Assembly: GCA_965203175.1 (NCBI GenBank) | Contig: OZ241867.1 | Coordinates: forward strand, 5,728,001-5,792,000 | Direction of reading: 5' to 3' | Source: Candidatus Latescibacterota bacterium | Lineage (GTDB): Bacteria > Latescibacterota > UBA2968 > UBA8231 | Length of the DNA stretch: 64,000 bases | Part shown: positions 1 through 64,000 of the stretch, piece after piece | Position numbering within the stretch: the first letter of the stretch is position 1 | Layout: every line of letters begins with the position of its first letter | Notes under the pieces: generated by a model | Database searches by the model: none | What the model was told of the DNA's origin: nothing | The model's input: only the letters and a program-made list of their open reading frames with translations | Position numbers and translations under genes: made by a program

Positions 1-175
1 CTTGATCGTAGTCGAAAAACGCTGCGCCGCTGCCAGTGGATTCGAGGATGAAGCGCTTGTGCGGGCTGCCACTGACGGTGGGATGATCTAGACCGGCTTC
101 TCGCGTCGCATCCACGAAGAAGGGATCGGCCTGAACGCTGGCGGCGAGCAGGAGGACAAAAATTAGCGCGGGCAT
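1..175 (-). CDS. ASPIC/UnbV FG-GAP (CRTAC1-like) protein, N-terminal part; runs off the window edge
   Basis: ATG at 175 abuts the upstream stop. Translates MPALIFVLLLAASVQADPFFVDATREAGLDH...ILESTGSGAAFFDYDQ, the same signal peptide + F.D.T.EAG + GSGAAFFDY start as the other paralogs in the window. Confidence 0.85.
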   Translation of the reverse strand, partial: MPALIFVLLLAASVQADPFFVDATREAGLDHPTVSGSPHKRFILESTGSGAAFFDYDQ

Positions 176-880
176 TTAGCGGGCGCAGCGAAAGCCTATG
201 GTGTTGCCCTTGATGTACGAATGCGAGTCCTTGGTGTTGGTCCGCTTGTTGCACTGGGTCAAGGTCGGGCCATTGACCCACGATCCCCCGCGCAGGAACT
301 GCATTTTCTCGCCTCCTTGCGTCCACTCCCACACATTGCCGCCCATATCCAAGAGTCCAAAAGGACTGGCTCCACTCGGAAAGGATCCCACCGGCGCCGT
401 TCGCGCATGGCCGTCTTTGTCTCCGAAAATATTAGCGCGTCCCTCCTCAAAATCCGCCCCCCACGGGTACTTTAGCCCTTCAACTCCCTCACAGGCGAAT
501 TGCCATTCCTCCTGCGTCGGCAGGCGCTTGCCCGCCCACTGGCAATAGGCCATCGCCCCGTACCACGACACCTCAATGACCGGATGCCGCGCAAATCCTT
601 CTTTGACCTTGTACACACCGTCTTCCTCCACTAGCGCCGTATATCGACTCCCCAACTCCACCCAGTACATGCCCTCCACCTTGGCGTTTCCCTTCTCGGT
701 CAGAAAAGCTGCGTACTCCTCGTTGGTCACCTCGTATTTATCTATGTAAAATTCGCTCTTTTCTCCTGCGATCTTTACCATCTCCCCGCCCTTGAGGGAG
801 TCGGCCGCGGCTTGTCCCTCCTGGGCCAAAGCCGAGGCCGCAACGGCAACACACAGCGCGATTCCGCAAAACACCTGCAT
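176..880 (-). CDS. Secreted FGE-sulfatase (SUMF1/EgtB/PvdO-fold) domain protein
   Basis: Signal peptide; motifs FYIDKYEVTNEEY, HPVIEVSWYGAMAYCQWAGKRLPTQEEW, FGLLDMGGNVWEW, RGGSW, IGFRC. Confidence 0.9.
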   Translation of the reverse strand: MQVFCGIALCVAVAASALAQEGQAAADSLKGGEMVKIAGEKSEFYIDKYEVTNEEYAAFLTEKGNAKVEGMYWVELGSRYTALVEEDGVYKVKEGFARHPVIEVSWYGAMAYCQWAGKRLPTQEEWQFACEGVEGLKYPWGADFEEGRANIFGDKDGHARTAPVGSFPSGASPFGLLDMGGNVWEWTQGGEKMQFLRGGSWVNGPTLTQCNKRTNTKDSHSYIKGNTIGFRCAR

Positions 881-1746
881 TATTTCTGCTCCCGTCCATC
901 CAGCGCGTATTCCCGCACCATTTTGGCAAATCCATCGTCGGCAAAACTCGGTCCAATCCGCACTCCATCCCCGGCTACGGCCGTCTTTACCTCGTCCTTT
1001 GCATTCCCCAGCAACACCCCAGTCCCCGCCGCGCGCAACATGGGCAAGTCGTTGTCCGCGTCCCCTACCGCCAAGACGCGCTCTGTACTCCCACCTATCC
1101 GCTCGGCTAGCGTCCGCAGAGCTACGCCCTTATCCACGCCCCGGCGCATAAATTCCACCCGATCGGGAATCGCCCACGCTATATAGACCCGATCTCCGCA
1201 CAGCGCTTTGATATCGGCGATGTGCTGCTCCCGCCGCGCCGGATCTACCTCCAGCATGAGCTTGGGCGGTACGCCCAACTCGCCGCTCTGGCAACGCGCG
1301 TACAAATCAACGTCGAGCACCATGCCCGGCCCTCTGAGTGCTTCGAGGTGATCTATAGGCCGGACATGCCGGTACTCCTCGGCGATCCCTGCGTCCGTGC
1401 GTTCGAATAGACAGTACATCAGGTTTAGCCCCTCGGCGCGTCCGTATTCGACTATTTGGGCAAAGGACTCCTCGTCCAATCGCTCCTCGTGCAGCACCTC
1501 TCGCTCCGCTCCTTCTCCCGGCCCGAGAATCACCGAGCCATTATAGCCAGCCATGTAAAGTGCCCGCGCCAGTGTTGGATGAGACTCAAAAGGGTGTTGG
1601 ATGCGCAGGATGCTGCGCCCAGTGACGCTGGCTATGGGGATGCCGCGCACAATCAGCTCCTCGAGCGTCGCCGCAGCCGAATCTGCCAGCCGCCCTTCTG
1701 CGTCGAGTATTGTACCGTCGAGGTCAAAAGCCACTAAGTCGATCAT
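880..1746 (-). CDS. Cof-type HAD-IIB hydrolase
   Basis: Start re-set to MIDLVAFDLDGT (ATGA overlap with the upstream stop). Motifs DxDGT, VTGR, DKG, VGDADNDLPML. Confidence 0.9.
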   Translation of the reverse strand: MIDLVAFDLDGTILDAEGRLADSAAATLEELIVRGIPIASVTGRSILRIQHPFESHPTLARALYMAGYNGSVILGPGEGAEREVLHEERLDEESFAQIVEYGRAEGLNLMYCLFERTDAGIAEEYRHVRPIDHLEALRGPGMVLDVDLYARCQSGELGVPPKLMLEVDPARREQHIADIKALCGDRVYIAWAIPDRVEFMRRGVDKGVALRTLAERIGGSTERVLAVGDADNDLPMLRAAGTGVLLGNAKDEVKTAVAGDGVRIGPSFADDGFAKMVREYALDGREQK

Positions 1747-3134
1747 CGTTCCTCCTGTTGTAAAGTTTGCAACCGCGAGCGCGCGTGGACCAGTCGCTGC
1801 GCCTCGCTCGCGTCGTCTTCTGCCAAAGATGCGTACGCGCGCCACTCGGCCCGCGCTCGGCCGGGGTCTAACCGCTCGTAGGTCGAGGCGAGGTGAAAGC
1901 GCCACAGCGCCCGCTCGGGTTCGAGCCGAACGGCCTCCTCACCGGCCTGCACAGCCGCGGCGAGCAAGCCCAACTGCCGATAGACATCGCCCAAGGACGC
2001 GAAAAGCTCGGCGTGGTGCGGATGCGCGACCGTGGCTTCTTTGAACACCTGCACAGCCGCGCGCAGCCGCCGCTGATGCACGTATAGCCCTCCTAACTTC
2101 AAGGCCGCATCCCCTTCCGCTCCGCCCAACGCGATCGCTGCCTTGAACGCCTCTTCCGCTGCGTCGAGCGCGCCCATGCGACTGTGGACGATGCCAATGC
2201 TTACTTGGGCCGCGGCATTGCCGGGCTGTCGGTTAGCAAACGCGGCAAACGCGGCCAGTGCCGAGTCCAGCCGCCCTTCTGCGCTGTGAATCAAACCAAG
2301 ATAGCGATAAACCGGGTACAGGTCGGGATCGGCGGCCTGCGCCCGTTCAAACTGCGCCAGGGCCCCTGTTCCATCTCGTTCCTCCCAGAGCAGCCGCCCC
2401 AGTTCGTAGTGCAAGACGGCTTCCTCGCCCCCCCCATCGCGTGCGCCCAAACCCTCGACGAGCGCGGCGCGGGCCAACTCCCGTTGCCCGGTCTCTCTGT
2501 ATAGCGCGGCGAGGTCGGCCCGGATCCCAGGGTCTTTGGGCGCACTAGCGAGCGCCTGCTCCATCAGAGCGCGCGCCTCCGCGTCCCGCCCCAACCGCAC
2601 CTCTACCCGCGCTAGTTGGTAGCGCACCTCCGCCTGCTCGGGCGCAAGCTGTAGGGATGCGCGATAGGCCGCCTGCGCCGCGTGGAGATTTTCTTGCAAG
2701 TGGCCGAGCGCCTGATAGGCGTGGCCCAGCCACGCGTAAATAAGCGCCGACTTCTCGCCCCGGCGCACGGCGTCCTGATAGGCACGCAGTGCCCCGCTAT
2801 AGCGCCCTTGGGCGGCTAGGCTAAGCCCCAGTTCGGCATAGGCGCGCCCGTCGTCGGGGCGTGCCTCCACTAGGCTGCGGTAGAGTGCGGTCGCGTCTTC
2901 GTACGCACCGCGCGCCACGTAGAGCGCGGCCAAGGTAAAGCTCGCCTCGTACAATTCGGGATCGAGTGCCCGCGCCTGCGCTGCTAGGCGTTCGGCCTGT
3001 GCCAATTCGGCCTGACTCAAGCTCCGCAGCGGCCGGCCGCCGATCAACTCCTGCGCTTGGCGGTACGCGGTCGGCGCATCCGGCTCGGCGGCGCACCCAG
3101 CCAATAACAGCGCGATTGCAGCCAGCACCTTCAC
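1743..3134 (-). CDS. TPR-repeat lipoprotein
   Basis: Lipobox LLAGC; many TPR-like helices (A..LG..Y...G....A...Y..A....P). Confidence 0.85.
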   Translation of the reverse strand: MKVLAAIALLLAGCAAEPDAPTAYRQAQELIGGRPLRSLSQAELAQAERLAAQARALDPELYEASFTLAALYVARGAYEDATALYRSLVEARPDDGRAYAELGLSLAAQGRYSGALRAYQDAVRRGEKSALIYAWLGHAYQALGHLQENLHAAQAAYRASLQLAPEQAEVRYQLARVEVRLGRDAEARALMEQALASAPKDPGIRADLAALYRETGQRELARAALVEGLGARDGGGEEAVLHYELGRLLWEERDGTGALAQFERAQAADPDLYPVYRYLGLIHSAEGRLDSALAAFAAFANRQPGNAAAQVSIGIVHSRMGALDAAEEAFKAAIALGGAEGDAALKLGGLYVHQRRLRAAVQVFKEATVAHPHHAELFASLGDVYRQLGLLAAAVQAGEEAVRLEPERALWRFHLASTYERLDPGRARAEWRAYASLAEDDASEAQRLVHARSRLQTLQQEER

Positions 3135-5197
3135 CGCGTCTCCCTTTCCCTGAGCAACAAGTGCTGGTCGGCCTCAATATCCCGATACACATCGACCTGC
3201 CCACTGGGCCACGCCACCTTAATGCGATCAGCCCGCACCCGTTGCCCCAAACCAAATTCCAACTCCAAGCTGTTGCTGTTGCCAAAGCTGTATCCAGAAG
3301 CTACCTCTTGGTACTGCATCAAGTCGCCGGCATACACCCATACTTTGGCACCGATTCCGTCGCGATTGCTCTCGACCCCTTCCAACTCCAGCACCAAGTA
3401 GTGATTGCCAAAGCCCTCGCTGCGGTAGAACGCATTGGGCCACTGGTCGCCCGGCTGAGCGCCGCCCACTGGCGCATAGAGGTCGAGATCGCCGTCGCGG
3501 TCGTAGTCGGCAAAGGTCACGCCGTGCGATTTGCCCAAGTGCCCCAGCCCGGCGGCTACCGTCGCATCGACAAAGGTGCCATCGCCCCGATTGCGGAAAA
3601 GCACATCCGGCTCGCGCCGGCCCATCTGCGGCCCGCCGTTGCCGAGGTAGATATCTACCCAGCCATCGTTATCCACATCGCCGGGAACGCCGCTCATCGT
3701 GCCCAGCGCTCGCTCTAGCCCGGCAGCTTCCGTCACATCGGCAAAGGTGCCGTCGCCCTTGTTGCGAAAAAGCACCGGCCGGTCGCGCTCGCTCGTCGAT
3801 TTTCCCGCGACTCGATCGGCCAGCACCACCAGGTACTGGCTCCAGTTGCCCACGAAGATGTCCAGCGCACCGTCGTTGTCGTAATCGAGGACAAACGTTA
3901 TAAAGCCATCGATGTACTCGGCACCTACACCGGCCGCTTCCGTCTGATCCGCGAACGCACTGCCACTTCGATTGCGATAGAGCACATTCGGCTCGGTAAA
4001 ATTGCACACGTACAGATCAGGCCAGCCATCTCCGTCAAAGTCGCCCCACGCCGTGCTTAACGCCTGCCCCTTGTGCGCCACCCCGGCGGCTTCCGCCACA
4101 TCGGCAAAGGTGCCATTGCCACGATTGCGATAGAGCACATTGGTCGAGTCGCCAGTCGCGCCCGTGCCATTGGCCACGTAGATGTCGAGGTATCCATCGC
4201 GATCGAAATCGCTCCACGCCGCGCAAAAGCTCGATCCCGGATCGCCCGTACCCGACACTTCCGTCGCATCGGCGAAGACGCCCCGGCCGTCGTTTTGGAA
4301 GAGCGCATTCACGCCGCCGCCAAACCACCCATCGCGCGTCACGTACACATCGGCGTCCCCGTCGTTGTCGTAGTCAGCCGTCTGCACCCCGATCCCGCCC
4401 TCGGGTAGTACCAATTCAGCGGCCTGCGTCCGCTCGGCAAAACGCGCGCCGTCGTTGCGGAAGTACGCCAGTGCTGGATGGCCGATGACGATCAAGTCGA
4501 GATCTCCGTCCTCGTCGTAGTCGGCCCAAGCGCTAGCGCGACCTCCGTCGAATTTATCGACTCCCACCTCGGCCCCGATCTCGCTAAACCGCCCGCTGAT
4601 GGTTCCCTGCGGCACGGCATCGGCAAATTCCCCGGTCGCCGACCGCCCCAATGCCTCCTGCAACCACTTCCGGTGCCAGCGCAACTCCAGCGGCTCGGGA
4701 TGCAACGCCACGGCCTGTTGCAAGATCGAATCGGCGTGGGCGTAATCCTCCTGCCACAGCGCGGCAACCGCCGTCCAGTAGAGCGATTCATATCCCTCGG
4801 GATCGGCGGCCAGCGCCCGCTGCAAATACTTTTCCGCCTGCGCGAACTGCCCCTCTTCCAGCGCCTCTTTCCCCCGACCCAAAAACGTCTCCAACACCAA
4901 AGACCGCGCCGCCGTTAATTCAGGGTCCAGGCTCGCCGCCTGTTCCAGCAACCCCACGCCTTCTTCTATCCGCCCCTGCACGAGCCGCACCCTCCCTAGC
5001 TGCCAGTAGCCCTCGGCGGCCTCGGGTTCCAGCCGAACGCAATGCGCAAAAGCGCGTTCGGCCGCCCTGAGCCGATAGCGCTCCAGCAAGTCCAAGCCCT
5101 GGTAGTACGACTGGAGAAACGCCTCTGAGCGGCCAGTCGGCTCTTGGCAACCGCTTAGGACGAGGAGAGAAAGGGTAATGACTAGAGAAACTCTCAT
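3131..5197 (-). CDS. Lipoprotein with N-terminal TPRs and an FG-GAP/ASPIC-UnbV (CRTAC1-like) domain
   Basis: Start re-set to MRVSLVITLSLLVLSGC (lipobox). Repeated DYDNDGDxD / FRNxGDGTFAD motifs; C-terminal SNRDGIGAKV...LEFGLG...WPSG. Confidence 0.9.
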   Translation of the reverse strand: MRVSLVITLSLLVLSGCQEPTGRSEAFLQSYYQGLDLLERYRLRAAERAFAHCVRLEPEAAEGYWQLGRVRLVQGRIEEGVGLLEQAASLDPELTAARSLVLETFLGRGKEALEEGQFAQAEKYLQRALAADPEGYESLYWTAVAALWQEDYAHADSILQQAVALHPEPLELRWHRKWLQEALGRSATGEFADAVPQGTISGRFSEIGAEVGVDKFDGGRASAWADYDEDGDLDLIVIGHPALAYFRNDGARFAERTQAAELVLPEGGIGVQTADYDNDGDADVYVTRDGWFGGGVNALFQNDGRGVFADATEVSGTGDPGSSFCAAWSDFDRDGYLDIYVANGTGATGDSTNVLYRNRGNGTFADVAEAAGVAHKGQALSTAWGDFDGDGWPDLYVCNFTEPNVLYRNRSGSAFADQTEAAGVGAEYIDGFITFVLDYDNDGALDIFVGNWSQYLVVLADRVAGKSTSERDRPVLFRNKGDGTFADVTEAAGLERALGTMSGVPGDVDNDGWVDIYLGNGGPQMGRREPDVLFRNRGDGTFVDATVAAGLGHLGKSHGVTFADYDRDGDLDLYAPVGGAQPGDQWPNAFYRSEGFGNHYLVLELEGVESNRDGIGAKVWVYAGDLMQYQEVASGYSFGNSNSLELEFGLGQRVRADRIKVAWPSGQVDVYRDIEADQHLLLRERETR

Positions 5198-5294
5198 AGC
5201 AGAAACAACATCCGCCGTCTTTTGCCTGCTGTCAATTTCTAGTACGTTGTTACGTCTCTTTTGACATCTTTCACCAATAAAAGGAGCACCCATA

Positions 5295-6407
5295 ATGAAA
5301 TGGACCCTCTTCTTCGTCGCTTTCCTCTGGACGGCTTCGCATAGCACGGCCGAAGACCGCCCCACCCTCGTACTCGACGGCCAAGCAGCCATGCTAGTCG
5401 TCGATTTAGGCGGCGGCTCCATTTCCGACTTCCACCTCAAAAGCAATCCGCTCAACCCCTTGCAATGGGATTCTTGGTCTTTCGGCGACACCCCCAACCA
5501 AGCGCCGCCCATAGAGCCGCGCTCCATGGGGCACTTCCTCTGCCTCGACCGCTGGGGGCCGGCCACCAAAGCCGAGCAGGCCCACGGCATGGGCTGGCAC
5601 GGCGAGGCCACGCGCGTGTGGTGGACCGTAGATGAGGACGTCCGCGCAGAAGACGGTCACCTCATGGCCCAAATGTCGGCCGAACTGCCCCTGGCCAGCC
5701 TCAAGGTAGTGCGCTCGATTCGCATGGCTCAGGATCAGGCCATCTTTGCAGTCGCCGAGGCCGTCACCAACACCCGCCATTTGGGACGCGTGTACAACAT
5801 CGTCCAGCACCCAACCATTGGTCCACCCTTTTTGGACGAGAGCACCCGCGTTGATGCCAACGGCACGCGCGGCTTTATGCAGGAAACGCCCATGCCAACG
5901 CCCGAGAACCCGGAGGTGAGCTGGCCCTCCGCACTCAAAAAAGACGGCACCGAGGTCGATATTCGCCATTTGACGGATGACGCCTCTCCAGCGGTCGTCT
6001 CGTACATAATCGAGGAAGAATACGGTTGGACCACAGCCATCAACGCCAGCAAAGGACTCCTTATTGGCTACATCTGGCCGGAGGAGGAATACCCTTGGTT
6101 CGACGCTTGGCGGCACGTCCGCGACGGCAAGCCCTTTGCCCGCGGCTTGGAGTTTGGCACTACGGGCCTGCACCAACCTAGCCCGGTGTTGTTGGAAAAG
6201 GGCCAGATTTTCGGCCGCTATCTCTTTCACTATATCGATGCCGACGAGACCCAGGTTTTCACCTACGCCAATTTTCTCATGGAGATTCCCTCCGACTTCG
6301 CCGGCGTTTCTGATGTCGAATACTCCGAGGGGCAGCTAGTGGTGCGCGAGGACGGCGGTCAGGGCCGAGAGCTGACGATGGAGGCGGGAGAACTTTTTGC
6401 GTGGTGA
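5295..6407 (+). CDS. Secreted galactose-mutarotase/aldose-1-epimerase-fold protein
   Basis: AAGGAG RBS at 5281-5286; signal peptide; GWHGEA, VQHPT and RGLEFG motifs in the order expected for the mutarotase His/His/Glu residues. Confidence 0.55.
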   Translation: MKWTLFFVAFLWTASHSTAEDRPTLVLDGQAAMLVVDLGGGSISDFHLKSNPLNPLQWDSWSFGDTPNQAPPIEPRSMGHFLCLDRWGPATKAEQAHGMGWHGEATRVWWTVDEDVRAEDGHLMAQMSAELPLASLKVVRSIRMAQDQAIFAVAEAVTNTRHLGRVYNIVQHPTIGPPFLDESTRVDANGTRGFMQETPMPTPENPEVSWPSALKKDGTEVDIRHLTDDASPAVVSYIIEEEYGWTTAINASKGLLIGYIWPEEEYPWFDAWRHVRDGKPFARGLEFGTTGLHQPSPVLLEKGQIFGRYLFHYIDADETQVFTYANFLMEIPSDFAGVSDVEYSEGQLVVREDGGQGRELTMEAGELFAW

Positions 6408-6563
6408 AGAGATAAGAGGGATAGGTTATAACTGATCCGCTAACTTTGGCCGTTGATGCCCTGAAGCAACCGATGGAGAGTAGGAAAGAGTGAGGACTGT
6501 GGGCCCGAAGTAATTCTCAAACTGAAGGATCGGCCCCGCGTCGAAAGTTCGCAGCCTCTCAGC

Positions 6564-7397
6564 CTACCCTTCCTCCCGCGCCACCTTCCCCTTGACGACC
6601 CACTCGGCCAGCGCCGGCCACAGGGCGTGGACCATCGCCAGCAGCCTGAGCCGCCTCGGAACGTAGAGCTGCTGGCGCCGCTTCAGCATCCCGCGCACAA
6701 TCGCCCGCGCCGCCTTCTCCAAGCTCACCGCTCCCGCCCGGTGTTTGCGCGATGCATCGCCCAACGCCTTCCCGTCTTTTCCCAGAGCACGTTGCCGCAA
6801 CTCCGTCCCCTTGAGCCAGTGCAAGAGCACGGTCATCACCCCCACCCCACTCTCGGCCACCTCCATCCGCAAAGCATCGCAAAACCCCTGTAGCGCGTGT
6901 TTGGACGCCGAGTACCCTGTGTGCAGCGGCACCCCCACCTGCCCCTGAATGGACGAAATAGCCACGAATAGCCCCTTGCTTTTTTTCAGATGCGGCAGCG
7001 CCGGATGCGCGCAATGCACGGCCCCCAAGTAATTCACCTCCATCAGCTTGCGGAATAATGCTACATCCTCGATCGCGGCAAACGCGGTCCACATGCTGAC
7101 GCCAGCGTTGGCGACCAAGTAATCTATGTGCCCAAAGCGCTCGATCGCGGCCTCCACCAGCCGCTTGCCATCCTCGGCTATGGCGACATCCCCAACGACA
7201 GTCAGCACCTCGCTCCCCAACTGCTCGCACTCTTGGGCGACGGCCTCCAACCGCTCGGCATTCCGCGCTAAGAGAACCAGCCGCGCTCCCTGCTGGGCGC
7301 ACTCCACCGCCAGCGTCGCGCCCAAGCCCGCAGAAGCACCAGTGATAACAACGGTCTTATTGCTCAGGCTTCCGGCGCGCACTCCCAAAAATCCCAT
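6564..7397 (-). CDS. Short-chain dehydrogenase/reductase, DHRS7B-like
   Basis: TGASAGLG, LVANAG, ISSIQG, YSASK (YxxxK). Start at ATG 7397 (MGFLGVRAGSLSNKTVVITG) is inferred. Confidence 0.9.
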   Translation of the reverse strand: MGFLGVRAGSLSNKTVVITGASAGLGATLAVECAQQGARLVLLARNAERLEAVAQECEQLGSEVLTVVGDVAIAEDGKRLVEAAIERFGHIDYLVANAGVSMWTAFAAIEDVALFRKLMEVNYLGAVHCAHPALPHLKKSKGLFVAISSIQGQVGVPLHTGYSASKHALQGFCDALRMEVAESGVGVMTVLLHWLKGTELRQRALGKDGKALGDASRKHRAGAVSLEKAARAIVRGMLKRRQQLYVPRRLRLLAMVHALWPALAEWVVKGKVAREEG

Positions 7398-7506
7398 TCT
7401 GAATGCCGAAAATATTCTGGGGATCCAGCGCTTCTTTAGTCTTGCGCAGGACCTCGATGCTGTTGTCGCTCTGGATGTGCTGGACAAAGCTCTGCCGAAT
7501 TTTGCC
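7334..7506. repeat. 173-bp direct repeat, copy 1
   Basis: Matches 8449-8621 with 4 substitutions. Contains the 3' end of the FAD oxidase gene and the 5' end of the SDR gene. Confidence 0.97.
7357..7506 (-). pseudogene. Duplicated 3' fragment of the alkyl-DHAP-synthase-like gene
   Basis: Encodes GKIRQSFVQHIQSDNSIEVLRKTKEALDPQNIFGIQNGIFGSARRKPEQ* with no matching upstream coding sequence. Confidence 0.85.
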
Positions 7507-8448
7507 GGCCCTATGGGTGAAGGGACAGCTCCTGGGCCGCTGCGTATGTCAGCCGCGCCAGCTCGGCCGGCGATTCACCCCGGCGAGGAGTGGCCACCTC
7601 GAAGGTCCAGAAACCGCGGTAGCCGACCTCTCGCAGGGCCTCGCGGATCGCCTCCCAGTCGAGGTCCCCCTGCAGCGGGGCCCAGTGGTTGTCCTGCGGG
7701 TCCTCGCCGTCGACGTCCTGCAGATGGGTTCCCCACAGGCGCTCGCCCGCGGCCCTGATTTCCCCGCCCGGGTCGTTCCCCGCGGTCCAGGCGTGGCCGG
7801 TGTCGACCACCAGCCCCACCGCCTCCTCCGGGTAGTCGTCGACGAGGCCGCGCAGCTCCGTCATGGTCAGGAACGGGTAGTGGGAGCGGTAGGGCAGGTT
7901 TTCCAGCAGAATTCGCACCCCCGACTCGAGCGCCACCGGCACCAGGTCGTCGAGGGAGCGCCGCGCCGCCCCGGACATGATCCCGGTCAGCTCCGGGCGT
8001 TCCGGATCCTCGACGAACCGCGGGTTCGGCACCGGGTGGATGACCATGCCGCCGGCGCCGAGGGCGCCCGACATGCGCAGGTACTCCCCGAGCAGGGCGG
8101 CCTTCTCCCGCCGCCAGTCCTCCTCCGGGGCACCGAGCACGTTGCGCATCATCGGCGCGTGCACGGTGCCGGTGCGCAGATCGGACCCCTCGATCCGCGA
8201 CCGCAGCTGCTCGAGCTCCCGGCTCGTGAAGATCCGTTCGAGGTGGCCCTCCTGCGAGGAAAGCTCGATGTGGGAATACCCGGCGGCGGCGATCTCATCG
8301 AGGGCCTCATCGAGCGGGTCCTTGAATCCTGCGGTGGCGTAGCTGATTTGCATTGGTCCGGTCCTCCTAAGGGAATCGGTTGATCGGTAACTTGATGGAC
8401 AGCCCGGGCCCGGCGAGGGCCGCAGACCCGTGGGGCGTTTTCACAACA
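7507..8448. mobile_element. 942-bp higher-GC single-gene insertion between 173-bp direct repeats (no recombinase)
   Basis: Bounded exactly by the two repeat copies; by eye more G/C-rich at third codon positions than the flanks. Confidence 0.7.
7511..8353 (-). CDS. Sugar phosphate isomerase/epimerase (xylose-isomerase-like TIM barrel, AP_endonuc_2)
   Basis: AGGAGG RBS; motifs IEL, VHAP, VIHP, ILLENLP, VDTGHA, THLQD, HWAPLQGDLDW, TFEV. Confidence 0.88.
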   Translation of the reverse strand: MQISYATAGFKDPLDEALDEIAAAGYSHIELSSQEGHLERIFTSRELEQLRSRIEGSDLRTGTVHAPMMRNVLGAPEEDWRREKAALLGEYLRMSGALGAGGMVIHPVPNPRFVEDPERPELTGIMSGAARRSLDDLVPVALESGVRILLENLPYRSHYPFLTMTELRGLVDDYPEEAVGLVVDTGHAWTAGNDPGGEIRAAGERLWGTHLQDVDGEDPQDNHWAPLQGDLDWEAIREALREVGYRGFWTFEVATPRRGESPAELARLTYAAAQELSLHP

Positions 8449-8512
8449 AAGCACCGGTGATAACGACGGTCTTATTGCTCAGGCTTCCGGCACGCACTCC
8501 CAAAAATCCCAT
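8441..8512 (-). pseudogene. Truncated duplicate of the SDR 5' end
   Basis: Reads MGFLGVRAGSLSNKTVVITGALL*; the frame stops just after the repeat/insert junction. Confidence 0.8.
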
Positions 8513-8621
8513 TCTGAATGCCGAAAATATTCTGGGGATCCAGCGCCTCTTTAGTCTTGCGCAGGACCTCGATGCTGTTGTCGCTCTGGATGTGCTGGAC
8601 AAAGCTCTGCCGAATTTTGCC
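8449..8621. repeat. 173-bp direct repeat, copy 2
   Basis: Matches 7334-7506 with 4 substitutions. Confidence 0.97.
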
Positions 8622-10313
8622 TACCCCGTGGTGGTGGGATAGCGAGCCGCCGTTGTCCAAGATCGTCTGCCGCAGCGCGTGCTCAATGTCGTGATAGACC
8701 TCAATGGGATGCTCCAATCCCCGCCCAGAAAATCCCATCGTAAAGTAGATGCACACCCCCGTGTGGTACGTCTGCGTCACCCGGTACGACAGGTAGGGCC
8801 GCCCGGCGACGCCGCGCGCGCTACACTGCGCGGTCAACTCCGCTTGTACGGCCTGCGTCACGTCGTGGATGCGACTCCAAGGCACAGAGGTCTCAAAGGT
8901 TTCGCCTAAAAAATCGAACTGGTTCAAAAAGTCGCGTATATAGGCGATCCCAAAGGTCGCCATGTAGCCGCGCCGGCCGTTGGTAGCGCCGGCGCTCTTG
9001 CCACCGTGGGCCTTGGCCAGCTTGAAGATCGTCCGCTTCTGGTGCGCGACCTCGGCATGGGTTCCCTCCATGGCGATCGTACACGCCGCCATTTTTAGCG
9101 GATCAAATCCCAACACCTTCAACAAGGCGAACTTCTGCACCTTTTCCTTGAGGTGTTTCAAGGGAGAGGGCGCAGCCTTGAGGGCCTGGCCGAAGCGAAA
9201 TTCTTGGTTGTTGACCAAGCGGATACTCGCCGGCAAGGTCCCGGTCTGGCGCAATGCCTGCAAGTACTCCACGCCTTGGGCGAAGGACTTGAACACCAAC
9301 GAGCCGTATTCGCGCACTTCTGGTAGGGGATGGATCTTGAGCACGGCCTTGGTGATGATGCCGAGGTTGCCCTCTGAGCCAAAAAGCAGCCCGCGCGGCT
9401 GGATGCCAGTCGAGTTGCGCGGCGTGGTGTGCAAGGTCTCCACCGCTCCGGTCGGCGTCACCAAGGTCGCTTCGAGGACGATATCTTCGATATTGCCGTA
9501 GCGGTTTTTCTTCATGCCGCTGGCATTGGTGGCGATCCAGCCGCCCAAGGTCGAAAGCTCAATGCTGTCGGGATCGTGGCCGACGGTGTAGCCCCGAGCG
9601 GCGAGTTCTCGCTCCAGCTCCTTGCCCGAAATCCCCGCTTCGATGCAAGCTTGGAGGTTGTCCTCGTCGAGATCGACAATTCGGTTCATGCGCCGCATAT
9701 CGACCGAGGCGAAAACGCGATCGTCGTCAGTGGGCAGGGCCAGCGCACCGCTGACGTTGGTGCCACCACCGTAGGGCACGAGGCAGACATTGTGCTCGGA
9801 AGCGAGGCGCACGATGGCGCGCACGTGATCTCCGCTTTCTGGATAAATCACCAGATCGATCACTCGCTCCAAGGCGTCGCCGTAGAGCAAGCGATAAACC
9901 TCATCGACGCTGAGCTGGCCGTGACTGTGGATCAGGCGCTCCTCGTCGTCGAGCGAAACCCGCTCTGCGCCGAGCTCGTCTTGCCAAGCGGCGACGAGGC
10001 TTGCGTCTGCCCGCGAGGGCGGTACCTCGTGGCTCTCTTTTTCGACGGCCATCTCGTCGGGGTCAATCGGAACCTGGAGCATTTCTTCGACAAAGGGGAT
10101 GAAATGCGGCATGGTGAAGCCGGCCAGCGGATAGCGGCTGCCGGTCACCCGCACGGTCTTCGGCCCATCGAACTCAAAGCGGGTGTCCGTGTAGCCCCAT
10201 TTGTGCGGATGGCGCTCTCCGTCGGAGAGATCGTAGCACGCATCGGCCGCGGCTTGGCGGACAATGGCCGCGGCAACGGCGAAGACGGCGACGGCGAGGA
10301 CGACTTCGAGCAT
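8472..10313 (-). CDS. FAD-linked oxidase, alkyl-dihydroxyacetonephosphate synthase (AGPS/ADAS)-like
   Basis: KWGYTDTRF...TGSRYPLAG, HSHG, PYGGGTNV, GHDPDSIELSTLGGWIATNASGMKKNRYGNIED, GSEGNLG, PASIRL, ETFETSVPW, VTQTY, GGSLSHHHGVGK; hydrophobic N-terminal anchor. Confidence 0.88.
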   Translation of the reverse strand: MLEVVLAVAVFAVAAAIVRQAAADACYDLSDGERHPHKWGYTDTRFEFDGPKTVRVTGSRYPLAGFTMPHFIPFVEEMLQVPIDPDEMAVEKESHEVPPSRADASLVAAWQDELGAERVSLDDEERLIHSHGQLSVDEVYRLLYGDALERVIDLVIYPESGDHVRAIVRLASEHNVCLVPYGGGTNVSGALALPTDDDRVFASVDMRRMNRIVDLDEDNLQACIEAGISGKELERELAARGYTVGHDPDSIELSTLGGWIATNASGMKKNRYGNIEDIVLEATLVTPTGAVETLHTTPRNSTGIQPRGLLFGSEGNLGIITKAVLKIHPLPEVREYGSLVFKSFAQGVEYLQALRQTGTLPASIRLVNNQEFRFGQALKAAPSPLKHLKEKVQKFALLKVLGFDPLKMAACTIAMEGTHAEVAHQKRTIFKLAKAHGGKSAGATNGRRGYMATFGIAYIRDFLNQFDFLGETFETSVPWSRIHDVTQAVQAELTAQCSARGVAGRPYLSYRVTQTYHTGVCIYFTMGFSGRGLEHPIEVYHDIEHALRQTILDNGGSLSHHHGVGKIRQSFVQHIQSDNSIEVLRKTKEALDPQNIFGIQNGIFGSACRKPEQ

Positions 10314-10352
10314 AGCTCAATCTCCTAGCACTAATTAAGTGATCAGTAGCTA

Positions 10353-11405
10353 CTACAGCCCCTCCTGCACGTCCTTTTTCCGCACCTTCCATATAAATGC
10401 GTCGTAGTAGTAGTGGATCAGGGCAAAGGAACTGAGCAGCGAATAGCTGAAGAGGTCGAAATTGGTGTTGAAGCCAACGAGGCCAAAGCCAAAGTCGCGC
10501 ACCAAGCCCTCGCTCAGCGCGTGAAAGACGACGGCATAGGCTGCGCACAGCAGGAGAAAGAACTTGACGCCCCCCTTGCCCGCCACGTAGCGCATGAGGG
10601 CCGAGTCGCCGCCCGTGCGCTCGACCTTGTGGCGGTTGTAGAAATACACCATGACGATGTACTGGATCCCGTGCATGATCCGGTGCGCCACCGCAAAGAC
10701 GAGCAGATAGGCCGTGGTAAAACTAGTGAAGTACCACAGAAAATAGCTCGACAATAGAAAGGCGTATTTGAGGGGATTGAGCGCGTAGCCGCGCCAGGCG
10801 CAATAGGCAATGTGTCCCACGTAAACCAGGCCGTAGGCAATGGCAATAGTCCACGAGACTAGGTGTACCGTCGTCACCGCTTCCGCGCTGATGGGCAGGT
10901 GCCACTCGTGCAACATGCGCACCCAGACCGTAGAAAAAAGCGGCGACACCACGAGCATGTTGCCAAAGAAGATCCAATTGAAGGCCAAGTCGAACTTGGC
11001 AGTCGCGGGCGTGCCGGCCTTGGCCTTGAAGTCGTACACGCGCGCAAAGCCGTATTGCTGCATCAAACTGTGCTGGTGATCCCACAAAGTCACGATCAAC
11101 ACCAAGCTCAACGGTGCCCACTGGATCAGGCCGTAGGCAAAGGCGACCAATACTATCGGCCCGAGAATGAACCGCTCCTTGAAGCGGGCGAATTCCGCCG
11201 GCGAGCCATAGACGCGCAACCAAGTGACGAAGTGGTGCGGAATGGTTACCCACAAGGCAATGGCCGCCAGCGCCGCCCCCGGCAGGTAGTGCCCCGACAC
11301 TAACGCAAAGCAGACCGCGGCAAAGGGCAGGCTTACAAACCAGATATAGTCCTGCCGGCGATCGACAATATAGGCAGGTTGCAGAACGATGGAATTACTC
11401 GCCAT
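10353..11405 (-). CDS. Polytopic membrane protein with conserved-looking His motifs, function unknown
   Basis: Many hydrophobic segments; PHHFVTW, WDHQHSLMQQYG, AHRIMHGIQY, LIHYYYDAFIW. Confidence 0.75.
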   Translation of the reverse strand: MASNSIVLQPAYIVDRRQDYIWFVSLPFAAVCFALVSGHYLPGAALAAIALWVTIPHHFVTWLRVYGSPAEFARFKERFILGPIVLVAFAYGLIQWAPLSLVLIVTLWDHQHSLMQQYGFARVYDFKAKAGTPATAKFDLAFNWIFFGNMLVVSPLFSTVWVRMLHEWHLPISAEAVTTVHLVSWTIAIAYGLVYVGHIAYCAWRGYALNPLKYAFLLSSYFLWYFTSFTTAYLLVFAVAHRIMHGIQYIVMVYFYNRHKVERTGGDSALMRYVAGKGGVKFFLLLCAAYAVVFHALSEGLVRDFGFGLVGFNTNFDLFSYSLLSSFALIHYYYDAFIWKVRKKDVQEGL

Positions 11406-12960
11406 GAGAAGTCAGGGCTAGTGCCACAGCGTCTGGGCTGAAGCGGATTTCGTTGGCGCGGCGCTGGCGCAGAGACGCAGCCAGCTCCTTGACCGCAGCT
11501 TGGAGCTGCGCCGTCGCCCAATCCGCCTCGACCCGCTCGCGGATCTCGTCCAGCGGCGGCAGTCGATCCGGGCGGCGGCGCAATACCTGTAAGACAATAT
11601 AACCATTATCCGTGGCAAAGGGACCGTGAAAAGTCCCTTCGTCGGCGCGCAGAGCGCGGCTGACCGGATTGTCGCCCTCTAGCGCGCCGCTGCCGTAAAT
11701 CACGCTGACGAAACGATCCGCTAGCTCGGTCGTATCGCGACCGGCGCGCATCCGCTCGACAATGGCGGTGCCCTCGGCCTCGTCGCGGGCGAGGAGCCGG
11801 CGCACCTCCACCTCGGCCGGCGCGGTGTAACGGAGCTTGTGCTCCTCGTAAAACAGGCTCAGGCCGTTGGGATTGGGCGGTGGCACCTGCGCTTGCAGCG
11901 CGTCCTGCAAGCGCCGCGCAAGCTGCACCTGCCGCAGTCGCTCCAACTCGCGTTGCAGGTCCGGGTCGGCGGCGAGTGCGAGCCGCGTGGTTTCGAGCGG
12001 GACCAACACGCGCCGCCCGACCTCGCGCCGCAGCACCTTCTCGCTCGCGCCTTGGCCCTTTAGCAGTTCGCGGGCCCGCGCGACCGTTAGCACCCCGCCG
12101 TCGTACTCGGCCACGACGGCCTCTGGCGAACGGTCCGCCGCTAGCCCATCCAGCTCGTAGCGCACATTATAGCGCGCGTGCAGGGTGTCGTAATAAGCCA
12201 AGAGCTGCCGCCCGAGCTTTTCCCGCATCACCAAGCGCTGAATGGTCTCTCGCTCCTGCTCGAAACTAACCGGGTGCATGTCCGTGAGCTTGATGAGAAA
12301 GTACCCATCGGCCACCTGCATCGGCTCGGAGATCTCCCCGATCTGCATGGAGAAGGCCCTTTCGGTCAGGGCGGCGTGCGAGGCCATGGTATCGCCCCAG
12401 CGGTGATAGCCCATGTCGGCCTGACGCTCTAGAATCCGCGAATCCTGCGAGTGCCGCATCGACAGTTCCTCAAAGTCCGCTCCTTCGGCGAGTGCGGCCA
12501 AAATCTCCGGCAGTTGCTCTTGGTCGCGCACCATCAGCAGGCTGAAGCGCACGCGGCGGTTGTACGGGCTGCGCTGGAAATAGGCTCGCAGTTCCTCCTC
12601 GGCGACCTCGGGTTGGACGATCCCGGTGCGCTCGTACAAAGCCTGCTGCACCAGCCGCGCCTGCGCCTGCGCCTGCCACTGCAAAAACTCCGCGCTCTCG
12701 CCCAATCCCCGCCGCTCGGCTTCCTGCACGAGCAGCGTTTGCTCGACGATGGCTTCCAACAGTTTCTCAGCCCCGTATTCCACCCGCAATTCCGGTGCCA
12801 CTCGCGCGATGTAGTGGCGATAGTCCGCCACCCGAATCGCCATTTGCCCCACCTCCACCAAAACGGCATCCTCGGTGGCCATGGCCGGGCCGTCCTCAGC
12901 GCAGCCGATTAGGCCGAGCAACGCCGAGCAAAGTGCCATTCCCATCCAACGCTTACTCAT
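11395..12960 (-). CDS. PpiC/SurA/PrsA-like foldase lipoprotein
   Basis: Lipobox LIGC; EAERRGL SurA-N-like helix; GADFEELSMRHSQD...DMGY...GEISEP...GYFLIK parvulin domain plus a second degenerate one. Confidence 0.85.
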   Translation of the reverse strand: MSKRWMGMALCSALLGLIGCAEDGPAMATEDAVLVEVGQMAIRVADYRHYIARVAPELRVEYGAEKLLEAIVEQTLLVQEAERRGLGESAEFLQWQAQAQARLVQQALYERTGIVQPEVAEEELRAYFQRSPYNRRVRFSLLMVRDQEQLPEILAALAEGADFEELSMRHSQDSRILERQADMGYHRWGDTMASHAALTERAFSMQIGEISEPMQVADGYFLIKLTDMHPVSFEQERETIQRLVMREKLGRQLLAYYDTLHARYNVRYELDGLAADRSPEAVVAEYDGGVLTVARARELLKGQGASEKVLRREVGRRVLVPLETTRLALAADPDLQRELERLRQVQLARRLQDALQAQVPPPNPNGLSLFYEEHKLRYTAPAEVEVRRLLARDEAEGTAIVERMRAGRDTTELADRFVSVIYGSGALEGDNPVSRALRADEGTFHGPFATDNGYIVLQVLRRRPDRLPPLDEIRERVEADWATAQLQAAVKELAASLRQRRANEIRFSPDAVALALTSHGE

Positions 12961-14323
12961 GCTGCTCGCTCTCTTTCATCTGCTGGATCGCCGCTAGCTC
13001 CCGCTTGCTCTCTTCTACCTTTCCCAACTTCAAGTACGCCACAGCTAACTTCTGCCGCGCGTCGAGCCAGTCCGGCCGGGCCGCCACCACAATGGTCAGC
13101 ATCTCGGCAGCCTTGGCGTAATCACCGACGCGCGCGTGCAGCAGTCCCAAAAAGTAATGTGTCTCCACATCTTCCGGCGCTAAGCGGCGCGCCTCTGCGA
13201 GGCTAGCTAGGGCCTCGTCAAAGCGCTGCAAGCGCATGTACGCCTGACCTAGATTGTAGTGGGCATTGGCGTATTCTGAGTCCAAGGCCAGCGCGGCTTG
13301 ATACTCGACGACGGCCTCGGCGAGTTGGCCCAAGCGCAGGTAGAGGTTGCCTAGGTTGTTGCGGTAGCGCAAGCTGTCCGGCGCGAGCCGCACGGCCAGC
13401 CGATATGCTTCGGCCGCTTCAGTCAAGCGCCCCTGTTCTGTATACAGCAGGCCCAGTTGCGCCCGCGCCTCGTGGTCGTCGGGCGCATTGCCCAACATCC
13501 GCAGTTGGTCGTCGATTTTGTCGAGCTGCTGGTCGAGCTCCCGAAACTGCGTCAGCACTTCGGTGCTCTCTTCGCGGCGGCCGAGCCGCTTGAGGGCATT
13601 AGCCAGCGCGAAGTACGCCTCTTTGGACAAGGAGTCGAGCGCAATGGCGCGGCGAGCAGCGCGTTCAGCCGCCGCGTACTCGCGCCGCTTGAGTTCCACC
13701 TGCGCCAGATCGACGTACGCGGCCGCGGCCGTGCTGTCCAGCTCGACCGCGCGCGTCAGAGTCGCCGCAGCCCGCTCAAAGTCGAGTTCCTTCAGGCGCG
13801 TCCGGCCCAAGAGCCGGTAGAAGGAAGCATTGGTCGAGTCGCGGTCCAGGCCCGCTTGCAGCAGCGTCTCCACCTCGCCGTACTCACCGCGCAAGAAGTA
13901 GATGTAGCCGAGGTCGTAGTAGGTCGTCAGATGGCTGGGATCTAACGAGAGCACCCGGCGGTGTTCGTCAATAGCTTGGGCATAGTTGAGCTGTTTGACG
14001 TACATGGCCGCGAGGTTGTGCCGCGCTGATACGTGCGTCGAATCCAGCGTCAATACGCGCTGATAGGCCGCCATCGCGCTGGGGTAATCGAGCTGGCGCA
14101 CGTAGGCATTGCCGAGGTTGTAGTGAATCTTAGCGGATTTAGGTGCGAGTGCGGCGGCCTGTTTATAGGCGTCAATAGCTTCCGTGTGGCGGCCTTCGGA
14201 GGCGAGCGCAGTGCCGCGCGTAAAGAGCACTTCGGCGTCCATGGCTGCGCCAGGACGCACTTTTTCCTGCGGACTTTCCTCCGCACAGGCGTACAATGCG
14301 AGACAGATCAGCAGCACCTTCAT
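12953..14323 (-). CDS. TPR-repeat lipoprotein
   Basis: Start re-set to MKVLLICLALYAC (ATGA overlap); repeated HYNLGNAY / NNLGNLY TPRs. Confidence 0.9.
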   Translation of the reverse strand: MKVLLICLALYACAEESPQEKVRPGAAMDAEVLFTRGTALASEGRHTEAIDAYKQAAALAPKSAKIHYNLGNAYVRQLDYPSAMAAYQRVLTLDSTHVSARHNLAAMYVKQLNYAQAIDEHRRVLSLDPSHLTTYYDLGYIYFLRGEYGEVETLLQAGLDRDSTNASFYRLLGRTRLKELDFERAAATLTRAVELDSTAAAAYVDLAQVELKRREYAAAERAARRAIALDSLSKEAYFALANALKRLGRREESTEVLTQFRELDQQLDKIDDQLRMLGNAPDDHEARAQLGLLYTEQGRLTEAAEAYRLAVRLAPDSLRYRNNLGNLYLRLGQLAEAVVEYQAALALDSEYANAHYNLGQAYMRLQRFDEALASLAEARRLAPEDVETHYFLGLLHARVGDYAKAAEMLTIVVAARPDWLDARQKLAVAYLKLGKVEESKRELAAIQQMKESEQHE

Positions 14324-15948
14324 TGCGCCGCTCCTTCGACGAGCAAATGCTCTTGGTTGATGCCTAAATCTGCGTATTCCTCGACCCGGCCGCTCGGCCA
14401 ATAGACGATTACACGCTCAATACTCGTGGCCGTTCCTAACCCAAAGTGCAGTTGCACGTCGCTCTGCGAGAGGTAGCTGGCCCCCGAGCGTACTTCGTCG
14501 GTTTGCACCCGTCCGTCACTTACTACTTCGACGCGGGTGCCGATGCCCGCGCGGTTGCTGTCGCGGCCCTCTAGCCGCAGCCGCACCCAGTGGCCACTCG
14601 CGCCGTCGTTGCGCATCAAGGTCGGCTGAGCGGCGACATTGGCCACTAGCATGTCGATATCCCCATCGTCGTCGTAGTCGCCAAAGGCCGCGCCGCGACT
14701 GACTCGTTTCAACGACAAGGCACCGCCGTCCTCTGCGTATTCCTCAAAACGGCCGTCGCCAATGTTGAGAAAGAGCTGATTGCGCTGCGGGAAGGTCGCG
14801 TTCTCGTATTGCTCGACATCGCTTTCCAAGTGGCCATTGGCGATAAAAAGATCGCGGTCGCCATCGTTGTCCACATCGAAAAAACGCGTACCCCACGCCA
14901 AGTAGGCAATGCTGCCCTTGCCCAACCCAGCCAAGAAGGTTTCATCGACAAAGGTGCCATCGCCGAGGTTTTTGTACAGTGTATTCGTCTCCCACTGAAA
15001 GTTGGTAACGAAGAGGTCGGGATCGCCGTCATTGTCATAGTCGCCCATGTCAACGCCCATGCCCGCTTCGACATCCCCGTCCTCGTTGTACGCAACTCCG
15101 GCCAGCAGCGCTTCGTCCGCAAAGTGGCCAGTGCCGTCGTTGAGATACAAGAAGTTCGAGGTCTTGTCGTTCGCTAGGTAGAGGTCGGGATCGCCGTCGA
15201 GATCCACATCGCCGAAGACCACCCCTAGCTCCTTGCCCTCGGCACTGCCCAACCCGGCTGCGGTCGTGATGTCGGCAAAGGTGCCATCGCCCCCGTTCCG
15301 ATATAGCACGTCGGTCACCCCGTCAAAGGCCTCCGGGCCGCAATAGAGCTGAAGCCCGCTGCCACCCTCGGCGCAGACGCGGTGATTGGTATAGGAGAAG
15401 TTGTGGTAATTGCCCACGTACAAATCGACGAAACCATCGCGATCAATGTCGGCAAACGCAGCACTCGCTCCCCAACCCTCGTCGCCGACTTGGGCCGCGA
15501 CTGTCACATCCGCAAAGGTGCCATCACCCTCGTTCCGATATAGCACATTCGCGCCGAAGTTGGTCACGTACAGATCGAGGTCGCCATCGTTGTCGTAGTC
15601 GCCGACCGCGCACCCCATGCCGTAACCCGTGTCGCCGACACCGGCGTGCGCCGTTACATCGGCAAAGGTGCCGTCGCCGCGATTGTGGTAGAGCGCGTTT
15701 TGCGGCGCGGGGTCGTAGTCGGTCCCAGGCACAGCGGCCCCGTTGATTAGGTAAATGTCGAGACGACCGTCCCCATCGTAGTCGAAAAGTCCCCCGCCGG
15801 GACCGACTGTTTCAATGACGAACTTCTGGCCGTTGGCCCCATTGACGTGGACAAAGCCAATACCCGCTTCTTGGGTGGCGTCGTGGAAGCGAGGGCTGGC
15901 GTAGAGGGGGACGGACAAGAGAAGCAGAAGCAGAAAGAAATTGAGCAT
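14320..15948 (-). CDS. ASPIC/UnbV FG-GAP (CRTAC1-like) secreted protein
   Basis: Signal peptide; DYDNDGDLDLYVTN repeats; NFQWETNTLY; SGASYLSQS...HFGLG...WPSG. Confidence 0.92.
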   Translation of the reverse strand: MLNFFLLLLLLSVPLYASPRFHDATQEAGIGFVHVNGANGQKFVIETVGPGGGLFDYDGDGRLDIYLINGAAVPGTDYDPAPQNALYHNRGDGTFADVTAHAGVGDTGYGMGCAVGDYDNDGDLDLYVTNFGANVLYRNEGDGTFADVTVAAQVGDEGWGASAAFADIDRDGFVDLYVGNYHNFSYTNHRVCAEGGSGLQLYCGPEAFDGVTDVLYRNGGDGTFADITTAAGLGSAEGKELGVVFGDVDLDGDPDLYLANDKTSNFLYLNDGTGHFADEALLAGVAYNEDGDVEAGMGVDMGDYDNDGDPDLFVTNFQWETNTLYKNLGDGTFVDETFLAGLGKGSIAYLAWGTRFFDVDNDGDRDLFIANGHLESDVEQYENATFPQRNQLFLNIGDGRFEEYAEDGGALSLKRVSRGAAFGDYDDDGDIDMLVANVAAQPTLMRNDGASGHWVRLRLEGRDSNRAGIGTRVEVVSDGRVQTDEVRSGASYLSQSDVQLHFGLGTATSIERVIVYWPSGRVEEYADLGINQEHLLVEGAAQ

Positions 15949-16079
15949 TTTTTACGTAAAGATCGCATTCTATCTATGGGAAGTATCGATACATATCCTG
16001 ACGCGGCAACCATCGTACAAAAACTACCGCATCCTCGTTCAATAGCAAACCAAGCCTATGGTTGCAATCCGAAAGACCG

Positions 16080-17051
16080 TCAGTCGCCGCCAGCTAGGGC
16101 CTCGGCGATAAGCTGGTAAGCCCGCTGTCGGATATCGTCGGGAAAGTCGTGGCCGCAGTCGGGATGGACCACTTGGAGGGCCTCGCCGGCACCGTACAGA
16201 TCGTACACCGCTCGGGCTGTTTCGACCACTGAATCGACGCTGCGCCAGCGAAAATTGGAGTCGCCCAAAGGTGCAGAGATGAAGCAAGGACGCGGTGCTA
16301 ACGCGGCGATCATATCGTGGAAGTCGAAGGGAAGGTCCGCTAGGATGTAGTCCTTTAAGCGTGGCATGTAGCGATCGCTGGTCCAGCCCGTGATATCGCC
16401 GTCCATATAATCTTGGTAGGAATCGAGGCCGCAATTGGAGACGACAACGGCGATGCGCAGATCGAAAACCGCGGTGTAGATCGAATTGTGACCGCCCAGC
16501 GAGTGGCCGATGGAGGCGAAAGACGACCCCGCGACATAGGGCAGTTCAGCCAGTAGATCGAGGCCGCACATATTGTCCCATATCGCCTTCATAGTCCCCG
16601 ACTGGTAGCCAAGAGCACGCCAGTCGGGGCGATAGTCGGCTAGCAAGGGATAAGCCGGAGCGAGCGTGACAAAGCCAGCCTGAGCCAATTCGCTGGCATA
16701 CGCGCAGTTGGCACGATCTCCCAAACCGACGACCACCTTGTGGCCGATGCGGTCGTCTGTGGGATGGGGACAAAGCACGGCCGGGGCCGGAGCTTTTAGG
16801 GCGGCGTGGGGAATCAGCAAATAGGCAGGAACCCGACAATTCGGTTCAGAGACGTAGGTAATGAGACGGCGAGTATAAGAGCCGCAGTCCACTTCCTCGT
16901 CGATTTGGACATCGAGCGGCCCGCGCTTCTCCGGTCCGGGCAAAGGCCCCATGATCTGCTGCATGGCCTCCAAGAGAGCGGGACGTTGGGCTTCCCAAGC
17001 ATTCCGAGAGGAAGGCGGAGCGGCGAGGCGCAGGCTGGAAAAGGTGGACAT
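16080..17051 (-). CDS. Alpha/beta hydrolase (dienelactone hydrolase/acetylxylan esterase-like)
   Basis: GHSLGG nucleophile elbow; PFDFHDMIAALAPRP; CGHDFP catalytic His. Confidence 0.88.
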   Translation of the reverse strand: MSTFSSLRLAAPPSSRNAWEAQRPALLEAMQQIMGPLPGPEKRGPLDVQIDEEVDCGSYTRRLITYVSEPNCRVPAYLLIPHAALKAPAPAVLCPHPTDDRIGHKVVVGLGDRANCAYASELAQAGFVTLAPAYPLLADYRPDWRALGYQSGTMKAIWDNMCGLDLLAELPYVAGSSFASIGHSLGGHNSIYTAVFDLRIAVVVSNCGLDSYQDYMDGDITGWTSDRYMPRLKDYILADLPFDFHDMIAALAPRPCFISAPLGDSNFRWRSVDSVVETARAVYDLYGAGEALQVVHPDCGHDFPDDIRQRAYQLIAEALAGGD

Positions 17052-17059
17052 AAGCGGTC

Positions 17060-17803
17060 TTAATCAGATAGCCGGAAGGGTGGATACTGGTCGGTGACTA
17101 GGATAAAGGCGTAAGCGTCAACGCGCAGCCACCAGCGATCAACACCAACTACTAGATTGAACAAGTCTCGGGGATAGCGCCCAGTAAAGAGGATGGCAAA
17201 CCAAGCCACGATGATACAGAGAAGAGCTACAATGCTCAACGGGATCAGGATGATGTAGTGGGGGATGGCCAAAAACCACTTGATTAGGGGCAACCAGCGG
17301 TTGAGATCTTGCTGGGCATCTGGGTAATCGATGTCCAAGTGAACAGCCTGTTCCTCGTCCGTGGAGGGGTATTCGTCGCGCAGTAGCGATGCGTAGGTCC
17401 AGACTCGGGTAGCGAAACGCAGGAATTCGAGATTAAAGTCGAACCACCAGCGGGGATACTTGCGGCGGAAGAGCAGCATAAGCAGGATCGGGATGAAGAG
17501 CAGGCCGAAGCCGTAATTCCACTCCCATTCGCCTTCTGCGTTTTGGACCCACCCGAAGAAGCTGACCCAATTGAAGAAGACATCGGAGACCCAGTTGAAG
17601 AGATTGTTGGGGAACCATTCGAAGAGGTACTCAAGGTAACCAAAGTAACCAAGGCTGTACATCATACTGGAGTCTATAAAGGCCAAGACGATCGCAATGG
17701 GAATGACGGTAAACAACCGGAAGAAGGTCGTGAGGCGATTGAGGGGCCGGTCGGGATAATCGACGTCAAAGCGGAGGGGATAGGAATCGGTGGGTGCGTT
17801 CAT
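17060..17803 (-). CDS. DUF4389-like membrane protein
   Basis: Start re-set to MNAPTDSYPLRFDVDYP. Two homologous halves (LNR..RKYPRWWFD..RDEYP / LNRWLP..GRYPRDLF..TDQYPPF). Confidence 0.8.
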   Translation of the reverse strand: MNAPTDSYPLRFDVDYPDRPLNRLTTFFRLFTVIPIAIVLAFIDSSMMYSLGYFGYLEYLFEWFPNNLFNWVSDVFFNWVSFFGWVQNAEGEWEWNYGFGLLFIPILLMLLFRRKYPRWWFDFNLEFLRFATRVWTYASLLRDEYPSTDEEQAVHLDIDYPDAQQDLNRWLPLIKWFLAIPHYIILIPLSIVALLCIIVAWFAILFTGRYPRDLFNLVVGVDRWWLRVDAYAFILVTDQYPPFRLSD

Positions 17804-17933
17804 AGGGACGCTCCTGAAGAGGATTGGGAATGTATGGGAACATTGTAAAGTAGGTATCGACCATTCTTGAGCAATAGGTTGGGTTGCGGTCCAAAACAGC
17901 GTCGGAATGGGAAAATGTAGCGAAATTGAGCCT

Positions 17934-20384
17934 TCAAAAGTCCCGCAGCGCATCCGGCCACACCTCGGCCGCAATCGGCGGGCGCGGATGAGCAGCCGAA
18001 GGGGCTGCACCCCAATAGCGCGCGCCGATAAAGCTAAAGGCCGCATACCACAGCAGAGCGACCAAGAGCAGAGCACCCACCGCCCAGCGGCCCGCACTAG
18101 CCGGGCGAGTCACTTCCACGTCCGCAGAAGTCCGGCGGCTGCCCAAGAAGAGCGCCGTACCCACCGCCACATACGCAGCCGCGCCGACCGCGAGCGATGC
18201 GCTCGCTCCCCATTCCATACCCAAAGCCACGGCTCCGACCGATCCGAGCACCGAGAAGAAACCATTGACAGCCCACAGCCAAGGGACGATTCCGGCGCGT
18301 TGTGAACCACCCAAGCGCAGGCAGGAGGGAAAACAGGTGCCTAACAACATCCCGAGTGGCGCGACGAGAGCCAGAGTCAACCCGACGCGCGCAGCCAGCG
18401 GCCACGCCAACGCCCCAACGAGCGCACCATCGAGCAAGAACCCATAGAGATAACAGACAAGGCCGACAGCCACGCCAACCCACCCCAACCCCCGAGGGTG
18501 CGCAAGTGTGCGGCACCACCCACCTACGAGACTCCCGGCCCCCGTGCCCAGCAATAGCCCGAAGAGCGCGACTGCCAGCGTCAGGGTTGGATAGCCTAAG
18601 AACAGGCCAAAGCGCTGCAAGAGATGGATTTCGACCATCATAAAGCCCACGCCCAACCCAGCGGCGAACAACGCCCACAGCAGAGGCGGCAGCCCAGACG
18701 CGCTCCGCTGGCGCATACTCGGCGCACCAAGCGGCACCAACATCACCAGTGCGCACGCCAACAGCGCACCGACCAACAGCCGAGTTAGCTTGGAATCCAG
18801 CCCGCGAGTAGCGTCGTAAAAAAAAGGGCGGTCGTCAGTCGTCGGCGAAATATCGAGTGCAGATGCAGCGACAAAGTCCGCCAATGTAGTCCCGCGCAAC
18901 GCCGCCAGCGCAGGCCGTTCGCGTCTGCCGGGCGAGAAGTACGCATCTAAACCCAACTCCTCCATGACCGCGTGTAGTCGCGCCAATTGCTCGACCGTAT
19001 AGGGCTGCTGTTGCACCAGCAACAAGGGACGGTGCGCCTCTTGCCGCGCCGGGTCGCCGCGAGCACCGTTGACGACGACGAGATGGTCGAGGACCGCACT
19101 CGGCTCGTAGCCGCGCTCTTCCCACAAGGCACCTAAAGTGGCGACCACGCGCAACATCAGCGCGTGATTGTGAACTATGAGCGCCAGTCGTCCCCCCTCA
19201 GCGAGGTGATCGAGATAGGCGGCAAACGCCTCGCGAGTGAACAGGTAATTCTCGGAGAGCGCGTACCCCACCAAATCGGCCGCCTCAGCATACACCAAAG
19301 GCAGAGCAATTAGATCGTAGCGCGCACGCGAACGCTCCAAATAGTTGCGGCCATCGCCAATGTGCAACTCCACGCCCTCCAAGTCGTACAAACCGCCATT
19401 GTACTCTCCGTATGAGCGAACCAGCGCAGCGATCTCCGGGTTAATCTCTACAGCTTCGATATGCCGCCAGCCGGTCATCAGCGCGTAGAGCACGTCGGCA
19501 CCACCGCCCGGCCCAATAATCAGGGCGCGCTCGCGGCGCGAAAAGTAATAGGGGAAAAACGCGGCCTCGCGGCGCACAAAAAACAGCCGCCGGTAATCCC
19601 CGGAGAAGCGGAACATGTACGAGCCAGCCCCGCCGTCTACATACAGATTCAGGCCCGTGTCGCCCGTGCGATCGACTAAGTCAGTGCGCGCGTACGCGCT
19701 CCAGCGCGTGTCCTTCACTTCCCCACGATGGCGCTCCGCACCCAAGGCGCGGAACATCGGCTTGTCGCCGTCCTCAGCTAGGGCACTGAGATCAATGAGT
19801 TCGCGTTGTTGGAAACTGTAAACGACAAGCCCAGTCGCTAAAATAATTGGGCAGGTCCATATCCAGCGATTCAAAAAGAAAGCCGCGGCGGCCATAGCGA
19901 AGACGCTCGCGCCTAATAGGACACCGACGCCGCCCAGCCATTCGAGGGCCGGCACGACGTAGAGGATGCCCAGCGCTGCGCCGACCAAGTCCCAAAAGTA
20001 GAGAATTTGGCTTTGTTGATAACGCGCCCGAAAGGCGAAGGCAAGGAATGCGCCAGCGGCGATGAAGGGAAGGCCGGCTATGCCGACCAGCAGCAGTAGT
20101 GGCATGCGGGGAAATTGCGCTACGGCAAACGCACCGCAGATCATGCTGACGCCACAGCCGACCGCCCAATAGCCCAAGTGCCAGTGTAGCCGCTCTTCCC
20201 GCACGTGCAGCACTGCACTCAACGCGGCCCCAAGCCCCAAGCCGCACACCGCCCCTGAGACCACTAAGAACGTATAGTGATAGTGTTGCAAAAAAGAAAA
20301 CAGCCGGACGAGGCCGATTTCATAGCCAATGACGGCCGCGGCTATCAGCCCCACGCCGAGCTGCAGCCACCGCTCAGCGCTCAC
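17934..20384 (-). CDS. Membrane-embedded spermidine-synthase-like (class I SAM/dcSAM-dependent) protein
   Basis: GTG start (VSAERWLQ) overlapping the upstream stop. TM bundles flank IIGPGGGADV, VEINPE, GDGRNYL, ENYLFTREAF, TTDDRPFF; WLWAVNGFFSVLG. Confidence 0.85.
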   Translation of the reverse strand: MSAERWLQLGVGLIAAAVIGYEIGLVRLFSFLQHYHYTFLVVSGAVCGLGLGAALSAVLHVREERLHWHLGYWAVGCGVSMICGAFAVAQFPRMPLLLLVGIAGLPFIAAGAFLAFAFRARYQQSQILYFWDLVGAALGILYVVPALEWLGGVGVLLGASVFAMAAAAFFLNRWIWTCPIILATGLVVYSFQQRELIDLSALAEDGDKPMFRALGAERHRGEVKDTRWSAYARTDLVDRTGDTGLNLYVDGGAGSYMFRFSGDYRRLFFVRREAAFFPYYFSRRERALIIGPGGGADVLYALMTGWRHIEAVEINPEIAALVRSYGEYNGGLYDLEGVELHIGDGRNYLERSRARYDLIALPLVYAEAADLVGYALSENYLFTREAFAAYLDHLAEGGRLALIVHNHALMLRVVATLGALWEERGYEPSAVLDHLVVVNGARGDPARQEAHRPLLLVQQQPYTVEQLARLHAVMEELGLDAYFSPGRRERPALAALRGTTLADFVAASALDISPTTDDRPFFYDATRGLDSKLTRLLVGALLACALVMLVPLGAPSMRQRSASGLPPLLWALFAAGLGVGFMMVEIHLLQRFGLFLGYPTLTLAVALFGLLLGTGAGSLVGGWCRTLAHPRGLGWVGVAVGLVCYLYGFLLDGALVGALAWPLAARVGLTLALVAPLGMLLGTCFPSCLRLGGSQRAGIVPWLWAVNGFFSVLGSVGAVALGMEWGASASLAVGAAAYVAVGTALFLGSRRTSADVEVTRPASAGRWAVGALLLVALLWYAAFSFIGARYWGAAPSAAHPRPPIAAEVWPDALRDF

Positions 20385-23300
20385 CTTGGGCCTCGCGCTG
20401 ACGTAGCTTGGCGAGCATCTGCTGCGCCTTGCGGTGTTCGGGGTCGGCTTCGACCGCTTGGGCAAACGCCGCTGCGGCACGCGCCCCCTCGCCAGCCAAC
20501 AGGTACGCATTACCCAAGTTGTAATGGGCACGAGCGTAATCGGGATCGCGGCGCAACACCTCTTGGTACGCAGCAACGGCCAGCCCCAATGCCCGGCGGC
20601 GGAGGTAGATATTGCCCAAGTTGTTGCGGGCGTCGAGATGACCCGGTGCCACGGCTAAGGCCGCTTGGTACGCTTGGCTGGCGGCCTCGTAGCGACCAAT
20701 CCGCGCATAGACCACACCCAATTTGTAATACGCGTCCGCGTCGTTGGGGTTGAGCACCACGGCCGTTTTGTGGGCCAGCAATTTTTGGTGCTCCTGCTGC
20801 AACGAGTGGAAATAGTCGAGGAGCTTGCGGCCGCGCACGGTCGCGCCGCGCCGCAACAACGCCTGGCCCAAGTGATAGTACACTTCCTCGCGATCCGGAT
20901 CTGCCTTTAAGGCCCGCTGCAAAAGGGGTATGGCTTCGGCGTCCGCGCCCTCCTGCAAGAGCAGGATGCCCAACCGCCCCAAGAGCGCGGCGCTGTTCGG
21001 AGCGTGCTCCAGCCCCTGTTGCAAAGCGGCACAGGCCGCAGCCACATCCTCGCGCGCCATCCAGATCTGGGCCGCCAGCTCATGTGCTTCAGCGCGCGGG
21101 GGCTGCGCTTGTACCACGCTGGCGAGCTGCGCTAGCGCAGCTTCGTATTGCGCCTGGGCAAAGTAGATCCGCGCCAATTGCAGCATGAGTTCCACTTCTT
21201 CGGGCAGGGCCGCAAGACCTCGGTGCAAAACGTCTATGGCCGGGCCGTAATCAGTCTGCCGCGCGTGCAAGCCGGCCAAGTTGAAATAGGCTTGAAGGTA
21301 GCGCGGCGACAGCGCGATGGCGCGCTCGTAGAGCGGTACGGCTGCGGCCAAACGCTGTTGGCTCAGGTGGATGTTGCCTAGCACGTAGTGCGGCTCAGCT
21401 AGGGTACTGTCGAGTGCAATCGCTTGTCTCAGCGCGGCGACCGCTTGTCCTAGCGCCCCGCGGTCGGCGTAGAGCTTCCCCAAGCCCACGTAGGCTGGGG
21501 CCACGCCCGCGTCGAGTTGCAACGCACGGCGATAAGCCGCCTCCGCTTCGCCGTACGCGCGCTCGCGCGCAAGCGCGGCGGCTAGTGCGGTGTGGACGCT
21601 GGCTACTTCCGGCTGGACGCGGGCCGCAGTGCGCAACTCGGACAACGGGGTTGCGCGCGGCAGAGGAGCGCGTGTCTTTTCCGGCAAGACTAAGGGTGCT
21701 TCCCTCCAGAACTGCTCCAGATCCTCGGCATCGCGGCCTTGGGGCGCAGCCTGCGCGATAGCTGCATCAGCCGCTTCTTGTGGCGCACTCGCATCCGGCT
21801 CGACGACCCGCAGCACCTGACCGGCGCGCACGCCCTTTAACACTTGGCGAATGCCCGACGGCCACGCGATCTCCACCCGCTCGGCCTCCTCGCTCGACCC
21901 CAAGCCAAAAAACATCCGCGCGTCGTTTTGCGACAAATAGCTCGCTGCGCTGCGCTTTTCCGCCACCAGCGTCCGGCCGGCCACGTGCACCACCACGCGA
22001 GCGCCGTAGCCATCTCGATTGCTCGTCCGCCCCTCTAGCGCCAGCGCTAAGTAGTGCCCCGCTTGGGTGTCGTTGCGCCAGAGCAGAGCGCGTTGCCCAG
22101 TGTTGACCAAAAAAATATCTAAGTCCCCATCGTTGTCGTAATCGGCCACAGCCGAGCCACGGCCGACCAAATCCCGCGTCGGCGCGGCCACGCCAGTGCT
22201 CACACTCGCATCGGCAAAGCGACCTTGACCATCGTTGAGGTACAACTGATCGCTCTGGCCGTACGCGGCCTGTGGGTCAAACCGATTGATGTCTTCGTCG
22301 ATGTGGCCATTGGCCACGTAGAGATCGGGATCGCCGTCGTTGTCGGCGTCGAGGAAGTTGATGCCAAAGGCCAACTTGTCCAAGCTGTTGGCAGCTATAC
22401 CCGCGGCCAGTGATTCGTCGGCAAACATCCCGCCGCCCGCATTGTGGTACAGGGTGTTGCTCTCCCATTGGAAATTGGTCATTACCAAGTCGAGGCGACC
22501 ATCGCCATCGCCGTCGGCCACATCCACGCCCATTGTCCCTTCGGGCTTGCCTCCGGCATTGTACGCCACGCCAGCCACGAGCCCCACTTCGGTAAAGCGG
22601 CCGCCGTCGTTGCGCCAGAGAAAATTCGGCGTGGCGTCGTTGCCCTGAAACAGATCGGGATCGCCGTCGAAGTCGCAATCGACAAATACTGTGCCCAACT
22701 CGCGGCCTTCGCGCGTGAGCAGCCCAACCGCGTCTGTCACATCCACAAAGCGACCGCCGTCGTTGCGCCAGAGCGCGTTCCGCTCCCCCGGGTATTCGGT
22801 AGGAGCCAAGTGCCGCCGCGGCCAGCGCAGCGTTCCCCCCTCACTCAGCTCGCCGCGCTCAAATTCGTAGCGCAAGTAATTCGCCACGTACAGATCTAGA
22901 TCGCCGTCGAGATCGTAATCGGCAAACGACGATCCGGTTGACCAGCGTTCGTCCGCCCCAATCCCGACCGCAGCCGTCACATCCGCAAAGACCCAATCCA
23001 TCGCCGATCCTTCGTTGCGATAGAGCCGGTTGCGGCCAAAGTTGGTGACGAAGAGGTCGGCATCCCCGTCGTTGTCGTAGTCCCCGGCGGACGCGCCCAT
23101 GCCGTAACCCGCATCCGCCACCCCGAGGCTTGCGCCGATCTCGGCGAAGTACCCGCCGTCGTTGCGATACAGCGCGTTTTGCGGCGGCACCGCCGAGACA
23201 TACCCAGGCAAATCCGCCCCATTGACCACGTACAAATCCATCCACCCATCGCGATTGTAATCGAAAAACGCCGCTCCAGAACCAATCGTCTCCACCCCGT

Positions 23301-23457
23301 ATTTGCGCCCGGACCGGCCGCTGGTATGCACAAAATCGATTCCTGCTTCGGCGGTCGCATCGACAAAGCGCACAGTAGGCACAGCCGGTGGCTCGCTCGC
23401 AGTACAGCCGCATACTAAGGCGACGATGCACGTTGAAAGTCTGCTTGGAATAATCAT
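20374..23457 (-). CDS. FG-GAP/ASPIC-UnbV (CRTAC1-like) protein with C-terminal TPR array
   Basis: N-terminal Cys lipobox-like segment; FG-GAP repeats; NFQWESNTLY; ASPIC motif followed by many TPRs. Confidence 0.92.
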   Translation of the reverse strand: MIIPSRLSTCIVALVCGCTASEPPAVPTVRFVDATAEAGIDFVHTSGRSGRKYGVETIGSGAAFFDYNRDGWMDLYVVNGADLPGYVSAVPPQNALYRNDGGYFAEIGASLGVADAGYGMGASAGDYDNDGDADLFVTNFGRNRLYRNEGSAMDWVFADVTAAVGIGADERWSTGSSFADYDLDGDLDLYVANYLRYEFERGELSEGGTLRWPRRHLAPTEYPGERNALWRNDGGRFVDVTDAVGLLTREGRELGTVFVDCDFDGDPDLFQGNDATPNFLWRNDGGRFTEVGLVAGVAYNAGGKPEGTMGVDVADGDGDGRLDLVMTNFQWESNTLYHNAGGGMFADESLAAGIAANSLDKLAFGINFLDADNDGDPDLYVANGHIDEDINRFDPQAAYGQSDQLYLNDGQGRFADASVSTGVAAPTRDLVGRGSAVADYDNDGDLDIFLVNTGQRALLWRNDTQAGHYLALALEGRTSNRDGYGARVVVHVAGRTLVAEKRSAASYLSQNDARMFFGLGSSEEAERVEIAWPSGIRQVLKGVRAGQVLRVVEPDASAPQEAADAAIAQAAPQGRDAEDLEQFWREAPLVLPEKTRAPLPRATPLSELRTAARVQPEVASVHTALAAALARERAYGEAEAAYRRALQLDAGVAPAYVGLGKLYADRGALGQAVAALRQAIALDSTLAEPHYVLGNIHLSQQRLAAAVPLYERAIALSPRYLQAYFNLAGLHARQTDYGPAIDVLHRGLAALPEEVELMLQLARIYFAQAQYEAALAQLASVVQAQPPRAEAHELAAQIWMAREDVAAACAALQQGLEHAPNSAALLGRLGILLLQEGADAEAIPLLQRALKADPDREEVYYHLGQALLRRGATVRGRKLLDYFHSLQQEHQKLLAHKTAVVLNPNDADAYYKLGVVYARIGRYEAASQAYQAALAVAPGHLDARNNLGNIYLRRRALGLAVAAYQEVLRRDPDYARAHYNLGNAYLLAGEGARAAAAFAQAVEADPEHRKAQQMLAKLRQREAQGER

Positions 23458-23499
23458 TACTTTGATGCGTTTACAATAACCTAATTAGCATTTAGCAAA

Positions 23500-23528
23500 T
23501 TTACACGGCACTAAGGCGCTAATATATT
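23500..23528 (+). promoter_or_regulatory. Putative sigma70-type promoter in an AT-rich divergent intergenic region
   Basis: TTTACA-17 nt-TATATT upstream of AGGAGG and the 23566 start. Confidence 0.5.
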
Positions 23529-23565
23529 TATTGGAATAGATGAAAATTTCCACCAGGAGGCCTCT

Positions 23566-25191
23566 TTGCTGCGTCTTTTTCTTTTGTTGCTCACTGCTGT
23601 ACTCCTCGCCTGCACCTCCCCCGAACCTCCGCCCAGCCCAGATGTCCTCGCCCGCGTCGGCGACGTCACCATCACGCGCGACCGCGTCGAGCGCGCTGCT
23701 GCACGGCTTTTTCCCAAGAACGCCCAAGGCGACCTCCAGCGCCAAGCCCTTGAGCGACTCATCGACGTCGAGATCTTGCTGTTGGCCGCTCGTCAAAACG
23801 GCCTAGAAAACGACTTCCAGGTCAAAAGCAAGGTCGCGCAACGACAACAGGAACTCATCCTCGACGAAATGTACCGCCGCGGCGTGGTCGCTGTCGCCGA
23901 GGACATAAGCCGCGACGAGGCCCGCCAGTACTTTGAGCAGCACCGCATCGGCCAGCAGCGCCGCCTGAGCCGCATCCTCGCCAGCGGGCCAGCCGCTATC
24001 GACCAAGTACTCGCCCGGCTGCGCGGCCCCGACAGCTTTGCCACCGTGGCGAGCGAACTCTCCGACGACGGCAACACCGCCCAGCAAGGGGGAGACCTTG
24101 GCTGGAAGAGCCGCCTCGATTTCAAAAACTACGTTCTGCGCCGCCAGATATTCAGGGCCAAACCCGGCGAGATCATCGGTCCCGTGCAGGAGCCAGACGG
24201 CTTCTCGGTCTTCGTCGTCACCGACGAGCGCAAAGTGACCTTCGAGGAGATGGCCCCGGCCGTCATCAAAGCCATGCAGGAGCAGAAGCACGCCCTCGCC
24301 ACCTTTGAATTCCTCGAAGGACTAGCCAACCGCGCCGACATTACAGAACGACGTGAAACCTTAGAGCTGCTCTTGGCTCGGCTCAGCGAAGCTGGCGAAG
24401 AAATGCCCACGTTCAAAAAGGGAGAGACTCAGCTAGTGCTGCTCGAACTCGACGGCGAGCCGTGGACGCTGAGTAACTTTATGGCCGCCATGACCAGCGA
24501 GCGCAACCCGGCGGAGATCCGCGAATTGGATGACTTGCGCCGCTTCGCCCGTCGCCTCTATGCCCTCAAGGTTTTGTTGCCACGCCACGCCCGCGAAATA
24601 GGCATCCACGAGGCTGAGGGCGTCGCCAAGGGCATTGAAACCACGCGCCGCCAAGCCTTAGTCGAGCGCATCCGCCAAATCAGAGTACTCGAAACGCTCA
24701 AACCGTCCAAAGAGGAAATTCGCGCGTACTACGAGGCGCACAAGGACCTCTACGTGCGCGAAGAGCGGATCTCGATCCTCGAAATCCTCGTCGATACCCG
24801 AGTCCAAGCGGACTCGCTGTTGGCCGCCATCGAACGCGGCGGCGACCTCGGCGAGTTGGCCCGCCGCTACTCGCGGCGCAGCACCCGCATCCGCCGCGCT
24901 GAAGGGCGCATCCAGCTTTTGCGCCCCGACAAGTACGGCAATTTAGGTTGGGAAGCCAAAGACGCCGAGGTCGGCCAGATCGTCGGCCCGGTCAAAACCG
25001 CGCAGGGTTTTACGGTCTTCAAGGTGCTCAACAAGGTGCCCAGTCGCCAGCAGAGCTTGGACGAGGTCTGGGGCCGAGTGCGCTCCCACGTGCTTCAAGA
25101 CCTGACTCAAGAACGCTTCGATGCGTTGCTGGTCAAACTCAAGGATCAGTACGCCGACCAGATTCACATCTACGAGGACCGCCTGCATTGA
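23566..25191 (+). CDS. PpiC/SurA-like foldase lipoprotein with two parvulin domains
   Basis: Lipobox LLAC; FATVASELSDD..TAQQGGDLGW; GDLGELARRYS..GQIVGPVKTAQGFTVFKV. Confidence 0.88.
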   Translation: MLRLFLLLLTAVLLACTSPEPPPSPDVLARVGDVTITRDRVERAAARLFPKNAQGDLQRQALERLIDVEILLLAARQNGLENDFQVKSKVAQRQQELILDEMYRRGVVAVAEDISRDEARQYFEQHRIGQQRRLSRILASGPAAIDQVLARLRGPDSFATVASELSDDGNTAQQGGDLGWKSRLDFKNYVLRRQIFRAKPGEIIGPVQEPDGFSVFVVTDERKVTFEEMAPAVIKAMQEQKHALATFEFLEGLANRADITERRETLELLLARLSEAGEEMPTFKKGETQLVLLELDGEPWTLSNFMAAMTSERNPAEIRELDDLRRFARRLYALKVLLPRHAREIGIHEAEGVAKGIETTRRQALVERIRQIRVLETLKPSKEEIRAYYEAHKDLYVREERISILEILVDTRVQADSLLAAIERGGDLGELARRYSRRSTRIRRAEGRIQLLRPDKYGNLGWEAKDAEVGQIVGPVKTAQGFTVFKVLNKVPSRQQSLDEVWGRVRSHVLQDLTQERFDALLVKLKDQYADQIHIYEDRLH

Positions 25192-25268
25192 GAATTAGGA
25201 ATTAAGAATTGAGAATTGAGAATTAGGGCTGGGGCCGGGAATTCCTAATTCCTAATTCTTAATTCTCA
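25189..25268. repeat. Inverted array of 7-bp repeats (TRRGAAT) between convergent genes; probable bidirectional hairpin
   Basis: Left arm TGAGAAT TAGGAAT TAAGAAT TGAGAAT TGAGAAT; GC spacer; right arm reverse-complements to TGAGAAT TAAGAAT TAGGAAT TAGGAAT. Confidence 0.9.
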
Positions 25269-25742
25269 GTAAAGATCATCCTCGCCAAACCGCATCTTCC
25301 CTTTTGAAGCCTCCCCAAAGTACTGCTCCACCTTCTCCCGCGACCGAGGAAAGTACCGATTCAATTCTTCCACCACCTCTTGCACTTTTTCCGCATCCTC
25401 TCCCATATCCAGCAAAAGCCGCGCGTACAAAAAGAGTAGCTGCAAATTGCGCCGGTCCACTTCCATCGCCTTCTCCAGATGCGCCCGGGCCTCCTCCAAC
25501 CGTCCCTCGTCAGCTAGAGCCGTACCCATCAGCAGATTGGCTTCGGCTCCCTCTGGATACAGTTCCAGCAACACTCGCGCCAGCTCCTGCAAGGACGTGC
25601 CTTTGAGCTGAGGTTGCCCCCGTGCGTGCGTGCGTTCCAAAAGGTGCCCGTACTCAGTCGTACGCTGCCGTTCAAAAAAGGCTAGCCCGGCACCGATGAT
25701 CGCGACAGCCAAGAGCAATTTGAGCGAGCGCAAGTATCGCAT
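25266..25742 (-). CDS. Small membrane-anchored TPR protein
   Basis: N-terminal TM segment; ANLLMGTALADEGRLEEARAHLEKAMEVD TPR. Confidence 0.75.
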   Translation of the reverse strand: MRYLRSLKLLLAVAIIGAGLAFFERQRTTEYGHLLERTHARGQPQLKGTSLQELARVLLELYPEGAEANLLMGTALADEGRLEEARAHLEKAMEVDRRNLQLLFLYARLLLDMGEDAEKVQEVVEELNRYFPRSREKVEQYFGEASKGKMRFGEDDLY

Positions 25743-25772
25743 TTGGATTTCCTTTTCGTGCCCTTTAGAACC

Positions 25773-27683
25773 TCAGAATACGAAAATCATATTGCCCTCT
25801 ACCCCGAATGCTCCGTCGATAAAGACCCAGAGTGCAGAAGCGGAGAACTCGCCCAGCGCTAGGCCCAAAAAGAAGGGTCTCATCGTCCGATAGAGCCGCA
25901 CCCCACCGTAGCGCAGGATCGCCGCCTTGCACAACCAAGCCAGCAGGATAGACAACCAGCCGAAGGTGATGATCGGGTGGGTGTTGGACACTGGGAAACC
26001 GATGGGGTGCAAGGGCCAGGCCAAAAAGCGCTGGCGCAGGTACAGTAGCGCGCCCATGACGCCAGCCCCTAGGGTAATAAAGGTCAGCCTCGGTGCAAAA
26101 CTCGCCTCGGGCGCATTGGCCAGTGAAGCCATGTGATTGAAGGGCCAGCGCACCACGCCGCGAAAGTACCAGCCGTGCAGATTAATACCGCCGTGAGTGT
26201 AGGCCAAGCTCATGGTGTACCAGATCGAACCGGCTAGGGCTATCATTAGAGCGATCAGCAGCGCCCAAGGCAGGTGGCGTAGGTGCCGCTCTTGGCCAGA
26301 GCTCAGGCGCAAGCTATGCATCACTGAATTCATCATATTGGCCGCAGTATCTCCCAACCACACCGTACTCAACCCCAAGCCGGTCATGTTCTGCAGGCCC
26401 AGCACTTGAGGACCAAAGCCGCGGATCATAAAAGCTTGGGGTACCATCGGTGTCTGGATACTGGGCAGACCAGCCTCGCAGGTTATACGCGCTAGGCCGA
26501 TAAACACAACTAAGGCACCAACGACTAGCAGGATGGCTACATACACATCGAGCCCCGTGCTTATGAGCCAAACCGACATGAAGAGTACCCCCCCTGCGAA
26601 ACCGCACACTGCCGCTCGCGGGCCGAGCAATTCCCGGCGGGTCGATTCCTCGCGGCCTAAGGCTTGACGCCAAAAACTGCCCAGATGCTGGCGCGCATTC
26701 CACAATACAAATACAACCAGCACTAACATAGCGCCCGACATCTGCAGTGAAAGGGGCGGGCTTGCTCCACCGGAAGTCCACATATCCCCGCCGCTGAGCT
26801 GTACGCCGATGCGAGCAAAGGCGCTTTGTTCGAGCAGCCCCACCAGGCAGAAGAACCACAGGCTGAAGGAGACGCCCAGCGGCATGAGGTAAGACAAACC
26901 GAGCACGGGAAAATTGAGCAGGAAAGGCACGCTCATCCGACCGTCGAGCAAGGGTATCCTGCCTTTTACGGCGAGCGGCTGAAAGGCGTCGTGGTAGTTG
27001 TGCAACGAATTCCACGAGTGCAACAATAGAGGTAGCAAAATCCCCAGCCACAGCAAGCGGCTTTTGAAGAAGCGACCGACGCGCCGTTCTGCGCTCTCGG
27101 CATCCTCGATCATTGCCAGGGGTAACTGGGTCAGCGGAAAGACCAGTCGCTCCCGGTCTATCCACTGGCCGCGCAGCATAATGCCTAGACAGAACATAAC
27201 CACCGAAAAGGCTATCATAAAAGAAGTCCACGCCGCCAGTGATATGATCCAAGCGGACCAGGGAATCGGAGCGCCTGGAGGCAGCCCCTCGAAAAACAAG
27301 TGTACTGCTTGGGGGTCTTGGGGAGTGACCCAAGGATCGAGGTGGGGAATAAAAAGATTGGCCCAATTGTTTTCGGGCGTGGCGTAGTAGTAGATCCCGG
27401 AAATGATGGACATGAAACCGCCAGTAAAGCCGGTAGTGACCACGGCTCCGGCTACCAGCATCATGGCGTAAATGAGGATCAGATCGGCGCGGGTGAAAGC
27501 GAGATGGCGGCTCAGGGATTTGAGCAGGGGCGAGACCAGTGCTGTCAGCACAAAGAAGAACAGCACGGCGATGACGGGGATGGCATTGCCGGTCAGGAGC
27601 GAACCTTTGACGATGAGCACGGCCCACGGGCTTATCAGGCTTATAGCCGCGACCAGCACCACACCGATCAAGAGGGCGCGCAT
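25773..27683 (-). CDS. DUF6785/DUF6784-type polytopic membrane protein (putative transporter)
   Basis: YYATPENNW, QWIDRERLVFPL, ARITCEAG, WPLHPIGF, YGGVRLYR..RPFFLGL; paralogous to 53924-55834. Confidence 0.85.
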   Translation of the reverse strand: MRALLIGVVLVAAISLISPWAVLIVKGSLLTGNAIPVIAVLFFFVLTALVSPLLKSLSRHLAFTRADLILIYAMMLVAGAVVTTGFTGGFMSIISGIYYYATPENNWANLFIPHLDPWVTPQDPQAVHLFFEGLPPGAPIPWSAWIISLAAWTSFMIAFSVVMFCLGIMLRGQWIDRERLVFPLTQLPLAMIEDAESAERRVGRFFKSRLLWLGILLPLLLHSWNSLHNYHDAFQPLAVKGRIPLLDGRMSVPFLLNFPVLGLSYLMPLGVSFSLWFFCLVGLLEQSAFARIGVQLSGGDMWTSGGASPPLSLQMSGAMLVLVVFVLWNARQHLGSFWRQALGREESTRRELLGPRAAVCGFAGGVLFMSVWLISTGLDVYVAILLVVGALVVFIGLARITCEAGLPSIQTPMVPQAFMIRGFGPQVLGLQNMTGLGLSTVWLGDTAANMMNSVMHSLRLSSGQERHLRHLPWALLIALMIALAGSIWYTMSLAYTHGGINLHGWYFRGVVRWPFNHMASLANAPEASFAPRLTFITLGAGVMGALLYLRQRFLAWPLHPIGFPVSNTHPIITFGWLSILLAWLCKAAILRYGGVRLYRTMRPFFLGLALGEFSASALWVFIDGAFGVEGNMIFVF

Positions 27684-27711
27684 TCGGCTTGCTCCTCACA
27701 CCCCGTCGCAA

Positions 27712-27753
27712 CCAAAGAAGGGAGGGCAGGTACTCCCCGCCCTCCCTTCTTGG
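27712..27753 (-). terminator. Strong hairpin downstream of the 27779-28696 gene
   Basis: AAGAAGGGAGGGC...GCCCTCCCTTCTT inverted repeat. Confidence 0.7.
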
Positions 27754-27778
27754 CACAAAAGAAAAACGACCTAATGGC

Positions 27779-28696
27779 TTACAGACCTTCCCCTATCAGG
27801 CCTTTCACCTGACCCCAAGAAGTAACTTCAACCGCGGTGTCCACGTCTTCTGTCGGCGTCATGAAGACATCGGGGATGCCTCCGGTGTTGGCGAACTGAT
27901 CGCCCATGCTCACATACGCCTGCCACCAGAAACCATTCTCGCAGCATTCCTCAGACAATGGATCGTTGCCGTTGGCGTTGAGGCCCTCGTCGGCATCGTC
28001 GAGGGAAATGCCCATGCCGATGGTCGATTCAGGCGTCAGAATCCATTCCGTGCTGGCGTCGGGCCCGCCGCTGATCGACAGCGGATCGAAGAATAGGAGA
28101 CTGAACTCGTAAAAGTACTCGTTACCCACGTTGGCGTTGACGTTCTGGACGAAATCGCCCGAATGCGTCCACCAGAAATTGAGCGCGTCCTGCTCAAAGT
28201 TGCCCAGCGCTCCATTGTACATCTGCACCCGGGGGAACTGCTCGGACATACTCAAGCAGATCTGATAGGCCGGCTGTAGGTCCTGGTCGTTGGGTGCCGA
28301 GTAGGGACCGCCGCCTTGATTGTCTGGATCGAAGTGAATCTCGCAATTGTCGTCGCGGAAGGTGCAACCGGGGTTTTTGTCCACAATCAGATAATCGTCA
28401 ACCACGTGGACCATGCCGTACACCCGATTCTGCCCTTCGTTCCAGCCGAGCAGAATGTCTATGAAGTGGTCGTCGGCGTCATCTACTCCGCCGGTCAGGA
28501 TGAACATATCGGTACTAGTTATCTCAAAGCTCGGATCCACCCACGCCCAATCATCGCGTTCTCCGTCGATGGTGGGCAGGATGTTGTCGGGAATGCCCAC
28601 GGCAAAATAGAGCGGCACTTCGACTGGATCTTGGGCGAAAGAGGAAGTCGCAACGAGAGGCAACAAAAAGGCAACCAGTAACAGCGAGCGTCGCAT
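27779..28696 (-). CDS. Secreted acidic protein with CBM9/DOMON-like fold hints and C-terminal TAVE..SWGQVK tail (paralog 1)
   Basis: AAGGAG RBS; signal peptide MRRSLLLVAFLLP; PTIDG..DDW, GW...N..Y..V.V.DD, DN.E..FD.DN and YEFS motifs; near-identical to 37363-38274. Confidence 0.8.
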   Translation of the reverse strand: MRRSLLLVAFLLPLVATSSFAQDPVEVPLYFAVGIPDNILPTIDGERDDWAWVDPSFEITSTDMFILTGGVDDADDHFIDILLGWNEGQNRVYGMVHVVDDYLIVDKNPGCTFRDDNCEIHFDPDNQGGGPYSAPNDQDLQPAYQICLSMSEQFPRVQMYNGALGNFEQDALNFWWTHSGDFVQNVNANVGNEYFYEFSLLFFDPLSISGGPDASTEWILTPESTIGMGISLDDADEGLNANGNDPLSEECCENGFWWQAYVSMGDQFANTGGIPDVFMTPTEDVDTAVEVTSWGQVKGLIGEGL

Positions 28697-28850
28697 ATAA
28701 AAGGCTCCTTTTGAAGGGTGAGGCAAGCCCTTGGATGGGACTCGCACAACGGAAAAACTAGTGAGAGCCGCTACCTCCTTTCGAGCTCCTTGCGGAATTG
28801 AAGAATGGTGGCTAAATGGATGCTCTCCTTAAATAATTAAAATCCAACCT

Positions 28851-28879
28851 CATAACAAGCTAATTCTGCTCTTGTTATG
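28851..28879. promoter_or_regulatory. Inverted repeat CATAACAAG-N11-CTTGTTATG (operator or terminator)
   Basis: Perfect 9-bp arms between the 28887 stop and the AT-rich region upstream of 28696. Confidence 0.5.
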
Positions 28880-28886
28880 GGCATGT

Positions 28887-31800
28887 TTATGGTGGAGACC
28901 CAGTCAGTTCCTCGTAGATCGCTAACTGTTGCCGCGCTTCGGCAATTTTCCCCTGCTGCATGTAGAGTGCACCTAGACTGGAGTACGCCTGAGCGTATTT
29001 GGGATCAATCGCAATCGCTTTTTTATACGTTTGGATGGCCCGCTGAGGCAAGTTGATGGCCAGATAGGCATAGCCGAGGTTGTTGTACGCTCGCACATAG
29101 CTCGAATCGGCCTGTAGCAAGGCGCTGAAAACCTGGATGGCTTGGTGTGGACGCTGCTGGCGCAGATAGATATTGCCCAAATTGTTCTGGGCGTCGATAT
29201 GGCTGGGATCGATCTTCAAAACGGCCAGATACGCTTGGCGAGCCGCTTCGTAGCGCCCGATGCGCCCATACACCTTTCCCAGCCCGAAGCACGCTGCGGC
29301 ATCGCTGGGATTGAGCACGATAGCCGTTTTCAAGTCCAGTAATTCCCGGTAGTTATTCTGCAAAAGCTCGAAGTAGTGCAGCACGGCACGGCCCCTATCA
29401 CTTAGACCGGTGCGCAAATAGGCCTGCCCTAAGCTGTAATAGGCTTCTGCGTGATCTGGATCTTCGCGGATGGCCCGCTCGAGGTATTCACTAGCCTGAA
29501 CGGGATTTCTCGCATCGAGCAGCAAGACCCCCAATCGCGCCAGCAGGGCACTCGCGTCGGGATGAGCCGCTAGGGCTTGCTGCAAAAGTTGCTGGGCCTC
29601 TTCCCTCTTCTCCTGGGCCATGTACATCCGCGCGATAAAGTCATAGGCTTGGTGGCGTTGGGGATCCAAGCGGATAACTTGTTGGAATTGCTCCACTGCT
29701 GCCGCATGGCGGCCTTGGACAGAGTAATTCCACCCTAGGCGAAACTTGAGTTCGGCGCTGCCGGGCAGCGCGGCAACGCCCCGCGTCAGGATCTGAATGG
29801 CCGTGCTGTATTCTGTTTGGCGGGCATAGACGCCAGCCAAATTGATGTAGGCCTGCTCGTAGTCGGACCGACGCTCGATAGCCTGCTGGTAGTGCGAGAT
29901 AGCCTGTTGGTACGAGCCTTGGCTGGCGTAAAAATTTCCCAAGTAGTAGTGGGCGATGGCTTCGTCCCCTAGGGCCAGCGCCTGCTGAAGCGCCGCCAGC
30001 GCCTTAGTTCGATCGCCCTGATCGCCGTAGAGTTTTCCTAGTCCGGTATAAGCCTGGGCATGGGAGGAATCGAGGGCGACGACTCTTTGGAAATGAACCT
30101 CTGCCTCCTTATAGCGTCGCAGTCGGTACAGGGCTTCGGCCAAGCGGAAGTGGGCGTCTGGATCTCGGGGTTTGCTGGCGACTGCTTCGGTCAGCACATC
30201 GACTGCATCGCCAGACGCGCGGTCTGCGCCATCGGGCGGGGCAAAGCGACCGGCGTCGATCAAGACGGGTGGGGCTTCCCGCCAGAACCGCTCTAGTTCA
30301 AATGCGGACGGTGCCGAGTGTTGTCCTGCTTGGATCGTTCTTTTGTGGATGCTATCCCCGTGGGGTGTGCGATCTGCGACCGGCTCTGTTGGCTCCAAAA
30401 TATCCAGTAGCTGGTCGGCCTCCACGGCTTTTAATTGCTGGCGGATGCCGGAGGGCCAAGCGATGTCTATCCGGTCGGCCCGGTCGTATGCACCCAGTCC
30501 AAAGAAGAGACGGGGATCGCTCTGCGATAGATAGCTAAAACTGCCGCGGGTTTGCAGCGTTTGTTCGCGGTCTCCCGTCCGCACGGTAACCCGAGAGCCC
30601 AAGCCGTCCCGGTTGCTGCGAGTGCCGACCAAGCGCAGGGCCAGCCAGTGGTTTGCCGACGCCGTATCGTTGCGCAGCAGTACGGCGGATTGGTTGCTGT
30701 TGACTACGAAGAGATCGCCGTCGCCATCGTTGTCGTAATCCGCCGTGGCCGCGCCGCGCCCCACCATGGCTCGCTGAAAAAAAGGACCGGCTTGCTCGGA
30801 GATTTCGGCGAAGCGCCCCTGGCCGTCGTTGAGGAAAAGCTGGTCGCGCTGGCCATGCGAAACCTGGGGGTCGAAAGCGGCGATATTGTCGTCGATGTGG
30901 CCGTTGGCCACGTAGAGATCCGGGTCGCCGTCGCGGTCGAAATCGAAGAAGTTGACCGCGAAAGCCAAGCGGTCGAAGCTGGGTGCCCCCAATCCCGAAG
31001 CGGTGGACCGATCGCGCAATAATCCATCTCCCCTACTTTGGTAGAGGGTATTGCTCTCCCACTGAAAATTGGTCACCACAATCTCTAAGTGGCCATCTCC
31101 GTCTGTATCGGCAATGTCGGTGCCCATGCCCCCTTCGGGCTTGCCCGCTTCGTTGTAGGCCGCGCCGGCCGCCAAGCCGATTTCGCTAAAAGAGCCGTTC
31201 CCTTCGTTGCGGTAGAGAAAATTAGGCGTGGCGTCGTTGGCCTGGAACAGATCGGGATCGCCATCGCCATCCCAGTCGAAAAAGACGACACCCAATTCGC
31301 GTCCTTCGAGGCTGAAAAGCCCCGCTTCTTCGGTGATATCGACGAAGCGACCTTCGCCCTCATTGCGATAGAGAAAGTCGCGCTGACCGGGGTATTCAGT
31401 GGGGGCGTAGTGACGTCTGTCTTTCTTCAGGCGACCGTTTTCATCGAGAGGATCGGTTTCGAACTGGTAGTCGAGATAGTTGGCCACGTAGAGATCCAAG
31501 TCGCCGTCTAAGTCGTAATCGGCGAAAGCCGAGCCTGTGGACCAGCTGCGGTCGCTATCCGGGATGGCCGCAGCCGTCACATCGGTGAAGCGAACGCCTT
31601 CGTTGCGGTAGAGCACGTTGGTGCCAAAATTGGCGACAAAGAGATCAGCATCTCCATCGTTGTCGTAATCACCCGCGCTACAGCCCATGCCGTAACTGGT
31701 ATCGGCGACCCCGGCCACCGTTTCAACGAAGCGTCCGTCTGTTCGGTTGCGGTAGAGCGCGTTGCGGGGCGGCTGGGGCGACACGTGACCGGGCAGGTCG

Positions 31801-32084
31801 GCCCCGTTGACGACGTAGAGATCCATGTGCCCGTCGCCATTGTAATCAAAAAAAGCAGCTCCCGAGCCGAGGGCTTCCACCCCGTATTTCCGACCTGAAA
31901 GACCGCTGGTATGCTTAAAGTGGATACCAGCGGCCGAGGTGACATCGGCGAAGTGGACCACCGGCGACGACCGCTCTTGCAGGCGCAGGGGCGGATCGGC
32001 TACTGGGGAATCAGGCTCTCGTCCGCATCCCCACAGCAGCAGGATGGCGGCCAGTGCCGCAAAGGTAAAAACCTGCCGGTCCAC
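28887..32084 (-). CDS. FG-GAP/ASPIC-UnbV (CRTAC1-like) lipoprotein with C-terminal TPR array
   Basis: Lipobox LWGC; FG-GAP repeats; HYAPTEYPG, NFQWESNTLY; TPRs; closest paralog is 20374-23457. Confidence 0.92.
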   Translation of the reverse strand: MDRQVFTFAALAAILLLWGCGREPDSPVADPPLRLQERSSPVVHFADVTSAAGIHFKHTSGLSGRKYGVEALGSGAAFFDYNGDGHMDLYVVNGADLPGHVSPQPPRNALYRNRTDGRFVETVAGVADTSYGMGCSAGDYDNDGDADLFVANFGTNVLYRNEGVRFTDVTAAAIPDSDRSWSTGSAFADYDLDGDLDLYVANYLDYQFETDPLDENGRLKKDRRHYAPTEYPGQRDFLYRNEGEGRFVDITEEAGLFSLEGRELGVVFFDWDGDGDPDLFQANDATPNFLYRNEGNGSFSEIGLAAGAAYNEAGKPEGGMGTDIADTDGDGHLEIVVTNFQWESNTLYQSRGDGLLRDRSTASGLGAPSFDRLAFAVNFFDFDRDGDPDLYVANGHIDDNIAAFDPQVSHGQRDQLFLNDGQGRFAEISEQAGPFFQRAMVGRGAATADYDNDGDGDLFVVNSNQSAVLLRNDTASANHWLALRLVGTRSNRDGLGSRVTVRTGDREQTLQTRGSFSYLSQSDPRLFFGLGAYDRADRIDIAWPSGIRQQLKAVEADQLLDILEPTEPVADRTPHGDSIHKRTIQAGQHSAPSAFELERFWREAPPVLIDAGRFAPPDGADRASGDAVDVLTEAVASKPRDPDAHFRLAEALYRLRRYKEAEVHFQRVVALDSSHAQAYTGLGKLYGDQGDRTKALAALQQALALGDEAIAHYYLGNFYASQGSYQQAISHYQQAIERRSDYEQAYINLAGVYARQTEYSTAIQILTRGVAALPGSAELKFRLGWNYSVQGRHAAAVEQFQQVIRLDPQRHQAYDFIARMYMAQEKREEAQQLLQQALAAHPDASALLARLGVLLLDARNPVQASEYLERAIREDPDHAEAYYSLGQAYLRTGLSDRGRAVLHYFELLQNNYRELLDLKTAIVLNPSDAAACFGLGKVYGRIGRYEAARQAYLAVLKIDPSHIDAQNNLGNIYLRQQRPHQAIQVFSALLQADSSYVRAYNNLGYAYLAINLPQRAIQTYKKAIAIDPKYAQAYSSLGALYMQQGKIAEARQQLAIYEELTGSPP

Positions 32085-32085
32085 T

Positions 32086-33696
32086 TCAGCGCACGAGGGT
32101 CATCCGCGCGATATAGCGCGTGCCACCCATCTGCGCCGAGACGAGATATACTCCACTGGCAGCCGCGTGCCCGCCCTCGTCGCGCCCATCCCATGTCAGC
32201 TGATAGACGCCGGCTGGCCGGTATCCCCTAAAGAGCTGCCGCACCACCTGCCCCAAGATATTGTACACCTCGACATCGACTTCGCCCGCCTCCGGGAGTG
32301 CCACTGAGATCGAGGTTGAGGCGTTGAAGGGGTTGGGAAAATTGAACACGCGCACGGCCACAGGTCGAGCCGACGGTGCGGGAACCGGGACCACGAGGCC
32401 CGCCTCAGCGGCCAATTCGAGGCCGGCTGGCGGCAACCCGCTGGGTACCCGCGCTGGTACGTGAACCGCTATTGTCGAATCAGTCAGGGCATGCATGAAG
32501 GCCAACAGGTCTTGTTTCTCCTCGTCGATCAGGCCTAGGGGGACTAATTCGGGATCGATATTCTCGGCGGGGATGGAGGCTTCGTCCCCACCGCCGCGGT
32601 CGTAGAACTCGATGACATCCTCCAGTGTCGCCAGAGCGCCGTCGTGCATATAGGGAGCCGTCTGCACAATTTGGCGCAAACCCACCACGCGGAAAGCACC
32701 GATGTCACTGCGGTTGCCCGTATTGAGAAAGCGGCCTTCGTCTTTCCCCGTCGGACGCGGGGTGCCCGTGTTGGTCGTAGCTGACGCTCGGCCCGGCCCG
32801 ATCTGCTCGACTCCTTGGGCGCGAAAGCTCGAATCCGTAAACAGCGGGCCGCTGTGGCAGTTGACGCAGCGCGCCTTAGTGTGAAAGAGCTCAAGGCCGC
32901 GCTTTTGCGCCGACGTCAGGGCCTCGTCGTCGCCGGCCACGTAGCGATCGTACGCGGTGTTGACCGTGTTTTGCTCGCGTTCAAACGCGGCGATGGCCCG
33001 GCCGAAGGTCGAGCGCGTAATGACCGACTGCAAGGGCGTCGGGTCGTGGGCACAACCAAGGCGCGGCAACTGCCGGGCCACAGAGTCGGCTTCGGCCGGA
33101 AAAGCTTGCTCGAAGAGCGCGACATATTCGGGGATCCCCCGCAACCTCGTCAACACACTATCGACGGCCATCTCGCGCTCATAGGCGTCGCCGCGTAACT
33201 CCACGCGCACGATGAGCGGCCGCAGCGCTTGGGCCTCCAAACCGCGGTCCTTGCCGTCCCACAGCATGAAGCCTTTGGTCGAGGGCAGTCCGGACTCGTC
33301 GCCGTTGTACCCGACGTTAAAGAGGGTCATGGTGTGCCGTGGCTCGGTAATCACGGTGTCGCCGGTGACCGCCGAACGCCCCGTCACCCGCTCCGGTCCC
33401 AAGCCCTTGCCCCCAACACCCACCGCGAGTGGTAGCCCATCGGCCATGCCAAAGGTCGGCAGGTGGCAGGTGCCGCAGGCCGTGTCCTTCTCGCCGCTGA
33501 GGATGGGGTCAAAGAACAGCAGGCGTCCCAACTCGACGCGGTCGGGATTGTAGGAGTTGTTCTCGGGATAGGGCACTGGCGGCAGCGGCTGGAGGCCGAA
33601 GCGCTGCCGCAAGTCGTCTTCCTGCCCCGGTGCGCTTGCGGCACTGGCGAACAGAGCCAGCGCAACGACGACTGCTATAGGCCTCTGTTTATTCAT
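32086..33696 (-). CDS. Di-heme cytochrome c peroxidase/MauG-family protein fused to a C-terminal FlgD-Ig (T9SS-CTD-like) domain
   Basis: LGRLLFFDPILS, CGTCH, LWDG, CVNCH, TAPYMHDG; tail NFPNPFNAST...VYNILGQVV...WDGRDEGG...SGVY. Confidence 0.9.
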   Translation of the reverse strand: MNKQRPIAVVVALALFASAASAPGQEDDLRQRFGLQPLPPVPYPENNSYNPDRVELGRLLFFDPILSGEKDTACGTCHLPTFGMADGLPLAVGVGGKGLGPERVTGRSAVTGDTVITEPRHTMTLFNVGYNGDESGLPSTKGFMLWDGKDRGLEAQALRPLIVRVELRGDAYEREMAVDSVLTRLRGIPEYVALFEQAFPAEADSVARQLPRLGCAHDPTPLQSVITRSTFGRAIAAFEREQNTVNTAYDRYVAGDDEALTSAQKRGLELFHTKARCVNCHSGPLFTDSSFRAQGVEQIGPGRASATTNTGTPRPTGKDEGRFLNTGNRSDIGAFRVVGLRQIVQTAPYMHDGALATLEDVIEFYDRGGGDEASIPAENIDPELVPLGLIDEEKQDLLAFMHALTDSTIAVHVPARVPSGLPPAGLELAAEAGLVVPVPAPSARPVAVRVFNFPNPFNASTSISVALPEAGEVDVEVYNILGQVVRQLFRGYRPAGVYQLTWDGRDEGGHAAASGVYLVSAQMGGTRYIARMTLVR

Positions 33697-34600
33697 CGTT
33701 CCCCCCTTTAAGCCAGAGTAGCGAGGAGTTTTTTATCTCGCCCCACGTCTTGCGGCGCTGCACCGTACCCGTGCCCATCTTGGCGCTGGCGGCACAGCGA
33801 AATCCCACGTCCGGGCCTTTGAAGTCCGGGGCATCCCGCGCTCGGTACGAGGGCCGCACATGGCTGGCGTCAACCGCATACGAGCCACCGCGCACGGCCT
33901 TGACCCCAGTGCTGTCCGGCCCCGCGGGATTGACATCTGGGCCAAAGACGTAGTAGCTCGGATGGTACCAGTCGTTGGTCCACTCGAAGACATTGCCCAC
34001 CATGTCGTAGGCCCCAAAGGGACTGGAGCCATCTCGCGTTTGGTAGCCGTCCCTATTGGAACCGTCGAAAAAGCCGACCGGGTTGGTGCTGAGGATGGCC
34101 CCGAAGCCGCGTTCGAACGGATCGTCGCTTTGGAAGTAATTGGCGCGAAAGGCATCGAGGCCGTCGCCCCAAGGATACTTGCGGCCGTCGTCGCAGCGCG
34201 CGGCGCGCTCCCACTCGGCTTCCGTGGGCAGTCGCTTGCCAGCCCACTGGCAGAAGGCCGCAGCGTCGTACCACGTCACCAGCGTAATGGGGTGATTTTG
34301 CCGCGCGGCCGTATTCTGCAGGGTCCACTCCGGTATCATCGCACCCGTGTCGCGCTGGTACTCTCCCCATTGCGCCACCGTGACCTCGTACTTGTCGATC
34401 AGGTACGCGTCGAGGTAAATCTCGCGCACGGGCTGCTCGTCAAAAGCTTCGCCTTCCATGCCCCGGGGGAAAAACCCGGCCGGCACTAGGACCATGACGG
34501 TGGGCCAACCCGTGGGCAGGTTGACGCTCCGCTCGACTTTCTCGTGCTGGGCGCAGACCGGCAGGGCGATCAGCGCGCTGAGGGCAATTCGACCAATCAT
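33689..34600 (-). CDS. Secreted FGE-sulfatase-fold protein with C-terminal TWGEIK tail
   Basis: IDKYEVT, KRLPTEAEWERAAR, YDMVGNVFEW, RGGSY, VGFRCA, then GTVQRRKTWGEIK. Confidence 0.88.
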   Translation of the reverse strand: MIGRIALSALIALPVCAQHEKVERSVNLPTGWPTVMVLVPAGFFPRGMEGEAFDEQPVREIYLDAYLIDKYEVTVAQWGEYQRDTGAMIPEWTLQNTAARQNHPITLVTWYDAAAFCQWAGKRLPTEAEWERAARCDDGRKYPWGDGLDAFRANYFQSDDPFERGFGAILSTNPVGFFDGSNRDGYQTRDGSSPFGAYDMVGNVFEWTNDWYHPSYYVFGPDVNPAGPDSTGVKAVRGGSYAVDASHVRPSYRARDAPDFKGPDVGFRCAASAKMGTGTVQRRKTWGEIKNSSLLWLKGGNDE

Positions 34601-34700
34601 ATTGGCATATTCTCCAGAAAGGACTTAGTTCGGGCTATTTAGAAAGTAAGATACAAATAGAGCAGAAATTCCGCTCCAGCCTGCGGGCAGCCTATTTGCC

Positions 34701-34729
34701 TTGCTCTGCGCCACAGGTATTTTTAACAT
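34701..34729 (+). promoter_or_regulatory. Putative sigma70-type promoter of the large plus-strand cluster
   Basis: TTGCTC-17 nt-TAACAT in the divergent intergenic region. Confidence 0.45.
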
Positions 34730-34792
34730 AGAAATTTAAGTAAGTGATTGGGACATTCCCTCTCTGCGATACGTGCCCGAAGGAAGGTATTT

Positions 34793-37141
34793 ATGAATTT
34801 TCGCATGGCCCTCGTCGCCGTCTTGGTCTTGGGCAGTAGCTATCCGCTAGCAGCCGATCAGATACGCTATGACTCGGCGCGCGACTGGCGGCAATGGGAG
34901 GATCTGCCTTTGGGCGCGGTGGAATTGACGCCGTCGGGCTCGATCCAGCCAACCCGGATTGAAAAGGCGACCGACGCCGTGCGCGATTTGGACAAATTCG
35001 GCGGCGGCATCCGCAACGCGGGATCCAATCTCAACACCACTCGTTTGGCCATTGACGGCAATCCAGCGACCGGCTGGGCACCCGATCCAGAAGCCGGTCC
35101 GGACGAGTGGTTTATCGAGATTGACTTGGGCCGCGCAGTCTCGGCCAAAAGCGTCACTTTGGTATTCGACGCGGAGGCTCCGCCCTTTGAACTTTTCGAC
35201 CTCCTGCTCTCGACCGGCGAGCCGGAAACCGACTTTATCGCCGCACCTATTGAAGGTTCCTTGGTCTATCGCGTCAAAGGGCGTATCAAGGAAAACACCC
35301 ACCATCGGGTGACGTACCAAATAGAACAAATCGACGAAGAGCCAATCCAATTCATCCGCTTTGAGCCACTGCTCCTAGTGCCCGATGCCCGTCTCACCGA
35401 GATCGAAGTCGAGACCATCGGCGACAACATCGCCCTCGGGCTATTGGAACGCGGCGGGTCGGTCGATATCAACATTAATCTCGCTAGCAACGAATCGCAG
35501 CCTCTCGGCAAAGCGAGAGCGCTCTTTGACGGCGACTTGTACGAGCGCTGGCGTGCTGGCACGGCCTCTAGGGGCCTCACCGATATCCTCGCCCACATGG
35601 TTCTCGACTTAGGCGCAGTCTATTGGGTCGATCAAACGCGGATCATCGGCGGCGTGGTCGTGCGCTCCGGCTTTGGTGGTGGCATTACCACTCGCCACTA
35701 CGTTCACCGCCGGCGCTGGGACTTCCGCTTCTACGAGTTTATGACCTCGGACGGCTCGCTTTCGCCCGACGGCACCCGCCTATGGACCAAGCACTTTTCC
35801 GGTGCCTCGCCTGGCAGTCAGACCTCCAAGGGCCTAGTCGATCACAACTTCGACCTGCTGCCGACGCGATTTGTCCGCATCTTCTGGAAGTACTGGGACA
35901 CCAGTTGCTATTCCTTGCAGCGGCTCGGCGAGGTGGGCGGTGCCAGCACGATCCCAGGCTGCGGAGCTGGTGGGACCACCGACGAGATTCAGATTTTCGG
36001 CGAGGGGTTCCCGTCGGAGGTCGATTTCCGCTCCCCTCTGATCGACTTAGGTGCCGGCAAGAACCTCAACTCCGTGGAGTGGAGCGGAGACGAGCCGCCC
36101 GGTACGCGCATTGAGATTCGCACCCGTACCGGCAACGAAATTTTGGAAACCTATAGCTTCTATGACAAAAACGGCAAGGAAGTCTCCGAGAGGAGATACA
36201 ACAAGCTCATTCCCAGCTTCAAAGGCCCGATCGATACCACTCTCGCCGCGGGCGGCGATTGGAGTGCGTGGAGTCGCATTTACAGCTTCTCAGGCGAGGC
36301 TTTTCTCTCGCCCTCGCCGCGCCGCTACCTCGAAATCGACGTGCGCATGACCTCGGATTCTCCGACTGTGGGGGCTTCTCTCGACCACTTGGCCGTCAAT
36401 TTCACCCAACCGCTCGCCGGCCGCGTACTCGGCGAAATTTCTCCTCAGCAGGCCCTACCGGGAGTACTGACGGAGTTTACCTACTACTTGCGGCCCGAAA
36501 ACGCCAGCGGATTCGACCGCCTCGCCGTCGAGTCGGACACACCGGTGCAATTTACGAGCGTCGCGCACAATGGCACCGCGCTCGACGACGCGCAGGTGGA
36601 CACCACCGCGAGCGGCTTCTTAGTCCATCTGCCCAACCACATCCGCACCGACCAACTCATCGAGCTAAAATTTGAATCCTCCGTATTTAGACAATCTACG
36701 CGCTTCGACGTCTTTTTGCAGGACAGCCGCCAAGACGAGAGCGTGCGGCAGCGCGTGGACCCGGGCGACGCCACCGACCAGATTGAAAGTAACACCAACA
36801 TCGTCAGCTTGCCGGTCTCCCAGGAGTTACTCGCCAATATGTCCCTTTTGTCCAAGGCAATTACCCCCAACGGCGATGGGATCAACGACGAACTGACGCT
36901 GGAGATCGCACTGGTCAATGTGCTGACACCGCGCCCTCTGCGATTGCGCCTGTACGACCTCGCCGGCCGGCCGGTGTACGACCGCAGCGAAGACAGCCGC
37001 GCTGGCCAGCGCGAACTCGTCTGGAATGGCCGCGACAGCCGTGGAGATCGCGTGGCCCCAGGCCTGTACGTGCTCGAAGTCCTCGTCGAGGGCGATGCTG
37101 GCGACGAGAAAGCGCAAGCGCTCATTTCCGTAGCCTACTAG
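34793..37141 (+). CDS. Secreted protein type A: discoidin-like domains + FlgD-Ig/CHU_C-like C-terminal domain
   Basis: Start re-set to MNFRMAL; AIDGNPATGW..IEIDLGR; SPLIDLG; RTRTG; DWSAWS; SPSPRRY; ITPNGDGINDEL...YDLAGR...WNGRD...PGLY; ends VAY. Confidence 0.85.
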   Translation: MNFRMALVAVLVLGSSYPLAADQIRYDSARDWRQWEDLPLGAVELTPSGSIQPTRIEKATDAVRDLDKFGGGIRNAGSNLNTTRLAIDGNPATGWAPDPEAGPDEWFIEIDLGRAVSAKSVTLVFDAEAPPFELFDLLLSTGEPETDFIAAPIEGSLVYRVKGRIKENTHHRVTYQIEQIDEEPIQFIRFEPLLLVPDARLTEIEVETIGDNIALGLLERGGSVDININLASNESQPLGKARALFDGDLYERWRAGTASRGLTDILAHMVLDLGAVYWVDQTRIIGGVVVRSGFGGGITTRHYVHRRRWDFRFYEFMTSDGSLSPDGTRLWTKHFSGASPGSQTSKGLVDHNFDLLPTRFVRIFWKYWDTSCYSLQRLGEVGGASTIPGCGAGGTTDEIQIFGEGFPSEVDFRSPLIDLGAGKNLNSVEWSGDEPPGTRIEIRTRTGNEILETYSFYDKNGKEVSERRYNKLIPSFKGPIDTTLAAGGDWSAWSRIYSFSGEAFLSPSPRRYLEIDVRMTSDSPTVGASLDHLAVNFTQPLAGRVLGEISPQQALPGVLTEFTYYLRPENASGFDRLAVESDTPVQFTSVAHNGTALDDAQVDTTASGFLVHLPNHIRTDQLIELKFESSVFRQSTRFDVFLQDSRQDESVRQRVDPGDATDQIESNTNIVSLPVSQELLANMSLLSKAITPNGDGINDELTLEIALVNVLTPRPLRLRLYDLAGRPVYDRSEDSRAGQRELVWNGRDSRGDRVAPGLYVLEVLVEGDAGDEKAQALISVAY

Positions 37142-37154
37142 GAGGATCTGTGGG

Positions 37155-37215
37155 CAAAAAAATCTTGACAGCCAAGTACATATTTATTTGTTTACCCAAC
37201 TATATATTATAAAAT
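37155..37215 (+). promoter_or_regulatory. AT-rich internal promoter region
   Basis: TTGACA at 37165-37170 and TATATATTATAAAAT at 37201-37215; the -35/-10 pairing is ambiguous. Confidence 0.5.
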
Positions 37216-37362
37216 GCCCCGAAAAATCGCCGATGAAAGGAGGTTTGTAGTACCAACCACTGCACTTTTGAGCAACTCCGTAAATTCCGCCCGTTGAAGC
37301 TCTATGGCGGGCCTTTTCTTTTCACTTTTTATGTCCAGCAACTATATGAGGAGGATTTAACA

Positions 37363-38274
37363 ATGCGCAAAGTCCTAGCTTTGACTCTAGGCGCGTTGCT
37401 CGTCGCTGGCACTGCCTTCGCGCAGGAGCCGGCTGAAGTACCGCTCTTTTTCGCCGTGGGTATCCCTAGCAACGCCTTGCCCACCATCGATGGCGACAAT
37501 TCCGACTGGGCTTGGGTTGATCGCAGCTTTGAGGTCACCATTGAAGACATGAATCCGCTGACCGGCGGTGCCGACGACGCCGATGACCTGTTCATCGACC
37601 TGATCATTGGCTGGAGCGATGCCAACAACCGCATTCACGCCATGGTTCACGTCCACGACGACTTCCTGATCGTCGATAAGAACCCCACCTGCACCTTCCG
37701 CGATGACAACTGCGAAGTGCATTTCGACCCCGACAACCAAGGCGGCGGTCCGTACTCGGCGCCCAACGACCAAGACTTGCAGCCGGCCTACCAGATGTGC
37801 CTGAGCTTCTCCGAGCAGTTCTCGCGCGTCCAGATGTACAACGGCGCGCTGGGTAACTTCGAGCAGGACGCCCTGAACTTCTGGTGGACCCATACCGACT
37901 TTGTCGATGCCGGTCACGTCAACGAAGGCCAAGAGTACTACTACGAGTTCAGCGCCGAGTTGATGGACCCGCTCTCGATCAGTGGTGGCCCGGACGCCAG
38001 CACGGTGTGGACGCTTGCGGCCGAGCAGACCATCGGCATGTCGATCTCGATTGACGACGCCGACGAAGGTCTCAACGCCAACGGCAACGATCCAATGTCT
38101 GAGAACTGCTGTGAGAACGGTTTCTGGTGGCAGGCCCAGTACAGCATGGCCGAGCAGTTTATGAACAGCGGCGGCATGCCCGACATCTTCCTGACGCCAA
38201 TTGAAGCTGTAGACACGGCAGTCGAGGAAACCTCTTGGGGCCAAGTCAAGTCGCTGGTAGGCGAAGAGCTCTAA
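37363..38274 (+). CDS. Secreted acidic CBM9/DOMON-like protein with TAVEETSWGQVK tail (paralog 2)
   Basis: GAGGAGG RBS; signal peptide MRKVLALTLGALLVAGTAFA; near-identical core to 27779-28696. Confidence 0.82.
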   Translation: MRKVLALTLGALLVAGTAFAQEPAEVPLFFAVGIPSNALPTIDGDNSDWAWVDRSFEVTIEDMNPLTGGADDADDLFIDLIIGWSDANNRIHAMVHVHDDFLIVDKNPTCTFRDDNCEVHFDPDNQGGGPYSAPNDQDLQPAYQMCLSFSEQFSRVQMYNGALGNFEQDALNFWWTHTDFVDAGHVNEGQEYYYEFSAELMDPLSISGGPDASTVWTLAAEQTIGMSISIDDADEGLNANGNDPMSENCCENGFWWQAQYSMAEQFMNSGGMPDIFLTPIEAVDTAVEETSWGQVKSLVGEEL

Positions 38275-38311
38275 ACCAAACTTTAGCAGTCTTCGTCTTA
38301 CAGTTAAGTTC

Positions 38312-38352
38312 ACAAGGGGAGGGGAATCGGTTCCCCTCCCCTTGTTTTGTTT
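38312..38352 (+). terminator. Rho-independent terminator-like hairpin
   Basis: ACAAGGGGAGGGGAA-TCGG-TTCCCCTCCCCTTGT followed by TTTGTTT. Confidence 0.85.
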
Positions 38353-38377
38353 ATGGGGACGAGAGGCAACACGCGCT

Positions 38378-40177
38378 ATGTTCAAATGGCGATTTAGGCT
38401 GTTGATCTGCATTCTGTTGGGCGCTAGGGCGGCCAGCGCCGTGGACGTGTGGACCGCGGGAGGCTCTGGCTTTGCATGGGACGATGTCGGCGAACTGACC
38501 GGACTCACCACCGATGCATCTGTCCTGCTCCCTGCCGTGGTGGACTCGACCACCAATGCCGTCGCAAACCTCACCCTGACGCGGCGGGGTGGCAACATCT
38601 CCTCACCGCAGTCGCGCGAGAACCTGACCGGCCTGCTCACTGACGGCAATGCCGAGACCTTCTGGCGCGTCACGCGCGAGCGACGCCCCGATGGCACCTC
38701 CATGGTCATCGACTTAGGCGCGATCCTGCCGATCAACCGCATTCGCTTTCAGGGCAACCCCGACATCTTCCTCCGCGCCTATGAGCTTTTTGTTCACGAC
38801 GGCAACCCCGCGCAACTGCGCGAGGATCGTCCGATCGCCTTCATCAACCAAGTCAGCGCCAATCTCGAACAGAGCGAATCGGATATTGACGCTCATATCC
38901 CCCTCCAGTTTGTGCGCTTCATCCGCCTGATTAGCCGCTCGGGCCAAGAGTTCATCATCGAGGAAGTCGAGGTCTTTGGCGATGGCTTCGCGCCCACTGG
39001 CAGCTATCTCTCCGAAGTCATCGACCTCGGCGAGGCGGCCAACTTTGGCCAAATTCGCCTGCCGACCCGCTTTGACCCCTTAACTAACGTGGTATTGCAG
39101 ACGCGCACAGGCTCGGTGCCCGACCCCAAAATTTTCTATCGCAAAACCGATATCTTTGAGGGCGAAGATCGGCAGGAAGAACCCATCTTGCCGATAGGCT
39201 CACCCGAGGCGGCCGACGAGTATGACGATCTGACCTCGTCCGACAAGGGCGCGATCATCGACAACATCGACGAGTGGAGCCCTTGGTCGGCACCATACGA
39301 GGACTTCTTTGGCGATCTACTCTCGCCGGGCAACCGCCGCTACGTCCAGTTCCGTCTGTTGTTTTCGTCCGAGGACGCGCGCCAGTCGGCCTTTGTCGAT
39401 TCGTTCTCCTTTGACTATTCGATTCCGACACTGGCTGAAGAACTGACAGCCGAAGTCACTCCGGCGACGGTCACCCTCGGCGAGAGCAACACCTTCGACT
39501 ACTACATTCGCTCGACTTTCGGTGATGCCAACGATGGGTTCGACCGCGTGGAAATCCGCACGCCTTTCAAGGCCACGGTCAATAGCGTCGAACTAGACGG
39601 GGGACCCGTCGCTTTTACAGAAGAGGACGCGCAGGACGAGAGCAGGCTAGCCATCCAACTGACCGACGACCGAGTGACTGAATCGGGCCAGCTTTTGCGC
39701 ATCCGCTTCGAGGCCATGGTAACGGTCTATGGCACCACTTTCTTTGCCAAGGTTTTCGACAGTCAGACCGGCGAACTCGGTCAAGACGTGGTGGCCGGAG
39801 ACGCTACCCCCGAAGCCCAAGCCGACCGCTTGTCCATCCAAGGTGCGTTGCGCCAAGAACTCGTCCTCGAATTGAAGGCCGATCCGCCGGTATTTAGTCC
39901 CAACGGCGATGGAGTCAACGACCAGCTCCAGGTGTCCTACATCTTGCTGCGCGCGCTCTCGCAGGTGCCCGCCGATCTAATCGTGTACGACCTCGCGGGC
40001 CGCCCAGTGCGGCATTTGCAAAAAAGCGGCGCGCTCAATGGCCCACAACAAGTGGCTTGGGATGGCTTGGACGAGAGCGGTACCACGGTACCGCCCGGAC
40101 TCTACCTCTTGCAGCTTTCCATTGATACAGATACCGGCTCTGAGGACCGGTCATTGTTAGTGGGACTAGCGTACTGA
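38378..40177 (+). CDS. Secreted protein type B with FlgD-Ig/CHU_C-like C-terminal domain
   Basis: Signal peptide; LTDGNAETFW..IDLGA; SEVIDLGEAANFG; EWSPWS; SPGNRRY; FSPNGDGVND...PPGLY; ends LAY. Confidence 0.85.
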   Translation: MFKWRFRLLICILLGARAASAVDVWTAGGSGFAWDDVGELTGLTTDASVLLPAVVDSTTNAVANLTLTRRGGNISSPQSRENLTGLLTDGNAETFWRVTRERRPDGTSMVIDLGAILPINRIRFQGNPDIFLRAYELFVHDGNPAQLREDRPIAFINQVSANLEQSESDIDAHIPLQFVRFIRLISRSGQEFIIEEVEVFGDGFAPTGSYLSEVIDLGEAANFGQIRLPTRFDPLTNVVLQTRTGSVPDPKIFYRKTDIFEGEDRQEEPILPIGSPEAADEYDDLTSSDKGAIIDNIDEWSPWSAPYEDFFGDLLSPGNRRYVQFRLLFSSEDARQSAFVDSFSFDYSIPTLAEELTAEVTPATVTLGESNTFDYYIRSTFGDANDGFDRVEIRTPFKATVNSVELDGGPVAFTEEDAQDESRLAIQLTDDRVTESGQLLRIRFEAMVTVYGTTFFAKVFDSQTGELGQDVVAGDATPEAQADRLSIQGALRQELVLELKADPPVFSPNGDGVNDQLQVSYILLRALSQVPADLIVYDLAGRPVRHLQKSGALNGPQQVAWDGLDESGTTVPPGLYLLQLSIDTDTGSEDRSLLVGLAY

Positions 40178-40241
40178 GCGCGGCCCGCAGCCAGCCCGCT
40201 ATGGCATATCAATATGCAGGACGGGCTAAGGGAACACGGCT

Positions 40242-42611
40242 ATGACAATCACTCGCGCACTATGCCTCGTTATGGTGTTGGGCAATTTCGCTTTTGGCGA
40301 GCGCGTCTCGTTTAACTCTCGCTCTGCTTGGCAAGAGTGGACGCACCCGGTCGGGGCCGTGGAACTCCAAGCGACTGGTCGGATCCAGCCTGTATCCGTG
40401 CGTAAAAACATCGACGCCGTGCGCAATGCCGAGCACTTTGGCGGCGGCATCCGCAGCGTTGGCAGCAATGCCCGCGACGCGGACCACATCATGGATGGCG
40501 ACCCAGCGACTAGCTGGTCTCCCGATCCGGCCGACGGCATTGAAGACGCCTATATCGAACTCGACTTGGGCCGCTTGGTCACGGCCTCCGAAATCGTCAT
40601 TACTTTCGACAAATCCGCGCCGCCCTTTGAGTTTTTCACCATCCTGCTGTCGAGCGGCGAGAAGTTCTTTACCAACGCATTGGTGCCTGTAGAAGGCACC
40701 TTAGGCTACGGCCTCTCCAAGGGAGTTGGCTTCAATGAGAGCCACGAGCTCGTCCTCGATCCCCGCCAGCGCACCTTGGGCTTGAGCGCGTCTGGCTCGG
40801 ACGACATTGGCGGTAGCTTTGCCGATGGCAGCGGCAGCGAGTTCAAGAAATCTTCGGGCCTGATTCGCATCATTCGCATCGAACTAGCCAAGTTCGTCGA
40901 GGGTGCCGGCCTAGCCGAGATTTCGGTCTCTACTATCGGCGACAACATCTCCCTCGGGATTATTGAGCGCGGCGGCAACATCGAACTCATCACCGACTTG
41001 CAGGCCGTGCTCTCCGGCGGCGAGAACATGGTTGACGGCGATATTGTCACCAACTGGGGCATGCAGACCTACCACCAGACCCAGACCGGCTTCGATATCT
41101 TCAATCGCATCATCTTCGACCTAGGGGCCCATTACTGGATTGACCAGATTCGCATCATCGGCGAGCCAGCCGGTGCCCCGTCGCGGATTCGCAGCCGCTA
41201 CGCCAACTTTTTCTGGTACCAGCTCCTCGCTTCCGACGGCTCGATTGCTCCAGATGGTACCCTGAATTTCCACGAGATTGCCTTTGTTGACGACAGCCCG
41301 CTGAACGAGACGGATATCCGCAACTTCGACCATCAATTCGAGTTGCAGAAAATTCGCTACATCAAGCAGTATTTCCCTTCCTCCCGCCACGGCGGCCAGC
41401 GCACGGGCACCCATGGCTCCTACCGCCTCTTCGCCCTGATTAGCGAGTTCCAGATCTACGGCGAGGGCTTTCCAGCCGAGTTGCAGTTAACCTCGCCGAT
41501 CCTCGACTTAGGCGAAGCCAAGGCCCTGACTTCGGTCGAGTGGGACTCCGAGACCCCGCCCGGCACGCGCATTGAGCTGCGCAGCCGCACCGGCAATGAA
41601 GTCGTCGAGAACATTCACTACTTCGACAAGAAGGGCAAAGAGATTACCGAGCGGAAGTGGAACAAGACGCCCAAGAGCCTGCGCGGGCCGACGAAAATCA
41701 CGATTTCCGTCGGCTCGGACTGGAGCGTATGGAGCGATCCTTATGTAACTTCCGGCGCGCTCTTTAACTCGCCCTCGCCGCGCCGCTATGTCCAACTCGA
41801 CCTGCGCCTGATTTCGGACGATCCTAGCACAGCACCATCGATCAACTCCCTTCACTTGAACACGGAAAATCCCATTGCTCTCGAAACTCGCGCTGAGGTC
41901 TTCCCCAGCCAAGTCGAACCGGGTGTCAAAAAGGACTTTACGTACTTCGTCCTGCCGATCTTTGGCGGGCGCTCGCAGGGCTTTGACCGCTTGACCATGA
42001 TCGCGTCCGTGCCTATTGATTTCACCAGCCTGAAGTTGGGAGACGAGTCGGTGGAGGTCGAAATCACCCCGGTCGCCGAAGGATTTGTCGTCGATTTACC
42101 AGCCACGATCCGCCGCTCGGAGCTAATCGAGCTTTCGTTTAGCAGTATCATTTACCAAAACCAGACGCGTTTCGACCTTTTCCTCGGCAACAGTAACCTC
42201 GGCACCGACGTGCGCCAACTCGTTGACCAAGGCGATGCCAAAGCCGATGTGCCGAGTGAATCCGTCTCCGTGCAACTGCCAATCAACGACCTCCTACTGG
42301 CCAACGTCGCCCTTTCGACGCCTGTGCTGACGCCCAATGGAGATGGGATCGGCGACGAGCTAGCCATTGAATTCGACGCGCTCAAGCTGGTGACTCCGCG
42401 ACCAATTCGGGTCCATATATACGACTTGGCCGGCCGCAAAGTGCGCGCGCTCGACAGCGGCGATGGGCTCGCTCGGCGCTACCACTTTTCTTGGAATGGT
42501 CGCGACGATGTCGGTGCGCTCGTGAGGCCGGGGACTTATTTATTACAAATCGAGATCGCCGGCGATTCCGAAACCGAGACGGTGCAGCGGATCGTACCGG
42601 TGGCCTACTGA
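40242..42611 (+). CDS. Secreted protein type A (paralog of 34793-37141)
   Basis: WQEW..PVGAVEL..GRIQP, FGGGIR, ELDLGR, APPFE, TIGDNI, LTPNGDGIGD; ends VAY. Confidence 0.87.
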   Translation: MTITRALCLVMVLGNFAFGERVSFNSRSAWQEWTHPVGAVELQATGRIQPVSVRKNIDAVRNAEHFGGGIRSVGSNARDADHIMDGDPATSWSPDPADGIEDAYIELDLGRLVTASEIVITFDKSAPPFEFFTILLSSGEKFFTNALVPVEGTLGYGLSKGVGFNESHELVLDPRQRTLGLSASGSDDIGGSFADGSGSEFKKSSGLIRIIRIELAKFVEGAGLAEISVSTIGDNISLGIIERGGNIELITDLQAVLSGGENMVDGDIVTNWGMQTYHQTQTGFDIFNRIIFDLGAHYWIDQIRIIGEPAGAPSRIRSRYANFFWYQLLASDGSIAPDGTLNFHEIAFVDDSPLNETDIRNFDHQFELQKIRYIKQYFPSSRHGGQRTGTHGSYRLFALISEFQIYGEGFPAELQLTSPILDLGEAKALTSVEWDSETPPGTRIELRSRTGNEVVENIHYFDKKGKEITERKWNKTPKSLRGPTKITISVGSDWSVWSDPYVTSGALFNSPSPRRYVQLDLRLISDDPSTAPSINSLHLNTENPIALETRAEVFPSQVEPGVKKDFTYFVLPIFGGRSQGFDRLTMIASVPIDFTSLKLGDESVEVEITPVAEGFVVDLPATIRRSELIELSFSSIIYQNQTRFDLFLGNSNLGTDVRQLVDQGDAKADVPSESVSVQLPINDLLLANVALSTPVLTPNGDGIGDELAIEFDALKLVTPRPIRVHIYDLAGRKVRALDSGDGLARRYHFSWNGRDDVGALVRPGTYLLQIEIAGDSETETVQRIVPVAY

Positions 42612-42651
42612 GGGGACTGCTTTTGCCACCTTACAGCAAAAAGGACCTGCG

Positions 42652-44433
42652 ATGACCCGTGCCGCACTCGCATTAGCCTGCCTAGCGATGGGATATAGCA
42701 CTCCGGCCGTGGCCGCGGAACGGCTCAAAATAGGCGGCGATGGACTGGAGTGGGAGGGCAACTCGATCGTCTTCAACGCACTCGAAGTCACCGACGAAAG
42801 GGGGCTTTCGCCGCTGGAGGCCGACCCCGAGGAAAACATCCTGCCGCGCATCAAGGAACTCGGCGGCAGCGCTGAAACCTCGGTGACCACGGCCGCTGCG
42901 CGTTCCAGATATATAATCAACGAACTCATCGACGGTGACTACAGAACAGGCTGGCGCGTGTACACCAACCCCAACGGTGCCGAACTCAAAGTCGATATGG
43001 GCGCTATCTTCGTCCTCCATCGCCTCTATTTTCGCCGCGGCGTGCTCAACGACGACGAGCGCTCGCTACGCGGCTACGAGTTCTACGCCAACGATGGCGA
43101 TTCGCTCAACTTCATCGGCGGCAATCCCGTTTACGCGCTCATAGCACAAGACCGCTCGCACGGCCTGCCCGAACTGGACCTGAGCTTTCCGCCGACGCAA
43201 GTGCGCTTCTTTATTTTGCGCAGCACGGGCGAACGCGGCTTCCAGATGGGCGACCTCGAAGTTTTTGGCGTCGGCGTCGCGCCCTTTGCCCAGTACATAT
43301 CGCAAGTGATTGACCTAGGTGAAGCGGCCAACTTCGGGCCGGTCAATGTGTATGGCCGCATCGACGGCACCGCTCAAGCCCAGTTCAGCACCAAAACCGG
43401 CTTCGTCGCTACGGACTCGCTCTACTTTCGCCAGACGGGCATTCCCGGTGAATTCGAGGAAGTGGCCCTAGCGGATTTCGACCGTACACTCGACCCCTCG
43501 TACGCCGGCATCGTCCTCGAAAACGACCGCGATTGGAGTGCGTGGTCCCCGCCCTACGCCGAACTCCTCGGATCGCCGATCAATTCGCCGGACAATCGGC
43601 GCTACCTCCAGTTGCAATTCAAGCTCCTGTCGAACAGCTTGCTCGACAAAGCCGCCATTGACTCGGTGGTTTTCAACTACACGGTGCCGTCCCTCGCCGA
43701 TTCGGTCATTGCTGAAATAAGCCCGGCCACGGCGACCTTAGGGCAGGAGAACGAATTTACCTATCATCTGCGCTCGGTCGTCTCAAGCGGCAACCGCGGC
43801 TTTGACACCGTGATCATCCACACTCCGTTTGCAGCCCGCGCCACGGGCGTGCGCGTCGATGGCGTCGAGATTGACAACTTTACCACGGCGTCCGATTTGG
43901 GTCGCTTACAGGTGAGCTTTCCCGACCAACGCATTACCCGCAGTGGCCAAGAAGTCGCTGTGCGCTTCGCCAGCCTAGTAACCGTCTCTGGCACGGAATT
44001 TCGCGGCGAGGTCGCCGACAGCCAATCCGATGCGTTTCCACAGCGAGTCGCCTTTGGCAACGCGGCCGAGGAGGTTACCGACAACACACTCGTCGTCAGT
44101 GCCCGCATCGACGACGAGCTTTTTACCGGCGTCGTGTTCTCGTCTGCGGTAATCACGCCCAATGGCGACGGCATCAACGACCAGATCTCCCTCGACTACA
44201 TCCTGCTCAAGGCGACCCACGAGGTCGAAGTCGAGGTGGTCGTGTACGACTTGAGCGGCCGGCCGGTGCATCGCCTCTACAAAGCCCGCGATCGCTCCGG
44301 CCCCAACCAAGTTAGTTGGAACGGTCGCGACGACGACGGTACCGTGCCGCCGGGTATGTACTTGCTTCGCCTCAAGGCCGCCACCGACGCTGGCATCGCC
44401 ACGCAGATGCGGAGTATCGCCGTAGTGTACTGA
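42652..44433 (+). CDS. Secreted protein type B (paralog of 38378-40177)
   Basis: LRGYEFY, SQVIDLGEAANFG, DWSAWS, SPDNRRY, ITPNGDGIND; ends VVY. Confidence 0.87.
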   Translation: MTRAALALACLAMGYSTPAVAAERLKIGGDGLEWEGNSIVFNALEVTDERGLSPLEADPEENILPRIKELGGSAETSVTTAAARSRYIINELIDGDYRTGWRVYTNPNGAELKVDMGAIFVLHRLYFRRGVLNDDERSLRGYEFYANDGDSLNFIGGNPVYALIAQDRSHGLPELDLSFPPTQVRFFILRSTGERGFQMGDLEVFGVGVAPFAQYISQVIDLGEAANFGPVNVYGRIDGTAQAQFSTKTGFVATDSLYFRQTGIPGEFEEVALADFDRTLDPSYAGIVLENDRDWSAWSPPYAELLGSPINSPDNRRYLQLQFKLLSNSLLDKAAIDSVVFNYTVPSLADSVIAEISPATATLGQENEFTYHLRSVVSSGNRGFDTVIIHTPFAARATGVRVDGVEIDNFTTASDLGRLQVSFPDQRITRSGQEVAVRFASLVTVSGTEFRGEVADSQSDAFPQRVAFGNAAEEVTDNTLVVSARIDDELFTGVVFSSAVITPNGDGINDQISLDYILLKATHEVEVEVVVYDLSGRPVHRLYKARDRSGPNQVSWNGRDDDGTVPPGMYLLRLKAATDAGIATQMRSIAVVY

Positions 44434-44522
44434 CCGACATGGCCGAGCCATTTCGGTCGCCGATTTTTTACTGCGCGGTTAGCCGCGCCAAGCACAAGTG
44501 AACCGCCTAAGGGAGGGTTGTT

Positions 44523-47138
44523 ATGCGCAAAGTTATGTTCTGGGGGCTTGCCCTGCTGGTCCTAGCCGTTGTAGCGTCCAGCGTCCAAGCGGCGACCCCG
44601 GGGCGCGAGCGCGGCGCCACCTCGCAGGTTCGGATCGAGGGCTTCGACCCACTGATCCCGACCATGCGCAAGTGGTACGTGCCCCAAGATCTCTACTACA
44701 TCTATAATTGGGGAGGCTACAAGTACACCAACTACGCCAAGGAACCGTATCAGCGCTACGTCAGCACGCAGCTAGAGGGCACGGGCCAGTACGACATTTT
44801 CGGCAACTGGATCACCCGTGGCTGGCGCGTCTACGAGTGGCGCCAACAGCAGCCGCTGGCCTTTGGCAGCTCGGTCTTCAAAGACAGCCGCTTCAGCGGT
44901 TGGTTTCAAAACCTAATCGTGGCCGCGGACTCCAAGGGCCAGTACTACTCCGCTCTGACCGTCGGCGACTACATCCGCACGACCCTGACCCCACTGACCT
45001 TCAGCCGCTCGCGCTTCAACGGCGTCCAGTGGGACTTTGCGTCCGATAAGTACGAGGCTACGGTGCTGCTGTCGCGCGTCAATCAGCCGGTAAGGGCGGT
45101 ACAGGGGGCCAACCGAGTGCAAGACACGGACTTCACCAACTTCGTCGGCCTGCGCGGTACTGCCCAAATCGGCGATTTCATGGGCTTAGGAGTCACGTAT
45201 GTCAATACGAACTTCGGCTCGGCGAGTAGCAATTTCTCGGAAAACTCGCGCGCCGGCTTGCTGACCAGCAGCCAGAATTCGGGTAACGTCACCGAAATCG
45301 TCATCCGCATCTCCGACGACTCGCCCGGCGATGGCTCCGGTGCTCTATTCTTTTCGGCGCAGATGATCGTCGATGGCCAAGAGACCTCTGTTAATCCCAC
45401 CATTGAGGGCGGCCGTCAGCGCGAGGGCTTCCTCGAAGCCCTCGAAGAGGCTCCGATCCTCCTCCGCTACCGGGTGCCCGACCCGCTGGTGGTGCAAAAG
45501 GTCAGCTACGCCATGGTGCTCTCCAACGACTACCGAGTGGAGATTACCTCCAACTTGCAGACTAATATCAACGGCCAGCCCATCTTCTTGCCAGTCACCC
45601 GCTCCGAAGGCAACGTACGCGACAACACCAACCAGCGCGTCGTCCGCTTTGACTACGGACTGCCCTCGGCCAACCAAATCGCCAGCGTGGACTTGACCAT
45701 CGAGGATATATGGGGCCTAGAGGTGCGCGGCGAATTTGCGCGCAACACCCAGTTTCAGCGCTATCCCAACATCAACATCCAGAAACTGAGCAACCTCAAA
45801 AAGAGTGACCGCACAGCCGATGCTTGGTTTGTCAACGCCACGCGCCGCGTGGGCCGCTACTTTGGCTACGGCGAGGTGTTCAGCATGGACCACGGGTACA
45901 CCACGCGCGGGTACATCACCGACCAAAACGATGTCGTGGATTACGAAAACCAGCGCCAGAACTGGTTCGAGTACATCGACGACAACGATGATCAAGACCA
46001 GCTCGTCGATTGGCCGCGCTGGGGTGGTGCGGGCGGCGACAACGCCGTCTTCCCCGGCCTCGACGAAAACAACGATTTGCTCTCGGATTTCAACGAAAAC
46101 TCCAATCTCACCCCGGACTACGAAGAGCCATTCTTGCGCCACTACATCGACCCACCCGATTTCCTCTTCGGCGTCGATATGAACCACAACACCGTGGTGG
46201 ATCGCTTTGAAAACGACGACGAGGCCGACTATCCCTACCGCAAGGGCCATCGCGGCTGGAACGCGTACGGCGGGACCGAGATTTATCCAGGGGTCAATAT
46301 CACCGTAGGTCGCAATCGCGAGTGGCTGATCGCCGGCGAGGAGCGGTCAACAGCCGTGTACGCGGTGCTCAGCGCGGTGCGCGATATTTCTAGGACGGGC
46401 AAGTTCGAAGCCTTTCACATGATCAAGTCCGTCGAGGACAACATCGCCGACAACCTGCTGCAATGGGTGCAGCGCCCCGGCTCCATTGGCGGCTTGCAAC
46501 CTTTTGACGACCCCCTAATCACCAAAAACACCATCGTCAATCAGAGCTTCATCGGCTACAAGTACACCCGTGGCAACCTGACCTTTGCCAACAAGTTCCG
46601 CCTCGATCACTTCAATCAGCGAGACGAAGCAGCCGAGCGCCTCCGCGACAGCGCGTTCTACGGTGTGATCAACAAGGCGGACTATCCGTTTTCCATCGGG
46701 CGCAATATCACCTTGATCCCGCGCTGGAAAAACATGTGGCGCAAGCGCACCCAACCGCGCACCGTCCAGCTTGAGATCAACGAATTGAGCGAAATTTTCT
46801 CCCTGTCCGCCGTGTTCCCGGTGCTGACGAGAAGCCGCGTCGAGGTCGGGGTGGAAGCCGTAATCTTTCGCAATGCCGAGGAGATCCCCGACCCGCTGCC
46901 GCCCGAATACATCGATGACTTCATCGGCAAGGTGTTCACCGTGCAGTACACCAATCGAGTGCAGTATCAAGGGTACAGCATCACATCCAACGTTGGCTTT
47001 CAGGTCAACGACATCAACTTTGCCAACCTCTCCGACCAAGACGTGAGCAATACCATTGCCTTTATCGAGCTCTATGCTGGGCTAGAGGAGGAGCGCTTGG
47101 GAGGTCGGCCAGCCGAAAGAAGGGGATGGAGCTTCTAA
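44523..47138 (+). CDS. Large secreted protein, candidate outer-membrane beta-barrel with Ca-binding-like loops
   Basis: Signal peptide; alternating beta-strand patterns (FVGLRGTAQIG, LGVTYVN, VEVGVEAV, FIELYAG); DxDxD-like loops; terminal Phe. Confidence 0.6.
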   Translation: MRKVMFWGLALLVLAVVASSVQAATPGRERGATSQVRIEGFDPLIPTMRKWYVPQDLYYIYNWGGYKYTNYAKEPYQRYVSTQLEGTGQYDIFGNWITRGWRVYEWRQQQPLAFGSSVFKDSRFSGWFQNLIVAADSKGQYYSALTVGDYIRTTLTPLTFSRSRFNGVQWDFASDKYEATVLLSRVNQPVRAVQGANRVQDTDFTNFVGLRGTAQIGDFMGLGVTYVNTNFGSASSNFSENSRAGLLTSSQNSGNVTEIVIRISDDSPGDGSGALFFSAQMIVDGQETSVNPTIEGGRQREGFLEALEEAPILLRYRVPDPLVVQKVSYAMVLSNDYRVEITSNLQTNINGQPIFLPVTRSEGNVRDNTNQRVVRFDYGLPSANQIASVDLTIEDIWGLEVRGEFARNTQFQRYPNINIQKLSNLKKSDRTADAWFVNATRRVGRYFGYGEVFSMDHGYTTRGYITDQNDVVDYENQRQNWFEYIDDNDDQDQLVDWPRWGGAGGDNAVFPGLDENNDLLSDFNENSNLTPDYEEPFLRHYIDPPDFLFGVDMNHNTVVDRFENDDEADYPYRKGHRGWNAYGGTEIYPGVNITVGRNREWLIAGEERSTAVYAVLSAVRDISRTGKFEAFHMIKSVEDNIADNLLQWVQRPGSIGGLQPFDDPLITKNTIVNQSFIGYKYTRGNLTFANKFRLDHFNQRDEAAERLRDSAFYGVINKADYPFSIGRNITLIPRWKNMWRKRTQPRTVQLEINELSEIFSLSAVFPVLTRSRVEVGVEAVIFRNAEEIPDPLPPEYIDDFIGKVFTVQYTNRVQYQGYSITSNVGFQVNDINFANLSDQDVSNTIAFIELYAGLEEERLGGRPAERRGWSF

Positions 47139-48433
47139 AGCCGCAGATGGCGGTCTTGGCCTTGGGATTGTGGGCCTGCGCCGACGCGCCGCCAGAAAGT
47201 GCGTCGGCGGTCTTGGCCCGAGTGGGCGAAACCGAGATTAGCGAGCGAGATTTTGCCGCTGCCTTGGAAAAGCTGTCCGACGGCAGCGAAGCCCAGCCCC
47301 TTGCGGATTGGCGTCGCCAATTTCAGGCCCTCATCGACAAGGAACTCCTGCTGATCGAAGCCCGCGCCCAAGGGTTAGACGAAGCGGTCGCCGGTGCAAT
47401 GGAGGCTTGGGAGCGCAAAGAACTGGTCGAGGAATTGCTCGTGCGCGAGATCGGCGAACAGTTTGCTCATGCAGAAACTGAGCTAGCGGAATTCTTTGCC
47501 GAATCGGGTGCGGCCCGCGAAATTCGCCTGCGTCGCTTGCCCGTACGCGATCGGGCTGCAGCTATGGAGGCCCTTAGAAAGGTTCAAGCGGGGGTGGATT
47601 TGGCCGGAGAGTGGAGCGAGAGCGGGTGGCTCAACGCGCTCAACGCGGGCGATGCGCGCATGGCCGCTCTGTTCCTGCAGGAAGTGGGGACTGTTGAGTT
47701 GGTGGAAACTGATGGGCAGTTTTTGGTGGTAGCCATTGCGGCCGAGCGCGAGGTCTCGTTGGCAGATCGCCGCTCGCTCGTGGAAGCGGCCCTAGACCGA
47801 CACAAGAAGCAACAGGCGAACTTGGCTTATCTAGAGAGATTGACCGGTCAGTACGCAGTGCAGTTAGACACGGCCGCGTTGCGGCAGGTCGCCACAGGTA
47901 CAGCACGGCCAGAAATGCGGTTGGTCCGCAGTGCCGCGGGCGATTGGAGCGCGGCGGACTACCAGCAGGCCCTCGCCCGACTCGGAGCGGACGCCGGATC
48001 GCAGCCGACCGATGTCAGCGCCCTTGGATTCAAGGTGACGCGGGCCTTTGTCGCCGACCAGATTCTGCCGCAGGAGGCGCGCAAGCACGGTCTGTACGCC
48101 GAGTTGGAGCCACGCCGTGCCAAGGTGCGCGCAAAGAAGCTGATCCAAGCCCTGTGGGAGCGAGAAATTTACGCGCACATCCAGCTTGACCCCGCGCAGG
48201 TGCGCGCCTTTTACGAGGCCAACGCGCAACGCTACGCCCGCTCGGGCGCGCTAGGGCGGGAACTACAAGCGCAAGTCGCGCGCGATTTGCGCGACGCGCA
48301 GGCCGCGCCCCTGTTCGACCGCTACATCGAGCAATTGCGCGAGAAATACGCCGCGGTTGTCGCCGTAGATGAAGGGCAGTTCGGGAAATTTGTCTCCCAA
48401 CGCAGACAGGCTGCAAATCCCGTCGAGCTATAA
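47126..48433 (+). CDS. SurA/PpiC-like chaperone lipoprotein (degenerate parvulin domain)
   Basis: Lipobox LWAC; VLARVGE..I; LIDKELLLIEARAQGL; same architecture as 11395-12960 and 23566-25191. Confidence 0.75.
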   Translation: MELLKPQMAVLALGLWACADAPPESASAVLARVGETEISERDFAAALEKLSDGSEAQPLADWRRQFQALIDKELLLIEARAQGLDEAVAGAMEAWERKELVEELLVREIGEQFAHAETELAEFFAESGAAREIRLRRLPVRDRAAAMEALRKVQAGVDLAGEWSESGWLNALNAGDARMAALFLQEVGTVELVETDGQFLVVAIAAEREVSLADRRSLVEAALDRHKKQQANLAYLERLTGQYAVQLDTAALRQVATGTARPEMRLVRSAAGDWSAADYQQALARLGADAGSQPTDVSALGFKVTRAFVADQILPQEARKHGLYAELEPRRAKVRAKKLIQALWEREIYAHIQLDPAQVRAFYEANAQRYARSGALGRELQAQVARDLRDAQAAPLFDRYIEQLREKYAAVVAVDEGQFGKFVSQRRQAANPVEL

Positions 48434-48455
48434 GTCCGTCAGAGAGGAGTGTTCT

Positions 48456-49220
48456 ATGTACGCTTACCAAAAAATTTCCATCCTCGCTGCTGCGGCCCTC
48501 TTGTTGGGCTGCGGCCATTACCTAATCCCCGGGCGGTTTCAGCCCTTAGAGGTGGCCCAGCAGCAGACCGATATTCAAGGGTCGAGCATGAAAATCCTCG
48601 ACGACGGCACGGTCACCTTCGTGCAAAACCGCCTTGAAGTGTCCGTGCGGCCCATGACCGACGAGGAGATCAACCGCCAGTACCCGGCCGAGTCCACTAA
48701 CGCCAGCGGTCCGGCCGACGAGCTGCCGTCCAATCCGTTTACCTATGGCAATTGGATCGACCCGCGCACGGGCCAGGCACCGCAGCGTTTGTCCATCTTC
48801 AAGATCACGGTCAAAAACTACGAATACCCCAAAGTCAAGTTCGATCCGCTGATGGTGACCGTGGAGTCGGCCAATGGACGGCGCTATTATCCTTGGGGAA
48901 GTTATGACGTGGAGGAGTACTTCCGGCGTTTCCCCCTGGCCTTCAACGGCCTGGGCTATTTGCGCTACAACGAGCGCCGCGGCCTCTATAACCTAGCCAA
49001 GTACCCAGACGACGAGTTTTGCTTTTCAGGACAAGAGGTTGAAGGCTATGTGATCTTCTCCAAGATCCACGACGATGTCGCCGAGATCGCCGTCGAGATT
49101 CCCGAGTTCGGGCTGCGCTACAACTTCCGCGACGAACCCATAGAAACCATTGACCTCCACTTCCGTTTTAAGCGCGACATCAAAAAGGTCAAAAACATCG
49201 ACAAGGTGGCGGCCAACTAG
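48456..49220 (+). CDS. Lipoprotein of unknown function
   Basis: GAGGAG RBS; start MYAYQK; lipobox LLGC. Confidence 0.8.
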   Translation: MYAYQKISILAAAALLLGCGHYLIPGRFQPLEVAQQQTDIQGSSMKILDDGTVTFVQNRLEVSVRPMTDEEINRQYPAESTNASGPADELPSNPFTYGNWIDPRTGQAPQRLSIFKITVKNYEYPKVKFDPLMVTVESANGRRYYPWGSYDVEEYFRRFPLAFNGLGYLRYNERRGLYNLAKYPDDEFCFSGQEVEGYVIFSKIHDDVAEIAVEIPEFGLRYNFRDEPIETIDLHFRFKRDIKKVKNIDKVAAN

Positions 49221-49246
49221 CTAGACAGGCCAAGCTGAATAGCCTA

Positions 49247-49273
49247 GGGGCAGGCTACGGCCTGCCTCTTTTT
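49247..49273 (+). terminator. Rho-independent terminator-like hairpin
   Basis: GGGGCAGGC-TACG-GCCTGCCTC-TTTTT. Confidence 0.75.
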
Positions 49274-49301
49274 CTGTCCGGTGCCCGACACGCGTTCATC
49301 A

Positions 49302-52300
49302 ATGCTGACTAAATTCCTCCTGTTTGCCACCGCGGCCTTCTTCCTGCTATCGGTCACAGCCTTTGATCCGGCCACCATTTCGCGCTGGATTGAACGAGCC
49401 ATCGGCTGGGTGCCACTGCGCGAAGCGCCAGCGACCGATGAAGCACCCTCCCTGCGCGAAGCCGTCGCGCAAATAAACGCCACCGATCTAGAGCGCCACC
49501 TCCGCATCCTCACCGCGGATTCATCCCGCGTCACCGGCTATGCGGGGGCCGCGAACGCGGCTCGCTATATCGAAGGGGAATTCCACCGCCTCGGCCTCCG
49601 AGTCACCAGCGAACTTTTCCCCCTTTCCGTTCCCCTAGATCGCGGTGGTCGGCTGCGCTTGGGCGGTTCGGACGTAGCCTTTCCCATCTACGGATTGTGG
49701 CCCAACCACGTGCGCTCACCGTCCCTGCCACCGGGCGGTGTCTCCGGCCACCTCATAGACTTGGGGCGCGGCAGCTTAGCCGAGATGGATGGGCAACGGC
49801 TAGCGGGCAGCATTGCGCTGATGGGATTTGGCTCGGGCAACGCCCACGTCGAAGCGCGGTCCTTGGGCGCGCAGGCCATTCTGCTGTACGACGATGGCCG
49901 CGTCACGCGCAGCGAGGCCGCGGAAAAATTCCTCCAAGTGCCCGTGGACATCCCGCGCTTTTGGGTAGAAGCGGCGGACGCGGAAATCCTGCGGCAGCAA
50001 GCGCGCAGCGGCGACGCACAGGTGCATCTCGAAGCGCGCATGGAGTGGGAGCAGGTCCAGGCGCGCAATATATTCGCCGTCCTCCCGGGTTTGGCCGAGG
50101 ATATGCCGCGCGGTCAGCGCCGCGAAATCCAGCAGTGGGACGAGCAAATCATCGTCCTGCAAGCGCACTACGACGCGATCTCGGTCGTCCCCGCACTCGC
50201 CCCTGGAGCCGAAAGCGCGACCGGCATGGCCGCGCTGCTCGAGATCGCGCGTTTGCTCGTCGCCGAAGGCACCCGCTACACCGTGCTCTTTTTGGCCACC
50301 CCCGGGCACTTTCAGGGCTTGGCCGGCGTCAACGATTTCCTCTACCGCCATGCGCGCAAAAGCGAACATTTCCGCGACCAGATCCCACCTGCCGAGCGCA
50401 TCGACTTCCGCCTCTTTGTCGGCCTTGACTTGGCCAGCTACAGCCCTCGGGTCGGCAGCTTTACCATGGGAACGTTCTACAACTCGGCTTGGCGCAACGA
50501 CGACTATCAGAAGAACCTGATGGCGCACTACGCCTCGCGCTTTGCCCGCTATAACCGCGAAATTTTCGCCGACTCGGCTCGCTACCAAGACGCCGTAGCT
50601 CCGCAGAAGCGGGTGTGGAAAAACTTCATGCCCGTGCGGCTGGCCCTCGACAGCGAGGCCGCGGCCTTCGTGGGCAAAGAGGCGCTCTCTTTCGTCACGC
50701 CCAACCAACTGCGTCAGCGCGTCGATACGCCCCTCGACCGGCTCGAATTTGTCGCGCTCGACAACCTCGCCGAACAGACCCGCACCATAGCCGGGCTGAT
50801 GCTCAAGGCCGCTGCCGATCCGGACTTTTTCAACGACACTAAGCTGACCCTGCGCGATTGGGGGCACAGCCTAGAGGGCAACATCTACTGGTTCGACCGC
50901 GACGTGAATTTCGCCGTGCCCAAGGCCCCAGTGCCCAACGCCCTCGTCACCTATCTCCAACCCGGTCCCAATTCCGTGGCCGGCGTGCGCACGCTTATGG
51001 CCACGCACGGAGACGAGAACGGCTACTTCAAGTTCGACATTGTGCGCAACCGCTTTGCCAACCGGATCCAAGCCTTTGAACTAGACGAATACGGGCGCAT
51101 TGTCTCCGCGCCCGACCTCGGCGAAGAAGGCGACAAAACCTATCCGGGTACCCAGCCGTATGGCTGGTGGGAAAACCGCATGTTGCAGGTCCTCTTTCGC
51201 TGCCGCGCCCTGAGCTTCTTGGAAGTGGTCGATCCGCGCTATCTATCGGCCATGGACCGCGTCAACGTCCTCGGCACCAACGACGCGCCGCCGCGCTCTT
51301 TTTCTCTCAACTACATCGAAAACCAGAGCGCAGTGCAGGACCGGGTGGTGCAGGCCGGCGTGGTGTTTGCCGAGCCAGGCACCCGCGTCAAGATCCTCGC
51401 CGGCGAGGGGGCCTTTGGCGGCGAGAGCGCGCTCGCCGGCGTGCGCTACATGCTCACCAACGCGGACTCCGCCTTGTTCGCCGACCTCGATCCAGCCCAC
51501 GTCGATATGGCGACCATTGAGCGGGCACAGGGCGGGGGCTTCCCAGTCGAACAGGGCCTTATTCCCTACCCGGCGTTGCAGGCGGCCCGCGACATCTGGA
51601 TCATCGACGAGGCGCGGATCAAACAAATGGTGCGCCACGGCATCGTTCTCGAACAGCTACAGGCCATGCACGGCCAAGCGCGGGAGGCCCTGATCGAGGC
51701 TCGCGACAAACTCGCGGCCTTCGATTACACCGGCTACCAGCGCGCCGTGCGCCGCGCCCTCGGGCTAGAGGCCCGCATTTACCCGGAAGTCAAGGCCACC
51801 GCCAACGACGCGGTCCGCGCAGTGATTTTCTACTTCGCGCTCCTGTTGCCCTTTGCCTTCTTCTGCGAGCGATTCTTCTTCGGCTTCCCAGACGTGCGGC
51901 GGCAAATCGCCGGCTTTGTCGGCATCTTCGTCCTCGTGTTTCTGATCTTGCGCTTCGTTCATCCGGCCTTCAAGCTGAGCAGCTCGCCGTACATCATCTT
52001 CCTCGCGTTTGTCATCCTCGCCTTGGGTGTCCTCGTCATCTTCATCGTCGTCACCCGCTTCAAGGCGCTTCTGCAACGGCGCAAGGGCGCAGTCTCGGGC
52101 GTGCACGAGACCGACGTGGGCCGCATTGCCGCGGGTTTTGCAGCCGTGCTGTTGGGCATCTCCAACCTGAGCAAACGCCGCCTGCGCACCGCGCTGACGG
52201 CCGCTACTCTGACCTTTTTGACCTTTACCGTCAATTCCTTTACCTCGGTCAAATCCAGCCTCGACTTCTATCGCCTGCCGCGCGACACCTCGCCCCTGTA

Positions 52301-53927
52301 CGAGGGCGGCCTCATCCGCGACCGCGCCTGGCGCGGCATGCAGGATTCCATCTTGGACTACGTGCAGAGCGCGTTCGGCGACCGCGCCTTGGTCGTGCCG
52401 CGCGCCTGGTACTTGTCGCCAGTCGAATCCGAACGAGCCTATATCGACTTTGTCGCCACTCCAACCGGCGCGGCCAGTTTCGCGCACGGCTTGGTGGGCC
52501 TACAGCCGGCTGAAGCCGAGGTCACGGGCCTCGACGCGCACATCTCGGCGGGCCGCTTCTTCGCCGCGGGCGATGACAAGACAGTCATCTTGCCCGACAG
52601 CCTAGCCGCGCTCGTCGGCATTGGCCCCGAGGACGTGGGCACGGCTTCCATCGCGCTCTACGGCGAGGAGTACCAAGTCATCGGCCTGTTTGACAGCGCA
52701 GCCCTGAAAGAAGTCCTCGATCTCGATGGCGAGCGCCTAACGCCCGTGGATACGGTCAAAGACGCCGGCCTCATCACGCGCGAGAGCACCGAAGATCCGC
52801 GCGCCTTGGCCGCCACCGCGGTCGAGACCTTCAACCACCTCGAAGTAATCAACACGCTCTTCTTGCCCTATGAGCGGGTCCGCGCCATGGATGGCCGCCT
52901 GCGCTCCATCGCCATTGCCGCGGACGCAGACGACCCAGAATTCGTCCGGCGCGTGGAGTCCTTTATGTCGCGGGTGGCCTTGACCCTGTTCGTCGGCCAA
53001 GGCGACCGCGTCGTGGCCTACAGCTCGATTGGCTCCACCGAAATAAGCGGGGCCGGCCAGCTTTTGGTGCCGGTGATCATCGCCGCCTTGATCGTGCTCA
53101 ATACCATGATGGGGGCCGTGTATGAGCGCGTGCGCGAAATCGGCATCTACAGCGTCGTGGGCTTGGCCCCCAGCCACATCGGCCTGCTGTTTTTGGCCGA
53201 ATCCACGGTCTTTGCCACCTTTGGCGCGGTGGTCGGCTACGCCCTAGGCCAAATCGCCCATCTGTTCATGCTGCAATACGGGCTGCTCGCCGGCCTGACG
53301 CTCAACTACTCGTCGCTCTCCGCAGTATGGGCTACGGTAGTAGTCATCGGCACGGTCTATTTATCGACCTTGTATCCAGCGCGCATGGCGGCCAACATGG
53401 CCGTCCCAGACGTGACGCGGCAATGGCAATTCCCTCCCCCCGTTGGCGACCACTGGCGCTTTGACTTTCCCTTCACGGTCGGCGGAGCCGAAGTCCCGAG
53501 CATGTACGTGTATCTCAAGTCGGTCTTCGCCGCGTATGGTGAAGGCTCGATCGGCGATTTCATCGCCCGCGACGTCGATTTATCCGTCACCACCGACGGG
53601 CCGGAGCCATCCTACGCCATTGCCATGCGCACTTGGCTGGCACCCTACGACTTGGGTATCAGCCAGCAGGTGCGCCTACAGGCAACTCCCACCGGCGAGC
53701 ACCACATCTACAAAATCGAGACCCACATCGAGCGCCTCAGCGGCGACGTGGCCTCTTGGCAGCGGATGAATCGCAAATTCCTCAACGTGCTGCGCAAGCG
53801 ATTCCTCGTCTGGCGCACCCTAGCACCGGGGATCCGCCAAGAGTACCGCGAGCGCGTGTCATCCGAATTTACCCCCAATGCTGAAGACGCACAGCATACC
53901 CTCAGTAGCGCCGGACAGCCGACATGA
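49302..53927 (+). CDS. Giant membrane protein: degenerate peptidase M28-like ectodomain + FtsX/MacB-like permease
   Basis: SRVTGYAG; AHYDA..APGAESATG.AALLEIAR; NLSKRRLRTALT; ISAGRFF; VLNTMMGAVYERVREIGIYSVVGLAP..LFLAES; LYPARMA. Confidence 0.88.
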   Translation: MLTKFLLFATAAFFLLSVTAFDPATISRWIERAIGWVPLREAPATDEAPSLREAVAQINATDLERHLRILTADSSRVTGYAGAANAARYIEGEFHRLGLRVTSELFPLSVPLDRGGRLRLGGSDVAFPIYGLWPNHVRSPSLPPGGVSGHLIDLGRGSLAEMDGQRLAGSIALMGFGSGNAHVEARSLGAQAILLYDDGRVTRSEAAEKFLQVPVDIPRFWVEAADAEILRQQARSGDAQVHLEARMEWEQVQARNIFAVLPGLAEDMPRGQRREIQQWDEQIIVLQAHYDAISVVPALAPGAESATGMAALLEIARLLVAEGTRYTVLFLATPGHFQGLAGVNDFLYRHARKSEHFRDQIPPAERIDFRLFVGLDLASYSPRVGSFTMGTFYNSAWRNDDYQKNLMAHYASRFARYNREIFADSARYQDAVAPQKRVWKNFMPVRLALDSEAAAFVGKEALSFVTPNQLRQRVDTPLDRLEFVALDNLAEQTRTIAGLMLKAAADPDFFNDTKLTLRDWGHSLEGNIYWFDRDVNFAVPKAPVPNALVTYLQPGPNSVAGVRTLMATHGDENGYFKFDIVRNRFANRIQAFELDEYGRIVSAPDLGEEGDKTYPGTQPYGWWENRMLQVLFRCRALSFLEVVDPRYLSAMDRVNVLGTNDAPPRSFSLNYIENQSAVQDRVVQAGVVFAEPGTRVKILAGEGAFGGESALAGVRYMLTNADSALFADLDPAHVDMATIERAQGGGFPVEQGLIPYPALQAARDIWIIDEARIKQMVRHGIVLEQLQAMHGQAREALIEARDKLAAFDYTGYQRAVRRALGLEARIYPEVKATANDAVRAVIFYFALLLPFAFFCERFFFGFPDVRRQIAGFVGIFVLVFLILRFVHPAFKLSSSPYIIFLAFVILALGVLVIFIVVTRFKALLQRRKGAVSGVHETDVGRIAAGFAAVLLGISNLSKRRLRTALTAATLTFLTFTVNSFTSVKSSLDFYRLPRDTSPLYEGGLIRDRAWRGMQDSILDYVQSAFGDRALVVPRAWYLSPVESERAYIDFVATPTGAASFAHGLVGLQPAEAEVTGLDAHISAGRFFAAGDDKTVILPDSLAALVGIGPEDVGTASIALYGEEYQVIGLFDSAALKEVLDLDGERLTPVDTVKDAGLITRESTEDPRALAATAVETFNHLEVINTLFLPYERVRAMDGRLRSIAIAADADDPEFVRRVESFMSRVALTLFVGQGDRVVAYSSIGSTEISGAGQLLVPVIIAALIVLNTMMGAVYERVREIGIYSVVGLAPSHIGLLFLAESTVFATFGAVVGYALGQIAHLFMLQYGLLAGLTLNYSSLSAVWATVVVIGTVYLSTLYPARMAANMAVPDVTRQWQFPPPVGDHWRFDFPFTVGGAEVPSMYVYLKSVFAAYGEGSIGDFIARDVDLSVTTDGPEPSYAIAMRTWLAPYDLGISQQVRLQATPTGEHHIYKIETHIERLSGDVASWQRMNRKFLNVLRKRFLVWRTLAPGIRQEYRERVSSEFTPNAEDAQHTLSSAGQPT

Positions 53928-55834
53928 CCGCACGCGCCTTCCTCATCGGCTTGGGCCTCGTGGTCCTGATCAACATCGGGGCCCCGTACAGCATCTTCAT
54001 CCTCAAGTCCTCGCAGTGGGCGATCAGCTATCTGCCCTTGAGTGTGGTCTTTCTCTTTACCGGCTTGGTCTTTCTCAACGCCACGGCCAAGTCGCTGCTA
54101 AAAGTGCGCGGCCTGAGCACCAGCGAACTGGGCCTCATCTTCATCATGTCCCTAGTGGGAGCCTCGATTCCCACCTGGGGCACCTCCACGTACATGATCG
54201 CGGTTGTCGCCGCCCCCCAGTACTTTGCCTCGCCCGAGAATCAGTGGCAGAGCAAAGTAGTGCAGCACATCGAAGAATGGCTGGTGCCCAACGACGCGAT
54301 TGCCCTCAAGTGGTTCTACAACGGCCTGCCCGCGGGCGAATCCATTCCTTGGGGCGCTTGGATCGTGCCGCTCTTTTGGTGGACCAGTTTGGTGATGGCC
54401 ATCTTCTTTTTGTGCCAGTGCATGGTCGCGGCACTGCGCAAGCAGTGGGTCGAGTACGAGCGCCTGCCCTTCGCCCTGATGGAATTGCCCCAACAGCTCA
54501 TCGCCCCGCCGCAAGGCTCTAACTGGCCTAGCTTCGTGCGGCAAAAGGCGTTCTGGTTCGGCTTTGCCCTGCCCTTTTGCATGGTCATGTGGAACGTGGT
54601 CACGTACTTTACTCCGGCCTTCCCGCCCATCCCGCGCGATCTTTCCGACCCCATCCGCATTGGCCGCGAATTTCCCGCCATCAACACCAACATCAACTGG
54701 GCCATCGTCGGCTTCACGTACTTCGTCAATCTCGACGTGTCGTTCAGCATGTGGTTTTTCACGGTGCTAACCATGCTCCAACAGGGCCTGTTCAACCGCT
54801 TTGGCTATACCATTGCCGGCCGCGACGTGTACACCCTCGGCCATCCCGGCATCGGCTGGCAGTCTTTCGGCGCGCTAATCGCCCTCGTCGGCGGAATGCT
54901 GTGGATGGCGCGCGGGCACCTCGGCGCAATCTGGCGCAAAGCCGTGCGCAACGATGCAGACATCGACGATACCAACGAGCTGATGTCCTACCGGATGATC
55001 GTCTTTGGCGGCGGGCTGGCTCTGCTCTACATCGCCTTCTGGATGTGGCGGGCCGGCATGAACCCGCCCACGGTCGCGCTCTTCATCTTGGCCACCTTGG
55101 TCCTCTACGTCGGCATTACGCGCATCATCATGGAGGGCGGCTTGCTCTTCAGCCGCGCCCCGCTAGTCGGTCAGACCTTCGTCGGCTACGCGCTCGGGCC
55201 GCACGCTACCGCGCAGAGCAACATCGCCATGGGGCTGTCCTACGGCTGGCACCACGAGCTCAAGGGCTTCTTCATGGTCGCCGCGGCCAACAGCGCCAAG
55301 GTGTCTGGCTACATTCGCGGCAACCGCCGCTGGCTGAGCTTTTTCATCCTCCTCTCGGCACTGGTGGCCCTCGTCGTCTCCATGGCCTTTGCGCTCTACA
55401 TGGGCTACTCCTTTGGCGCGTACAACTACGGAGGGTGGATCTTCGGCACGGGTTCGCAAGTGCCCTACGTGGAAAGCCTGCGCAAAATCGACCTCAAGGC
55501 CCCCGATTGGACGCGGTTGGGCCACCTCGTCAGCGGCGCGGGTGCAATGGGACTTTTGACCTTTATGCGCTACCGCTTCTCGTGGTGGCCCCTGCACCCG
55601 ATTGGCATGCCGGTCGGCATCTGTTCCTACCCCATGACCATTATCGTCTTTTCGATCTTCGTCTCCTGGCTGGCCAAATGGGCTATTATGCGCTCGGGCG
55701 GCATCGGCCTCTACCACCGCGCCCAACCCTTTTTCATCGGCCTCATTCTCGGGTACTTCACCGCAATCGGCCTGTCCTTTTGCATTGATATGATCTGGTT
55801 CCCCGGGCAAGGGCACCCGCTGTACGGAAACTAG
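53924..55834 (+). CDS. DUF6785/DUF6784-type polytopic membrane protein
   Basis: ATGA overlap with the upstream gene; YFASPENQW, RKQWVEYERLPFAL, TRIIMEGG, WWPLHPIG, PFFIGLILG. Confidence 0.87.
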   Translation: MTARAFLIGLGLVVLINIGAPYSIFILKSSQWAISYLPLSVVFLFTGLVFLNATAKSLLKVRGLSTSELGLIFIMSLVGASIPTWGTSTYMIAVVAAPQYFASPENQWQSKVVQHIEEWLVPNDAIALKWFYNGLPAGESIPWGAWIVPLFWWTSLVMAIFFLCQCMVAALRKQWVEYERLPFALMELPQQLIAPPQGSNWPSFVRQKAFWFGFALPFCMVMWNVVTYFTPAFPPIPRDLSDPIRIGREFPAINTNINWAIVGFTYFVNLDVSFSMWFFTVLTMLQQGLFNRFGYTIAGRDVYTLGHPGIGWQSFGALIALVGGMLWMARGHLGAIWRKAVRNDADIDDTNELMSYRMIVFGGGLALLYIAFWMWRAGMNPPTVALFILATLVLYVGITRIIMEGGLLFSRAPLVGQTFVGYALGPHATAQSNIAMGLSYGWHHELKGFFMVAAANSAKVSGYIRGNRRWLSFFILLSALVALVVSMAFALYMGYSFGAYNYGGWIFGTGSQVPYVESLRKIDLKAPDWTRLGHLVSGAGAMGLLTFMRYRFSWWPLHPIGMPVGICSYPMTIIVFSIFVSWLAKWAIMRSGGIGLYHRAQPFFIGLILGYFTAIGLSFCIDMIWFPGQGHPLYGN

Positions 55835-55837
55835 CGC

Positions 55838-57820
55838 ATGGCTCAAGACGACAAAAAATCACCCGAGCTGATTCCCTCGGACCTCCAATTTGAACCGGGT
55901 TTCAACCTCAAGACCCTGTGGGCCGCGCTGTTTGTCGGCTTCATCATGCTGCCCGGGGCCATCTACTTGGGGTTGGTGACTGGCCAGAGCATGGCCGGCG
56001 GTGCCGAGTGGGTGACGCTCATCCTCTTCATCGAAATCGCCAAGCGCTCCTTTGCGCGCCTGCGCACCCAAGAGGTGATCATTCTCTACTGGGTAGCCGG
56101 CGGCCTAGTCATGATGGGCGGCAAGTTGGGCACAGGAGCCGAACTGTTCGGCGGACCTTTTGGCGGGCTGATCTGGGACCAGTACTTGATCCAATCGCCC
56201 CAAGCCGACGGCTTGCACCAGCACATCCCCGATTGGGTGGTGCCCCCGCGCGGTTCACAAGCCCTAGAGGGACGCTCCTTTTTGCACCCCGACTGGCTCA
56301 AGCCCATCGCCCTGCTGCTGACCGTCATCGTGATGCAGAAGGTCAACAGTCTGTCCTTGGGCTACGTGCTCTTCCGCATCACCAACGACATCGAGCGCCT
56401 GCCGTACCCACTGGCCGCAGTGCAGGCTGGCGGCGCGACCGCCCTCGCCGAGAGTTCGGGACCGAGCCAAGGCTGGCGCTGGGAGGTCTTTAGCATCGGA
56501 GCCTTTATCGGCATTATCTGGGGACTGTTCTACGTAGTCATCCCCACGATCTCGGGCATTTTCTTCACCGAAACCGTGACGATCCTGCCGATTCCGTTTA
56601 TTGACCTGACCGTCTCCCTCAAGGAAATGCTGCCAGCCAGCATCATGGGCATTGGCACGGACCTCGGACACGTCATGGTCGGCTTTGTCCTGCCTTTTTG
56701 GATCGTGGTCGGCTCCTTTGCCGCGGCCTTCCTCGTCAACATCCTCATCAACCCGGTACTCTACTCGTACGACGTGCTGCACACCTGGGAGCCGGGCATG
56801 TCGGCAATCCCAACGCAGATCGCCAATTCCTTCGACTTCTGGCTCAGCTTCTCCATTGGCGGCGCAGTCCTCGTGGCCGTGATGGGTTTTGCCATGGTGG
56901 GCAAGACCCTGTGGACTTTGCGCGGGGTTAAGCGCGAAGGCGACGATAGCGGGCTACCCGCAGGACGCGGTGACATCCCCATCCCCCTCGCCTTGGGCAT
57001 CTGGGCGGTGAGCACGCTCGGCTTTGTGGTCTTGGTGTGGTATTTGGTGCCGGAATTTCCCTGGTGGATCAGTGCGTTCTTCGGCTTTGTGTGGACGCCG
57101 ATTTACTCGTACATCGGCGCGCGCATGATCGGCCTGACCGGCTCGCCGCAAGGGGCGTCCTTCCCCTATCTGCGCGAAGGCTCCTTCTACCTGTCGGGCT
57201 ATCAGGGCGCGGCCGTGTGGTTTGCGCCGATCCCGCTCTTCCAGTGGGGCTACGAAGCCGCGGCCTTCAAGCAATTAGAACTGACCCGCACCCACTTCGG
57301 CAGCATCGTCAAGCTGGCCGGCGTGACCTTGCTAATCATGTTCGTCTGCTCGTTTATATTCTGGTCTTTTATCTGGAAGCTTGGGCCGATTCCCTCGTCG
57401 GCCTATCCCTACGTGCAGAAGTTTTGGCCCTTCCACGCCACCATGCAGGCGTTCTGGGCCAAATCAACGCTCGCCGAGGGCGGCAATGAGCTGATCAGGT
57501 CCATCATTCGCTGGGAATACGTGCTCACGGGCGCGCTGGGCAGCGCGGGAATCTTGGGCGGGCTATCACTCTTGCGCTGGCCGGTCGCCCTGTTCTACGG
57601 CTTCATCGGCGGCGTGGGCGCGTGGCCGCACTTTCTGCTGCCCAACTTCATCGGTGCCTTGCTGGGCCGCTATCACTTGCAGAAGCGCTTTGGCGAAGCC
57701 CGCTGGCGGGCGTACGCGCCAATTCTCTTGGCGGGCTATTCGTGCGGAATGGGATTGGTCGGCATGTCTTCCATCGCGCTGGCGCTGATTTCTAAAGCAG
57801 TGTCGAGCATTGTGTTTTAG
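55838..57820 (+). CDS. OPT-like (oligopeptide transporter-like) polytopic membrane protein
   Basis: Many TM segments; GFNLKTLWAALFVGFIMLPG, DIERLPYPLA, PIPSSAYPY, YAPILLAGYSCG. Confidence 0.75.
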   Translation: MAQDDKKSPELIPSDLQFEPGFNLKTLWAALFVGFIMLPGAIYLGLVTGQSMAGGAEWVTLILFIEIAKRSFARLRTQEVIILYWVAGGLVMMGGKLGTGAELFGGPFGGLIWDQYLIQSPQADGLHQHIPDWVVPPRGSQALEGRSFLHPDWLKPIALLLTVIVMQKVNSLSLGYVLFRITNDIERLPYPLAAVQAGGATALAESSGPSQGWRWEVFSIGAFIGIIWGLFYVVIPTISGIFFTETVTILPIPFIDLTVSLKEMLPASIMGIGTDLGHVMVGFVLPFWIVVGSFAAAFLVNILINPVLYSYDVLHTWEPGMSAIPTQIANSFDFWLSFSIGGAVLVAVMGFAMVGKTLWTLRGVKREGDDSGLPAGRGDIPIPLALGIWAVSTLGFVVLVWYLVPEFPWWISAFFGFVWTPIYSYIGARMIGLTGSPQGASFPYLREGSFYLSGYQGAAVWFAPIPLFQWGYEAAAFKQLELTRTHFGSIVKLAGVTLLIMFVCSFIFWSFIWKLGPIPSSAYPYVQKFWPFHATMQAFWAKSTLAEGGNELIRSIIRWEYVLTGALGSAGILGGLSLLRWPVALFYGFIGGVGAWPHFLLPNFIGALLGRYHLQKRFGEARWRAYAPILLAGYSCGMGLVGMSSIALALISKAVSSIVF

Positions 57821-57846
57821 GCTTTGGGTGTGCAACATCAGGTTGC

Positions 57847-57896
57847 AAAATGCCCCCTTTTTCGTACGTATAATGCACGAAAAAGGGGGCATTTTT
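57847..57896. terminator. Bidirectional terminator hairpin between convergent genes
   Basis: AAAATGCCCCCTTTTTCGT...ACGAAAAAGGGGGCATTTT, 19-bp arms. Confidence 0.9.
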
Positions 57897-57902
57897 ATTC
57901 CT

Positions 57903-58946
57903 TTAACCACTCACCTCAACCCCCACCTTCGCCGCACCCGCCACAATCTGCGCCCACGTCTCATCCTCTATAAAGATTCCCTCCACCTGCCGCTTCTCTG
58001 CCATCGCCCGCTCGCTATCTCCAGGCATCAAGATCGCCTCAACTCCCGGTGCAGTGGCTGCGGATTTGACAAACTCGATATACGTGTCGGCCTCGGCGAA
58101 ATAAGCGTCTAATCCCACCAGCTTTTCCACATCGAGTACCAACAGCAATGCCCCGTTGCGGAAGCGCCGATCCTGGGCGAGGCACCCAGCTCCGGCCAAC
58201 GCACCAGCCAACAACTCAACCGCCACATTCAGACCGTAGCCCTTGTGACCGAGACTGCCGCCCAAGGGCAGGATGGTGCCGGGCGGATCGGCGTACAGGG
58301 TGTTGGGATCGTTGGTCGGCTGGCCTTCGGCGTCGAGCAGCCAGCCGTCGGGCACTTCGGCACCGCGATTGCGCTGCACCCGCACCTTGCCCTCGGCGAC
58401 CGCCGACGTGGTCATGTCGAGGACGACCGACGGGCCGCTGCGCGACGGAAACGCCATGGCGATTGGATTGGTGCCGTGCCGGGCCTCGCGCCCGCCCCAC
58501 GGAGCCATGCGGCAGGTCGGCGCACCATTGACAAACATCAGGGCAATAGCAGTCTCCTCCGCAATGCGCTCCACATAGCTGCCGAGGCGGCCGATGTGAT
58601 TGGCTTGGCGGACGGAGATAGCGGCCATACCCGTGGCCTGTGCCTTCTCCAAACCCATATCCACGCCGCGACTCATCGCCACCTGCCCAAAGCCCCAATG
58701 CGCGTCGAGCACGGCGAGCGTCGGAGCCTCGTGAACCACTTCGACAGCGGCGTCTGGCACAATATCGCCAGCTTCGACTTGTCCCAAGTACTGGGGGATG
58801 CGGATGACGCCGTGCGAATCGTGGCCGACAAGATTGGCCTCGACGAGCAATTCGGCAACCACGCGCGCCTCGTCAGCGCGCATACCAGCCGCGGCAAAAA
58901 TGGAGGCGGTGGTTTCGGTCAAGGACGCTGGAGAAAAGACCGGCAT
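57903..58946 (-). CDS. Ldh_2 family oxidoreductase (malate/L-lactate/sulfolactate dehydrogenase-like)
   Basis: Start re-set to MPVFSP; GHDSHG, NHIGRLG, GTNPIA, LDMTTS, GHKGYGL, MPG. Confidence 0.92.
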   Translation of the reverse strand: MPVFSPASLTETTASIFAAAGMRADEARVVAELLVEANLVGHDSHGVIRIPQYLGQVEAGDIVPDAAVEVVHEAPTLAVLDAHWGFGQVAMSRGVDMGLEKAQATGMAAISVRQANHIGRLGSYVERIAEETAIALMFVNGAPTCRMAPWGGREARHGTNPIAMAFPSRSGPSVVLDMTTSAVAEGKVRVQRNRGAEVPDGWLLDAEGQPTNDPNTLYADPPGTILPLGGSLGHKGYGLNVAVELLAGALAGAGCLAQDRRFRNGALLLVLDVEKLVGLDAYFAEADTYIEFVKSAATAPGVEAILMPGDSERAMAEKRQVEGIFIEDETWAQIVAGAAKVGVEVSG

Positions 58947-59383
58947 TACTCTTTCGCTCCGCTGGCGATCCACGCGCGGATTATCTCCACCTGCTCTGCA
59001 GGCAACGGATTGCCCGGCGGCATTTGCTGGCTGATGATTTCGTCGTCGCCGCGCACCTTCAGGAGCAGGTACGACTCGTCGGGATTGCCCGGGTCGACGA
59101 GCAGGAAACCGGACCTCTGCTCGCTGGCGACGCCGACGATGCGAGTAGCAAAGTCGCCCTCCAGCGACAAACCGGCCGCGGGATCCCCGCCGCTGTGGCA
59201 ACCCGAAAAGGCGCAACTGATCGCAAAGACCTCGCTGACCTGTGCCAAGCTAGCCTCGGTAAGTTGGCCTGCGCCGTCCAACCCGTCCGGTCCCACCGTC
59301 GAGTCATCGCCCCCGCAACTGGCCCACAACAGAGCCGCGGTTAACAGCAGCGACAGACGCATAAGTCGTAGCAACATATTCAT
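58946..59383 (-). CDS. Small lipoprotein, c-type cytochrome-like (CX4CH)
   Basis: Lipobox WASC; SCAFSGCH; LVDPGNPDESYLLLK; QMPP; IRAWIASGA. Confidence 0.75.
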   Translation of the reverse strand: MNMLLRLMRLSLLLTAALLWASCGGDDSTVGPDGLDGAGQLTEASLAQVSEVFAISCAFSGCHSGGDPAAGLSLEGDFATRIVGVASEQRSGFLLVDPGNPDESYLLLKVRGDDEIISQQMPPGNPLPAEQVEIIRAWIASGAKE

Positions 59384-59426
59384 ACCCCTCGTAGCAGTTG
59401 GTGTTTACGCGGTAAAACGCGGCGCA

Positions 59427-59455
59427 AGTATATAAATCGCCCTTTGGGAGGTCAA
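59427..59455 (-). promoter_or_regulatory. Putative sigma70-type promoter
   Basis: TTGACC-17 nt-TATACT on the minus strand. Confidence 0.65.
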
Positions 59456-59464
59456 TCTCCCCAG

Positions 59465-59493
59465 GTGACACACCTTCGCTAAAGTGTTAAATT
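59465..59493 (+). promoter_or_regulatory. Putative sigma70-type promoter with extended -10
   Basis: GTGACA-17 nt-TAAATT with TGn. Confidence 0.5.
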
Positions 59494-59541
59494 CGCAGGC
59501 TGTTCAGATTTTTCGCCCCTGCAACCACCACAGGAGTACGC

Positions 59542-61083
59542 ATGCACCTGAGTTGGATTGACTACGCCATCGTCCTCGTCTATGTCGGCGGCACCATCGT
59601 CGCCGGCACGTTGGCGCGAGGTGCCATCAAGGGCATCTCTGACTTCCTCGTCGCCGGCCGCGGCCTCAAAACCCACATGGCCGTCGCCACTATGGTCTCG
59701 ACCGGCCTCGGGCTGGTCACAGTCATGTACATGGCCGAGGAGGGCTTTAAATACGGCTTTGTGCCCTTCGTCTTTGGCCTCATGGCCCTGATCACCACCC
59801 TGATCATCGGCCGCACGGGCTTCATCGTCAGCCGCCTGCGCCATTTGCAGGTAATGACCGTGCCCGAGTTCTACGAACTCAAGTACACGCGCGGCGTGCG
59901 CCTGCTCGGCGGCATCATCCTCGCCCTCGCCGGCACCCTCAACATGGGGCTTTTTCCCATCCTCGGCAGCAAGTTCGTCGTCGGCTTCACCGGCCTCGAC
60001 AAGGAATACGTCAACTACGTCATGATCGGCATGTTGCTCATCGTCGTCTTCTACACGCTGATGGGCGGCATGGTCTCGGTGGTGCTAACGGACTTTGCCC
60101 AGTTCGTGCTGCTGTCATTGGGATTTTTCTTCGGCACGTATGTCATTCTCAATCACCCGCAACTCGGCTGGGACAACCTCGTCCAAACCGTGCAAGTCCA
60201 CAAAGGCGACATCGGCTTTGACCCCATAGCCAACCCCGACTACGGCATCTCAATGATCTCGTTTTTATTTTTTGTCGGTTTGGTCGGCGTGGTATGGCAA
60301 CCCGAAATGATGCGGCCGCTGAGTGCCGAAAGCCCCAAGGTGGCCCGCCGCGTGTTTTGGATCGCCGCAGCCACAGTCATGGGACGGGCGATGGTGCCGA
60401 TGTTTTGGGGCATCGCAGCGCTGGCTTACTTTGGCAACCCCGAGGCCGACCCCCACTACGCCATGCCCGAAATGCTCGGCAAAATCCTGCCCATCGGCAT
60501 AGCTGGTCTGCTCATGGCCGGGATGTTCGCCGCCTTCATGTCCACCCACGACAGCTACCTGCTGGCCTGGAGCGGCGTCATCGTCCGCGATGTGGTCTCG
60601 CCGATCAAGGCCATGCTCGCCAAGTCGAGGGGTGGGCGCGAGGCAGACGGCACTTGGGGGGGGCTGTCGAGCGAGCGCGAGATCTACTGGACCCGGGCCA
60701 TCGTCGTCATCCTCGCCGCCTTCTTGGCCATTTTCGGCGCGCTCTACCAGCTTCCCGAGACGGCTTTCCGCTTTATGTACGTCACCGGCACCATCTACTT
60801 CGCCGGCTGCGTCGGCACCGTGGCCTTGGGGCTGTACTGGAAAAAGGCCAATACCCCGGGTGCGTACTGCGCCCTGATACTGGGCGCGCTGGTGCCGCTC
60901 AACTTCCTGATCATGAACGAAAATCAGCACTTGGTACCCGAGTTTTTGTTGCCGTTAGTCGAAAACTCCAATCTCGTCGGGATTACCAGCCTAGCCTTGG
61001 GCGGCCTCGCCATGCTGGTCGTCGCCTCGCTCACGCAGCGCTCGCATCCGCCTCGTCCCCTAGACTTTAGCAACATGGAGTAG
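59542..61083 (+). CDS. Sodium:solute symporter (SSF) family protein
   Basis: DFLVAGRGL, MTVPEFYELKY, YTLMGGMVSVVLTDFAQF, AGMFAAFMSTHDS, GLYWKKAN. Confidence 0.93.
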   Translation: MHLSWIDYAIVLVYVGGTIVAGTLARGAIKGISDFLVAGRGLKTHMAVATMVSTGLGLVTVMYMAEEGFKYGFVPFVFGLMALITTLIIGRTGFIVSRLRHLQVMTVPEFYELKYTRGVRLLGGIILALAGTLNMGLFPILGSKFVVGFTGLDKEYVNYVMIGMLLIVVFYTLMGGMVSVVLTDFAQFVLLSLGFFFGTYVILNHPQLGWDNLVQTVQVHKGDIGFDPIANPDYGISMISFLFFVGLVGVVWQPEMMRPLSAESPKVARRVFWIAAATVMGRAMVPMFWGIAALAYFGNPEADPHYAMPEMLGKILPIGIAGLLMAGMFAAFMSTHDSYLLAWSGVIVRDVVSPIKAMLAKSRGGREADGTWGGLSSEREIYWTRAIVVILAAFLAIFGALYQLPETAFRFMYVTGTIYFAGCVGTVALGLYWKKANTPGAYCALILGALVPLNFLIMNENQHLVPEFLLPLVENSNLVGITSLALGGLAMLVVASLTQRSHPPRPLDFSNME

Positions 61084-61088
61084 TGTAA

Positions 61089-61268
61089 ATGGACGTCGAA
61101 ACTTGGAAAGTCCTGTGGCAAATCGTCTTTATCGCCGCCAGCGTCCTCTTTTACGGCATTGTCATCGCCGTCGCCTACAAGGCCTTTGGCGACGTGGTCA
61201 AGATGATCCGCAACATGGCCGCCGGCCGCGGGGCCAGCGAAGCCGCCGCTGACTCCGAGCGCGCGTGA
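61089..61268 (+). CDS. Small single-TM protein (59 aa), probable SSF accessory subunit; absent from the ORF track
   Basis: MDVETWKVLWQIVFIAASVLFYGIVIAVAYKAFGDVVKMIRNMAAGRGASEAAADSERA*; GGAG RBS; GTGA overlap with the next gene. Confidence 0.75.
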   Translation: MDVETWKVLWQIVFIAASVLFYGIVIAVAYKAFGDVVKMIRNMAAGRGASEAAADSERA

Positions 61269-62863
61269 CGCGGCGCACCCTCTTGGGAGCTGCTTTAGCG
61301 TGCCTGTGGGCCGCGCTGGGCCGCGCCGAGGTGCAGTTTGTCGAGGTGGCAGCCGAGGCCGGAATCGCCTTTCGCCATCAGAATGGAGCCAAGGGACAAA
61401 AGTATCCAATGGAGACCATGGGCTCGGGCACGGCCTTTTTCGACTACGATGGCGACGGGTGGCTCGACCTATACTTCGTCAACAGCGTCGGACCGGGCGC
61501 ACTCTACCGCAACGCGAGCGCCGGTCAGTTCACCAATGCAACCGACCAAGCCGGCGTAGCCAATTCGGGCTACGGGTTGGGCTGTGCCGCAGCCGACTAC
61601 GACTCAGACGGCGACTTGGACTTGTACATCACTGCCTACGGCCCCAATATCCTCTACCGCAACGAGGGCACTAGCCGGTTCGCCGATGTCACCGACCAAG
61701 CTGGCGTGGCCGGGCCAGTCCTAGTCAATCCAGCGATGAGTACAGGCGCGGCCTTTGCCGACTACGATTTGGACGGCGACTTGGATTTCTTCGTCGCCAA
61801 TTACGCCAAGTTTCGCCCCGAGATACACGAGCCCTGCATCCGCTCCGGCGGGATTGCGGTGTACTGCGGGCCAGAGGCCTTTGAGCCGCAGCGCGACGTG
61901 TTTTATCGCAACGCAGGCGACGCTACTTTTGCCGATGTCACCGAGGAAGCCGGGCTGCTGTCGGATGCCGCCAAGGAATTAGGGGCCTTTTTCATCGACT
62001 ACGATGCAGACGGCGATCTCGACCTGTACGCGGCTGGCGACCGCACCCCTAACTTGCTCTACCGCAACGACGGCGGCCGCTTTGCCGAGATCGGCGCTTT
62101 AGCCGGGGTCGCTTACAACGACGCGGGCAAGCCGCTGGCCGGCATGGGGGTTGACGTGGGCGACTACGATGGCGACGGCCGGTTTGACTTCTTCGTCACC
62201 AATTACCAGTGGGAAACCAACAGCCTGTACCGCAACCTCGGCAACGGGTTTTTCGCCGACGTGACCTTTCAGTCCGGGCTAGGGGTCCCCAGCTTGCAGT
62301 TCCTCGCGTGGGGCACCCTCTTCATCGACTACGACAATGACGGCGACCGCGACCTGTTTGTCGCCAACGGCCACCTCGACGACAACATCCACCTGTTCGA
62401 CGCCGTGACGTATGAGCAGCAAAACCAACTCTTCCGCAATCAGGAGGGACGCTTTGCCGACGTGAGCAATCAGGTGGGACCGGGCTTGCTGTTGCGGCAA
62501 GTGAGCCGCGGCGCGGCCATGGGCGATTACGACAACGACGGCGACCTCGATATCTCAGTAGCCAACAACAACCAGCCAGCCGCCCTCTTGCGCAACGACG
62601 GCGGCAACTCCCAGCACTATTTGAGCTTGCGGTTGGTTGGGGACTCCGTCGGGGCCGAGATCCGCGTTGCCGCGGGCGACTGGGTCCGGTGGGATGTGGT
62701 GCGCGCCGGATCGAGCTACATGTGCCAAAGCGCACTGCGCCCCTTTTTCGGGTTGGGAGATCGCACCCGCGTCGACGAGGTGGAAATCCATTGGCCCAGC
62801 GGCACTGTGCAGCGCTTACAAGACGTCGCAGCCGACCAGATCCTGACTGTGTACGAGCCTTGA
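61265..62863 (+). CDS. ASPIC/UnbV FG-GAP (CRTAC1-like) secreted protein
   Basis: Signal peptide; ETMGSGTAFFDYDGDG; YCGPEAF; NYQWETNSLY; FFGLG..WPSG. Confidence 0.92.
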   Translation: MTRRTLLGAALACLWAALGRAEVQFVEVAAEAGIAFRHQNGAKGQKYPMETMGSGTAFFDYDGDGWLDLYFVNSVGPGALYRNASAGQFTNATDQAGVANSGYGLGCAAADYDSDGDLDLYITAYGPNILYRNEGTSRFADVTDQAGVAGPVLVNPAMSTGAAFADYDLDGDLDFFVANYAKFRPEIHEPCIRSGGIAVYCGPEAFEPQRDVFYRNAGDATFADVTEEAGLLSDAAKELGAFFIDYDADGDLDLYAAGDRTPNLLYRNDGGRFAEIGALAGVAYNDAGKPLAGMGVDVGDYDGDGRFDFFVTNYQWETNSLYRNLGNGFFADVTFQSGLGVPSLQFLAWGTLFIDYDNDGDRDLFVANGHLDDNIHLFDAVTYEQQNQLFRNQEGRFADVSNQVGPGLLLRQVSRGAAMGDYDNDGDLDISVANNNQPAALLRNDGGNSQHYLSLRLVGDSVGAEIRVAAGDWVRWDVVRAGSSYMCQSALRPFFGLGDRTRVDEVEIHWPSGTVQRLQDVAADQILTVYEP

Positions 62864-62935
62864 TCGAGGCGGCATTGCACGAGCACACCCTAGGTATTGT
62901 ATTTATACCCCGTCCTTAAAAGAGGAGACCGCATC

Positions 62936-63751
62936 ATGCAAGCCCTTGCCACTTTTGACGATGCACACCACGAGCAGTTCATGGATCAAGGCTACGTGCG
63001 GCTGGGCAAAGTCCTGTCCCAGGACGAATTGGCCGCCTTGCAGCAACGCATCGACGACATCATGCTGGGCCGCGTCCGCTACGAACACATGCGCTTACAG
63101 GTCGTCGAAGAGGACGGCGAAGTGCGCCGCACCATGGGCAACCAGGTGCAGACGCTCGCGTACCGGCGCATCGACGACCTAGAGCAAGACCCGCTCTTCC
63201 TCGCCTATATTCAGCATCCGCTCTTCCACCAGATTACCCGCCGCTACATCGGCGAGGAAGTCTCGGTCTTCCGCTCGATGTTTATGAACAAACCGCCCGA
63301 ACTCCGCCGCGGGTTGCCCTGGCATCAGGACGTGGGAATTGGCTGGCGCATCGACACCAATCCCATCGTCACCGTGTGGACGGCGCTCGACGAGGCGACC
63401 ACTGCCACCGGCTGTATGCAGATCGTGCCGGGCAGCAACAAGCACGGCATCATCAACGAGCGGCATTTTCTCCCCGCCGAGCAAGAGCCCCAATACACAC
63501 CCCCGGAGGCGGTGATCGACTTGGAAGCCGAGGCAGGGGAGGCCATTCTACTGCACAATTTCCTGCTGCATCGCTCTGGGCCCAACTCCACCACGTCGGC
63601 CCGCCGCGCTTTCAGCGTAACCTATATGGACTCCAAAACCCGCTCCCGGGAAACCGGCCAAACCTTTCCCGTGGTCTTCGGCACACAGGCGCTGGACCCG
63701 GCGACGGTAGATGGCAAACCAGCCGAATTGGTCGCCAAGTTTCACGGCTGA
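62936..63751 (+). CDS. Phytanoyl-CoA dioxygenase (PhyH) family Fe(II)/2OG oxygenase
   Basis: GAGGAG RBS; WHQD, TVWTALD..GCMQIVPGS, LLHRSGPN..RR. Confidence 0.92.
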   Translation: MQALATFDDAHHEQFMDQGYVRLGKVLSQDELAALQQRIDDIMLGRVRYEHMRLQVVEEDGEVRRTMGNQVQTLAYRRIDDLEQDPLFLAYIQHPLFHQITRRYIGEEVSVFRSMFMNKPPELRRGLPWHQDVGIGWRIDTNPIVTVWTALDEATTATGCMQIVPGSNKHGIINERHFLPAEQEPQYTPPEAVIDLEAEAGEAILLHNFLLHRSGPNSTTSARRAFSVTYMDSKTRSRETGQTFPVVFGTQALDPATVDGKPAELVAKFHG

Positions 63752-63768
63752 TTCTCTCGCGCTAGCTA

Positions 63769-64000
63769 ATGTCACCAACACCCGAGCAGACCGTGCCTAA
63801 GGAGTCAGACGCAGTACCGGCTTTTACTGCCAAATCCGTGCTAGTCGGATGCGCCGGAGCCTTCAGCGTGTCGGCTGGGGCCGCCTACGGCACCCTCTAC
63901 TTACACGGCTCCTTTATGGCTCTGGGCACCAGTATGCCTGGAGCGGTGTTCATCCTCTTCCTACTGACCCTTTTTATCAATCCCCTGCTCAAGCTCGTAC
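63769..64000 (+). CDS. Third DUF6785-type membrane protein, N-terminal part; runs off the window edge
   Basis: MSPTPEQ...FTAKSVLVG...YGTLYLHGSFMALGTSMPGAVFILFLLTLFINPLLK parallels the N-termini of 25773-27683 and 53924-55834. Confidence 0.75.
   Translation, partial: MSPTPEQTVPKESDAVPAFTAKSVLVGCAGAFSVSAGAAYGTLYLHGSFMALGTSMPGAVFILFLLTLFINPLLKLV

Follow-up and report, generated by a model that had tools for sequence, protein, structure and literature searches.

A foreign isomerase-like gene between two overlapping genes of a Latescibacterota locus, with the overlap duplicated on both sides

A foreign gene is lodged between two genes that overlap in nearly all close relatives, and a direct repeat containing the overlap leaves both neighbours complete. 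We analysed this locus in a stretch of 64,000 nucleotides of Candidatus Latescibacterota DNA (the window) and compared it with related loci, one of which (L007) carries this gene at the identical position. In bacteria, neighbouring genes often overlap, and DNA inserted where they do so would be expected to disrupt one of the pair. Seen as an empty site and as two differently built filled sites, the locus shows an acquired gene slotted in with both neighbours intact. In L007, the redundant duplicate seems to have been whittled to little beyond the overlap. The features of the locus are as follows.

6564..7397, minus strand: SDR, an SDR family oxidoreductase gene, complete (adh_short, E 2.6e-50)
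7334..7506, minus strand: R2, repeat copy on the SDR side, with a dead oxidase 3' fragment and the live SDR start
7507..7510, minus strand: four donor bases 3' of the ISO stop, adjoining R2
7511..8353, minus strand: ISO, encoding a 280-aa xylose-isomerase-like TIM-barrel protein (PF01261, E 1.7e-31)
8354..8393, minus strand: leader common to the window and L007, with AGGAGG at 8363-8368 (39/39 nt identical to L007 7799-7837)
8394..8448, minus strand: first 55 nt of the insert, GC-rich and missing from the L007 allele, which matches insert positions 56-942 only
8449..8621, minus strand: R1, repeat copy on the oxidase side, with the oxidase 3' end (stop 8472-8474) and a dead SDR 5' fragment
8472..10313, minus strand: AGPS, an alkyl-DHAP-synthase homologue ("oxidase"), complete (Pfam FAD_binding_4 and FAD-oxidase_C)
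10353..11405, minus strand: MEM, a 350-aa ORF with no family match

The repeat described in the initial annotation was reproduced in both its coordinates and its number of differences. The segments 7334-7506 and 8449-8621 form a direct repeat of 173 nt with four mismatches (7341/8456, 7350/8465, 7377/8492 and 7432/8547), and the longest mismatch-free blocks between the copies are 74 nt and 54 nt. Three of the four mismatches fall in the last 45 nt, a clustering with P ~0.06 by binomial reckoning. Their coding effects had likewise been read correctly: three are synonymous in the SDR frame, and 7432/8547 is a GAA/GAG difference in the AGPS frame. In addition, 7377/8492 exchanges Cys and Arg in the AGPS frame, an effect that had gone unrecorded. 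The 64-kb window contains no further long repeat of >90% identity; its 12 remaining repeat families are all domain repeats (60-81%) of paralogous FG-GAP/TPR genes.

Both neighbours are intact, as originally stated. The final 49 codons and stop of AGPS lie inside R1; of 14 other cluster members read, 9 share its C-terminus. The live SDR gene starts in R2 at ATG 7395-7397 (alternatively GTG 7380-7382) with an N-terminus that agrees with cluster members and is encoded identically by both repeat copies, MGFLGVRAGSLSNKTVVITGA. The dead SDR fragment of R1 terminates three codons inside the insert. The repeats thereby take in both the 3' end of AGPS and the 5' end of SDR, in the manner of attL/attR-like direct repeats that include a target gene end.

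The insertion is genuine and varies between lineages, rather than being an assembly error. Comparison with relatives, which had been put forward as a check, showed the arrangement to be absent from most of them: in 21 of the 22 close loci holding both genes, AGPS and SDR share 41 nt and no insert separates them. These 21 loci have one copy of the contiguous target segment; the window and L007 have two, which flank the insert. Among the 61 fetched loci, L007 alone has ISO. It is an independently deposited 6.6-Mb chromosome record from a clade with dozens of chromosome-size genomes. An identical ISO protein sequence is present on eight contigs, the longest of which (6,633,482 bp) is distinct from the 6,579,469-bp contig of the window. 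At 90% the ISO cluster counts 73 members, and P0046, P0047, P0048 and P0052 belong to further clusters.

The two filled sites are not built alike, as judged from the two DNA alleles compared (window and L007). The window repeat measures 173 nt. That of L007 measures 67 nt, and there the insert has a leader 55 nt shorter and a tail 23 nt longer. The AGPS-side break falls at the same target base in both, whereas the other three boundaries differ. There is no microhomology at the deletion that corresponds to the 55-nt leader difference. At the SDR side, the window junction lies within the 4-nt word GGCA (7503-7506), which is common to the target and to the donor tail as retained in L007. A shared word of four nucleotides can arise by chance.

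The insert (7507-8448, 942 nt) carries one ORF of 280 amino acids, in keeping with the single isomerase/epimerase-type gene with an AGGAGG that had been placed between the copies; the AGGAGG lies 9 nt upstream of the ISO ATG. ISO is a predicted member of the sugar-phosphate isomerase/epimerase superfamily on the basis of its match to PF01261 (110.2 bits against a gathering cut-off of 31.1, residues 18-261). It reached no NCBIfam equivalog, the best being CbiR (52.8 bits, cut-off 105), and its best PDB match is 3wqo (E 4e-10). Codon changes between the window and L007 (nine synonymous, two non-synonymous) indicate that ISO is under purifying selection. AGPS, ISO and SDR share one orientation and no terminator stands out, so ISO can probably ride on the transcript of the operon.

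The insert, about 0.9 kb, is foreign, its source being a member of the same phylum with higher GC3. Its GC content is 0.70 versus 0.606 for the window. The GC3 comparison suggested in the initial annotation marks ISO as an outlier: its value is 0.900, compared with 0.756 on average (sd 0.041, maximum 0.846) in 30 further long ORFs of the window (z = 3.5), so the insert is foreign in composition. An ISO relative that is 86% identical (P0172) lies on a contig equal in size to that of L031; the AGPS genes of L031 and L035 have GC3 values of 0.945 and 0.949. The native place of the ISO relatives is behind a DHDPS-like gene in this GC3-rich lineage. In P0178, for example, a DHDPS-like ORF reads through into an ISO relative, and P0052, P0165 and P0181 run on into downstream sequence resembling neither AGPS nor SDR. 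A relative in the native context, P0046, is by eye near-identical to the window ISO over the last three quarters.

The first 55 nt of the insert may be a decayed remnant of the 3' end of a DHDPS-like gene that preceded ISO in the donor. Their translation (..GSAAL..LSIK) resembles by eye the C-termini of the DHDPS-like proteins P0171/P0174 (..GAAAL..LFIK, ending at the stop). The likeness is suggestive only, because tblastn matches of the stretch to the DHDPS-like gene are weak (E 0.1-1.8). Neither the window nor the loci hold a second ISO or DHDPS-like gene. The 95-nt leader and the insert have no other copies in the window and the 61 loci besides L007, and the candidate reading of the insert as a repeated element (REP/MITE) was rejected on this ground.

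The insert is younger than its flanks, judging from sequence divergence between the two carriers. It is 98.6% identical between the window and L007 (12 differences in 887 nt) while the flanks are 93% identical (182 in 2637; Fisher P 3e-12). Third codon positions differ at 8/281 versus 191/1243 (P 3e-10). Part of the roughly five-fold lower divergence of the insert may not reflect age, since synonymous sites in ISO could evolve more slowly under strong GC3 bias. Immediately beside the insert, the two 250-nt flanking stretches are 95.6% and 92.8% identical between the window and L007. A 250-nt sliding comparison over the locus revealed no low-divergence tract adjoining the insert and no consistent nearest relative of the window, and located no flank donor or breakpoint. 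With no co-transferred flank visible, there is no support either for a spread by homologous recombination with long arms.

The gene trees of AGPS and SDR disagree; two of the 23 sequences are carriers. In the AGPS tree, L007 falls in a clade (99% SH-aLRT) with four empty-site genomes while the window lies outside, and the starred branches force two changes. The SDR tree is compatible with a single origin. The repeat copies do look like two alleles, as initially proposed, because three of their four mismatches are common population polymorphisms: they fall on polymorphic sites (17 of the 173 sites, in 21 relatives) and involve the same two bases, a coincidence expected from random placement with P ~0.0035. 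The argument first offered for this view, that synonymous differences imply alleles, is weaker than the conclusion, since part of the repeat in each copy is not under selection. Later allelic recombination would explain the allelic mismatches equally well, given the discordant trees.

No enzyme or structure that would mobilize the insert was identified in the regions scanned. The absence of transposase, integrase and terminal inverted repeats reported previously agrees with our scans: no transposase or integrase domain, including integron integrase, was found among 13 ORFs (176-23457), and the four inverted pairs in 5000-11000 all lie away from the insert ends. The ends are not structured (fold z 0.42, 0.26 and -0.35). 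No attC-like fold follows ISO, where 4 nt separate the stop from the repeat and 7385-7530 folds with z -0.35. There are no tRNA or tmRNA genes in the window and no Rfam matches in 4000-13000 (E ≤ 0.1). Promoter and terminator scans gave counts no higher than shuffles; a lone weak terminator-like site (8468-8452) sits at the R1/insert border.

The geometry of the locus is that of insertion-duplication. Our preferred account, which we hold to be reasonably probable, is recombinase-free illegitimate capture of the donor piece followed by trimming and allelic recombination; the mechanism is inferred. Several other explanations were weighed against it. The insert could be an artefact joining two strains and an unrelated high-GC organism, which would account for the allelic differences between the copies and for the foreign composition. 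This is very improbable: ISO occupies this site in L007 too, through different junctions, the identical protein recurs on eight contigs including a second chromosome-size contig, ISO shows purifying selection, and the insert ends and flanks share no long words to mislead an assembler. The chimeric assembly named in the initial annotation as a possible refutation does not apply. Least credible of all is a transposon or integron-type gene cassette. Direct repeats do flank a single gene with its own RBS in operon orientation, but such an origin is already contradicted by its own defining features. The target duplication (173 or 67 nt) is not of constant length and, as had been argued previously, is too long for a transposon; the ends are neither inverted nor folded, the space after the ISO stop is 4 nt, and the scanned ORFs include no transposase or integron integrase.

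Two further explanations are somewhat less improbable. A small circle with ISO and its own copy of the overlap may have entered by one Campbell-type crossover with the chromosome, using RecA or a recombinase in trans; with a site-specific recombinase, the insert would represent a decayed element of the cis-mobilizable type, with gene ends included in its att sites. Empty sites have one target segment and filled sites have two, flanking the insert, exactly as insertion-duplication predicts, the copies bear different population alleles, and the insert is younger than its flanks in non-sister lineages. We nevertheless regard this route, which the initial annotation had adopted, as unlikely. Nothing shows a circle or a single crossover, and the L007 junctions were not predicted: a re-integrating circle would carry its junctions along, yet the repeat length and both insert ends differ. 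A 1.1-kb circle with one metabolic gene would have no replication, transfer or recombination function, no integrase is encoded among the 13 scanned ORFs, the initial joining of foreign DNA to 173 nt of target is left unexplained, and the allelic mismatches have another ready cause in allelic recombination. Alternatively, ISO may have resided in the ancestor of the close clade and been lost cleanly and repeatedly by recombination between the repeats. The patchy distribution (two carriers in 23 sequences), the SDR tree and the 74- and 54-nt identical blocks would allow this. It is improbable nonetheless, given the roughly five-fold lower divergence of the insert than of its flanks between carriers, the persisting GC3 outlier, the near-identity of P0046 in its native context (by eye, last three quarters) and the two changes forced by the AGPS tree. 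The existence of two alleles favours illegitimate capture and trimming over re-integration of one fixed circle, because the L007 junctions differ from those of the window.

Under illegitimate capture, a foreign piece would have been joined without a dedicated recombinase, by illegitimate joins with little or no homology, at two positions in the locus offset by 173 nt or more. This could have taken place in one step, if the piece bridged one copy of the locus and a second, located on a sister chromatid or on a homologous fragment entering the cell. It could also have taken two steps. The piece would insert into SDR just after ...GGTGCT, and SDR would then be restored from a relative's allele, with a homology anchor in SDR and an illegitimate join in the insert tail at the shared GGCA. 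Products that duplicate the overlap would be the sole ones to leave both genes whole, and these would have been retained. The allele may later have been transmitted or re-acquired between lineages. Redundant parts would be lost by deletion, leaving little beyond the overlap in L007, and ordinary allelic recombination would place different population alleles in the two copies. Exact removal of the insert by recombination between copies could follow; such precise loss, the reversibility proposed at the outset, is plausible because of the identical blocks. The data establish neither one origin nor two: a single origin would require three independent trims, one of them beginning precisely at the junction, and two origins would require a hot spot.

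Parallels to this locus exist among known systems. Insertion-duplication mutagenesis with suicide vectors is a single-crossover (Campbell-type) integration that directly duplicates one contiguous target segment. As here, the duplicated segment flanks the insert and the event is reversible by recombination between copies; both genes stay whole, the segment covering the 3' end of one and the 5' start of the other. In contrast, the present case is a natural allele with no vector, circle or selectable marker evident, and with two alleles that differ in duplication length and insert ends. Transposon target-site duplications, typically 2-14 bp, are also direct repeats of target sequence flanking inserted DNA, but the repeat here is ten to a hundred times longer, varies between alleles, and lacks transposase and inverted ends.

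In homology-facilitated illegitimate recombination, one end of the foreign DNA is integrated by homologous recombination while the other is joined illegitimately (PMC3240628). The present locus would resemble it in having one junction in a 4-nt shared word, with the donor tail known from L007, and an SDR-side copy of a different allele; as described, that process replaces or deletes recipient DNA, whereas here DNA was duplicated and the anchor step is conjectural. In transformation-triggered merodiploidy of Streptococcus pneumoniae, exogenous DNA bridges sister chromatids to yield a tandem duplication, and selection retains an intact copy of the gene that the cassette would otherwise destroy (PMC3784515). 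Those duplications span 100-900 kb with IS-derived repeat borders, compared with 67-173 nt and presumed illegitimate joins here. Some integrative elements target a gene end and restore the gene, and their decayed forms (CIME) lack recombination genes (PMC5704250), as does this insert. It departs from a CIME in having no integrase in cis or nearby (scanned ORFs), variable att boundaries (three of four differ between the window and L007), a cargo of one metabolic gene and no sign of excision. Our literature search found no described case of a foreign gene between overlapping genes with the overlap duplicated, which is not proof of absence.

More speculatively, and with rather little likelihood, the insert and repeat may be a minimal recombinase-free mobile unit. 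It would consist of one gene with a "healing patch" copying the target-gene overlap, would enter and leave one operon junction via host recombination with its neighbours unharmed, and its mode would be recurrent in the clade (L015, L019). In both of these loci, a further insert has a duplicated gene start at its border.

The host genes are of interest in their own right. The 8472..10313 product is assigned as an AGPS homologue by its full-length similarity to a solved alkyl-DHAP synthase, PDB 4bby (E 2.4e-148, residues 37-601); it also matches 2uuu (E 1.6e-85). SDR scores 294.5 bits against NCBIfam PRK06181 (cut-off 215). The 350-aa ORF is probably a membrane protein, as its sequence is hydrophobic by eye, and is the first gene of a conserved MEM-AGPS-SDR row. 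In 25 loci (all 23 close loci, L021 and L025), an ORF 83-100% identical to it precedes the oxidase gene. This row is a candidate bacterial ether-lipid pathway.

A 173-nt direct repeat with four mismatches (7341/8456, 7350/8465, 7377/8492 and 7432/8547) is present at window positions 7334-7506 and 8449-8621. It encloses a 942-nt insert with a GC content of 0.70, compared with 0.606 for the window. The structure is an insertion-duplication at a gene overlap, a geometry equal to that of Campbell-type insertion-duplication. The genes of the row are as follows, in order of transcription:

10353-11405, reverse strand: probable membrane ORF (350 aa), without a family match; membrane call made from sequence
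8472-10313, reverse strand: FAD-linked oxidase (613 aa), full-length alkyl-dihydroxyacetonephosphate synthase homologue (PDB 4bby, E 2.4e-148)
7511-8353, reverse strand: ISO, xylose-isomerase-like TIM-barrel protein (280 aa; PF01261, E 1.7e-31)
6564-7397, reverse strand: SDR, assigned by family matches

Repeat positions are numbered t1-t173 along the direction of transcription. With the SDR ATG at t110 and the oxidase stop codon at t148-150, 41 nt belong to both genes. The oxidase-side copy of the repeat (R1, 8449-8621) completes the oxidase and continues into a dead SDR fragment that ends three codons inside the insert; the SDR-side copy (R2, 7334-7506) supplies the live start of SDR, along with a dead oxidase tail. 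Each neighbor is therefore complete, and their termini agree with those of cluster relatives. The repeat, its higher-GC insert and the intact overlapping genes described in the initial annotation are confirmed. ISO has its own AGGAGG motif 9 nt ahead of the ATG, and no curated equivalog was reached for it. No second repeat of a similar kind was found in the 64-kb window, where the remaining 12 repeat families are domain repeats (60-81% identical) inside paralogous FG-GAP/TPR genes.

Species-representative genomes were scanned with an oxidase alignment, yielding 61 loci. Close loci were defined as those with an oxidase at least 91% identical (n = 23); 22 of these hold both oxidase and SDR, and the other (L020) is cut by a contig end. 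The probable membrane ORF precedes the oxidase in each of the 23 close loci and in L021 and L025, and SDR follows the oxidase in 22 of the 22 close loci that extend to it. Judged by homology, the row at 6564-11405 resembles a bacterial ether-lipid (alkyl-DHAP) pathway, and its SDR could be the acyl/alkyl-DHAP reductase.

This comparison with related genomes, a check the initial annotation had recommended, demonstrates that empty and filled sites coexist and that there are two forms of the junctions. In 21 of 22 close loci the two genes overlap directly, without an insert. The exception is L007, a 6.6-Mb chromosome record with ISO between the two genes; ISO was found in none of the fetched flanks of the other 38 loci (0/38). 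An identical ISO protein occurs on eight contigs (longest 6,633,482 bp), and the oxidase and SDR of the window on a contig of 6,579,469 bp. Chimeric assembly cannot account for one gene recurring at one site in independent records of chromosome size, which, from their contig sizes, are probably long-read assemblies. Two ORFs from other strains, P0044 (398 aa) and P0037 (131 aa), start mid-oxidase and, after a frameshift and a gap of about 230 residues, continue in the SDR frame; this reflects either a large internal deletion in the AGPS-like gene of some strains or an assembly indel. Among distant relatives, oxidase and SDR do not overlap in L043, L047, L048, L049, L050, L052 and L057 (spacers of 76-668 nt), and the spacers of L047, L048, L052 and L057 contain a repeated element with a common translated motif.

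The L007 repeat is shorter, spanning 67 nt (t106-t172; L007 7732-7798 and 8709-8775) with two mismatches. Its oxidase-side break and that of the window both follow the same target base (...GGTGCT), but L007 does not have the first 55 nt of the window insert (8394-8448); beyond these, the two inserts agree over 887 nt at 98.65% identity. On the SDR side, L007 retains 23 nt more past the shared ...TAGGGCC. R2 begins with the same four bases (GGCA) as this extra stretch, so the SDR-side junction of the window lies within a 4-nt word that donor tail and target share. The L007 repeat resumes 4 nt upstream of the SDR ATG, close to the minimum duplication required. An 8-nt palindrome is located at t162-169 of R1, 3 nt ahead of the shared oxidase-side break, and is imperfect in R2 and L007. 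It is part of a weak terminator-like site (8452-8468, reverse strand), a kind of site no more numerous than in shuffled sequences.

As had been proposed, the insert is foreign: the GC3 of ISO is 0.900, compared with a mean of 0.756 for 30 other long ORFs of the window (sd 0.041, maximum 0.846; z = 3.5). The ISO family is widespread (338 matches). The 90% cluster of the window protein has 73 members, and the next clusters are at 93, 90 and 86% identity. P0172, from the 86% cluster, is encoded on a 7,053,161-bp contig, the same size as the contig of L031, a distant relative from the same phylum whose oxidase is 68% identical; oxidase GC3 is 0.945 in L031 and 0.949 in L035. A 500-aa protein, P0178, reads through from a DHDPS-like ORF (P0174; weak Pfam DHDPS match) into an ISO relative, indicating that ISO lies behind a DHDPS-like gene in the lineages of those relatives. 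The translated extra 55 nt of the window have only a faint likeness to the DHDPS-like C-terminus. When compared by eye, the downstream sequence into which the frameshifted ORFs P0052, P0165 and P0181 continue did not match any of the three repeat frames. By our own comparison, P0046 is near-identical to the window ISO across its last three quarters; it and the DHDPS-like fragment P0171 are both on 1,547-bp contigs. ISO alleles are mosaic among the clusters P0001, P0002, P0046 and P0048: in P0046 the N-terminal 70 residues are of the 86%-cluster type and the remainder of window type, and P0002 shows the reverse at the C-terminus. Inserted and native-context alleles thus seem to recombine.

The insert is younger than its surroundings. 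Window and L007 differ at 12 of 887 nt in the insert and 182 of 2637 nt in the flanks (P 3e-12). At third codon positions, 8 of 281 differ in ISO compared with 191 of 1243 in the three neighbors (P 3e-10), although a strong GC3 bias could hold back synonymous substitution in ISO. With nine synonymous and two non-synonymous codon changes, ISO is under purifying selection. No co-transferred flank is visible, given that the 250 nt adjoining the insert on each side are 95.6% and 92.8% identical between window and L007. In the oxidase tree, L007 forms a clade with four empty-site genomes (99% SH-aLRT) that excludes the window; its starred branches require two changes on this tree. SDR gives an unresolved tree, which conflicts with the oxidase tree at other points as well, as would be expected under frequent recombination.

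In a set of 21 relatives, 66 of the 173 repeat sites are variable, and at 17 the polymorphism is common (minor allele seen five times or more). Three of the four differences between R1 and R2 (t130, t157, t166) coincide with sites of this group of 17 and involve the same pair of bases (P ~0.0035), R2 carrying the minor allele each time; the remaining one, t75, is synonymous and private to R1. This makes the copies allelic, in line with the initial annotation. It does not by itself prove crossover with a circle, since the same picture would result if one copy or the other had later been replaced by the allele of a relative. The earlier reading, of recombinase-free insertion by a single-crossover circle or homology-assisted capture, was partly right and wrong in no essential point; its circle is unproven. 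No signs of a recombinase were found: there are no inverted repeats at the insert ends and no transposase or integrase domains in the 13 ORFs scanned (176-23457). Likewise, no structured insert ends, RNA family or tRNA were found by folding the ends, searching Rfam over 4000-13000 and searching the window for tRNAs.

The most likely origin is an illegitimate joining of a foreign fragment to the locus at two staggered points. This may have been a single event in which the fragment bridged two copies of the locus. Alternatively, the fragment may have inserted after ...GGTGCT, with SDR then restored from the allele of a relative by an exchange anchored in SDR and ending at GGCA in the insert tail. 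The two-step route would account for the shared oxidase-side break, the differing SDR-side junctions and the allelic R2, but does not explain why the 55-nt difference starts exactly at the oxidase-side junction. Both genes would be kept only in products with the overlap duplicated; redundant parts may have been trimmed afterwards by deletion, and the differences between copies would result from allelic recombination. R1 and R2 share identical blocks of 74 and 54 nt, long enough for RecA-dependent exchange. Recombination between them could delete the insert exactly, and the proposed reversibility holds in principle.

One window junction resembles homology-facilitated illegitimate recombination, but as outlined in PMC3240628 that process replaces recipient DNA, whereas the window locus duplicates it. 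Integration of exogenous DNA between chromatids, with an intact gene copy preserved, is documented at the 100-900-kb scale (PMC3784515). Decayed integrative elements retain att repeats that include a gene end (PMC5704250); in contrast, the boundaries of the ISO insert are not constant.

The stretch after SDR is hypervariable among close relatives (window ~6407-6564 and its counterparts in L001-L024 and L059), with identity to the window falling to 0.5-0.6. The DUF4432 gene is 0.2-4.2 kb from SDR or absent, with DUF499-like, ATPase and DUF4276 genes in its place. In L015, a perfect 70-nt direct repeat (11397-11466 and 12857-12926) surrounds another insert whose borders duplicate a gene end; the corresponding L019 repeat (9792-9858 and 11243-11308) is 89.6% identical over 67 nt. 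The repeat equals the opening 70 nt of a DUF499-like gene (~925 aa) and encloses an AAA-ATPase gene, together with an internally deleted DUF4276 remnant in L015. This arrangement may instead represent tandem stacking of two variant defence-like modules.

Follow-up and report, generated by a model that had tools for sequence, protein, structure and literature searches.

Does this Latescibacterota locus encode the middle steps of an aerobic ether-lipid pathway of the animal or myxobacterial type, and what happened at the junction of the two genes concerned? An earlier note on this DNA had placed an alkyl-DHAP synthase (AGPS) next to a short-chain dehydrogenase/reductase (SDR) and proposed a compact bacterial ether-lipid route, or one that handles host ether lipids. 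In the 64-kb stretch of DNA that was analysed (the window), the two genes are not adjacent, as a 280-aa TIM-barrel gene separates them. The features considered here are:

6564..7403, minus strand: classical SDR, 279 aa, proposed acyl/alkyl-DHAP reductase
7334..7516, minus strand: repeat copy 2, with a dead AGPS end remnant and the functional SDR start
7511..8353, minus strand: inserted xylose-isomerase-like TIM-barrel gene, 280 aa, sugar-phosphate isomerase/epimerase family (Pfam AP_endonuc_2)
7517..8448, minus strand: 932-nt insert, flanked by both repeat copies
8449..8631, minus strand: repeat copy 1, with the functional AGPS 3' end and a dead SDR 5' remnant
8472..10313, minus strand: AGPS orthologue (predicted alkyl-DHAP / alkylglycerone-phosphate synthase), 613 aa
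10353..11405, minus strand: upstream neighbour, a 350-aa polytopic membrane protein (context only)

Judged by its sequence, the 613-aa flavoprotein is a true AGPS orthologue and not a GlcD/YgcU-type enzyme, in agreement with the earlier assignment. It matched guinea-pig AGPS (PDB 4bby) at E = 2.4e-148 and 498.6 bits (query 37–601 on chain 94–656), including the N-terminal region beyond the Pfam FAD domains (residues 37–150 on chain 94–205), and Dictyostelium AGPS (PDB 2uuu) at 1.6e-85 and 291 bits, vs. 95.2 bits (3.6e-26) for the best non-AGPS flavoenzyme chain in the PDB. Residues R365, R460, T513, Y523, and H560–H562 align with guinea-pig R419, R515, T568, Y578, and H615–617, and across 12 bacterial sequences they show little or no variation; it is precisely at the Tyr equivalent to Y523 (Y578) that the PDB variant 4bca departs from 4bby. 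All motifs quoted earlier for both proteins were present in the translations, those of AGPS being KWGYTDTRFEF...TGSRYPLAGF, NASGMKKNRYGNIEDIV, LPASIRLVNNQEFRFGQALKAAP, GRRGYMATFGIAYIRDF, ETFETSVPWSR, RVTQTYHTGVCIYFTMGF, and GGSLSHHHGVGKIRQ. A GlcD/D-lactate-dehydrogenase-type flavoenzyme that merely resembles AGPS could share the two Pfam domains found (FAD_binding_4, 4.5e-40; FAD-oxidase_C, 2.8e-36), which are common to both enzyme kinds, and the protein does match the NCBIfam model TIGR00387 glcD with 173 bits; however, this score is far under the cutoff of 567.9, AGPS chains reach 291–499 bits vs. at most 95 for all other PDB flavoenzymes, and the protein retains the HHH loop, Tyr, and Arg; together, these points bring this reading close to refuted. 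A hydrophobic stretch at about residues 3–18 probably tethers AGPS to the membrane, and it stands where the animal enzyme carries its peroxisomal targeting signal, a PTS2.

The SDR was recognized by Pfam adh_short (2.7e-50) and by NCBIfam PRK06181 (294.4 bits, cutoff 215), a model named simply 'SDR family oxidoreductase'. Its motifs, KTVVITGASAGLGATL and ISSIQGQVGVPLHTGYSASKHALQGFCDALRMEVAE, include TGASAGLG and YSASK, and the basic residue after strand 2 (LLARN) is the usual NADP(H) signature; all of these are generic features of classical SDRs. The most likely start is ATG 7403 (279 aa), as relatives of 277 aa align from residue 1 of this form; a TTG start at 7487 (307-aa ORF) is less likely on the same alignment. 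The closest solved structures were 11beta-HSD1 and an MFE-2-type dehydrogenase, enzymes that are placed near the DHRS7 subfamily according to PMC13200781, a position at most compatible with a place of the SDR in the DHRS7B/PexRAP clade.

Synteny supports a functional tie between SDR and AGPS, and the pairing of the earlier note held up at this level. Among loci with an AGPS of at least 61% identity, 57 of 64 carry the SDR directly downstream on the same strand, with orthologues of 45–95% identity and 49 of the 57 within 350 nt of AGPS; protein searches also placed SDR and AGPS matches on common contigs. No downstream SDR was present at five loci of this AGPS identity, namely L029, L035, and L036, with 7 kb of room, and L010 and L012, with 1.0–1.2 kb. 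Directly upstream of AGPS, 25 of 79 loci have a FAR and/or a protein of ~650 aa, and at 15 of 79 both occur together with the SDR in the order FAR-AT-AGPS-SDR. The FAR combines NAD_binding_4 (1.2e-62) with a Sterile domain (1.9e-16). The ~650-aa protein is a PlsC/GPAT-fold acyltransferase (AT) in which a strictly conserved His has Asp/Glu at position +5. Pfam Acyltransferase weakly matched 7 of 16 members, and the AF2 model (pLDDT 76.2) had PlsC 5kym as its top match (E = 6.5e-4, TM 0.61), with GPATs, PatA, and human GPAT1 ranking next. In two loci (L069, L064) a fused FAR-acyltransferase lies upstream of AGPS, two others (L073, L076) have the order AGPS, FAR-AT fusion, NAD-epimerase-type reductase, and in L074, L075, and L078 a different classical SDR (30–32% identity) immediately follows AGPS; reductases of different kinds thus recur in the slot beside AGPS.

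Given the FAR-AT-AGPS-SDR operon of the relatives and the conserved synteny, the most likely role of the pair is to form alkyl-DHAP and convert it by reduction to 1-O-alkyl-glycerol-3-phosphate. It can be argued that the AGPS is genuine while the SDR reduces fatty aldehyde to alcohol, or another lipid ketone (3-keto-sphinganine-like), with the alkyl-DHAP reductase being unlinked: the SDR motifs are generic, its ESM Atlas neighbours are short-chain dehydrogenase clusters of which one (rank 3) is auto-named '3-dehydrosphinganine reductase', and an alcohol supply is needed, since the window has no FAR. We regard this as unlikely. The SDR is retained in 15 operons whose FAR is complete, Sterile domain included, and of a type that releases the alcohol, and the three unrelated reductase types found after AGPS in different clades fit a post-AGPS step. 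Exactly one keto-reduction is required after AGPS in this pathway (PMC9131029).

In animals, the step after AGPS is assigned to a classical NADPH-using SDR (DHRS7B (PexRAP)/DHRS7; PMC13200781, PMC7517302), and the window resembles this system in having a full-length AGPS homologue with conserved active-site residues and in the next step being likewise proposed for a classical SDR. It differs from it in that the two genes are operonic and once overlapped, and in that the SDR lacks an N-terminal hydrophobic anchor, its Rossmann motif beginning at residue 15. In M. xanthus, MXAN_1676-1674 encode AGPS, a FAR-AT fusion, and an NAD-epimerase-type reductase, and deletion of MXAN_1676 is reported to block the ether lipids of its pathway (PMC13012113, PMC9131029). 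There too a bacterial AGPS is clustered with other ether-lipid steps, a layout shared by L073 and L076, but window-type loci have a classical instead of an extended SDR after AGPS, keep FAR and acyltransferase as separate upstream genes or, as in the window, have none, and their acyltransferase is too divergent for Pfam detection. The window AGPS is only 47–50% identical to the M. xanthus-type clade, whose members scored 561 and 548 bits against animal AGPS vs. 498.6 for the window protein. The aerobic alkyl glycerol ether route of ElbD (elbB-elbE; myxobacteria, Acidobacteria SD4) also combines FAR-like and acyltransferase domains, but in a multidomain ACS-ACP-FAR-AGPAT protein without AGPS (PMC11868695, PMC9131029). 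The anaerobic PlsA/PlsR and Ger ester-to-ether reductases likewise yield bacterial glycerol ether lipids, but by reduction of an existing ester and with unrelated protein families (PMC13159169). Neither ElbD nor these reductases were found by Pfam scans of the window.

The junction itself carries the history of the locus. A repeat search returned a direct repeat (7334–7516 / 8449–8631; 183 nt, 96% identity, spacing 1115 nt), confirming the duplicated junction noted before; by eye, the true duplicate is ~173 nt with 4 mismatches, the first ~10 nt of the 183 being chance matches. Copy 1 keeps the AGPS stop (8472–8474) and an SDR remnant of 23 codons (ATG 8518, stop about 8447; translation MGFLGVRAGSLSNKTVVITGALL*), whereas copy 2 holds the last 49 codons of AGPS (about 7357–7506), without a start codon. 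The 932-nt insert consists of a 95-nt leader with a GGAGGA box ahead of the ATG and then the TIM-barrel gene, which the earlier note had not described. Its product matched AP_endonuc_2 (1.7e-31), had CbiR as best NCBIfam match (52.8 bits, under the cutoff of 105), and has 338 homologues with source names 'sugar phosphate isomerase/epimerase' or 'hexulose-6-phosphate isomerase'. The gene is foreign, with a GC3 of 90% vs. 77–79% in its neighbours, and is wedged between AGPS and SDR, both of which were left unbroken. Across 80 loci it occurs at only one other, L013, where the left junction of the insert is identical; between window and L013 the insert is mismatched at 12/891 nt and the genes on either side of it at 188/2662 nt (Fisher p = 8e-13). 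The insert is absent from ten close relatives (L001–L008, L014, L066), and in all ten AGPS and SDR overlap by 47 nt, which bears out the original overlap that had been proposed. The ancestral genes of this lineage were thus translationally overlapped by 47 nt until the GC-rich TIM-barrel gene entered at the junction with the ~173-nt duplication, through which AGPS kept its 3' end and stop and SDR its start; the superfluous second AGPS end and SDR beginning persist as dead remnants.

The insert may disturb AGPS/SDR co-expression, and one could go further and see a decaying locus, in which the insertion broke the coupling and the two genes, left with no FAR or acyltransferase, fell out of use. 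The splitting of formerly overlapping genes, the dead gene-end remnants, and the lack of nearby upstream pathway genes would suit this, yet we consider it very improbable: neither ORF is disrupted and every catalytic residue is in place, the second species (L013) keeps the insert and both genes intact, and in 11 close relatives protein identities of 91–97% (AGPS) and 85–95% (SDR) vs. 86–94% for DNA indicate purifying selection on both.

Pfam scans of 37 ORFs across the window detected neither FAR nor GNPAT, as stated earlier, and at the 16 loci of the AGPS clade to which the window belongs, no FAR or GNPAT-like gene lies within 7 kb. Unless the genome encodes them at some other place, the pair may therefore be short of substrates; with two upstream steps missing, the window does not bear out the description as a compact route. 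The FAR and GNPAT-like acyltransferase that would supply fatty alcohol and acyl-DHAP would lie outside the window, if anywhere. The gene directly upstream (10353..11405) is found before AGPS solely in the clade of the window (12 loci by ORF clustering, 13 by tblastn). Its protein had no Pfam or NCBIfam match, its AF2 model (pLDDT 88.6) matched no PDB fold at E ≤ 0.001, and its 730 homologues are mostly fused to C-terminal TPR repeats; it represents an undescribed family and probably does not belong to the lipid pair.

The same absence of FAR/GNPAT from the window and the nearest 16 loci, and the agps homologues in Latescibacterota symbionts of ether-lipid-rich sponges (bioRxiv 10.64898/2026.06.23.733905), could suggest that the pair serves to salvage or remodel precursors of ether lipids from a eukaryotic host instead of making the cell's own membrane lipids. 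Against this, the AGPS-SDR operons of sister clades hold FAR and acyltransferase and are thereby self-sufficient, and Pfam scans of the window found no transporter, lipase, or host-interaction gene linked to the pair. Moreover, AGPS uses acyl-DHAP and free alcohol, and finished ether lipids are not its substrate. We consider host salvage distinctly improbable; nothing in the window or the relatives supported the host-lipid route of the earlier note, from which AGPS identity, the AGPS-SDR tie, and the ancestral overlap stand.

Latescibacterota have already been reported to carry AGPS homologues (bioRxiv 10.64898/2026.06.23.733905), whereas a literature search found neither the SDR partner nor the FAR-AT-AGPS-SDR operon form, and the partner SDR beside the Latescibacterota AGPS is apparently new here. 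Gene presence is no proof of product, since the same sponge holobiont survey reports bacterial agps with short-chain plasmalogens not detected, and Pontiella with elbD homologues is described as having no ether lipids in culture (PMC11868695). We think it rather likely that the genes on either side of the insert provide the middle steps of an animal/myxobacterial-type aerobic ether-lipid pathway. In 1-acyl-DHAP, AGPS would put a fatty alcohol in place of the acyl chain, forming 1-O-alkyl-DHAP. The SDR, with NADPH as the probable cofactor, would then reduce the 2-keto group and so produce 1-O-alkyl-sn-glycerol-3-phosphate, which would enter ordinary phospholipid assembly and yield alkyl (plasmanyl-type) glycerolipids.

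The minus strand of 6564-10313 encodes three intact genes. The earlier note's two-gene account did not describe the third, which is situated between the other two. The genes discussed here are:

6564..7403, minus strand: short-chain dehydrogenase/reductase (SDR), 279 aa, with the working ATG at 7403
7511..8353, minus strand: xylose-isomerase-like TIM-barrel protein, 280 aa, an intact ORF between two copies of a direct repeat
8472..10313, minus strand: alkyl-DHAP synthase (AGPS) flavoprotein, 613 aa, an intact ORF
10353-11405, minus strand: polytopic membrane protein, 350 aa, without a Pfam or NCBIfam family

The AGPS flavoprotein has the two domains of a VAO/PCMH-type FAD fold (Pfam FAD_binding_4, 4.5e-40, and FAD-oxidase_C, 2.8e-36). 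Among all PDB chains, its top match was guinea-pig AGPS 4bby (498.6 bits, E = 2.4e-148, query residues 37-601 aligned to chain residues 94-656), Dictyostelium AGPS 2uuu scored 291.1 bits (1.6e-85), and the similarity to the solved AGPS was full-length and took in the stretch N-terminal to the FAD domain. The best non-AGPS chain, the putative oxidoreductase 3pm9, reached 95.2 bits; about 91 bits were obtained with D-lactate dehydrogenase and glycolate oxidase chains, and 173 bits with the NCBIfam GlcD model (cutoff 567.9). Grouping with GlcD/YgcU-type enzymes, which the earlier note had named as the outcome that would speak against its proposal, was not observed: this identity was all but excluded by the AGPS-chain scores, far above those of other flavoenzymes, and by the GlcD model falling below its cutoff. 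Residues R365, R460, T513, Y523 and H560-H562 aligned opposite guinea-pig R419, R515, T568, Y578 and H615-617, and were invariant or nearly so in 12 bacterial homologues. Tyr578, the His615-617 loop and Arg419 (guinea-pig numbering) are active-site residues, and it is precisely at the Tyr578 position, the counterpart of Y523, that the PDB variant 4bca departs from 4bby. Residues about 3-18 are hydrophobic and look like a membrane tether. Together with the gap in score between guinea-pig AGPS and the best other flavoenzyme, which bears out the earlier assignment, the conserved residues support the flavoprotein as an AGPS orthologue (EC 2.5.1.26), predicted to carry out the exchange between acyl-DHAP and a fatty alcohol.

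The motifs that the earlier note had quoted were all found in the translations of the flavoprotein and the SDR. For the latter, a 307-aa ORF starting from the TTG at 7487 was considered unlikely, since the relatives are 277 aa long and align from the ATG form. The protein belongs to adh_short (Pfam, 2.7e-50), scores about 294 bits with the NCBIfam model PRK06181 'SDR family oxidoreductase' (cutoff 215), and carries TGASAGLG, ISSIQG and YSASK, i.e., the TGxxxGxG cofactor motif and the Ser...YxxxK catalytic set of classical SDRs. In classical SDRs an Arg after strand 2 is usually a mark of a preference for NADP(H), and the Arg placed directly after this strand (LLARN) would fit the same cofactor here. 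Mammalian DHRS7B, to which the earlier note had likened the SDR, has an N-terminal membrane anchor, whereas the bacterial protein begins MGFLGVRAGSLSNKTVVITGAS and has no hydrophobic segment ahead of the Rossmann fold. All of the top 120 matches in a database search were bacterial, an ESM Atlas search retrieved generic SDR clusters only, and no match in the Pfam, NCBIfam, PDB or ESM Atlas searches named a substrate. The closest solved chains were an MFE-2-type hydroxyacyl-CoA dehydrogenase (5.2e-29) and 11beta-HSD1 (4.4e-28). According to PMC13200781, HSD11B1 and HSD17B4 lie near the DHRS7 subfamily, to which the mammalian enzymes for alkyl-DHAP reduction, DHRS7B and DHRS7, belong. The PDB neighbours found here are therefore compatible with a DHRS7-type protein; the same source contains an alkyl-DHAP reductase assay (hexadecyl-GnP and NADPH, LC-MS).

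One genome per GTDB species was scanned, resulting in at least 600 pattern matches, 584 among those listed encoding AGPS relatives, and the best 80 of these 584 loci (handles of the form L001) were retained for comparison. They come from MAGs mostly labelled Candidatus Latescibacterota or Gemmatimonadota, either label being found on near-identical loci, with a few labelled Trueperaceae, Planctomycetota, Poribacteria, Neomarinimicrobiota, Hydrogenedentota, Acidobacteriota, Chloroflexota, Spirochaetia, and others. Of the 64 loci whose AGPS was at least 61% identical to that of the window, 57 had a same-strand SDR orthologue downstream (49 within 350 nt, the other 8 separated by 390-1780 nt), five had no SDR and two no room on the contig. 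The 16 loci with a more distant AGPS included one with the SDR orthologue, three with a different classical SDR directly downstream (30-32% identity), 11 with no SDR and one with no room on the contig. By genomic linkage alone, the SDR would be functionally linked to AGPS through consecutive steps, and its role as a predicted alkyl-DHAP reductase is well supported by synteny.

[quoted passage not shown] The FAR of these operons combines NAD_binding_4 (1.2e-62) with a C-terminal 'Sterile' domain (1.9e-16). The ~650-aa protein had no significant Pfam match (Acyltransferase appeared weakly in 7 of 16 members, with a sub-threshold best E of 0.011), and neither single-sequence nor profile searches against PDB gave a match. 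Its members share an invariant His followed five residues on by Asp (9/16) or Glu (7/16). Because a fold search with the AF2 model (pLDDT 76.2, pTM 0.81) returned PlsC 5kym as the best PDB match (E = 6.5e-4, target TM 0.61), followed by plastid GPATs, PatA and human GPAT1, the model identifies the protein as an acyltransferase of the PlsC/GPAT fold whose N-terminal part is large and helical, as would be expected of a DHAP acyltransferase (GNPAT). The four-gene operon of FAR, PlsC-fold acyltransferase, AGPS and SDR was found in MAGs labelled Latescibacterota or Gemmatimonadota, as well as in some labelled Trueperaceae, Poribacteria, Planctomycetota or Hydrogenedentota.

Other arrangements were also encountered. 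A FAR-acyltransferase fusion precedes AGPS in L069 and L064. In L073 and L076, AGPS is followed first by such a fusion and next by an NAD-epimerase-type reductase, an order matching that of M. xanthus MXAN_1676-1674 as laid out in passages of PMC13012113 and PMC9131029. The window differs from this Myxococcus-type operon, which was seen only in L073 and L076, in that its AGPS is followed by the TIM-barrel insert and a classical SDR. Reductases of three unrelated kinds thus recur beside AGPS among the loci, and this recurrence is the strongest argument that the slot would serve the keto-reduction following AGPS. Two loci (L031:6064-6837 and L060:6204-6962) contain a second SDR of the adh_short_C2 type (257 aa) directly upstream of AGPS and also keep the usual downstream one. 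A YegS/DAGK-type lipid kinase (DAGK_cat and YegS_C) is located ~1-3 kb downstream of the SDR in L040, L049, L051, L057, L061 and L062, and FabH and YceD genes recur upstream of the pair, on the other strand, in 12-14 loci; the recurrence of these genes puts the operon in a lipid-synthesis neighbourhood.

Within the 64-kb window, Pfam scans of the ORFs detected neither a FAR nor a GNPAT-like acyltransferase, in agreement with the earlier note. In a quick IQ-TREE phylogeny of AGPS (80 rows, with a midpoint root used purely for display), the window fell in a fully supported clade of 16 rows, nested in a 68-row clade (SH-aLRT 99) in which FAR-acyltransferase-AGPS-SDR operons occur in all three main branches. 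None of the 16 loci of the window's clade had a FAR or acyltransferase within 7 kb, the upstream neighbour being the 350-aa membrane protein instead, and the layout of the window looks derived, either because the pair moved or because the upstream genes were lost from its neighbourhood. A closer relationship of the window-type AGPS to animal AGPS than that of the Myxococcota-type clade was rejected, as its bit scores against 4bby were lower (498.6 and 508.3 vs. 561.1 and 547.8), so the window-type operon is no better a candidate donor for eukaryotes, and the scores would rather speak against it. In the part of PMC13012113 that treats their origin, eukaryotic PEDS1, FAR and GNPAT are derived from myxobacteria and AGPS is phylogenetically uninformative.

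The 350-aa membrane protein had no Pfam or NCBIfam match, even at E ≤ 5, and its confident AF2 model (pLDDT 88.6, pTM 0.88) no PDB fold match at E ≤ 0.001. Its 730 homologues (42 at E ≤ 1e-30) are mostly 550-820 aa long and carry C-terminal TPR repeats, and D19, H57, R64, H112, Q116, R122, Y124, D139 and H245, among others, are invariant. This undescribed membrane family may have a metal site or an active site. A PEDS1/CarF-like desaturase or another ether-lipid enzyme was considered and set aside as unsupported, given the lack of a family or fold match, the TPR-bearing homologues, and the fact that the protein accompanies AGPS in the window's own clade only. It is probably part of a gene set that recurs over much of the window (176-5611, 11395-15948, 20374-32084, 53924-55834 and 61265-62863) and is made up of FG-GAP/ASPIC-UnbV proteins, in part as TPR fusions, along with TPR proteins, two PPIC-type peptidyl-prolyl isomerases (521 and 541 aa) and two DUF6785/DUF6784 membrane proteins. 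Elsewhere, the plus strand of 34748-44433 encodes four large consecutive proteins. Their C-terminal domains are of the CHU_C (type IX secretion sorting) and/or FlgD-Ig-like type, and F5/8 type C domains occur as well in two of the four proteins.

The third gene between AGPS and the SDR is bracketed by a direct repeat of 183 nt (96% identity, spacing 1115 nt), the first ~10 nt of which are chance matches, leaving a real duplicate of about 173 nt with 4 mismatches. The two copies are:

8449-8631, minus strand: repeat copy 1, with the working AGPS 3' end and stop, and a dead 23-codon SDR start (MGFLGVRAGSLSNKTVVITGALL, then stop)
7334-7516, minus strand: repeat copy 2, with the last 49 AGPS codons as a dead remnant lacking a start codon, and the working SDR ATG (7403)

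The TIM-barrel gene is absent in ten close relatives (L001-L008, L014 and L066), where the SDR start lies inside the AGPS end with an overlap of 47 nt, stop codon counted, which supports the original overlap proposed in the earlier note. The same insert occurs in one further species-level genome, L013 (a chromosome-level record), where the left junction is identical and lies directly after ...ATCACCGGTGCT. L013 lacks the 56-nt GC-rich stretch at the left insert edge (window 8394-8449) and, ahead of the SDR start, the 113-nt AGPS remnant; its duplicate therefore amounts to only about 70 nt. An assembly artefact as the source of the repeat was dismissed, as the copies differ at 4 positions and the insert and its left junction recur in this independent genome.

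The TIM-barrel gene is compositionally foreign (GC 70.2%, GC3 90%, vs. a GC3 of 77-79% in the neighbouring genes). Between the window and L013, the insert (window 7503-8393, L013:8799-9689) differs at 12 of 891 nt (98.65% identity) and the flanking AGPS and SDR genes at 188 of 2662 nt (about 93% identity; Fisher p = 8e-13), and in the AGPS tree L013 groups with the insert-free L001 and L014 (SH-aLRT 92, very short branches). Together these observations suggest that the insert was exchanged laterally or spread more recently than the genomes diverged, or else that it was lost repeatedly and precisely through the direct repeats. A direct duplication around the insert would be expected from the single-crossover integration of a circle carrying a homologous stretch, and recombination between the repeats would remove the insert precisely. 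The encoded protein is one of a common group of 'sugar phosphate isomerase/epimerase' proteins from Latescibacteria and Planctomycetota (338 matches; the best curated model, CbiR, was far below its cutoff), and we saw no reason to place it in a lipid pathway. Two further long ORFs overlapping the SDR and TIM-barrel genes out of frame or on the opposite strand, of 247 aa (6559-7302, minus strand, GC3 0.43 vs. 0.79 in the SDR frame) and 326 aa (7403-8383, plus strand, GC3 0.73, antisense to the TIM-barrel and SDR genes), were taken as by-products of high GC rather than genes, and promoter- and terminator-like sites in 6300-13200 showed no excess over shuffles (1 vs. 1.3 and 8 vs. 5.4).

The AGPS-SDR junction was struck repeatedly elsewhere: by a DUF433 and DUF5615 pair in L057 (8805-9361), presumably toxin-antitoxin-like, by a DUF6036 nucleotidyltransferase with a small partner in L049 (8730-9667) and, at the same place, in L052, by a 537-aa PhyH-like protein in L011 (7480-9093), and by unannotated spacers in L018, L021 and L023 (gaps of 390-660 nt). 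The window illustrates how a foreign gene can enter between overlapping genes and spare both, via duplication of the shared junction, and small mobile cassettes sit at this same junction in other genomes.

Bacterial glycerol ether lipids, which serve as biomarkers, occur widely in sediments, water columns and sponges; to our knowledge, few of their producers and pathways are known. In the proposed pathway, AGPS would replace the acyl group of acyl-DHAP by a fatty alcohol. Reduction of the resulting alkyl-DHAP to 1-O-alkyl-sn-glycerol-3-phosphate would fall to the SDR, and the remaining steps would be performed by ordinary acyltransferases. Neither the window nor the related loci showed a PEDS1/CarF-type desaturase, so the predicted products are alkyl and not alkenyl ethers. 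Nothing in the analysis supported the alternative raised in the earlier note, a route handling host ether lipids.

Homologues of agps have already been reported for Latescibacterota and numerous other phyla: a Black Sea BLAST survey found agps in 67 of 92 Latescibacterota MAGs (PMC11868695), homologues are listed for sponge-symbiont MAGs (bioRxiv 10.64898/2026.06.23.733905), and distant ones are mentioned in PMC13159169. In such surveys (e.g., PMC11868695) each hit was handled as a single gene. Full-text searches of the literature yielded no description of the SDR partner of bacterial AGPS or of the four-gene operon, though the supplements of the sponge preprint may list the same hits. The locus represents a known pathway in a new operon form, as well as a neat example of a gene inserted between two that overlapped. 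What is added here is that a dedicated reductase travels with the AGPS of these phyla, often together with a FAR and an acyltransferase too divergent for Pfam. A rather improbable reading is that the AGPS-linked SDR family is the so far unassigned bacterial acyl/alkyl-DHAP reductase, perhaps a sister of eukaryotic DHRS7/DHRS7B. The four-gene operon would then be a complete oxygen-tolerant counterpart of the peroxisomal ether-lipid pathway, and the uncultured phyla bearing it a large unrecognised source of monoalkyl glycerol ethers in the environment; were the SDR indeed the bacterial sister of the eukaryotic enzymes, all four 'peroxisomal' steps would have operonic bacterial counterparts. The four-gene set offers a concrete target for expression and assay, and the SDR is a candidate for the sole step of the bacterial AGPS route without an assigned enzyme.

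Follow-up and report, generated by a model that had tools for sequence, protein, structure and literature searches.

The type B CTD/PorP-SprF pairs of Bacteroidota join surface cargo with outer-membrane barrels. Two papers describe type B cargo genes as linked to cognate PorP/SprF barrels, which anchor or shuttle the cargo (PMC9143113; PMC12618676), and a third describes the use of twin cysteines by SprF (PMC12635249). Here, we analysed a 23-kb gene cluster in a window of 64,000 nucleotides (the whole stretch of DNA analysed) from a Candidatus Latescibacterota MAG, representing an uncultured, sponge-associated bacterium. An earlier note on this DNA had proposed a complete outer-to-inner-membrane machine. 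The reading that we prefer, with roughly even confidence, is a lectin-display cassette that is loaded by the T9SS and has a cognate barrel of its own, lying beside an independent inner-membrane uptake module.

Layout of the locus

The cluster consists of 11 co-oriented, closely spaced ORFs on the + strand (34748/34793-57820), in the order A, T, B, A', B', O, S, L, hairpin, X, D, P, and a divergent arm lies at 25266-34600. Signal peptides and lipoboxes are readable at the N-termini of the cluster proteins. The features are as follows:

34793-37141, + strand: A, secreted lectin-like protein (F5_F8_type_C 37.2 bits, CHU_C 31.3 bits, cut-off 27)
37294-38274, + strand: T ("twin"), secreted CBM9-like protein (CBM9_1 25 bits, cut-off 23.4)
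38342-40177, + strand: B, secreted CBM32 lectin-like protein, putative T9SS cargo (AF2 model, pLDDT 86.2)
40242-42611, + strand: A', paralogue of A (F5_F8_type_C 34.5, CHU_C 29.8, FlgD_ig 29.2 bits)
42652-44433, + strand: B', paralogue of B, directly upstream of O (FlgD_ig 31 bits, CHU_C 27.8 bits)
44523-47138, + strand: O, predicted outer-membrane beta-barrel of a new family (AF2 model)
47126-48433, + strand: S, SurA-like lipoprotein (SurA_N_3 20.1 bits, a weak match under the cut-off of 27.2; EpsD PPIase E 2.5e-5; lipobox LWAC)
48456-49220, + strand: L, lipoprotein of unknown family (lipobox LLGC)
49246-49269, + strand: terminator-like hairpin between the two modules (10 pairs, then a T-run)
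49281-53927, + strand: X, 1548-aa inner-membrane protein (Peptidase_M28 36.3 bits, FtsX 44.5 bits)
53924-55834, + strand: D, polytopic DUF6785+DUF6784 permease (373 and 87 bits)
55838-57820, + strand: P, polytopic OPT-like permease (ESM Atlas neighbours)
57847-57895, both strands: bidirectional terminator hairpin (flanking A-run and T-run)
33689-34600, - strand: FGE-sulfatase-family enzyme with a TWGEIK tail (FGE-sulfatase 185.5 bits)
32086-33696, - strand: MauG/MbnH-like di-haem peroxidase with a type A T9SS CTD (CCP_MauG 126 bits; TIGR04183 34.2 bits, cut-off 23)
28887-32084, - strand: G, lipoprotein with FG-GAP propeller, ASPIC/UnbV and TPR (Pfam; lipobox LWGC)
27779-28747, - strand: second T, CBM9-like, SWGQVK tail (CBM9_1 18 bits, below cut-off)
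25773-27683, - strand: second D, DUF6785+DUF6784 (414 and 99.7 bits)
25266-25742, - strand: small membrane-anchored TPR protein (TPR_19 38 bits)

The A ORF opens at 34748, with the ATG at 34793 as the likely start and a signal peptide after M16; T likely starts at 37363, and the L ORF opens at 48369 with M30, at 48456, as its likely start. The reading frames of O and S overlap by 13 nt (47126-47138), and the start of D overlaps the stop codon of X. The hairpin at 49246-49269 ranked first among the terminator-like sites scanned (-22.7 kcal/mol, z -2.6). Read by eye, the folds of 11 orthologous loci show a hairpin with a T-run at the L/X junction in eight, where the stem letters have changed. 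The hairpin at 57847-57895 scored -33.5 and -37.4 kcal/mol on its two strands (z -7.6 and -8.4). The co-oriented genes, the internal hairpin and the terminal bidirectional terminator are all present as the earlier note described them, and ORFs and Pfam domains agree with its gene inventory and order. Its statement on missing parts was confirmed by a profile search (Pfam/NCBIfam) of the 17 cluster proteins, which found no ABC ATPase, TonB/ExbBD, Plug/SusC or SusD domain and no T9SS core gene; no energy source for transport was found among the cluster proteins by these profiles.

The divergent arm repeats parts of the kit, as had been noticed: it holds a second T (75% identity to T), a second D, and CTD-tailed and TWGEIK-tailed enzymes. 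The genome contains 55 copies of G, and 30 of the 62 O genes are no more than 10 kb away from one. Runs labelled sponge metagenome from several studies contain the stretch, and RNA libraries of three studies yielded contigs covering both modules (90-99% likeness), which documents presence in the libraries and is not proof of transcription.

Lectin-like proteins, the barrel and accessory genes

A, B, A' and B' each combine an F5/8 type C (discoidin) domain with a CHU_C/FlgD_ig/Por_Secre_tail-like CTD, whose consensus is TPNGDGxND and WDGRD...PPGxY. A contains two discoidin/CBM32-type domains, Ig-like domains and a T9SS CTD; it corresponds to B with an additional N-terminal domain (hhalign 100%), and A' is 40% identical to it. 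In the all-beta model of B, residues 68-219 are predicted to form a CBM32 fold (VIA, Z 16.0, rmsd 2.1 A, 126 aligned) and residues 504-611 superpose on the PorU CTD (6za2, Z 12.6), while sequence and model-structure comparison found no catalytic domain. CHU_C, a type B CTD, exceeded the Pfam cut-off in three of the four proteins; the type B assignment is unsettled because the NCBIfam type B model stayed below its cut-off (20.5 and 16.1 bits against 35). B' matched TIGR04183 at 21 bits and TIGR04131 at 20.5 bits, each below cut-off. Since all four proteins carry T9SS CTDs, we regard them as T9SS cargo, and domain content and the model of B indicate that they are non-catalytic CBM32/discoidin lectin-like proteins. 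The translocon SprA (618 bits, cut-off 200) and the sortase PorU (632 bits, cut-off 420) are encoded elsewhere in the same genome. The "FlgD tails" of the earlier note are T9SS CTDs.

The barrel candidate was upheld by structure prediction: the AF2 model of O is a large beta-barrel of ~26 strands (pLDDT 73.8, pTM 0.73). Two inserts, one a beta-sandwich (258-360) and the other rich in Asp (~462-575), would lie in extracellular loops under canonical topology, and the N-terminal segment ~46-90 is conserved. O matched no Pfam/NCBIfam family, and Pfam found neither a Plug domain nor an SLH or peptidoglycan-binding domain in it. Comparison of the predicted structure returned generic large barrels alone, with the SlpA barrel closest (Z 14.7, rmsd 8.8 A). 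SlpA is pore-forming. Of 14 distant relatives of O, three gave weak SlpA_C matches (17-20 bits, cut-off 35). Among 1.84 billion representatives, the family accounts for 1044 clusters at the 50% identity level. These results point to O as a new, Pfam-less family of large outer-membrane barrel.

The cluster is not unique, since the same genome repeats its families, with 62 O, 169 A/B, 32 T, 18 L, 56 D and 7 X genes; putative lectin-display cassettes occupy roughly 45 loci, and O and A/B paralogues share ~30-45% identity. The proposed link between tail-bearing proteins and the barrel was borne out, as an A/B gene lies within 10 kb of every O (62/62) and within 3 kb of 59. Of the 169 A/B genes, 121 fall inside the 10-kb zones around O genes, which cover 15% of the genome, and 48 fall outside them. 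A same-strand A/B gene stands directly upstream of O in 48 of 58 cases in other genomes, and within 3 kb in 56. Across a phylum sample of 151 genomes, O was present in 95 and A/B in 80, and all 80 A/B-positive genomes contained O.

Accessory genes are also concentrated near O, at a distance of 10 kb or less for 26 of 32 T, all 16 S and 15 of 18 L genes. T ends in the tail TAVExxSWGQVK, and the tail TAVExxSWGRIK occurred 80 times at C-termini and never internally. L matched no Pfam/NCBIfam family, and its nearest ESM Atlas clusters are unnamed. Twelve cassettes contained 35 extra ORFs, including 6 PPIase chaperones, 6 TPR proteins and 1 CAZyme; a PL4 lyase is present in one cassette.

In the reading that we prefer, module 1 (34793-49220) would be a surface lectin-display cassette. 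A, B, A' and B' would be exported first by Sec and then by the T9SS encoded elsewhere, and O would receive and hold them at the surface, with T, L and S as accessory parts. We infer a surface location for A/B, with O as their anchor or shuttle. Many diversified cassettes would then provide many glycan-binding specificities per cell.

The inner-membrane genes and their distribution

The large ectodomain of X includes PA/M28-like parts and precedes two transmembrane units of the FtsX/MacB type; the PDB matches of X are YtrF, MacB, LolC, aminopeptidase 2ek8 and Nicalin. Binding or gating of substrate, rather than cleavage, is the probable role of the ectodomain, the M28 domain appearing non-catalytic. 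D and P are distant homologues (hhalign 92.8%, E 3.9e-7, 175 columns). P had no Pfam match even at E<=10; it scored 0.98 in the ESM Atlas to "Peptide transporter family" clusters, in which 15-33% of members carry OPT. The tight X-D-P coupling described earlier was reproduced across the genome: all 7 X copies adjoin D and 5 adjoin P, all 5 P copies adjoin X, and one X-D fusion of 2132 aa exists. No ABC ATPase was found among 68 ORFs neighbouring X genes. We also observed M55 and M42 peptidase genes and TonB-dependent receptor genes flanking other X-D loci. Module 2 (49281-57820) may be an inner-membrane uptake module, in which D and P would be two OPT-superfamily-like permeases acting with X as an ATPase-less, double FtsX/MacB-type partner; uptake is the direction that we infer.

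The earlier note took separate distribution of the genes left and right of the 49247 hairpin as evidence against its reading, and these halves are largely distributed apart. In its own genome, X lies near an O at the present locus alone (1/7). O and A/B were absent from families f2 (0/30) and f3 (0/19) of the phylum sample, and five genomes drawn from these 49 carry X at 15 loci, 13 of them flanked by D or P. The same five genomes have 24-62 D matches, and D is as expanded there as in the genome under study, where 56 copies exceed the cut-off; therefore, D does not depend on O. Because X-D-P occurs in families without O and A/B, the halves are not one unit but adjacent modules that are distributed independently of each other. 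Ten related genomes, with O identities as low as 74%, retain precisely the same 11-gene arrangement, which counts against full independence. Of the 56 D genes, 24 are at most 10 kb from an O, against 15% expected; seen from O, 27 of the 62 genes have a D at that distance or closer and 35 have none.

Competing readings and known systems

A single, complete and new secretion or assembly machine, built across the envelope from the 11 genes to export and anchor their own tail-bearing proteins, now appears highly improbable. The co-orientation and close spacing of the genes, and their constant order in related genomes, favour it, but the tails are T9SS CTDs with the core elsewhere, the families are present in many copies, the halves occur apart in this and other genomes with a frequently conserved hairpin between them, and the cluster encodes no energy source. 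Of the earlier interpretation, the inventory, barrel, X-D-P coupling, tail-barrel link and PUL-like option stand; the single self-contained machine does not. That PUL-like option, a TonB-independent capture-and-import system spanning the locus, is possible though unlikely. A/B and T would bind glycan or glycopeptide, O would be an outer-membrane channel, S-type chaperones or L would ferry substrate, and D (here with X and P) would carry it across the inner membrane. The CBM32 and CBM9-like modules, the PL4 lyase, and the peptidase and receptor genes at other X-D loci are consistent with this, as are the size of O, its SlpA likeness and an N-terminal segment that could plug the barrel. D enrichment near O and the kept juxtaposition fit an import link and are superfluous to a display-only reading, against which the predicted 26-strand barrel, bigger than anchoring requires, also counts. 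Arguing against import are the near absence of degrading enzymes from the 12 cassettes, the lack of a Plug domain in O, the expansion of D in genomes without O and A/B, the single X near an O, and the many O genes with no D nearby.

A variable, non-feeding surface coat for sponge-host contact or evasion of phages or grazers, with O and A/B as a structural layer and paralogue diversity as antigenic or recognition variation, seems less probable still. The large, divergent families, the occurrence in sponge-metagenome runs, the S-layer barrel as best structural match of O and the enzyme-poor cassettes suit this idea. However, Latescibacterota records with titles that suggest lake-water and sediment sources contain O and A/B as well, D is enriched near cassettes, and O lacks the SLH or peptidoglycan-binding domains sought.

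The lectin-display cassette with its neighbouring uptake module remains our preferred reading. Membership of O in PorP/SprF itself was rejected, as O has no Pfam match, is about three times longer than the PorP_SprF profile (273 positions) and has no invariant cysteine, whereas twin cysteines are a SprF feature. In arrangement and proposed role, O with A/B resembles the type B CTD/PorP-SprF pairs of Bacteroidota, in which a barrel receives and anchors its cargo.

Layout of the cluster

ORFs, domain scans and predicted folds confirmed the layout that the earlier note had read from the region, namely 11 co-oriented genes, a hairpin within the cluster, a bidirectional terminator and a divergent arm. 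The features are as follows.

34748-57820, plus strand: A, T, B, A', B', O, S, L, X, D and P as 11 successive co-oriented ORFs, the first probably starting with the ATG at 34793
49246-49269: terminator-like hairpin, the best terminator-like site of the scan (z -2.6)
57847-57895: end hairpin, predicted to fold stably on each strand (z -7.6 and -8.4), with an A-run and a T-run on its flanks
25266-34600, divergent arm: second T (75% identical), second D, an FG-GAP/ASPIC/TPR lipoprotein of the G type, an FGE-family enzyme, and a MauG-like enzyme ending in a type A C-terminal domain (CTD)

Here A, B, A' and B' (together A/B) are secreted CBM32/discoidin proteins, T is a CBM9-like protein, O an outer-membrane barrel family, S a SurA-like lipoprotein, L a further lipoprotein, X a protein with an M28-like ectodomain and FtsX parts, and D and P are DUF6785/DUF6784 and OPT-like permeases; G denotes lipoproteins with FG-GAP, ASPIC and TPR parts. 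The signal peptides and lipoboxes of S, L and G were visible in their N-terminal sequences. Pfam and NCBIfam scans found no ABC ATPase, TonB/ExbBD, Plug or T9SS core gene in the cluster, in agreement with the earlier reading, and O, L and P matched no domain in either collection. Among 11 orthologous loci, 8 had a hairpin with a T-run after it at the L/X junction, as read from the predicted folds.

Upstream of the divergent arm lie an 880-aa protein with a weak spermidine-synthase-like domain (17934-20576) and a DUF4389 protein (17060-18097). A spermine-synthase-like ORF also flanks another cassette (L141:52-1557).

The cluster had been proposed to form one new machine. Our results replaced this proposal with two modules: a cassette of A/B and O with accessory proteins, which depends on a known secretion system, and the inner-membrane module X-D-P.

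Cargo, barrel and accessory proteins of the cassette

[quoted passage not shown] SprA and PorU were both found, distant from the window, scoring 618 and 632 bits against cut-offs of 200 and 420, respectively. The PorU profile gave 231 candidates at first look; 51 of these were scored, and all but one of the 51 matches listed fell on the PorU C-terminal domain. The GldM profile had no match in this genome, but the controls were silent as well, so this result does not show absence. There were 4 TonB_C matches and 31 matches above the Plug cut-off, none of them inside the cluster.

A, B, A' and B' each have an F5/8 type C (discoidin) domain at the N-terminus, and their C-terminal domain matches CHU_C, FlgD_ig and Por_Secre_tail in the Pfam and NCBIfam scans. 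For F5_F8_type_C, A (37.2 bits) and A' (34.5) exceeded the cut-off of 28.2, while B (23.0) and B' (22.4) stayed under it. The Pfam CHU_C model (PF13585, cut-off 27) was reached by three of the four proteins (A 31.3, A' 29.8, B' 27.8 and B 26.8 bits). In NCBIfam, the type B model TIGR04131 scored 20.5 and 16.1 bits, under its cut-off of 35, and the type A model TIGR04183 scored 21 bits, under its cut-off of 23. By sequence, the cargo CTD appears closest to the type B (CHU_C) model, with the Pfam cut-off reached in 3/4 and that of NCBIfam not reached. Its consensus includes TPNGDGxND and WDGRD..G..VPPGxY. A corresponds to B plus an additional N-terminal discoidin domain, and the two form one family (hhalign 100%).

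The AlphaFold2 (AF2) model of B (pLDDT 86.2) was all-beta, with a CBM32 domain, a second sandwich, Ig-like domains and the CTD. Residues 68-219 had the CBM32 fold (VIA Z 16.0, rmsd 2.1 A), and residues 504-611 superposed on the PorU CTD 6za2_B (Z 12.6, rmsd 2.5 A, 99 aligned). Profile searches against the PDB matched A/B to discoidin/CBM32, FlgD/Ig and PorU CTD only, and no catalytic domain was found. Since SprA and PorU are present in the genome and nearly all listed PorU matches fell on its CTD, the 'FlgD tails' of the earlier note are T9SS C-terminal domains, with translocon and sortase encoded elsewhere. These results showed that A/B are T9SS-type cargo without a catalytic domain.

The barrel candidate was modelled from 35 sequences, and the AF2 model (pLDDT 73.8, pTM 0.73) was indeed a large barrel, with about 26 strands counted from its strand list; even-numbered strands were followed by tight turns and odd-numbered strands by long connections. 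On canonical outer-membrane topology, its two inserts (a beta-sandwich at 258-360 and an Asp-rich stretch at ~462-575) would be extracellular. An N-terminal segment (~46-90) was highly conserved and aromatic-rich, and was modelled at low confidence. Fold searches returned generic large barrels only: SlpA ranked first, porins, FimD and MtrB came next, LptD stood lower down and TonB-dependent receptors were also present, while no T9SS barrel was among the fold matches listed. The top structural match was Deinococcus SlpA (7zgx, 8ae1; Foldseek E 6e-10; VIA Z 14.7, 429 residues aligned), from which O differs in that the superposition has an rmsd of 8.8 A and a TM-score of ~0.17 and that O has no SLH domain. 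SlpA_C matched weakly in 3 of 14 distant O relatives (17-20 bits), far under its cut-off of 35. Among PDB sequences the O profile found no solved structure (best E 1.6, a septin-like protein).

O matched no Pfam family at E<=0.01 and hence not PorP_SprF; PF11751 (PorP_SprF) was likewise without a match in the whole of the own genome, but as the controls were silent too, that search does not show absence. No cysteine occurred among the invariant or near-invariant columns of the 35 O sequences, and none in the C-tail of O. Plug, TonB_dep_Rec and SusD matched none of the 17 cluster proteins, the 31 Plug matches of the genome lying elsewhere. The O family comprised 1044 clusters at 50% identity (E<=0.001) among 1.84 billion representatives. 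A complex prediction of O (24-871) with the B' CTD (478-593) scored 0.00 against a mark of 0.32, which counts neither way on binding.

We then counted copies by tblastn of the window proteins against the own genome (coverage >=0.45, E<1e-6, overlapping hits assigned to the best query). This gave 62 O, 70 A, 99 B, 56 D, 55 G, 32 T, 18 L, 16 S, 15 of a family labelled F, 7 X and 5 P, in 111 clusters, and the DUF6785 Pfam profile independently counted 56 copies above cut-off. The recurring kit was T-(L)-B-(B)-A-O-(O)-S, frequently with G and D added. Linkage to O is summarised below.

Table. Linkage of families to O in the own genome
O with A/B within 10 kb: 62/62
O with A/B within 3 kb: 59/62
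A/B within 10 kb of an O: 121/169
T within 10 kb of an O: 26/32
L within 10 kb of an O: 15/18
S within 10 kb of an O: 16/16
D within 10 kb of an O: 24/56
Background: 15% of the genome lies no more than 10 kb from an O

Within cassettes, 24 of 62 O genes stood in tandem O-O pairs, at most 500 bp from another O.

Named homologues of O and X came from Candidatus Latescibacterota MAGs, some of them labelled Gemmatimonadetes. The best 80 O loci, taken from contigs of one genome per species, were mostly labelled Latescibacterota or Latescibacteria, some Gemmatimonadetes, Gemmatimonadota or Gemmatimonadaceae, and two just 'uncultured bacterium'. In 10 of them (L041-L050; 74-96% O identity), the arrangement A, T, B, A', B', O, S, L, X (D, P) was intact as far as the flank reached, and the short contigs L051 and L063 gave partial views of gene order. 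Another 68 loci were paralogous, and 58 were scored after 10 had been set aside for a short upstream flank: A/B stood directly upstream of O on the same strand in 48/58 and within 3 kb in 56/58, and D was present in 16/58. In a phylum sample of 151 genomes, with A/B counted at E<=1e-40, O occurred in 95 and A/B in 80, and every A/B-positive genome (80/80) had O. The 15 genomes with O and without A/B belonged to families where O is divergent (best E 5e-22 to 2e-121). Two Latescibacterota families, f2 (0/30) and f3 (0/19), had neither O nor A/B, in genomes 82-100% complete. Together, the own-genome and cross-genome counts showed that O is tightly and specifically linked to A/B.

The accessory proteins were then considered. 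T matched CBM9_1 in Pfam. S remained below the cut-offs of both SurA_N_3 (20.1 bits, cut-off 27.2) and SurA_N_2 (18.9, cut-off 28.5), and Rotamase had no match in S itself; by tblastn, S also matched the gene at 23566-25191, which carries Rotamase domains. For comparison, 35 non-family ORFs with GC3 >=0.6 were scanned in 12 other cassettes, 7 low-GC3 ORFs having been removed beforehand. Six were PPIase/SurA-like, six were TPR proteins and one was a CAZyme (PL4 lyase). Rotamase domains were found in 6 neighbour ORFs, with similar PPIase genes in 6 of the 12 cassettes examined. Outside the cluster, the window holds two further SurA/PpiD-like PPIase genes (11395-12960 and 23566-25191). The nearest ESM Atlas clusters of L were unnamed hypothetical lipoproteins.

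FG-GAP/ASPIC-UnbV proteins, often with TPR, were very abundant (G type, 55 copies in the genome), and G-type genes come directly after O in many loci. The window holds five FG-GAP/ASPIC-UnbV proteins:

3131-5611: FG-GAP/ASPIC-UnbV protein
14320-15948: FG-GAP/ASPIC-UnbV protein
20374-23457: FG-GAP/ASPIC-UnbV protein
28887-32084: FG-GAP/ASPIC-UnbV protein
61265-62863: FG-GAP/ASPIC-UnbV protein

A C-terminal tail with the consensus T-[AS]-V-E-x-x-[ST]-W-G-[RQ]-[ILV]-K-[AS]-x-[FL], and a median of 5 residues after K, was seen genome-wide. Its sites in the window are:

38230-38274: tail site
27779-27823: tail site
33689-33760: tail site

In a crude set of 4644 ORFs, all 80 occurrences of [ST]WG.[IVL]K lay no more than 30 aa from the C-terminus; T stood at -7 in 79/84 cases and V at -5 in 76/84. 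Carriers were the T family, an FGE enzyme, and tandem ORF arrays with tails like '...DGSNLVNLTNGLGG..PAWQP...', which we take to be PD40/TolB-like repeats. No TM helix followed the tail. T homologues in other genomes kept it (27/34 exact), and carriers other than T showed no enrichment near O (11/59). We found no family model for the tail in Pfam or NCBIfam and no paper on it in the literature searched. The tail (TAVExxSWGRIK) is a candidate new sorting or processing tag, and as a sorting signal it is directly testable.

The X-D-P module is independent of the O-A/B pair

X contains Peptidase_M28 and FtsX domains in Pfam (FtsX 44.5 bits, cut-off 25.5), one X paralogue contains MacB_PCD (34.8 bits), and the best PDB sequence matches were YtrF, MacB, LolC/F and FtsX. 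No ABC ATPase was found in X, in 37 window proteins, or in the 68 ORFs (>=110 aa) within 20-kb windows around the other six X genes. The neighbours of these genes include TonB-dependent receptors, ExbB/ExbD, M55 and M42 peptidases and a sulfatase.

The M28 match of X reached 36.3 bits (cut-off 21.3), but covered only profile positions 12-129 of 193. The ectodomain aligned to the PA/M28 aminopeptidase 2ek8 and to Nicalin, which we take to be an inactive M28-like protein. The 'DD' and 'EE' positions of 2ek8, presumably metal-binding or catalytic, are 'ES' and 'GH' in X, and because of these changes the M28 domain of X is, judged by its residues, probably non-catalytic.

The tight coupling of the three inner-membrane genes proposed earlier held in the own genome, where D adjoined all 7 X genes and P adjoined 5 of 7, with one X-D fusion. 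The fusion is natural, a single 2132-aa ORF (L036:6405-12803; G000:C1:2862405-2868803) directly followed by a TonB-dependent receptor gene and then a sulfatase gene.

X lay near O in only one of seven cases in the own genome, at the window locus. Five genomes of families f2 and f3, which lack O, held 15 X loci, 13 of them with D and/or P adjacent (8/10 among fetched loci and 5/5 by coordinates). The same five genomes had 25, 35, 49, 24 and 62 D matches, an expansion equal to that of the own genome, and SprA was present in 5/5. These findings showed that the X-D(-P) module is independent of the O-A/B pair, and the idea of a single unit across the 49246-49269 hairpin was given up.

The D gene of the cluster scored 373 bits for DUF6785 and 87 bits for DUF6784, and the second D scored 414 and 99.7, with both profiles above cut-off. 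A third DUF6785/DUF6784 copy starts at ~63829 (the others lie at 25773-27683 and 53924-55834). DUF6785 had no match in 14 control genomes, and DUF6785/DUF6784 probably serves the phylum as its main importer family at the inner membrane. By ESM Atlas features, P scored 0.98 against 'Peptide transporter family' clusters, with OPT on 15-33% of the cluster members, and the DUF6785 clusters carried OPT labels on 11-19% of members. OPT (PF03169) had no match in any of the 5 P paralogues at E<=10, the resemblance resting on ESM features only. P and D are distant homologues over the first ~175 columns (hhalign 92.8%). One P paralogue of 1075 aa has inserted PDZ domains (L039:11163-14390), with a group II intron reverse transcriptase/maturase 1.7 kb downstream (L039:16082-17842).

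Working model and comparison with known systems

In the model we propose, A/B would be exported by Sec and the T9SS, and then received and held at the surface by the O of their own cassette. The X-D-P module would most likely take up small substrates, with X assisting the OPT-like permeases from the periplasmic side by binding or gating. The chief alternative to this model makes O itself the import channel of a TonB-independent analogue of a polysaccharide utilization locus (PUL). In favour of such a channel are the enrichment of D near O and the conserved side-by-side placement of the modules; however, enzymes are nearly absent from the cassettes, and D is equally expanded in lineages that lack O.

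We also considered a broader joint reading, which we judge unlikely, that Latescibacterota have their own TonB-free PUL counterpart built from unrelated parts. CBM32 lectins delivered by the T9SS would attach to a giant barrel from a new family, which would also be the import channel; cassette-specific SurA-like chaperones would carry captured glycan or glycopeptide across the periplasm, and the expanded OPT-like DUF6785 permeases would perform uptake. In some loci the permeases would be coupled to an FtsX-type mechanotransducer that lacks an ATPase and carries a dead M28 domain, and further components would be sorted by the new short C-terminal tag TAVExxSWGRIK.

Latescibacterota are widespread, and to our knowledge have no cultured member. 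Sequencing runs from several studies, some labelled sponge metagenome, contained 0.75-0.92 of the window's sampled words, and Latescibacterota were common in sponge metagenome runs containing the window. In four RNA libraries from three studies, contigs of 90-99% likeness covered A', B', O, S, L, X, D and P; these contigs give presence in RNA libraries only, since they say nothing about level, strand or co-transcription and may stem from DNA carry-over. The families show a huge, lineage-specific expansion, and from copy numbers and typical gene lengths we estimate that O, A/B, T, L, G, D and X, families without a described function, make up about a tenth of the genome's DNA. The accessible literature that was searched contained no description of the cassettes, DUF6785 or the T9SS in Latescibacterota. 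Of two Latescibacterota genome papers, the accessible text of PMC12993501 did not mention secretion system, T9SS, oligopeptide, discoidin, outer membrane or TonB, and that of PMC4454575, for six terms, mentioned only ABC oligopeptide transporters, porins, TonB and T6SS.

Should the cassettes serve for lectin display or glycan import, they would be the cells' main interface with food or host. The model, if true, would show how the T9SS is employed beyond Bacteroidota and would place a barrel family related to neither PorP/SprF nor SusC in the role of partner, and would provide the first functional context both for DUF6785/DUF6784 and for an FtsX-type protein apparently working without an ATPase.

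The closest known logic for the A/B-O pair is that of type B CTD/PorP-SprF pairs (F. johnsoniae SprB/SprF; P. gingivalis PG1035/PorP/PorE). In the accessible parts of the literature, type B cargo genes are linked to cognate PorP/SprF barrels needed for secretion and anchoring (PMC9143113, PMC12618676), F. johnsoniae has 12 type B substrates (PMC12618676), and SprF uses twin cysteines (PMC12635249). Shared with these pairs are a C-terminal T9SS domain on the cargo (CHU_C cut-off in 3/4), cargo genes directly upstream of the barrel gene, some orphans without a near barrel, and a T9SS core located elsewhere in the genome. Unlike PorP/SprF, O is about three times the profile length and has no sequence match, two predicted extracellular inserts and no conserved cysteines; unlike F. 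johnsoniae with its 12 substrates, the present genome has 62 barrels, and SurA-like chaperones are added per cassette. Because it lacks a profile match and a conserved cysteine, we regard O as a barrel that may work like PorP/SprF and not as a member of that family. G, the TPR/propeller lipoprotein often found near cassettes, recalls PorE, which has a TPR plus propeller build.

For the inner-membrane module, the nearest systems are the type VII ABC systems MacB, LolCDE and FtsEX, with which X shares FtsX-type TM units and, in one paralogue, the MacB periplasmic core domain. It differs from them in having no ABC ATPase gene beside any of the 7 X genes, two units in one chain, an M28/PA-like ectodomain of ~800 aa, and an obligatory link, once a fusion, to an OPT-like permease. 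P is near the OPT family (PF03169) by language-model features, with no Pfam match, and D is filed as DUF6785/DUF6784.

Bacteroidota PULs (SusC/SusD), as they are generally known, share with the cassettes the many paralogous loci, an outer-membrane barrel combined with surface glycan-binding proteins, and an inner-membrane transporter that is often near. The cassettes differ in that O has no Plug or TonB-dependent receptor domain, SusD is missing and there are almost no enzymes, and their binding proteins would reach the surface via the T9SS, whereas those of PULs do so as lipoproteins.
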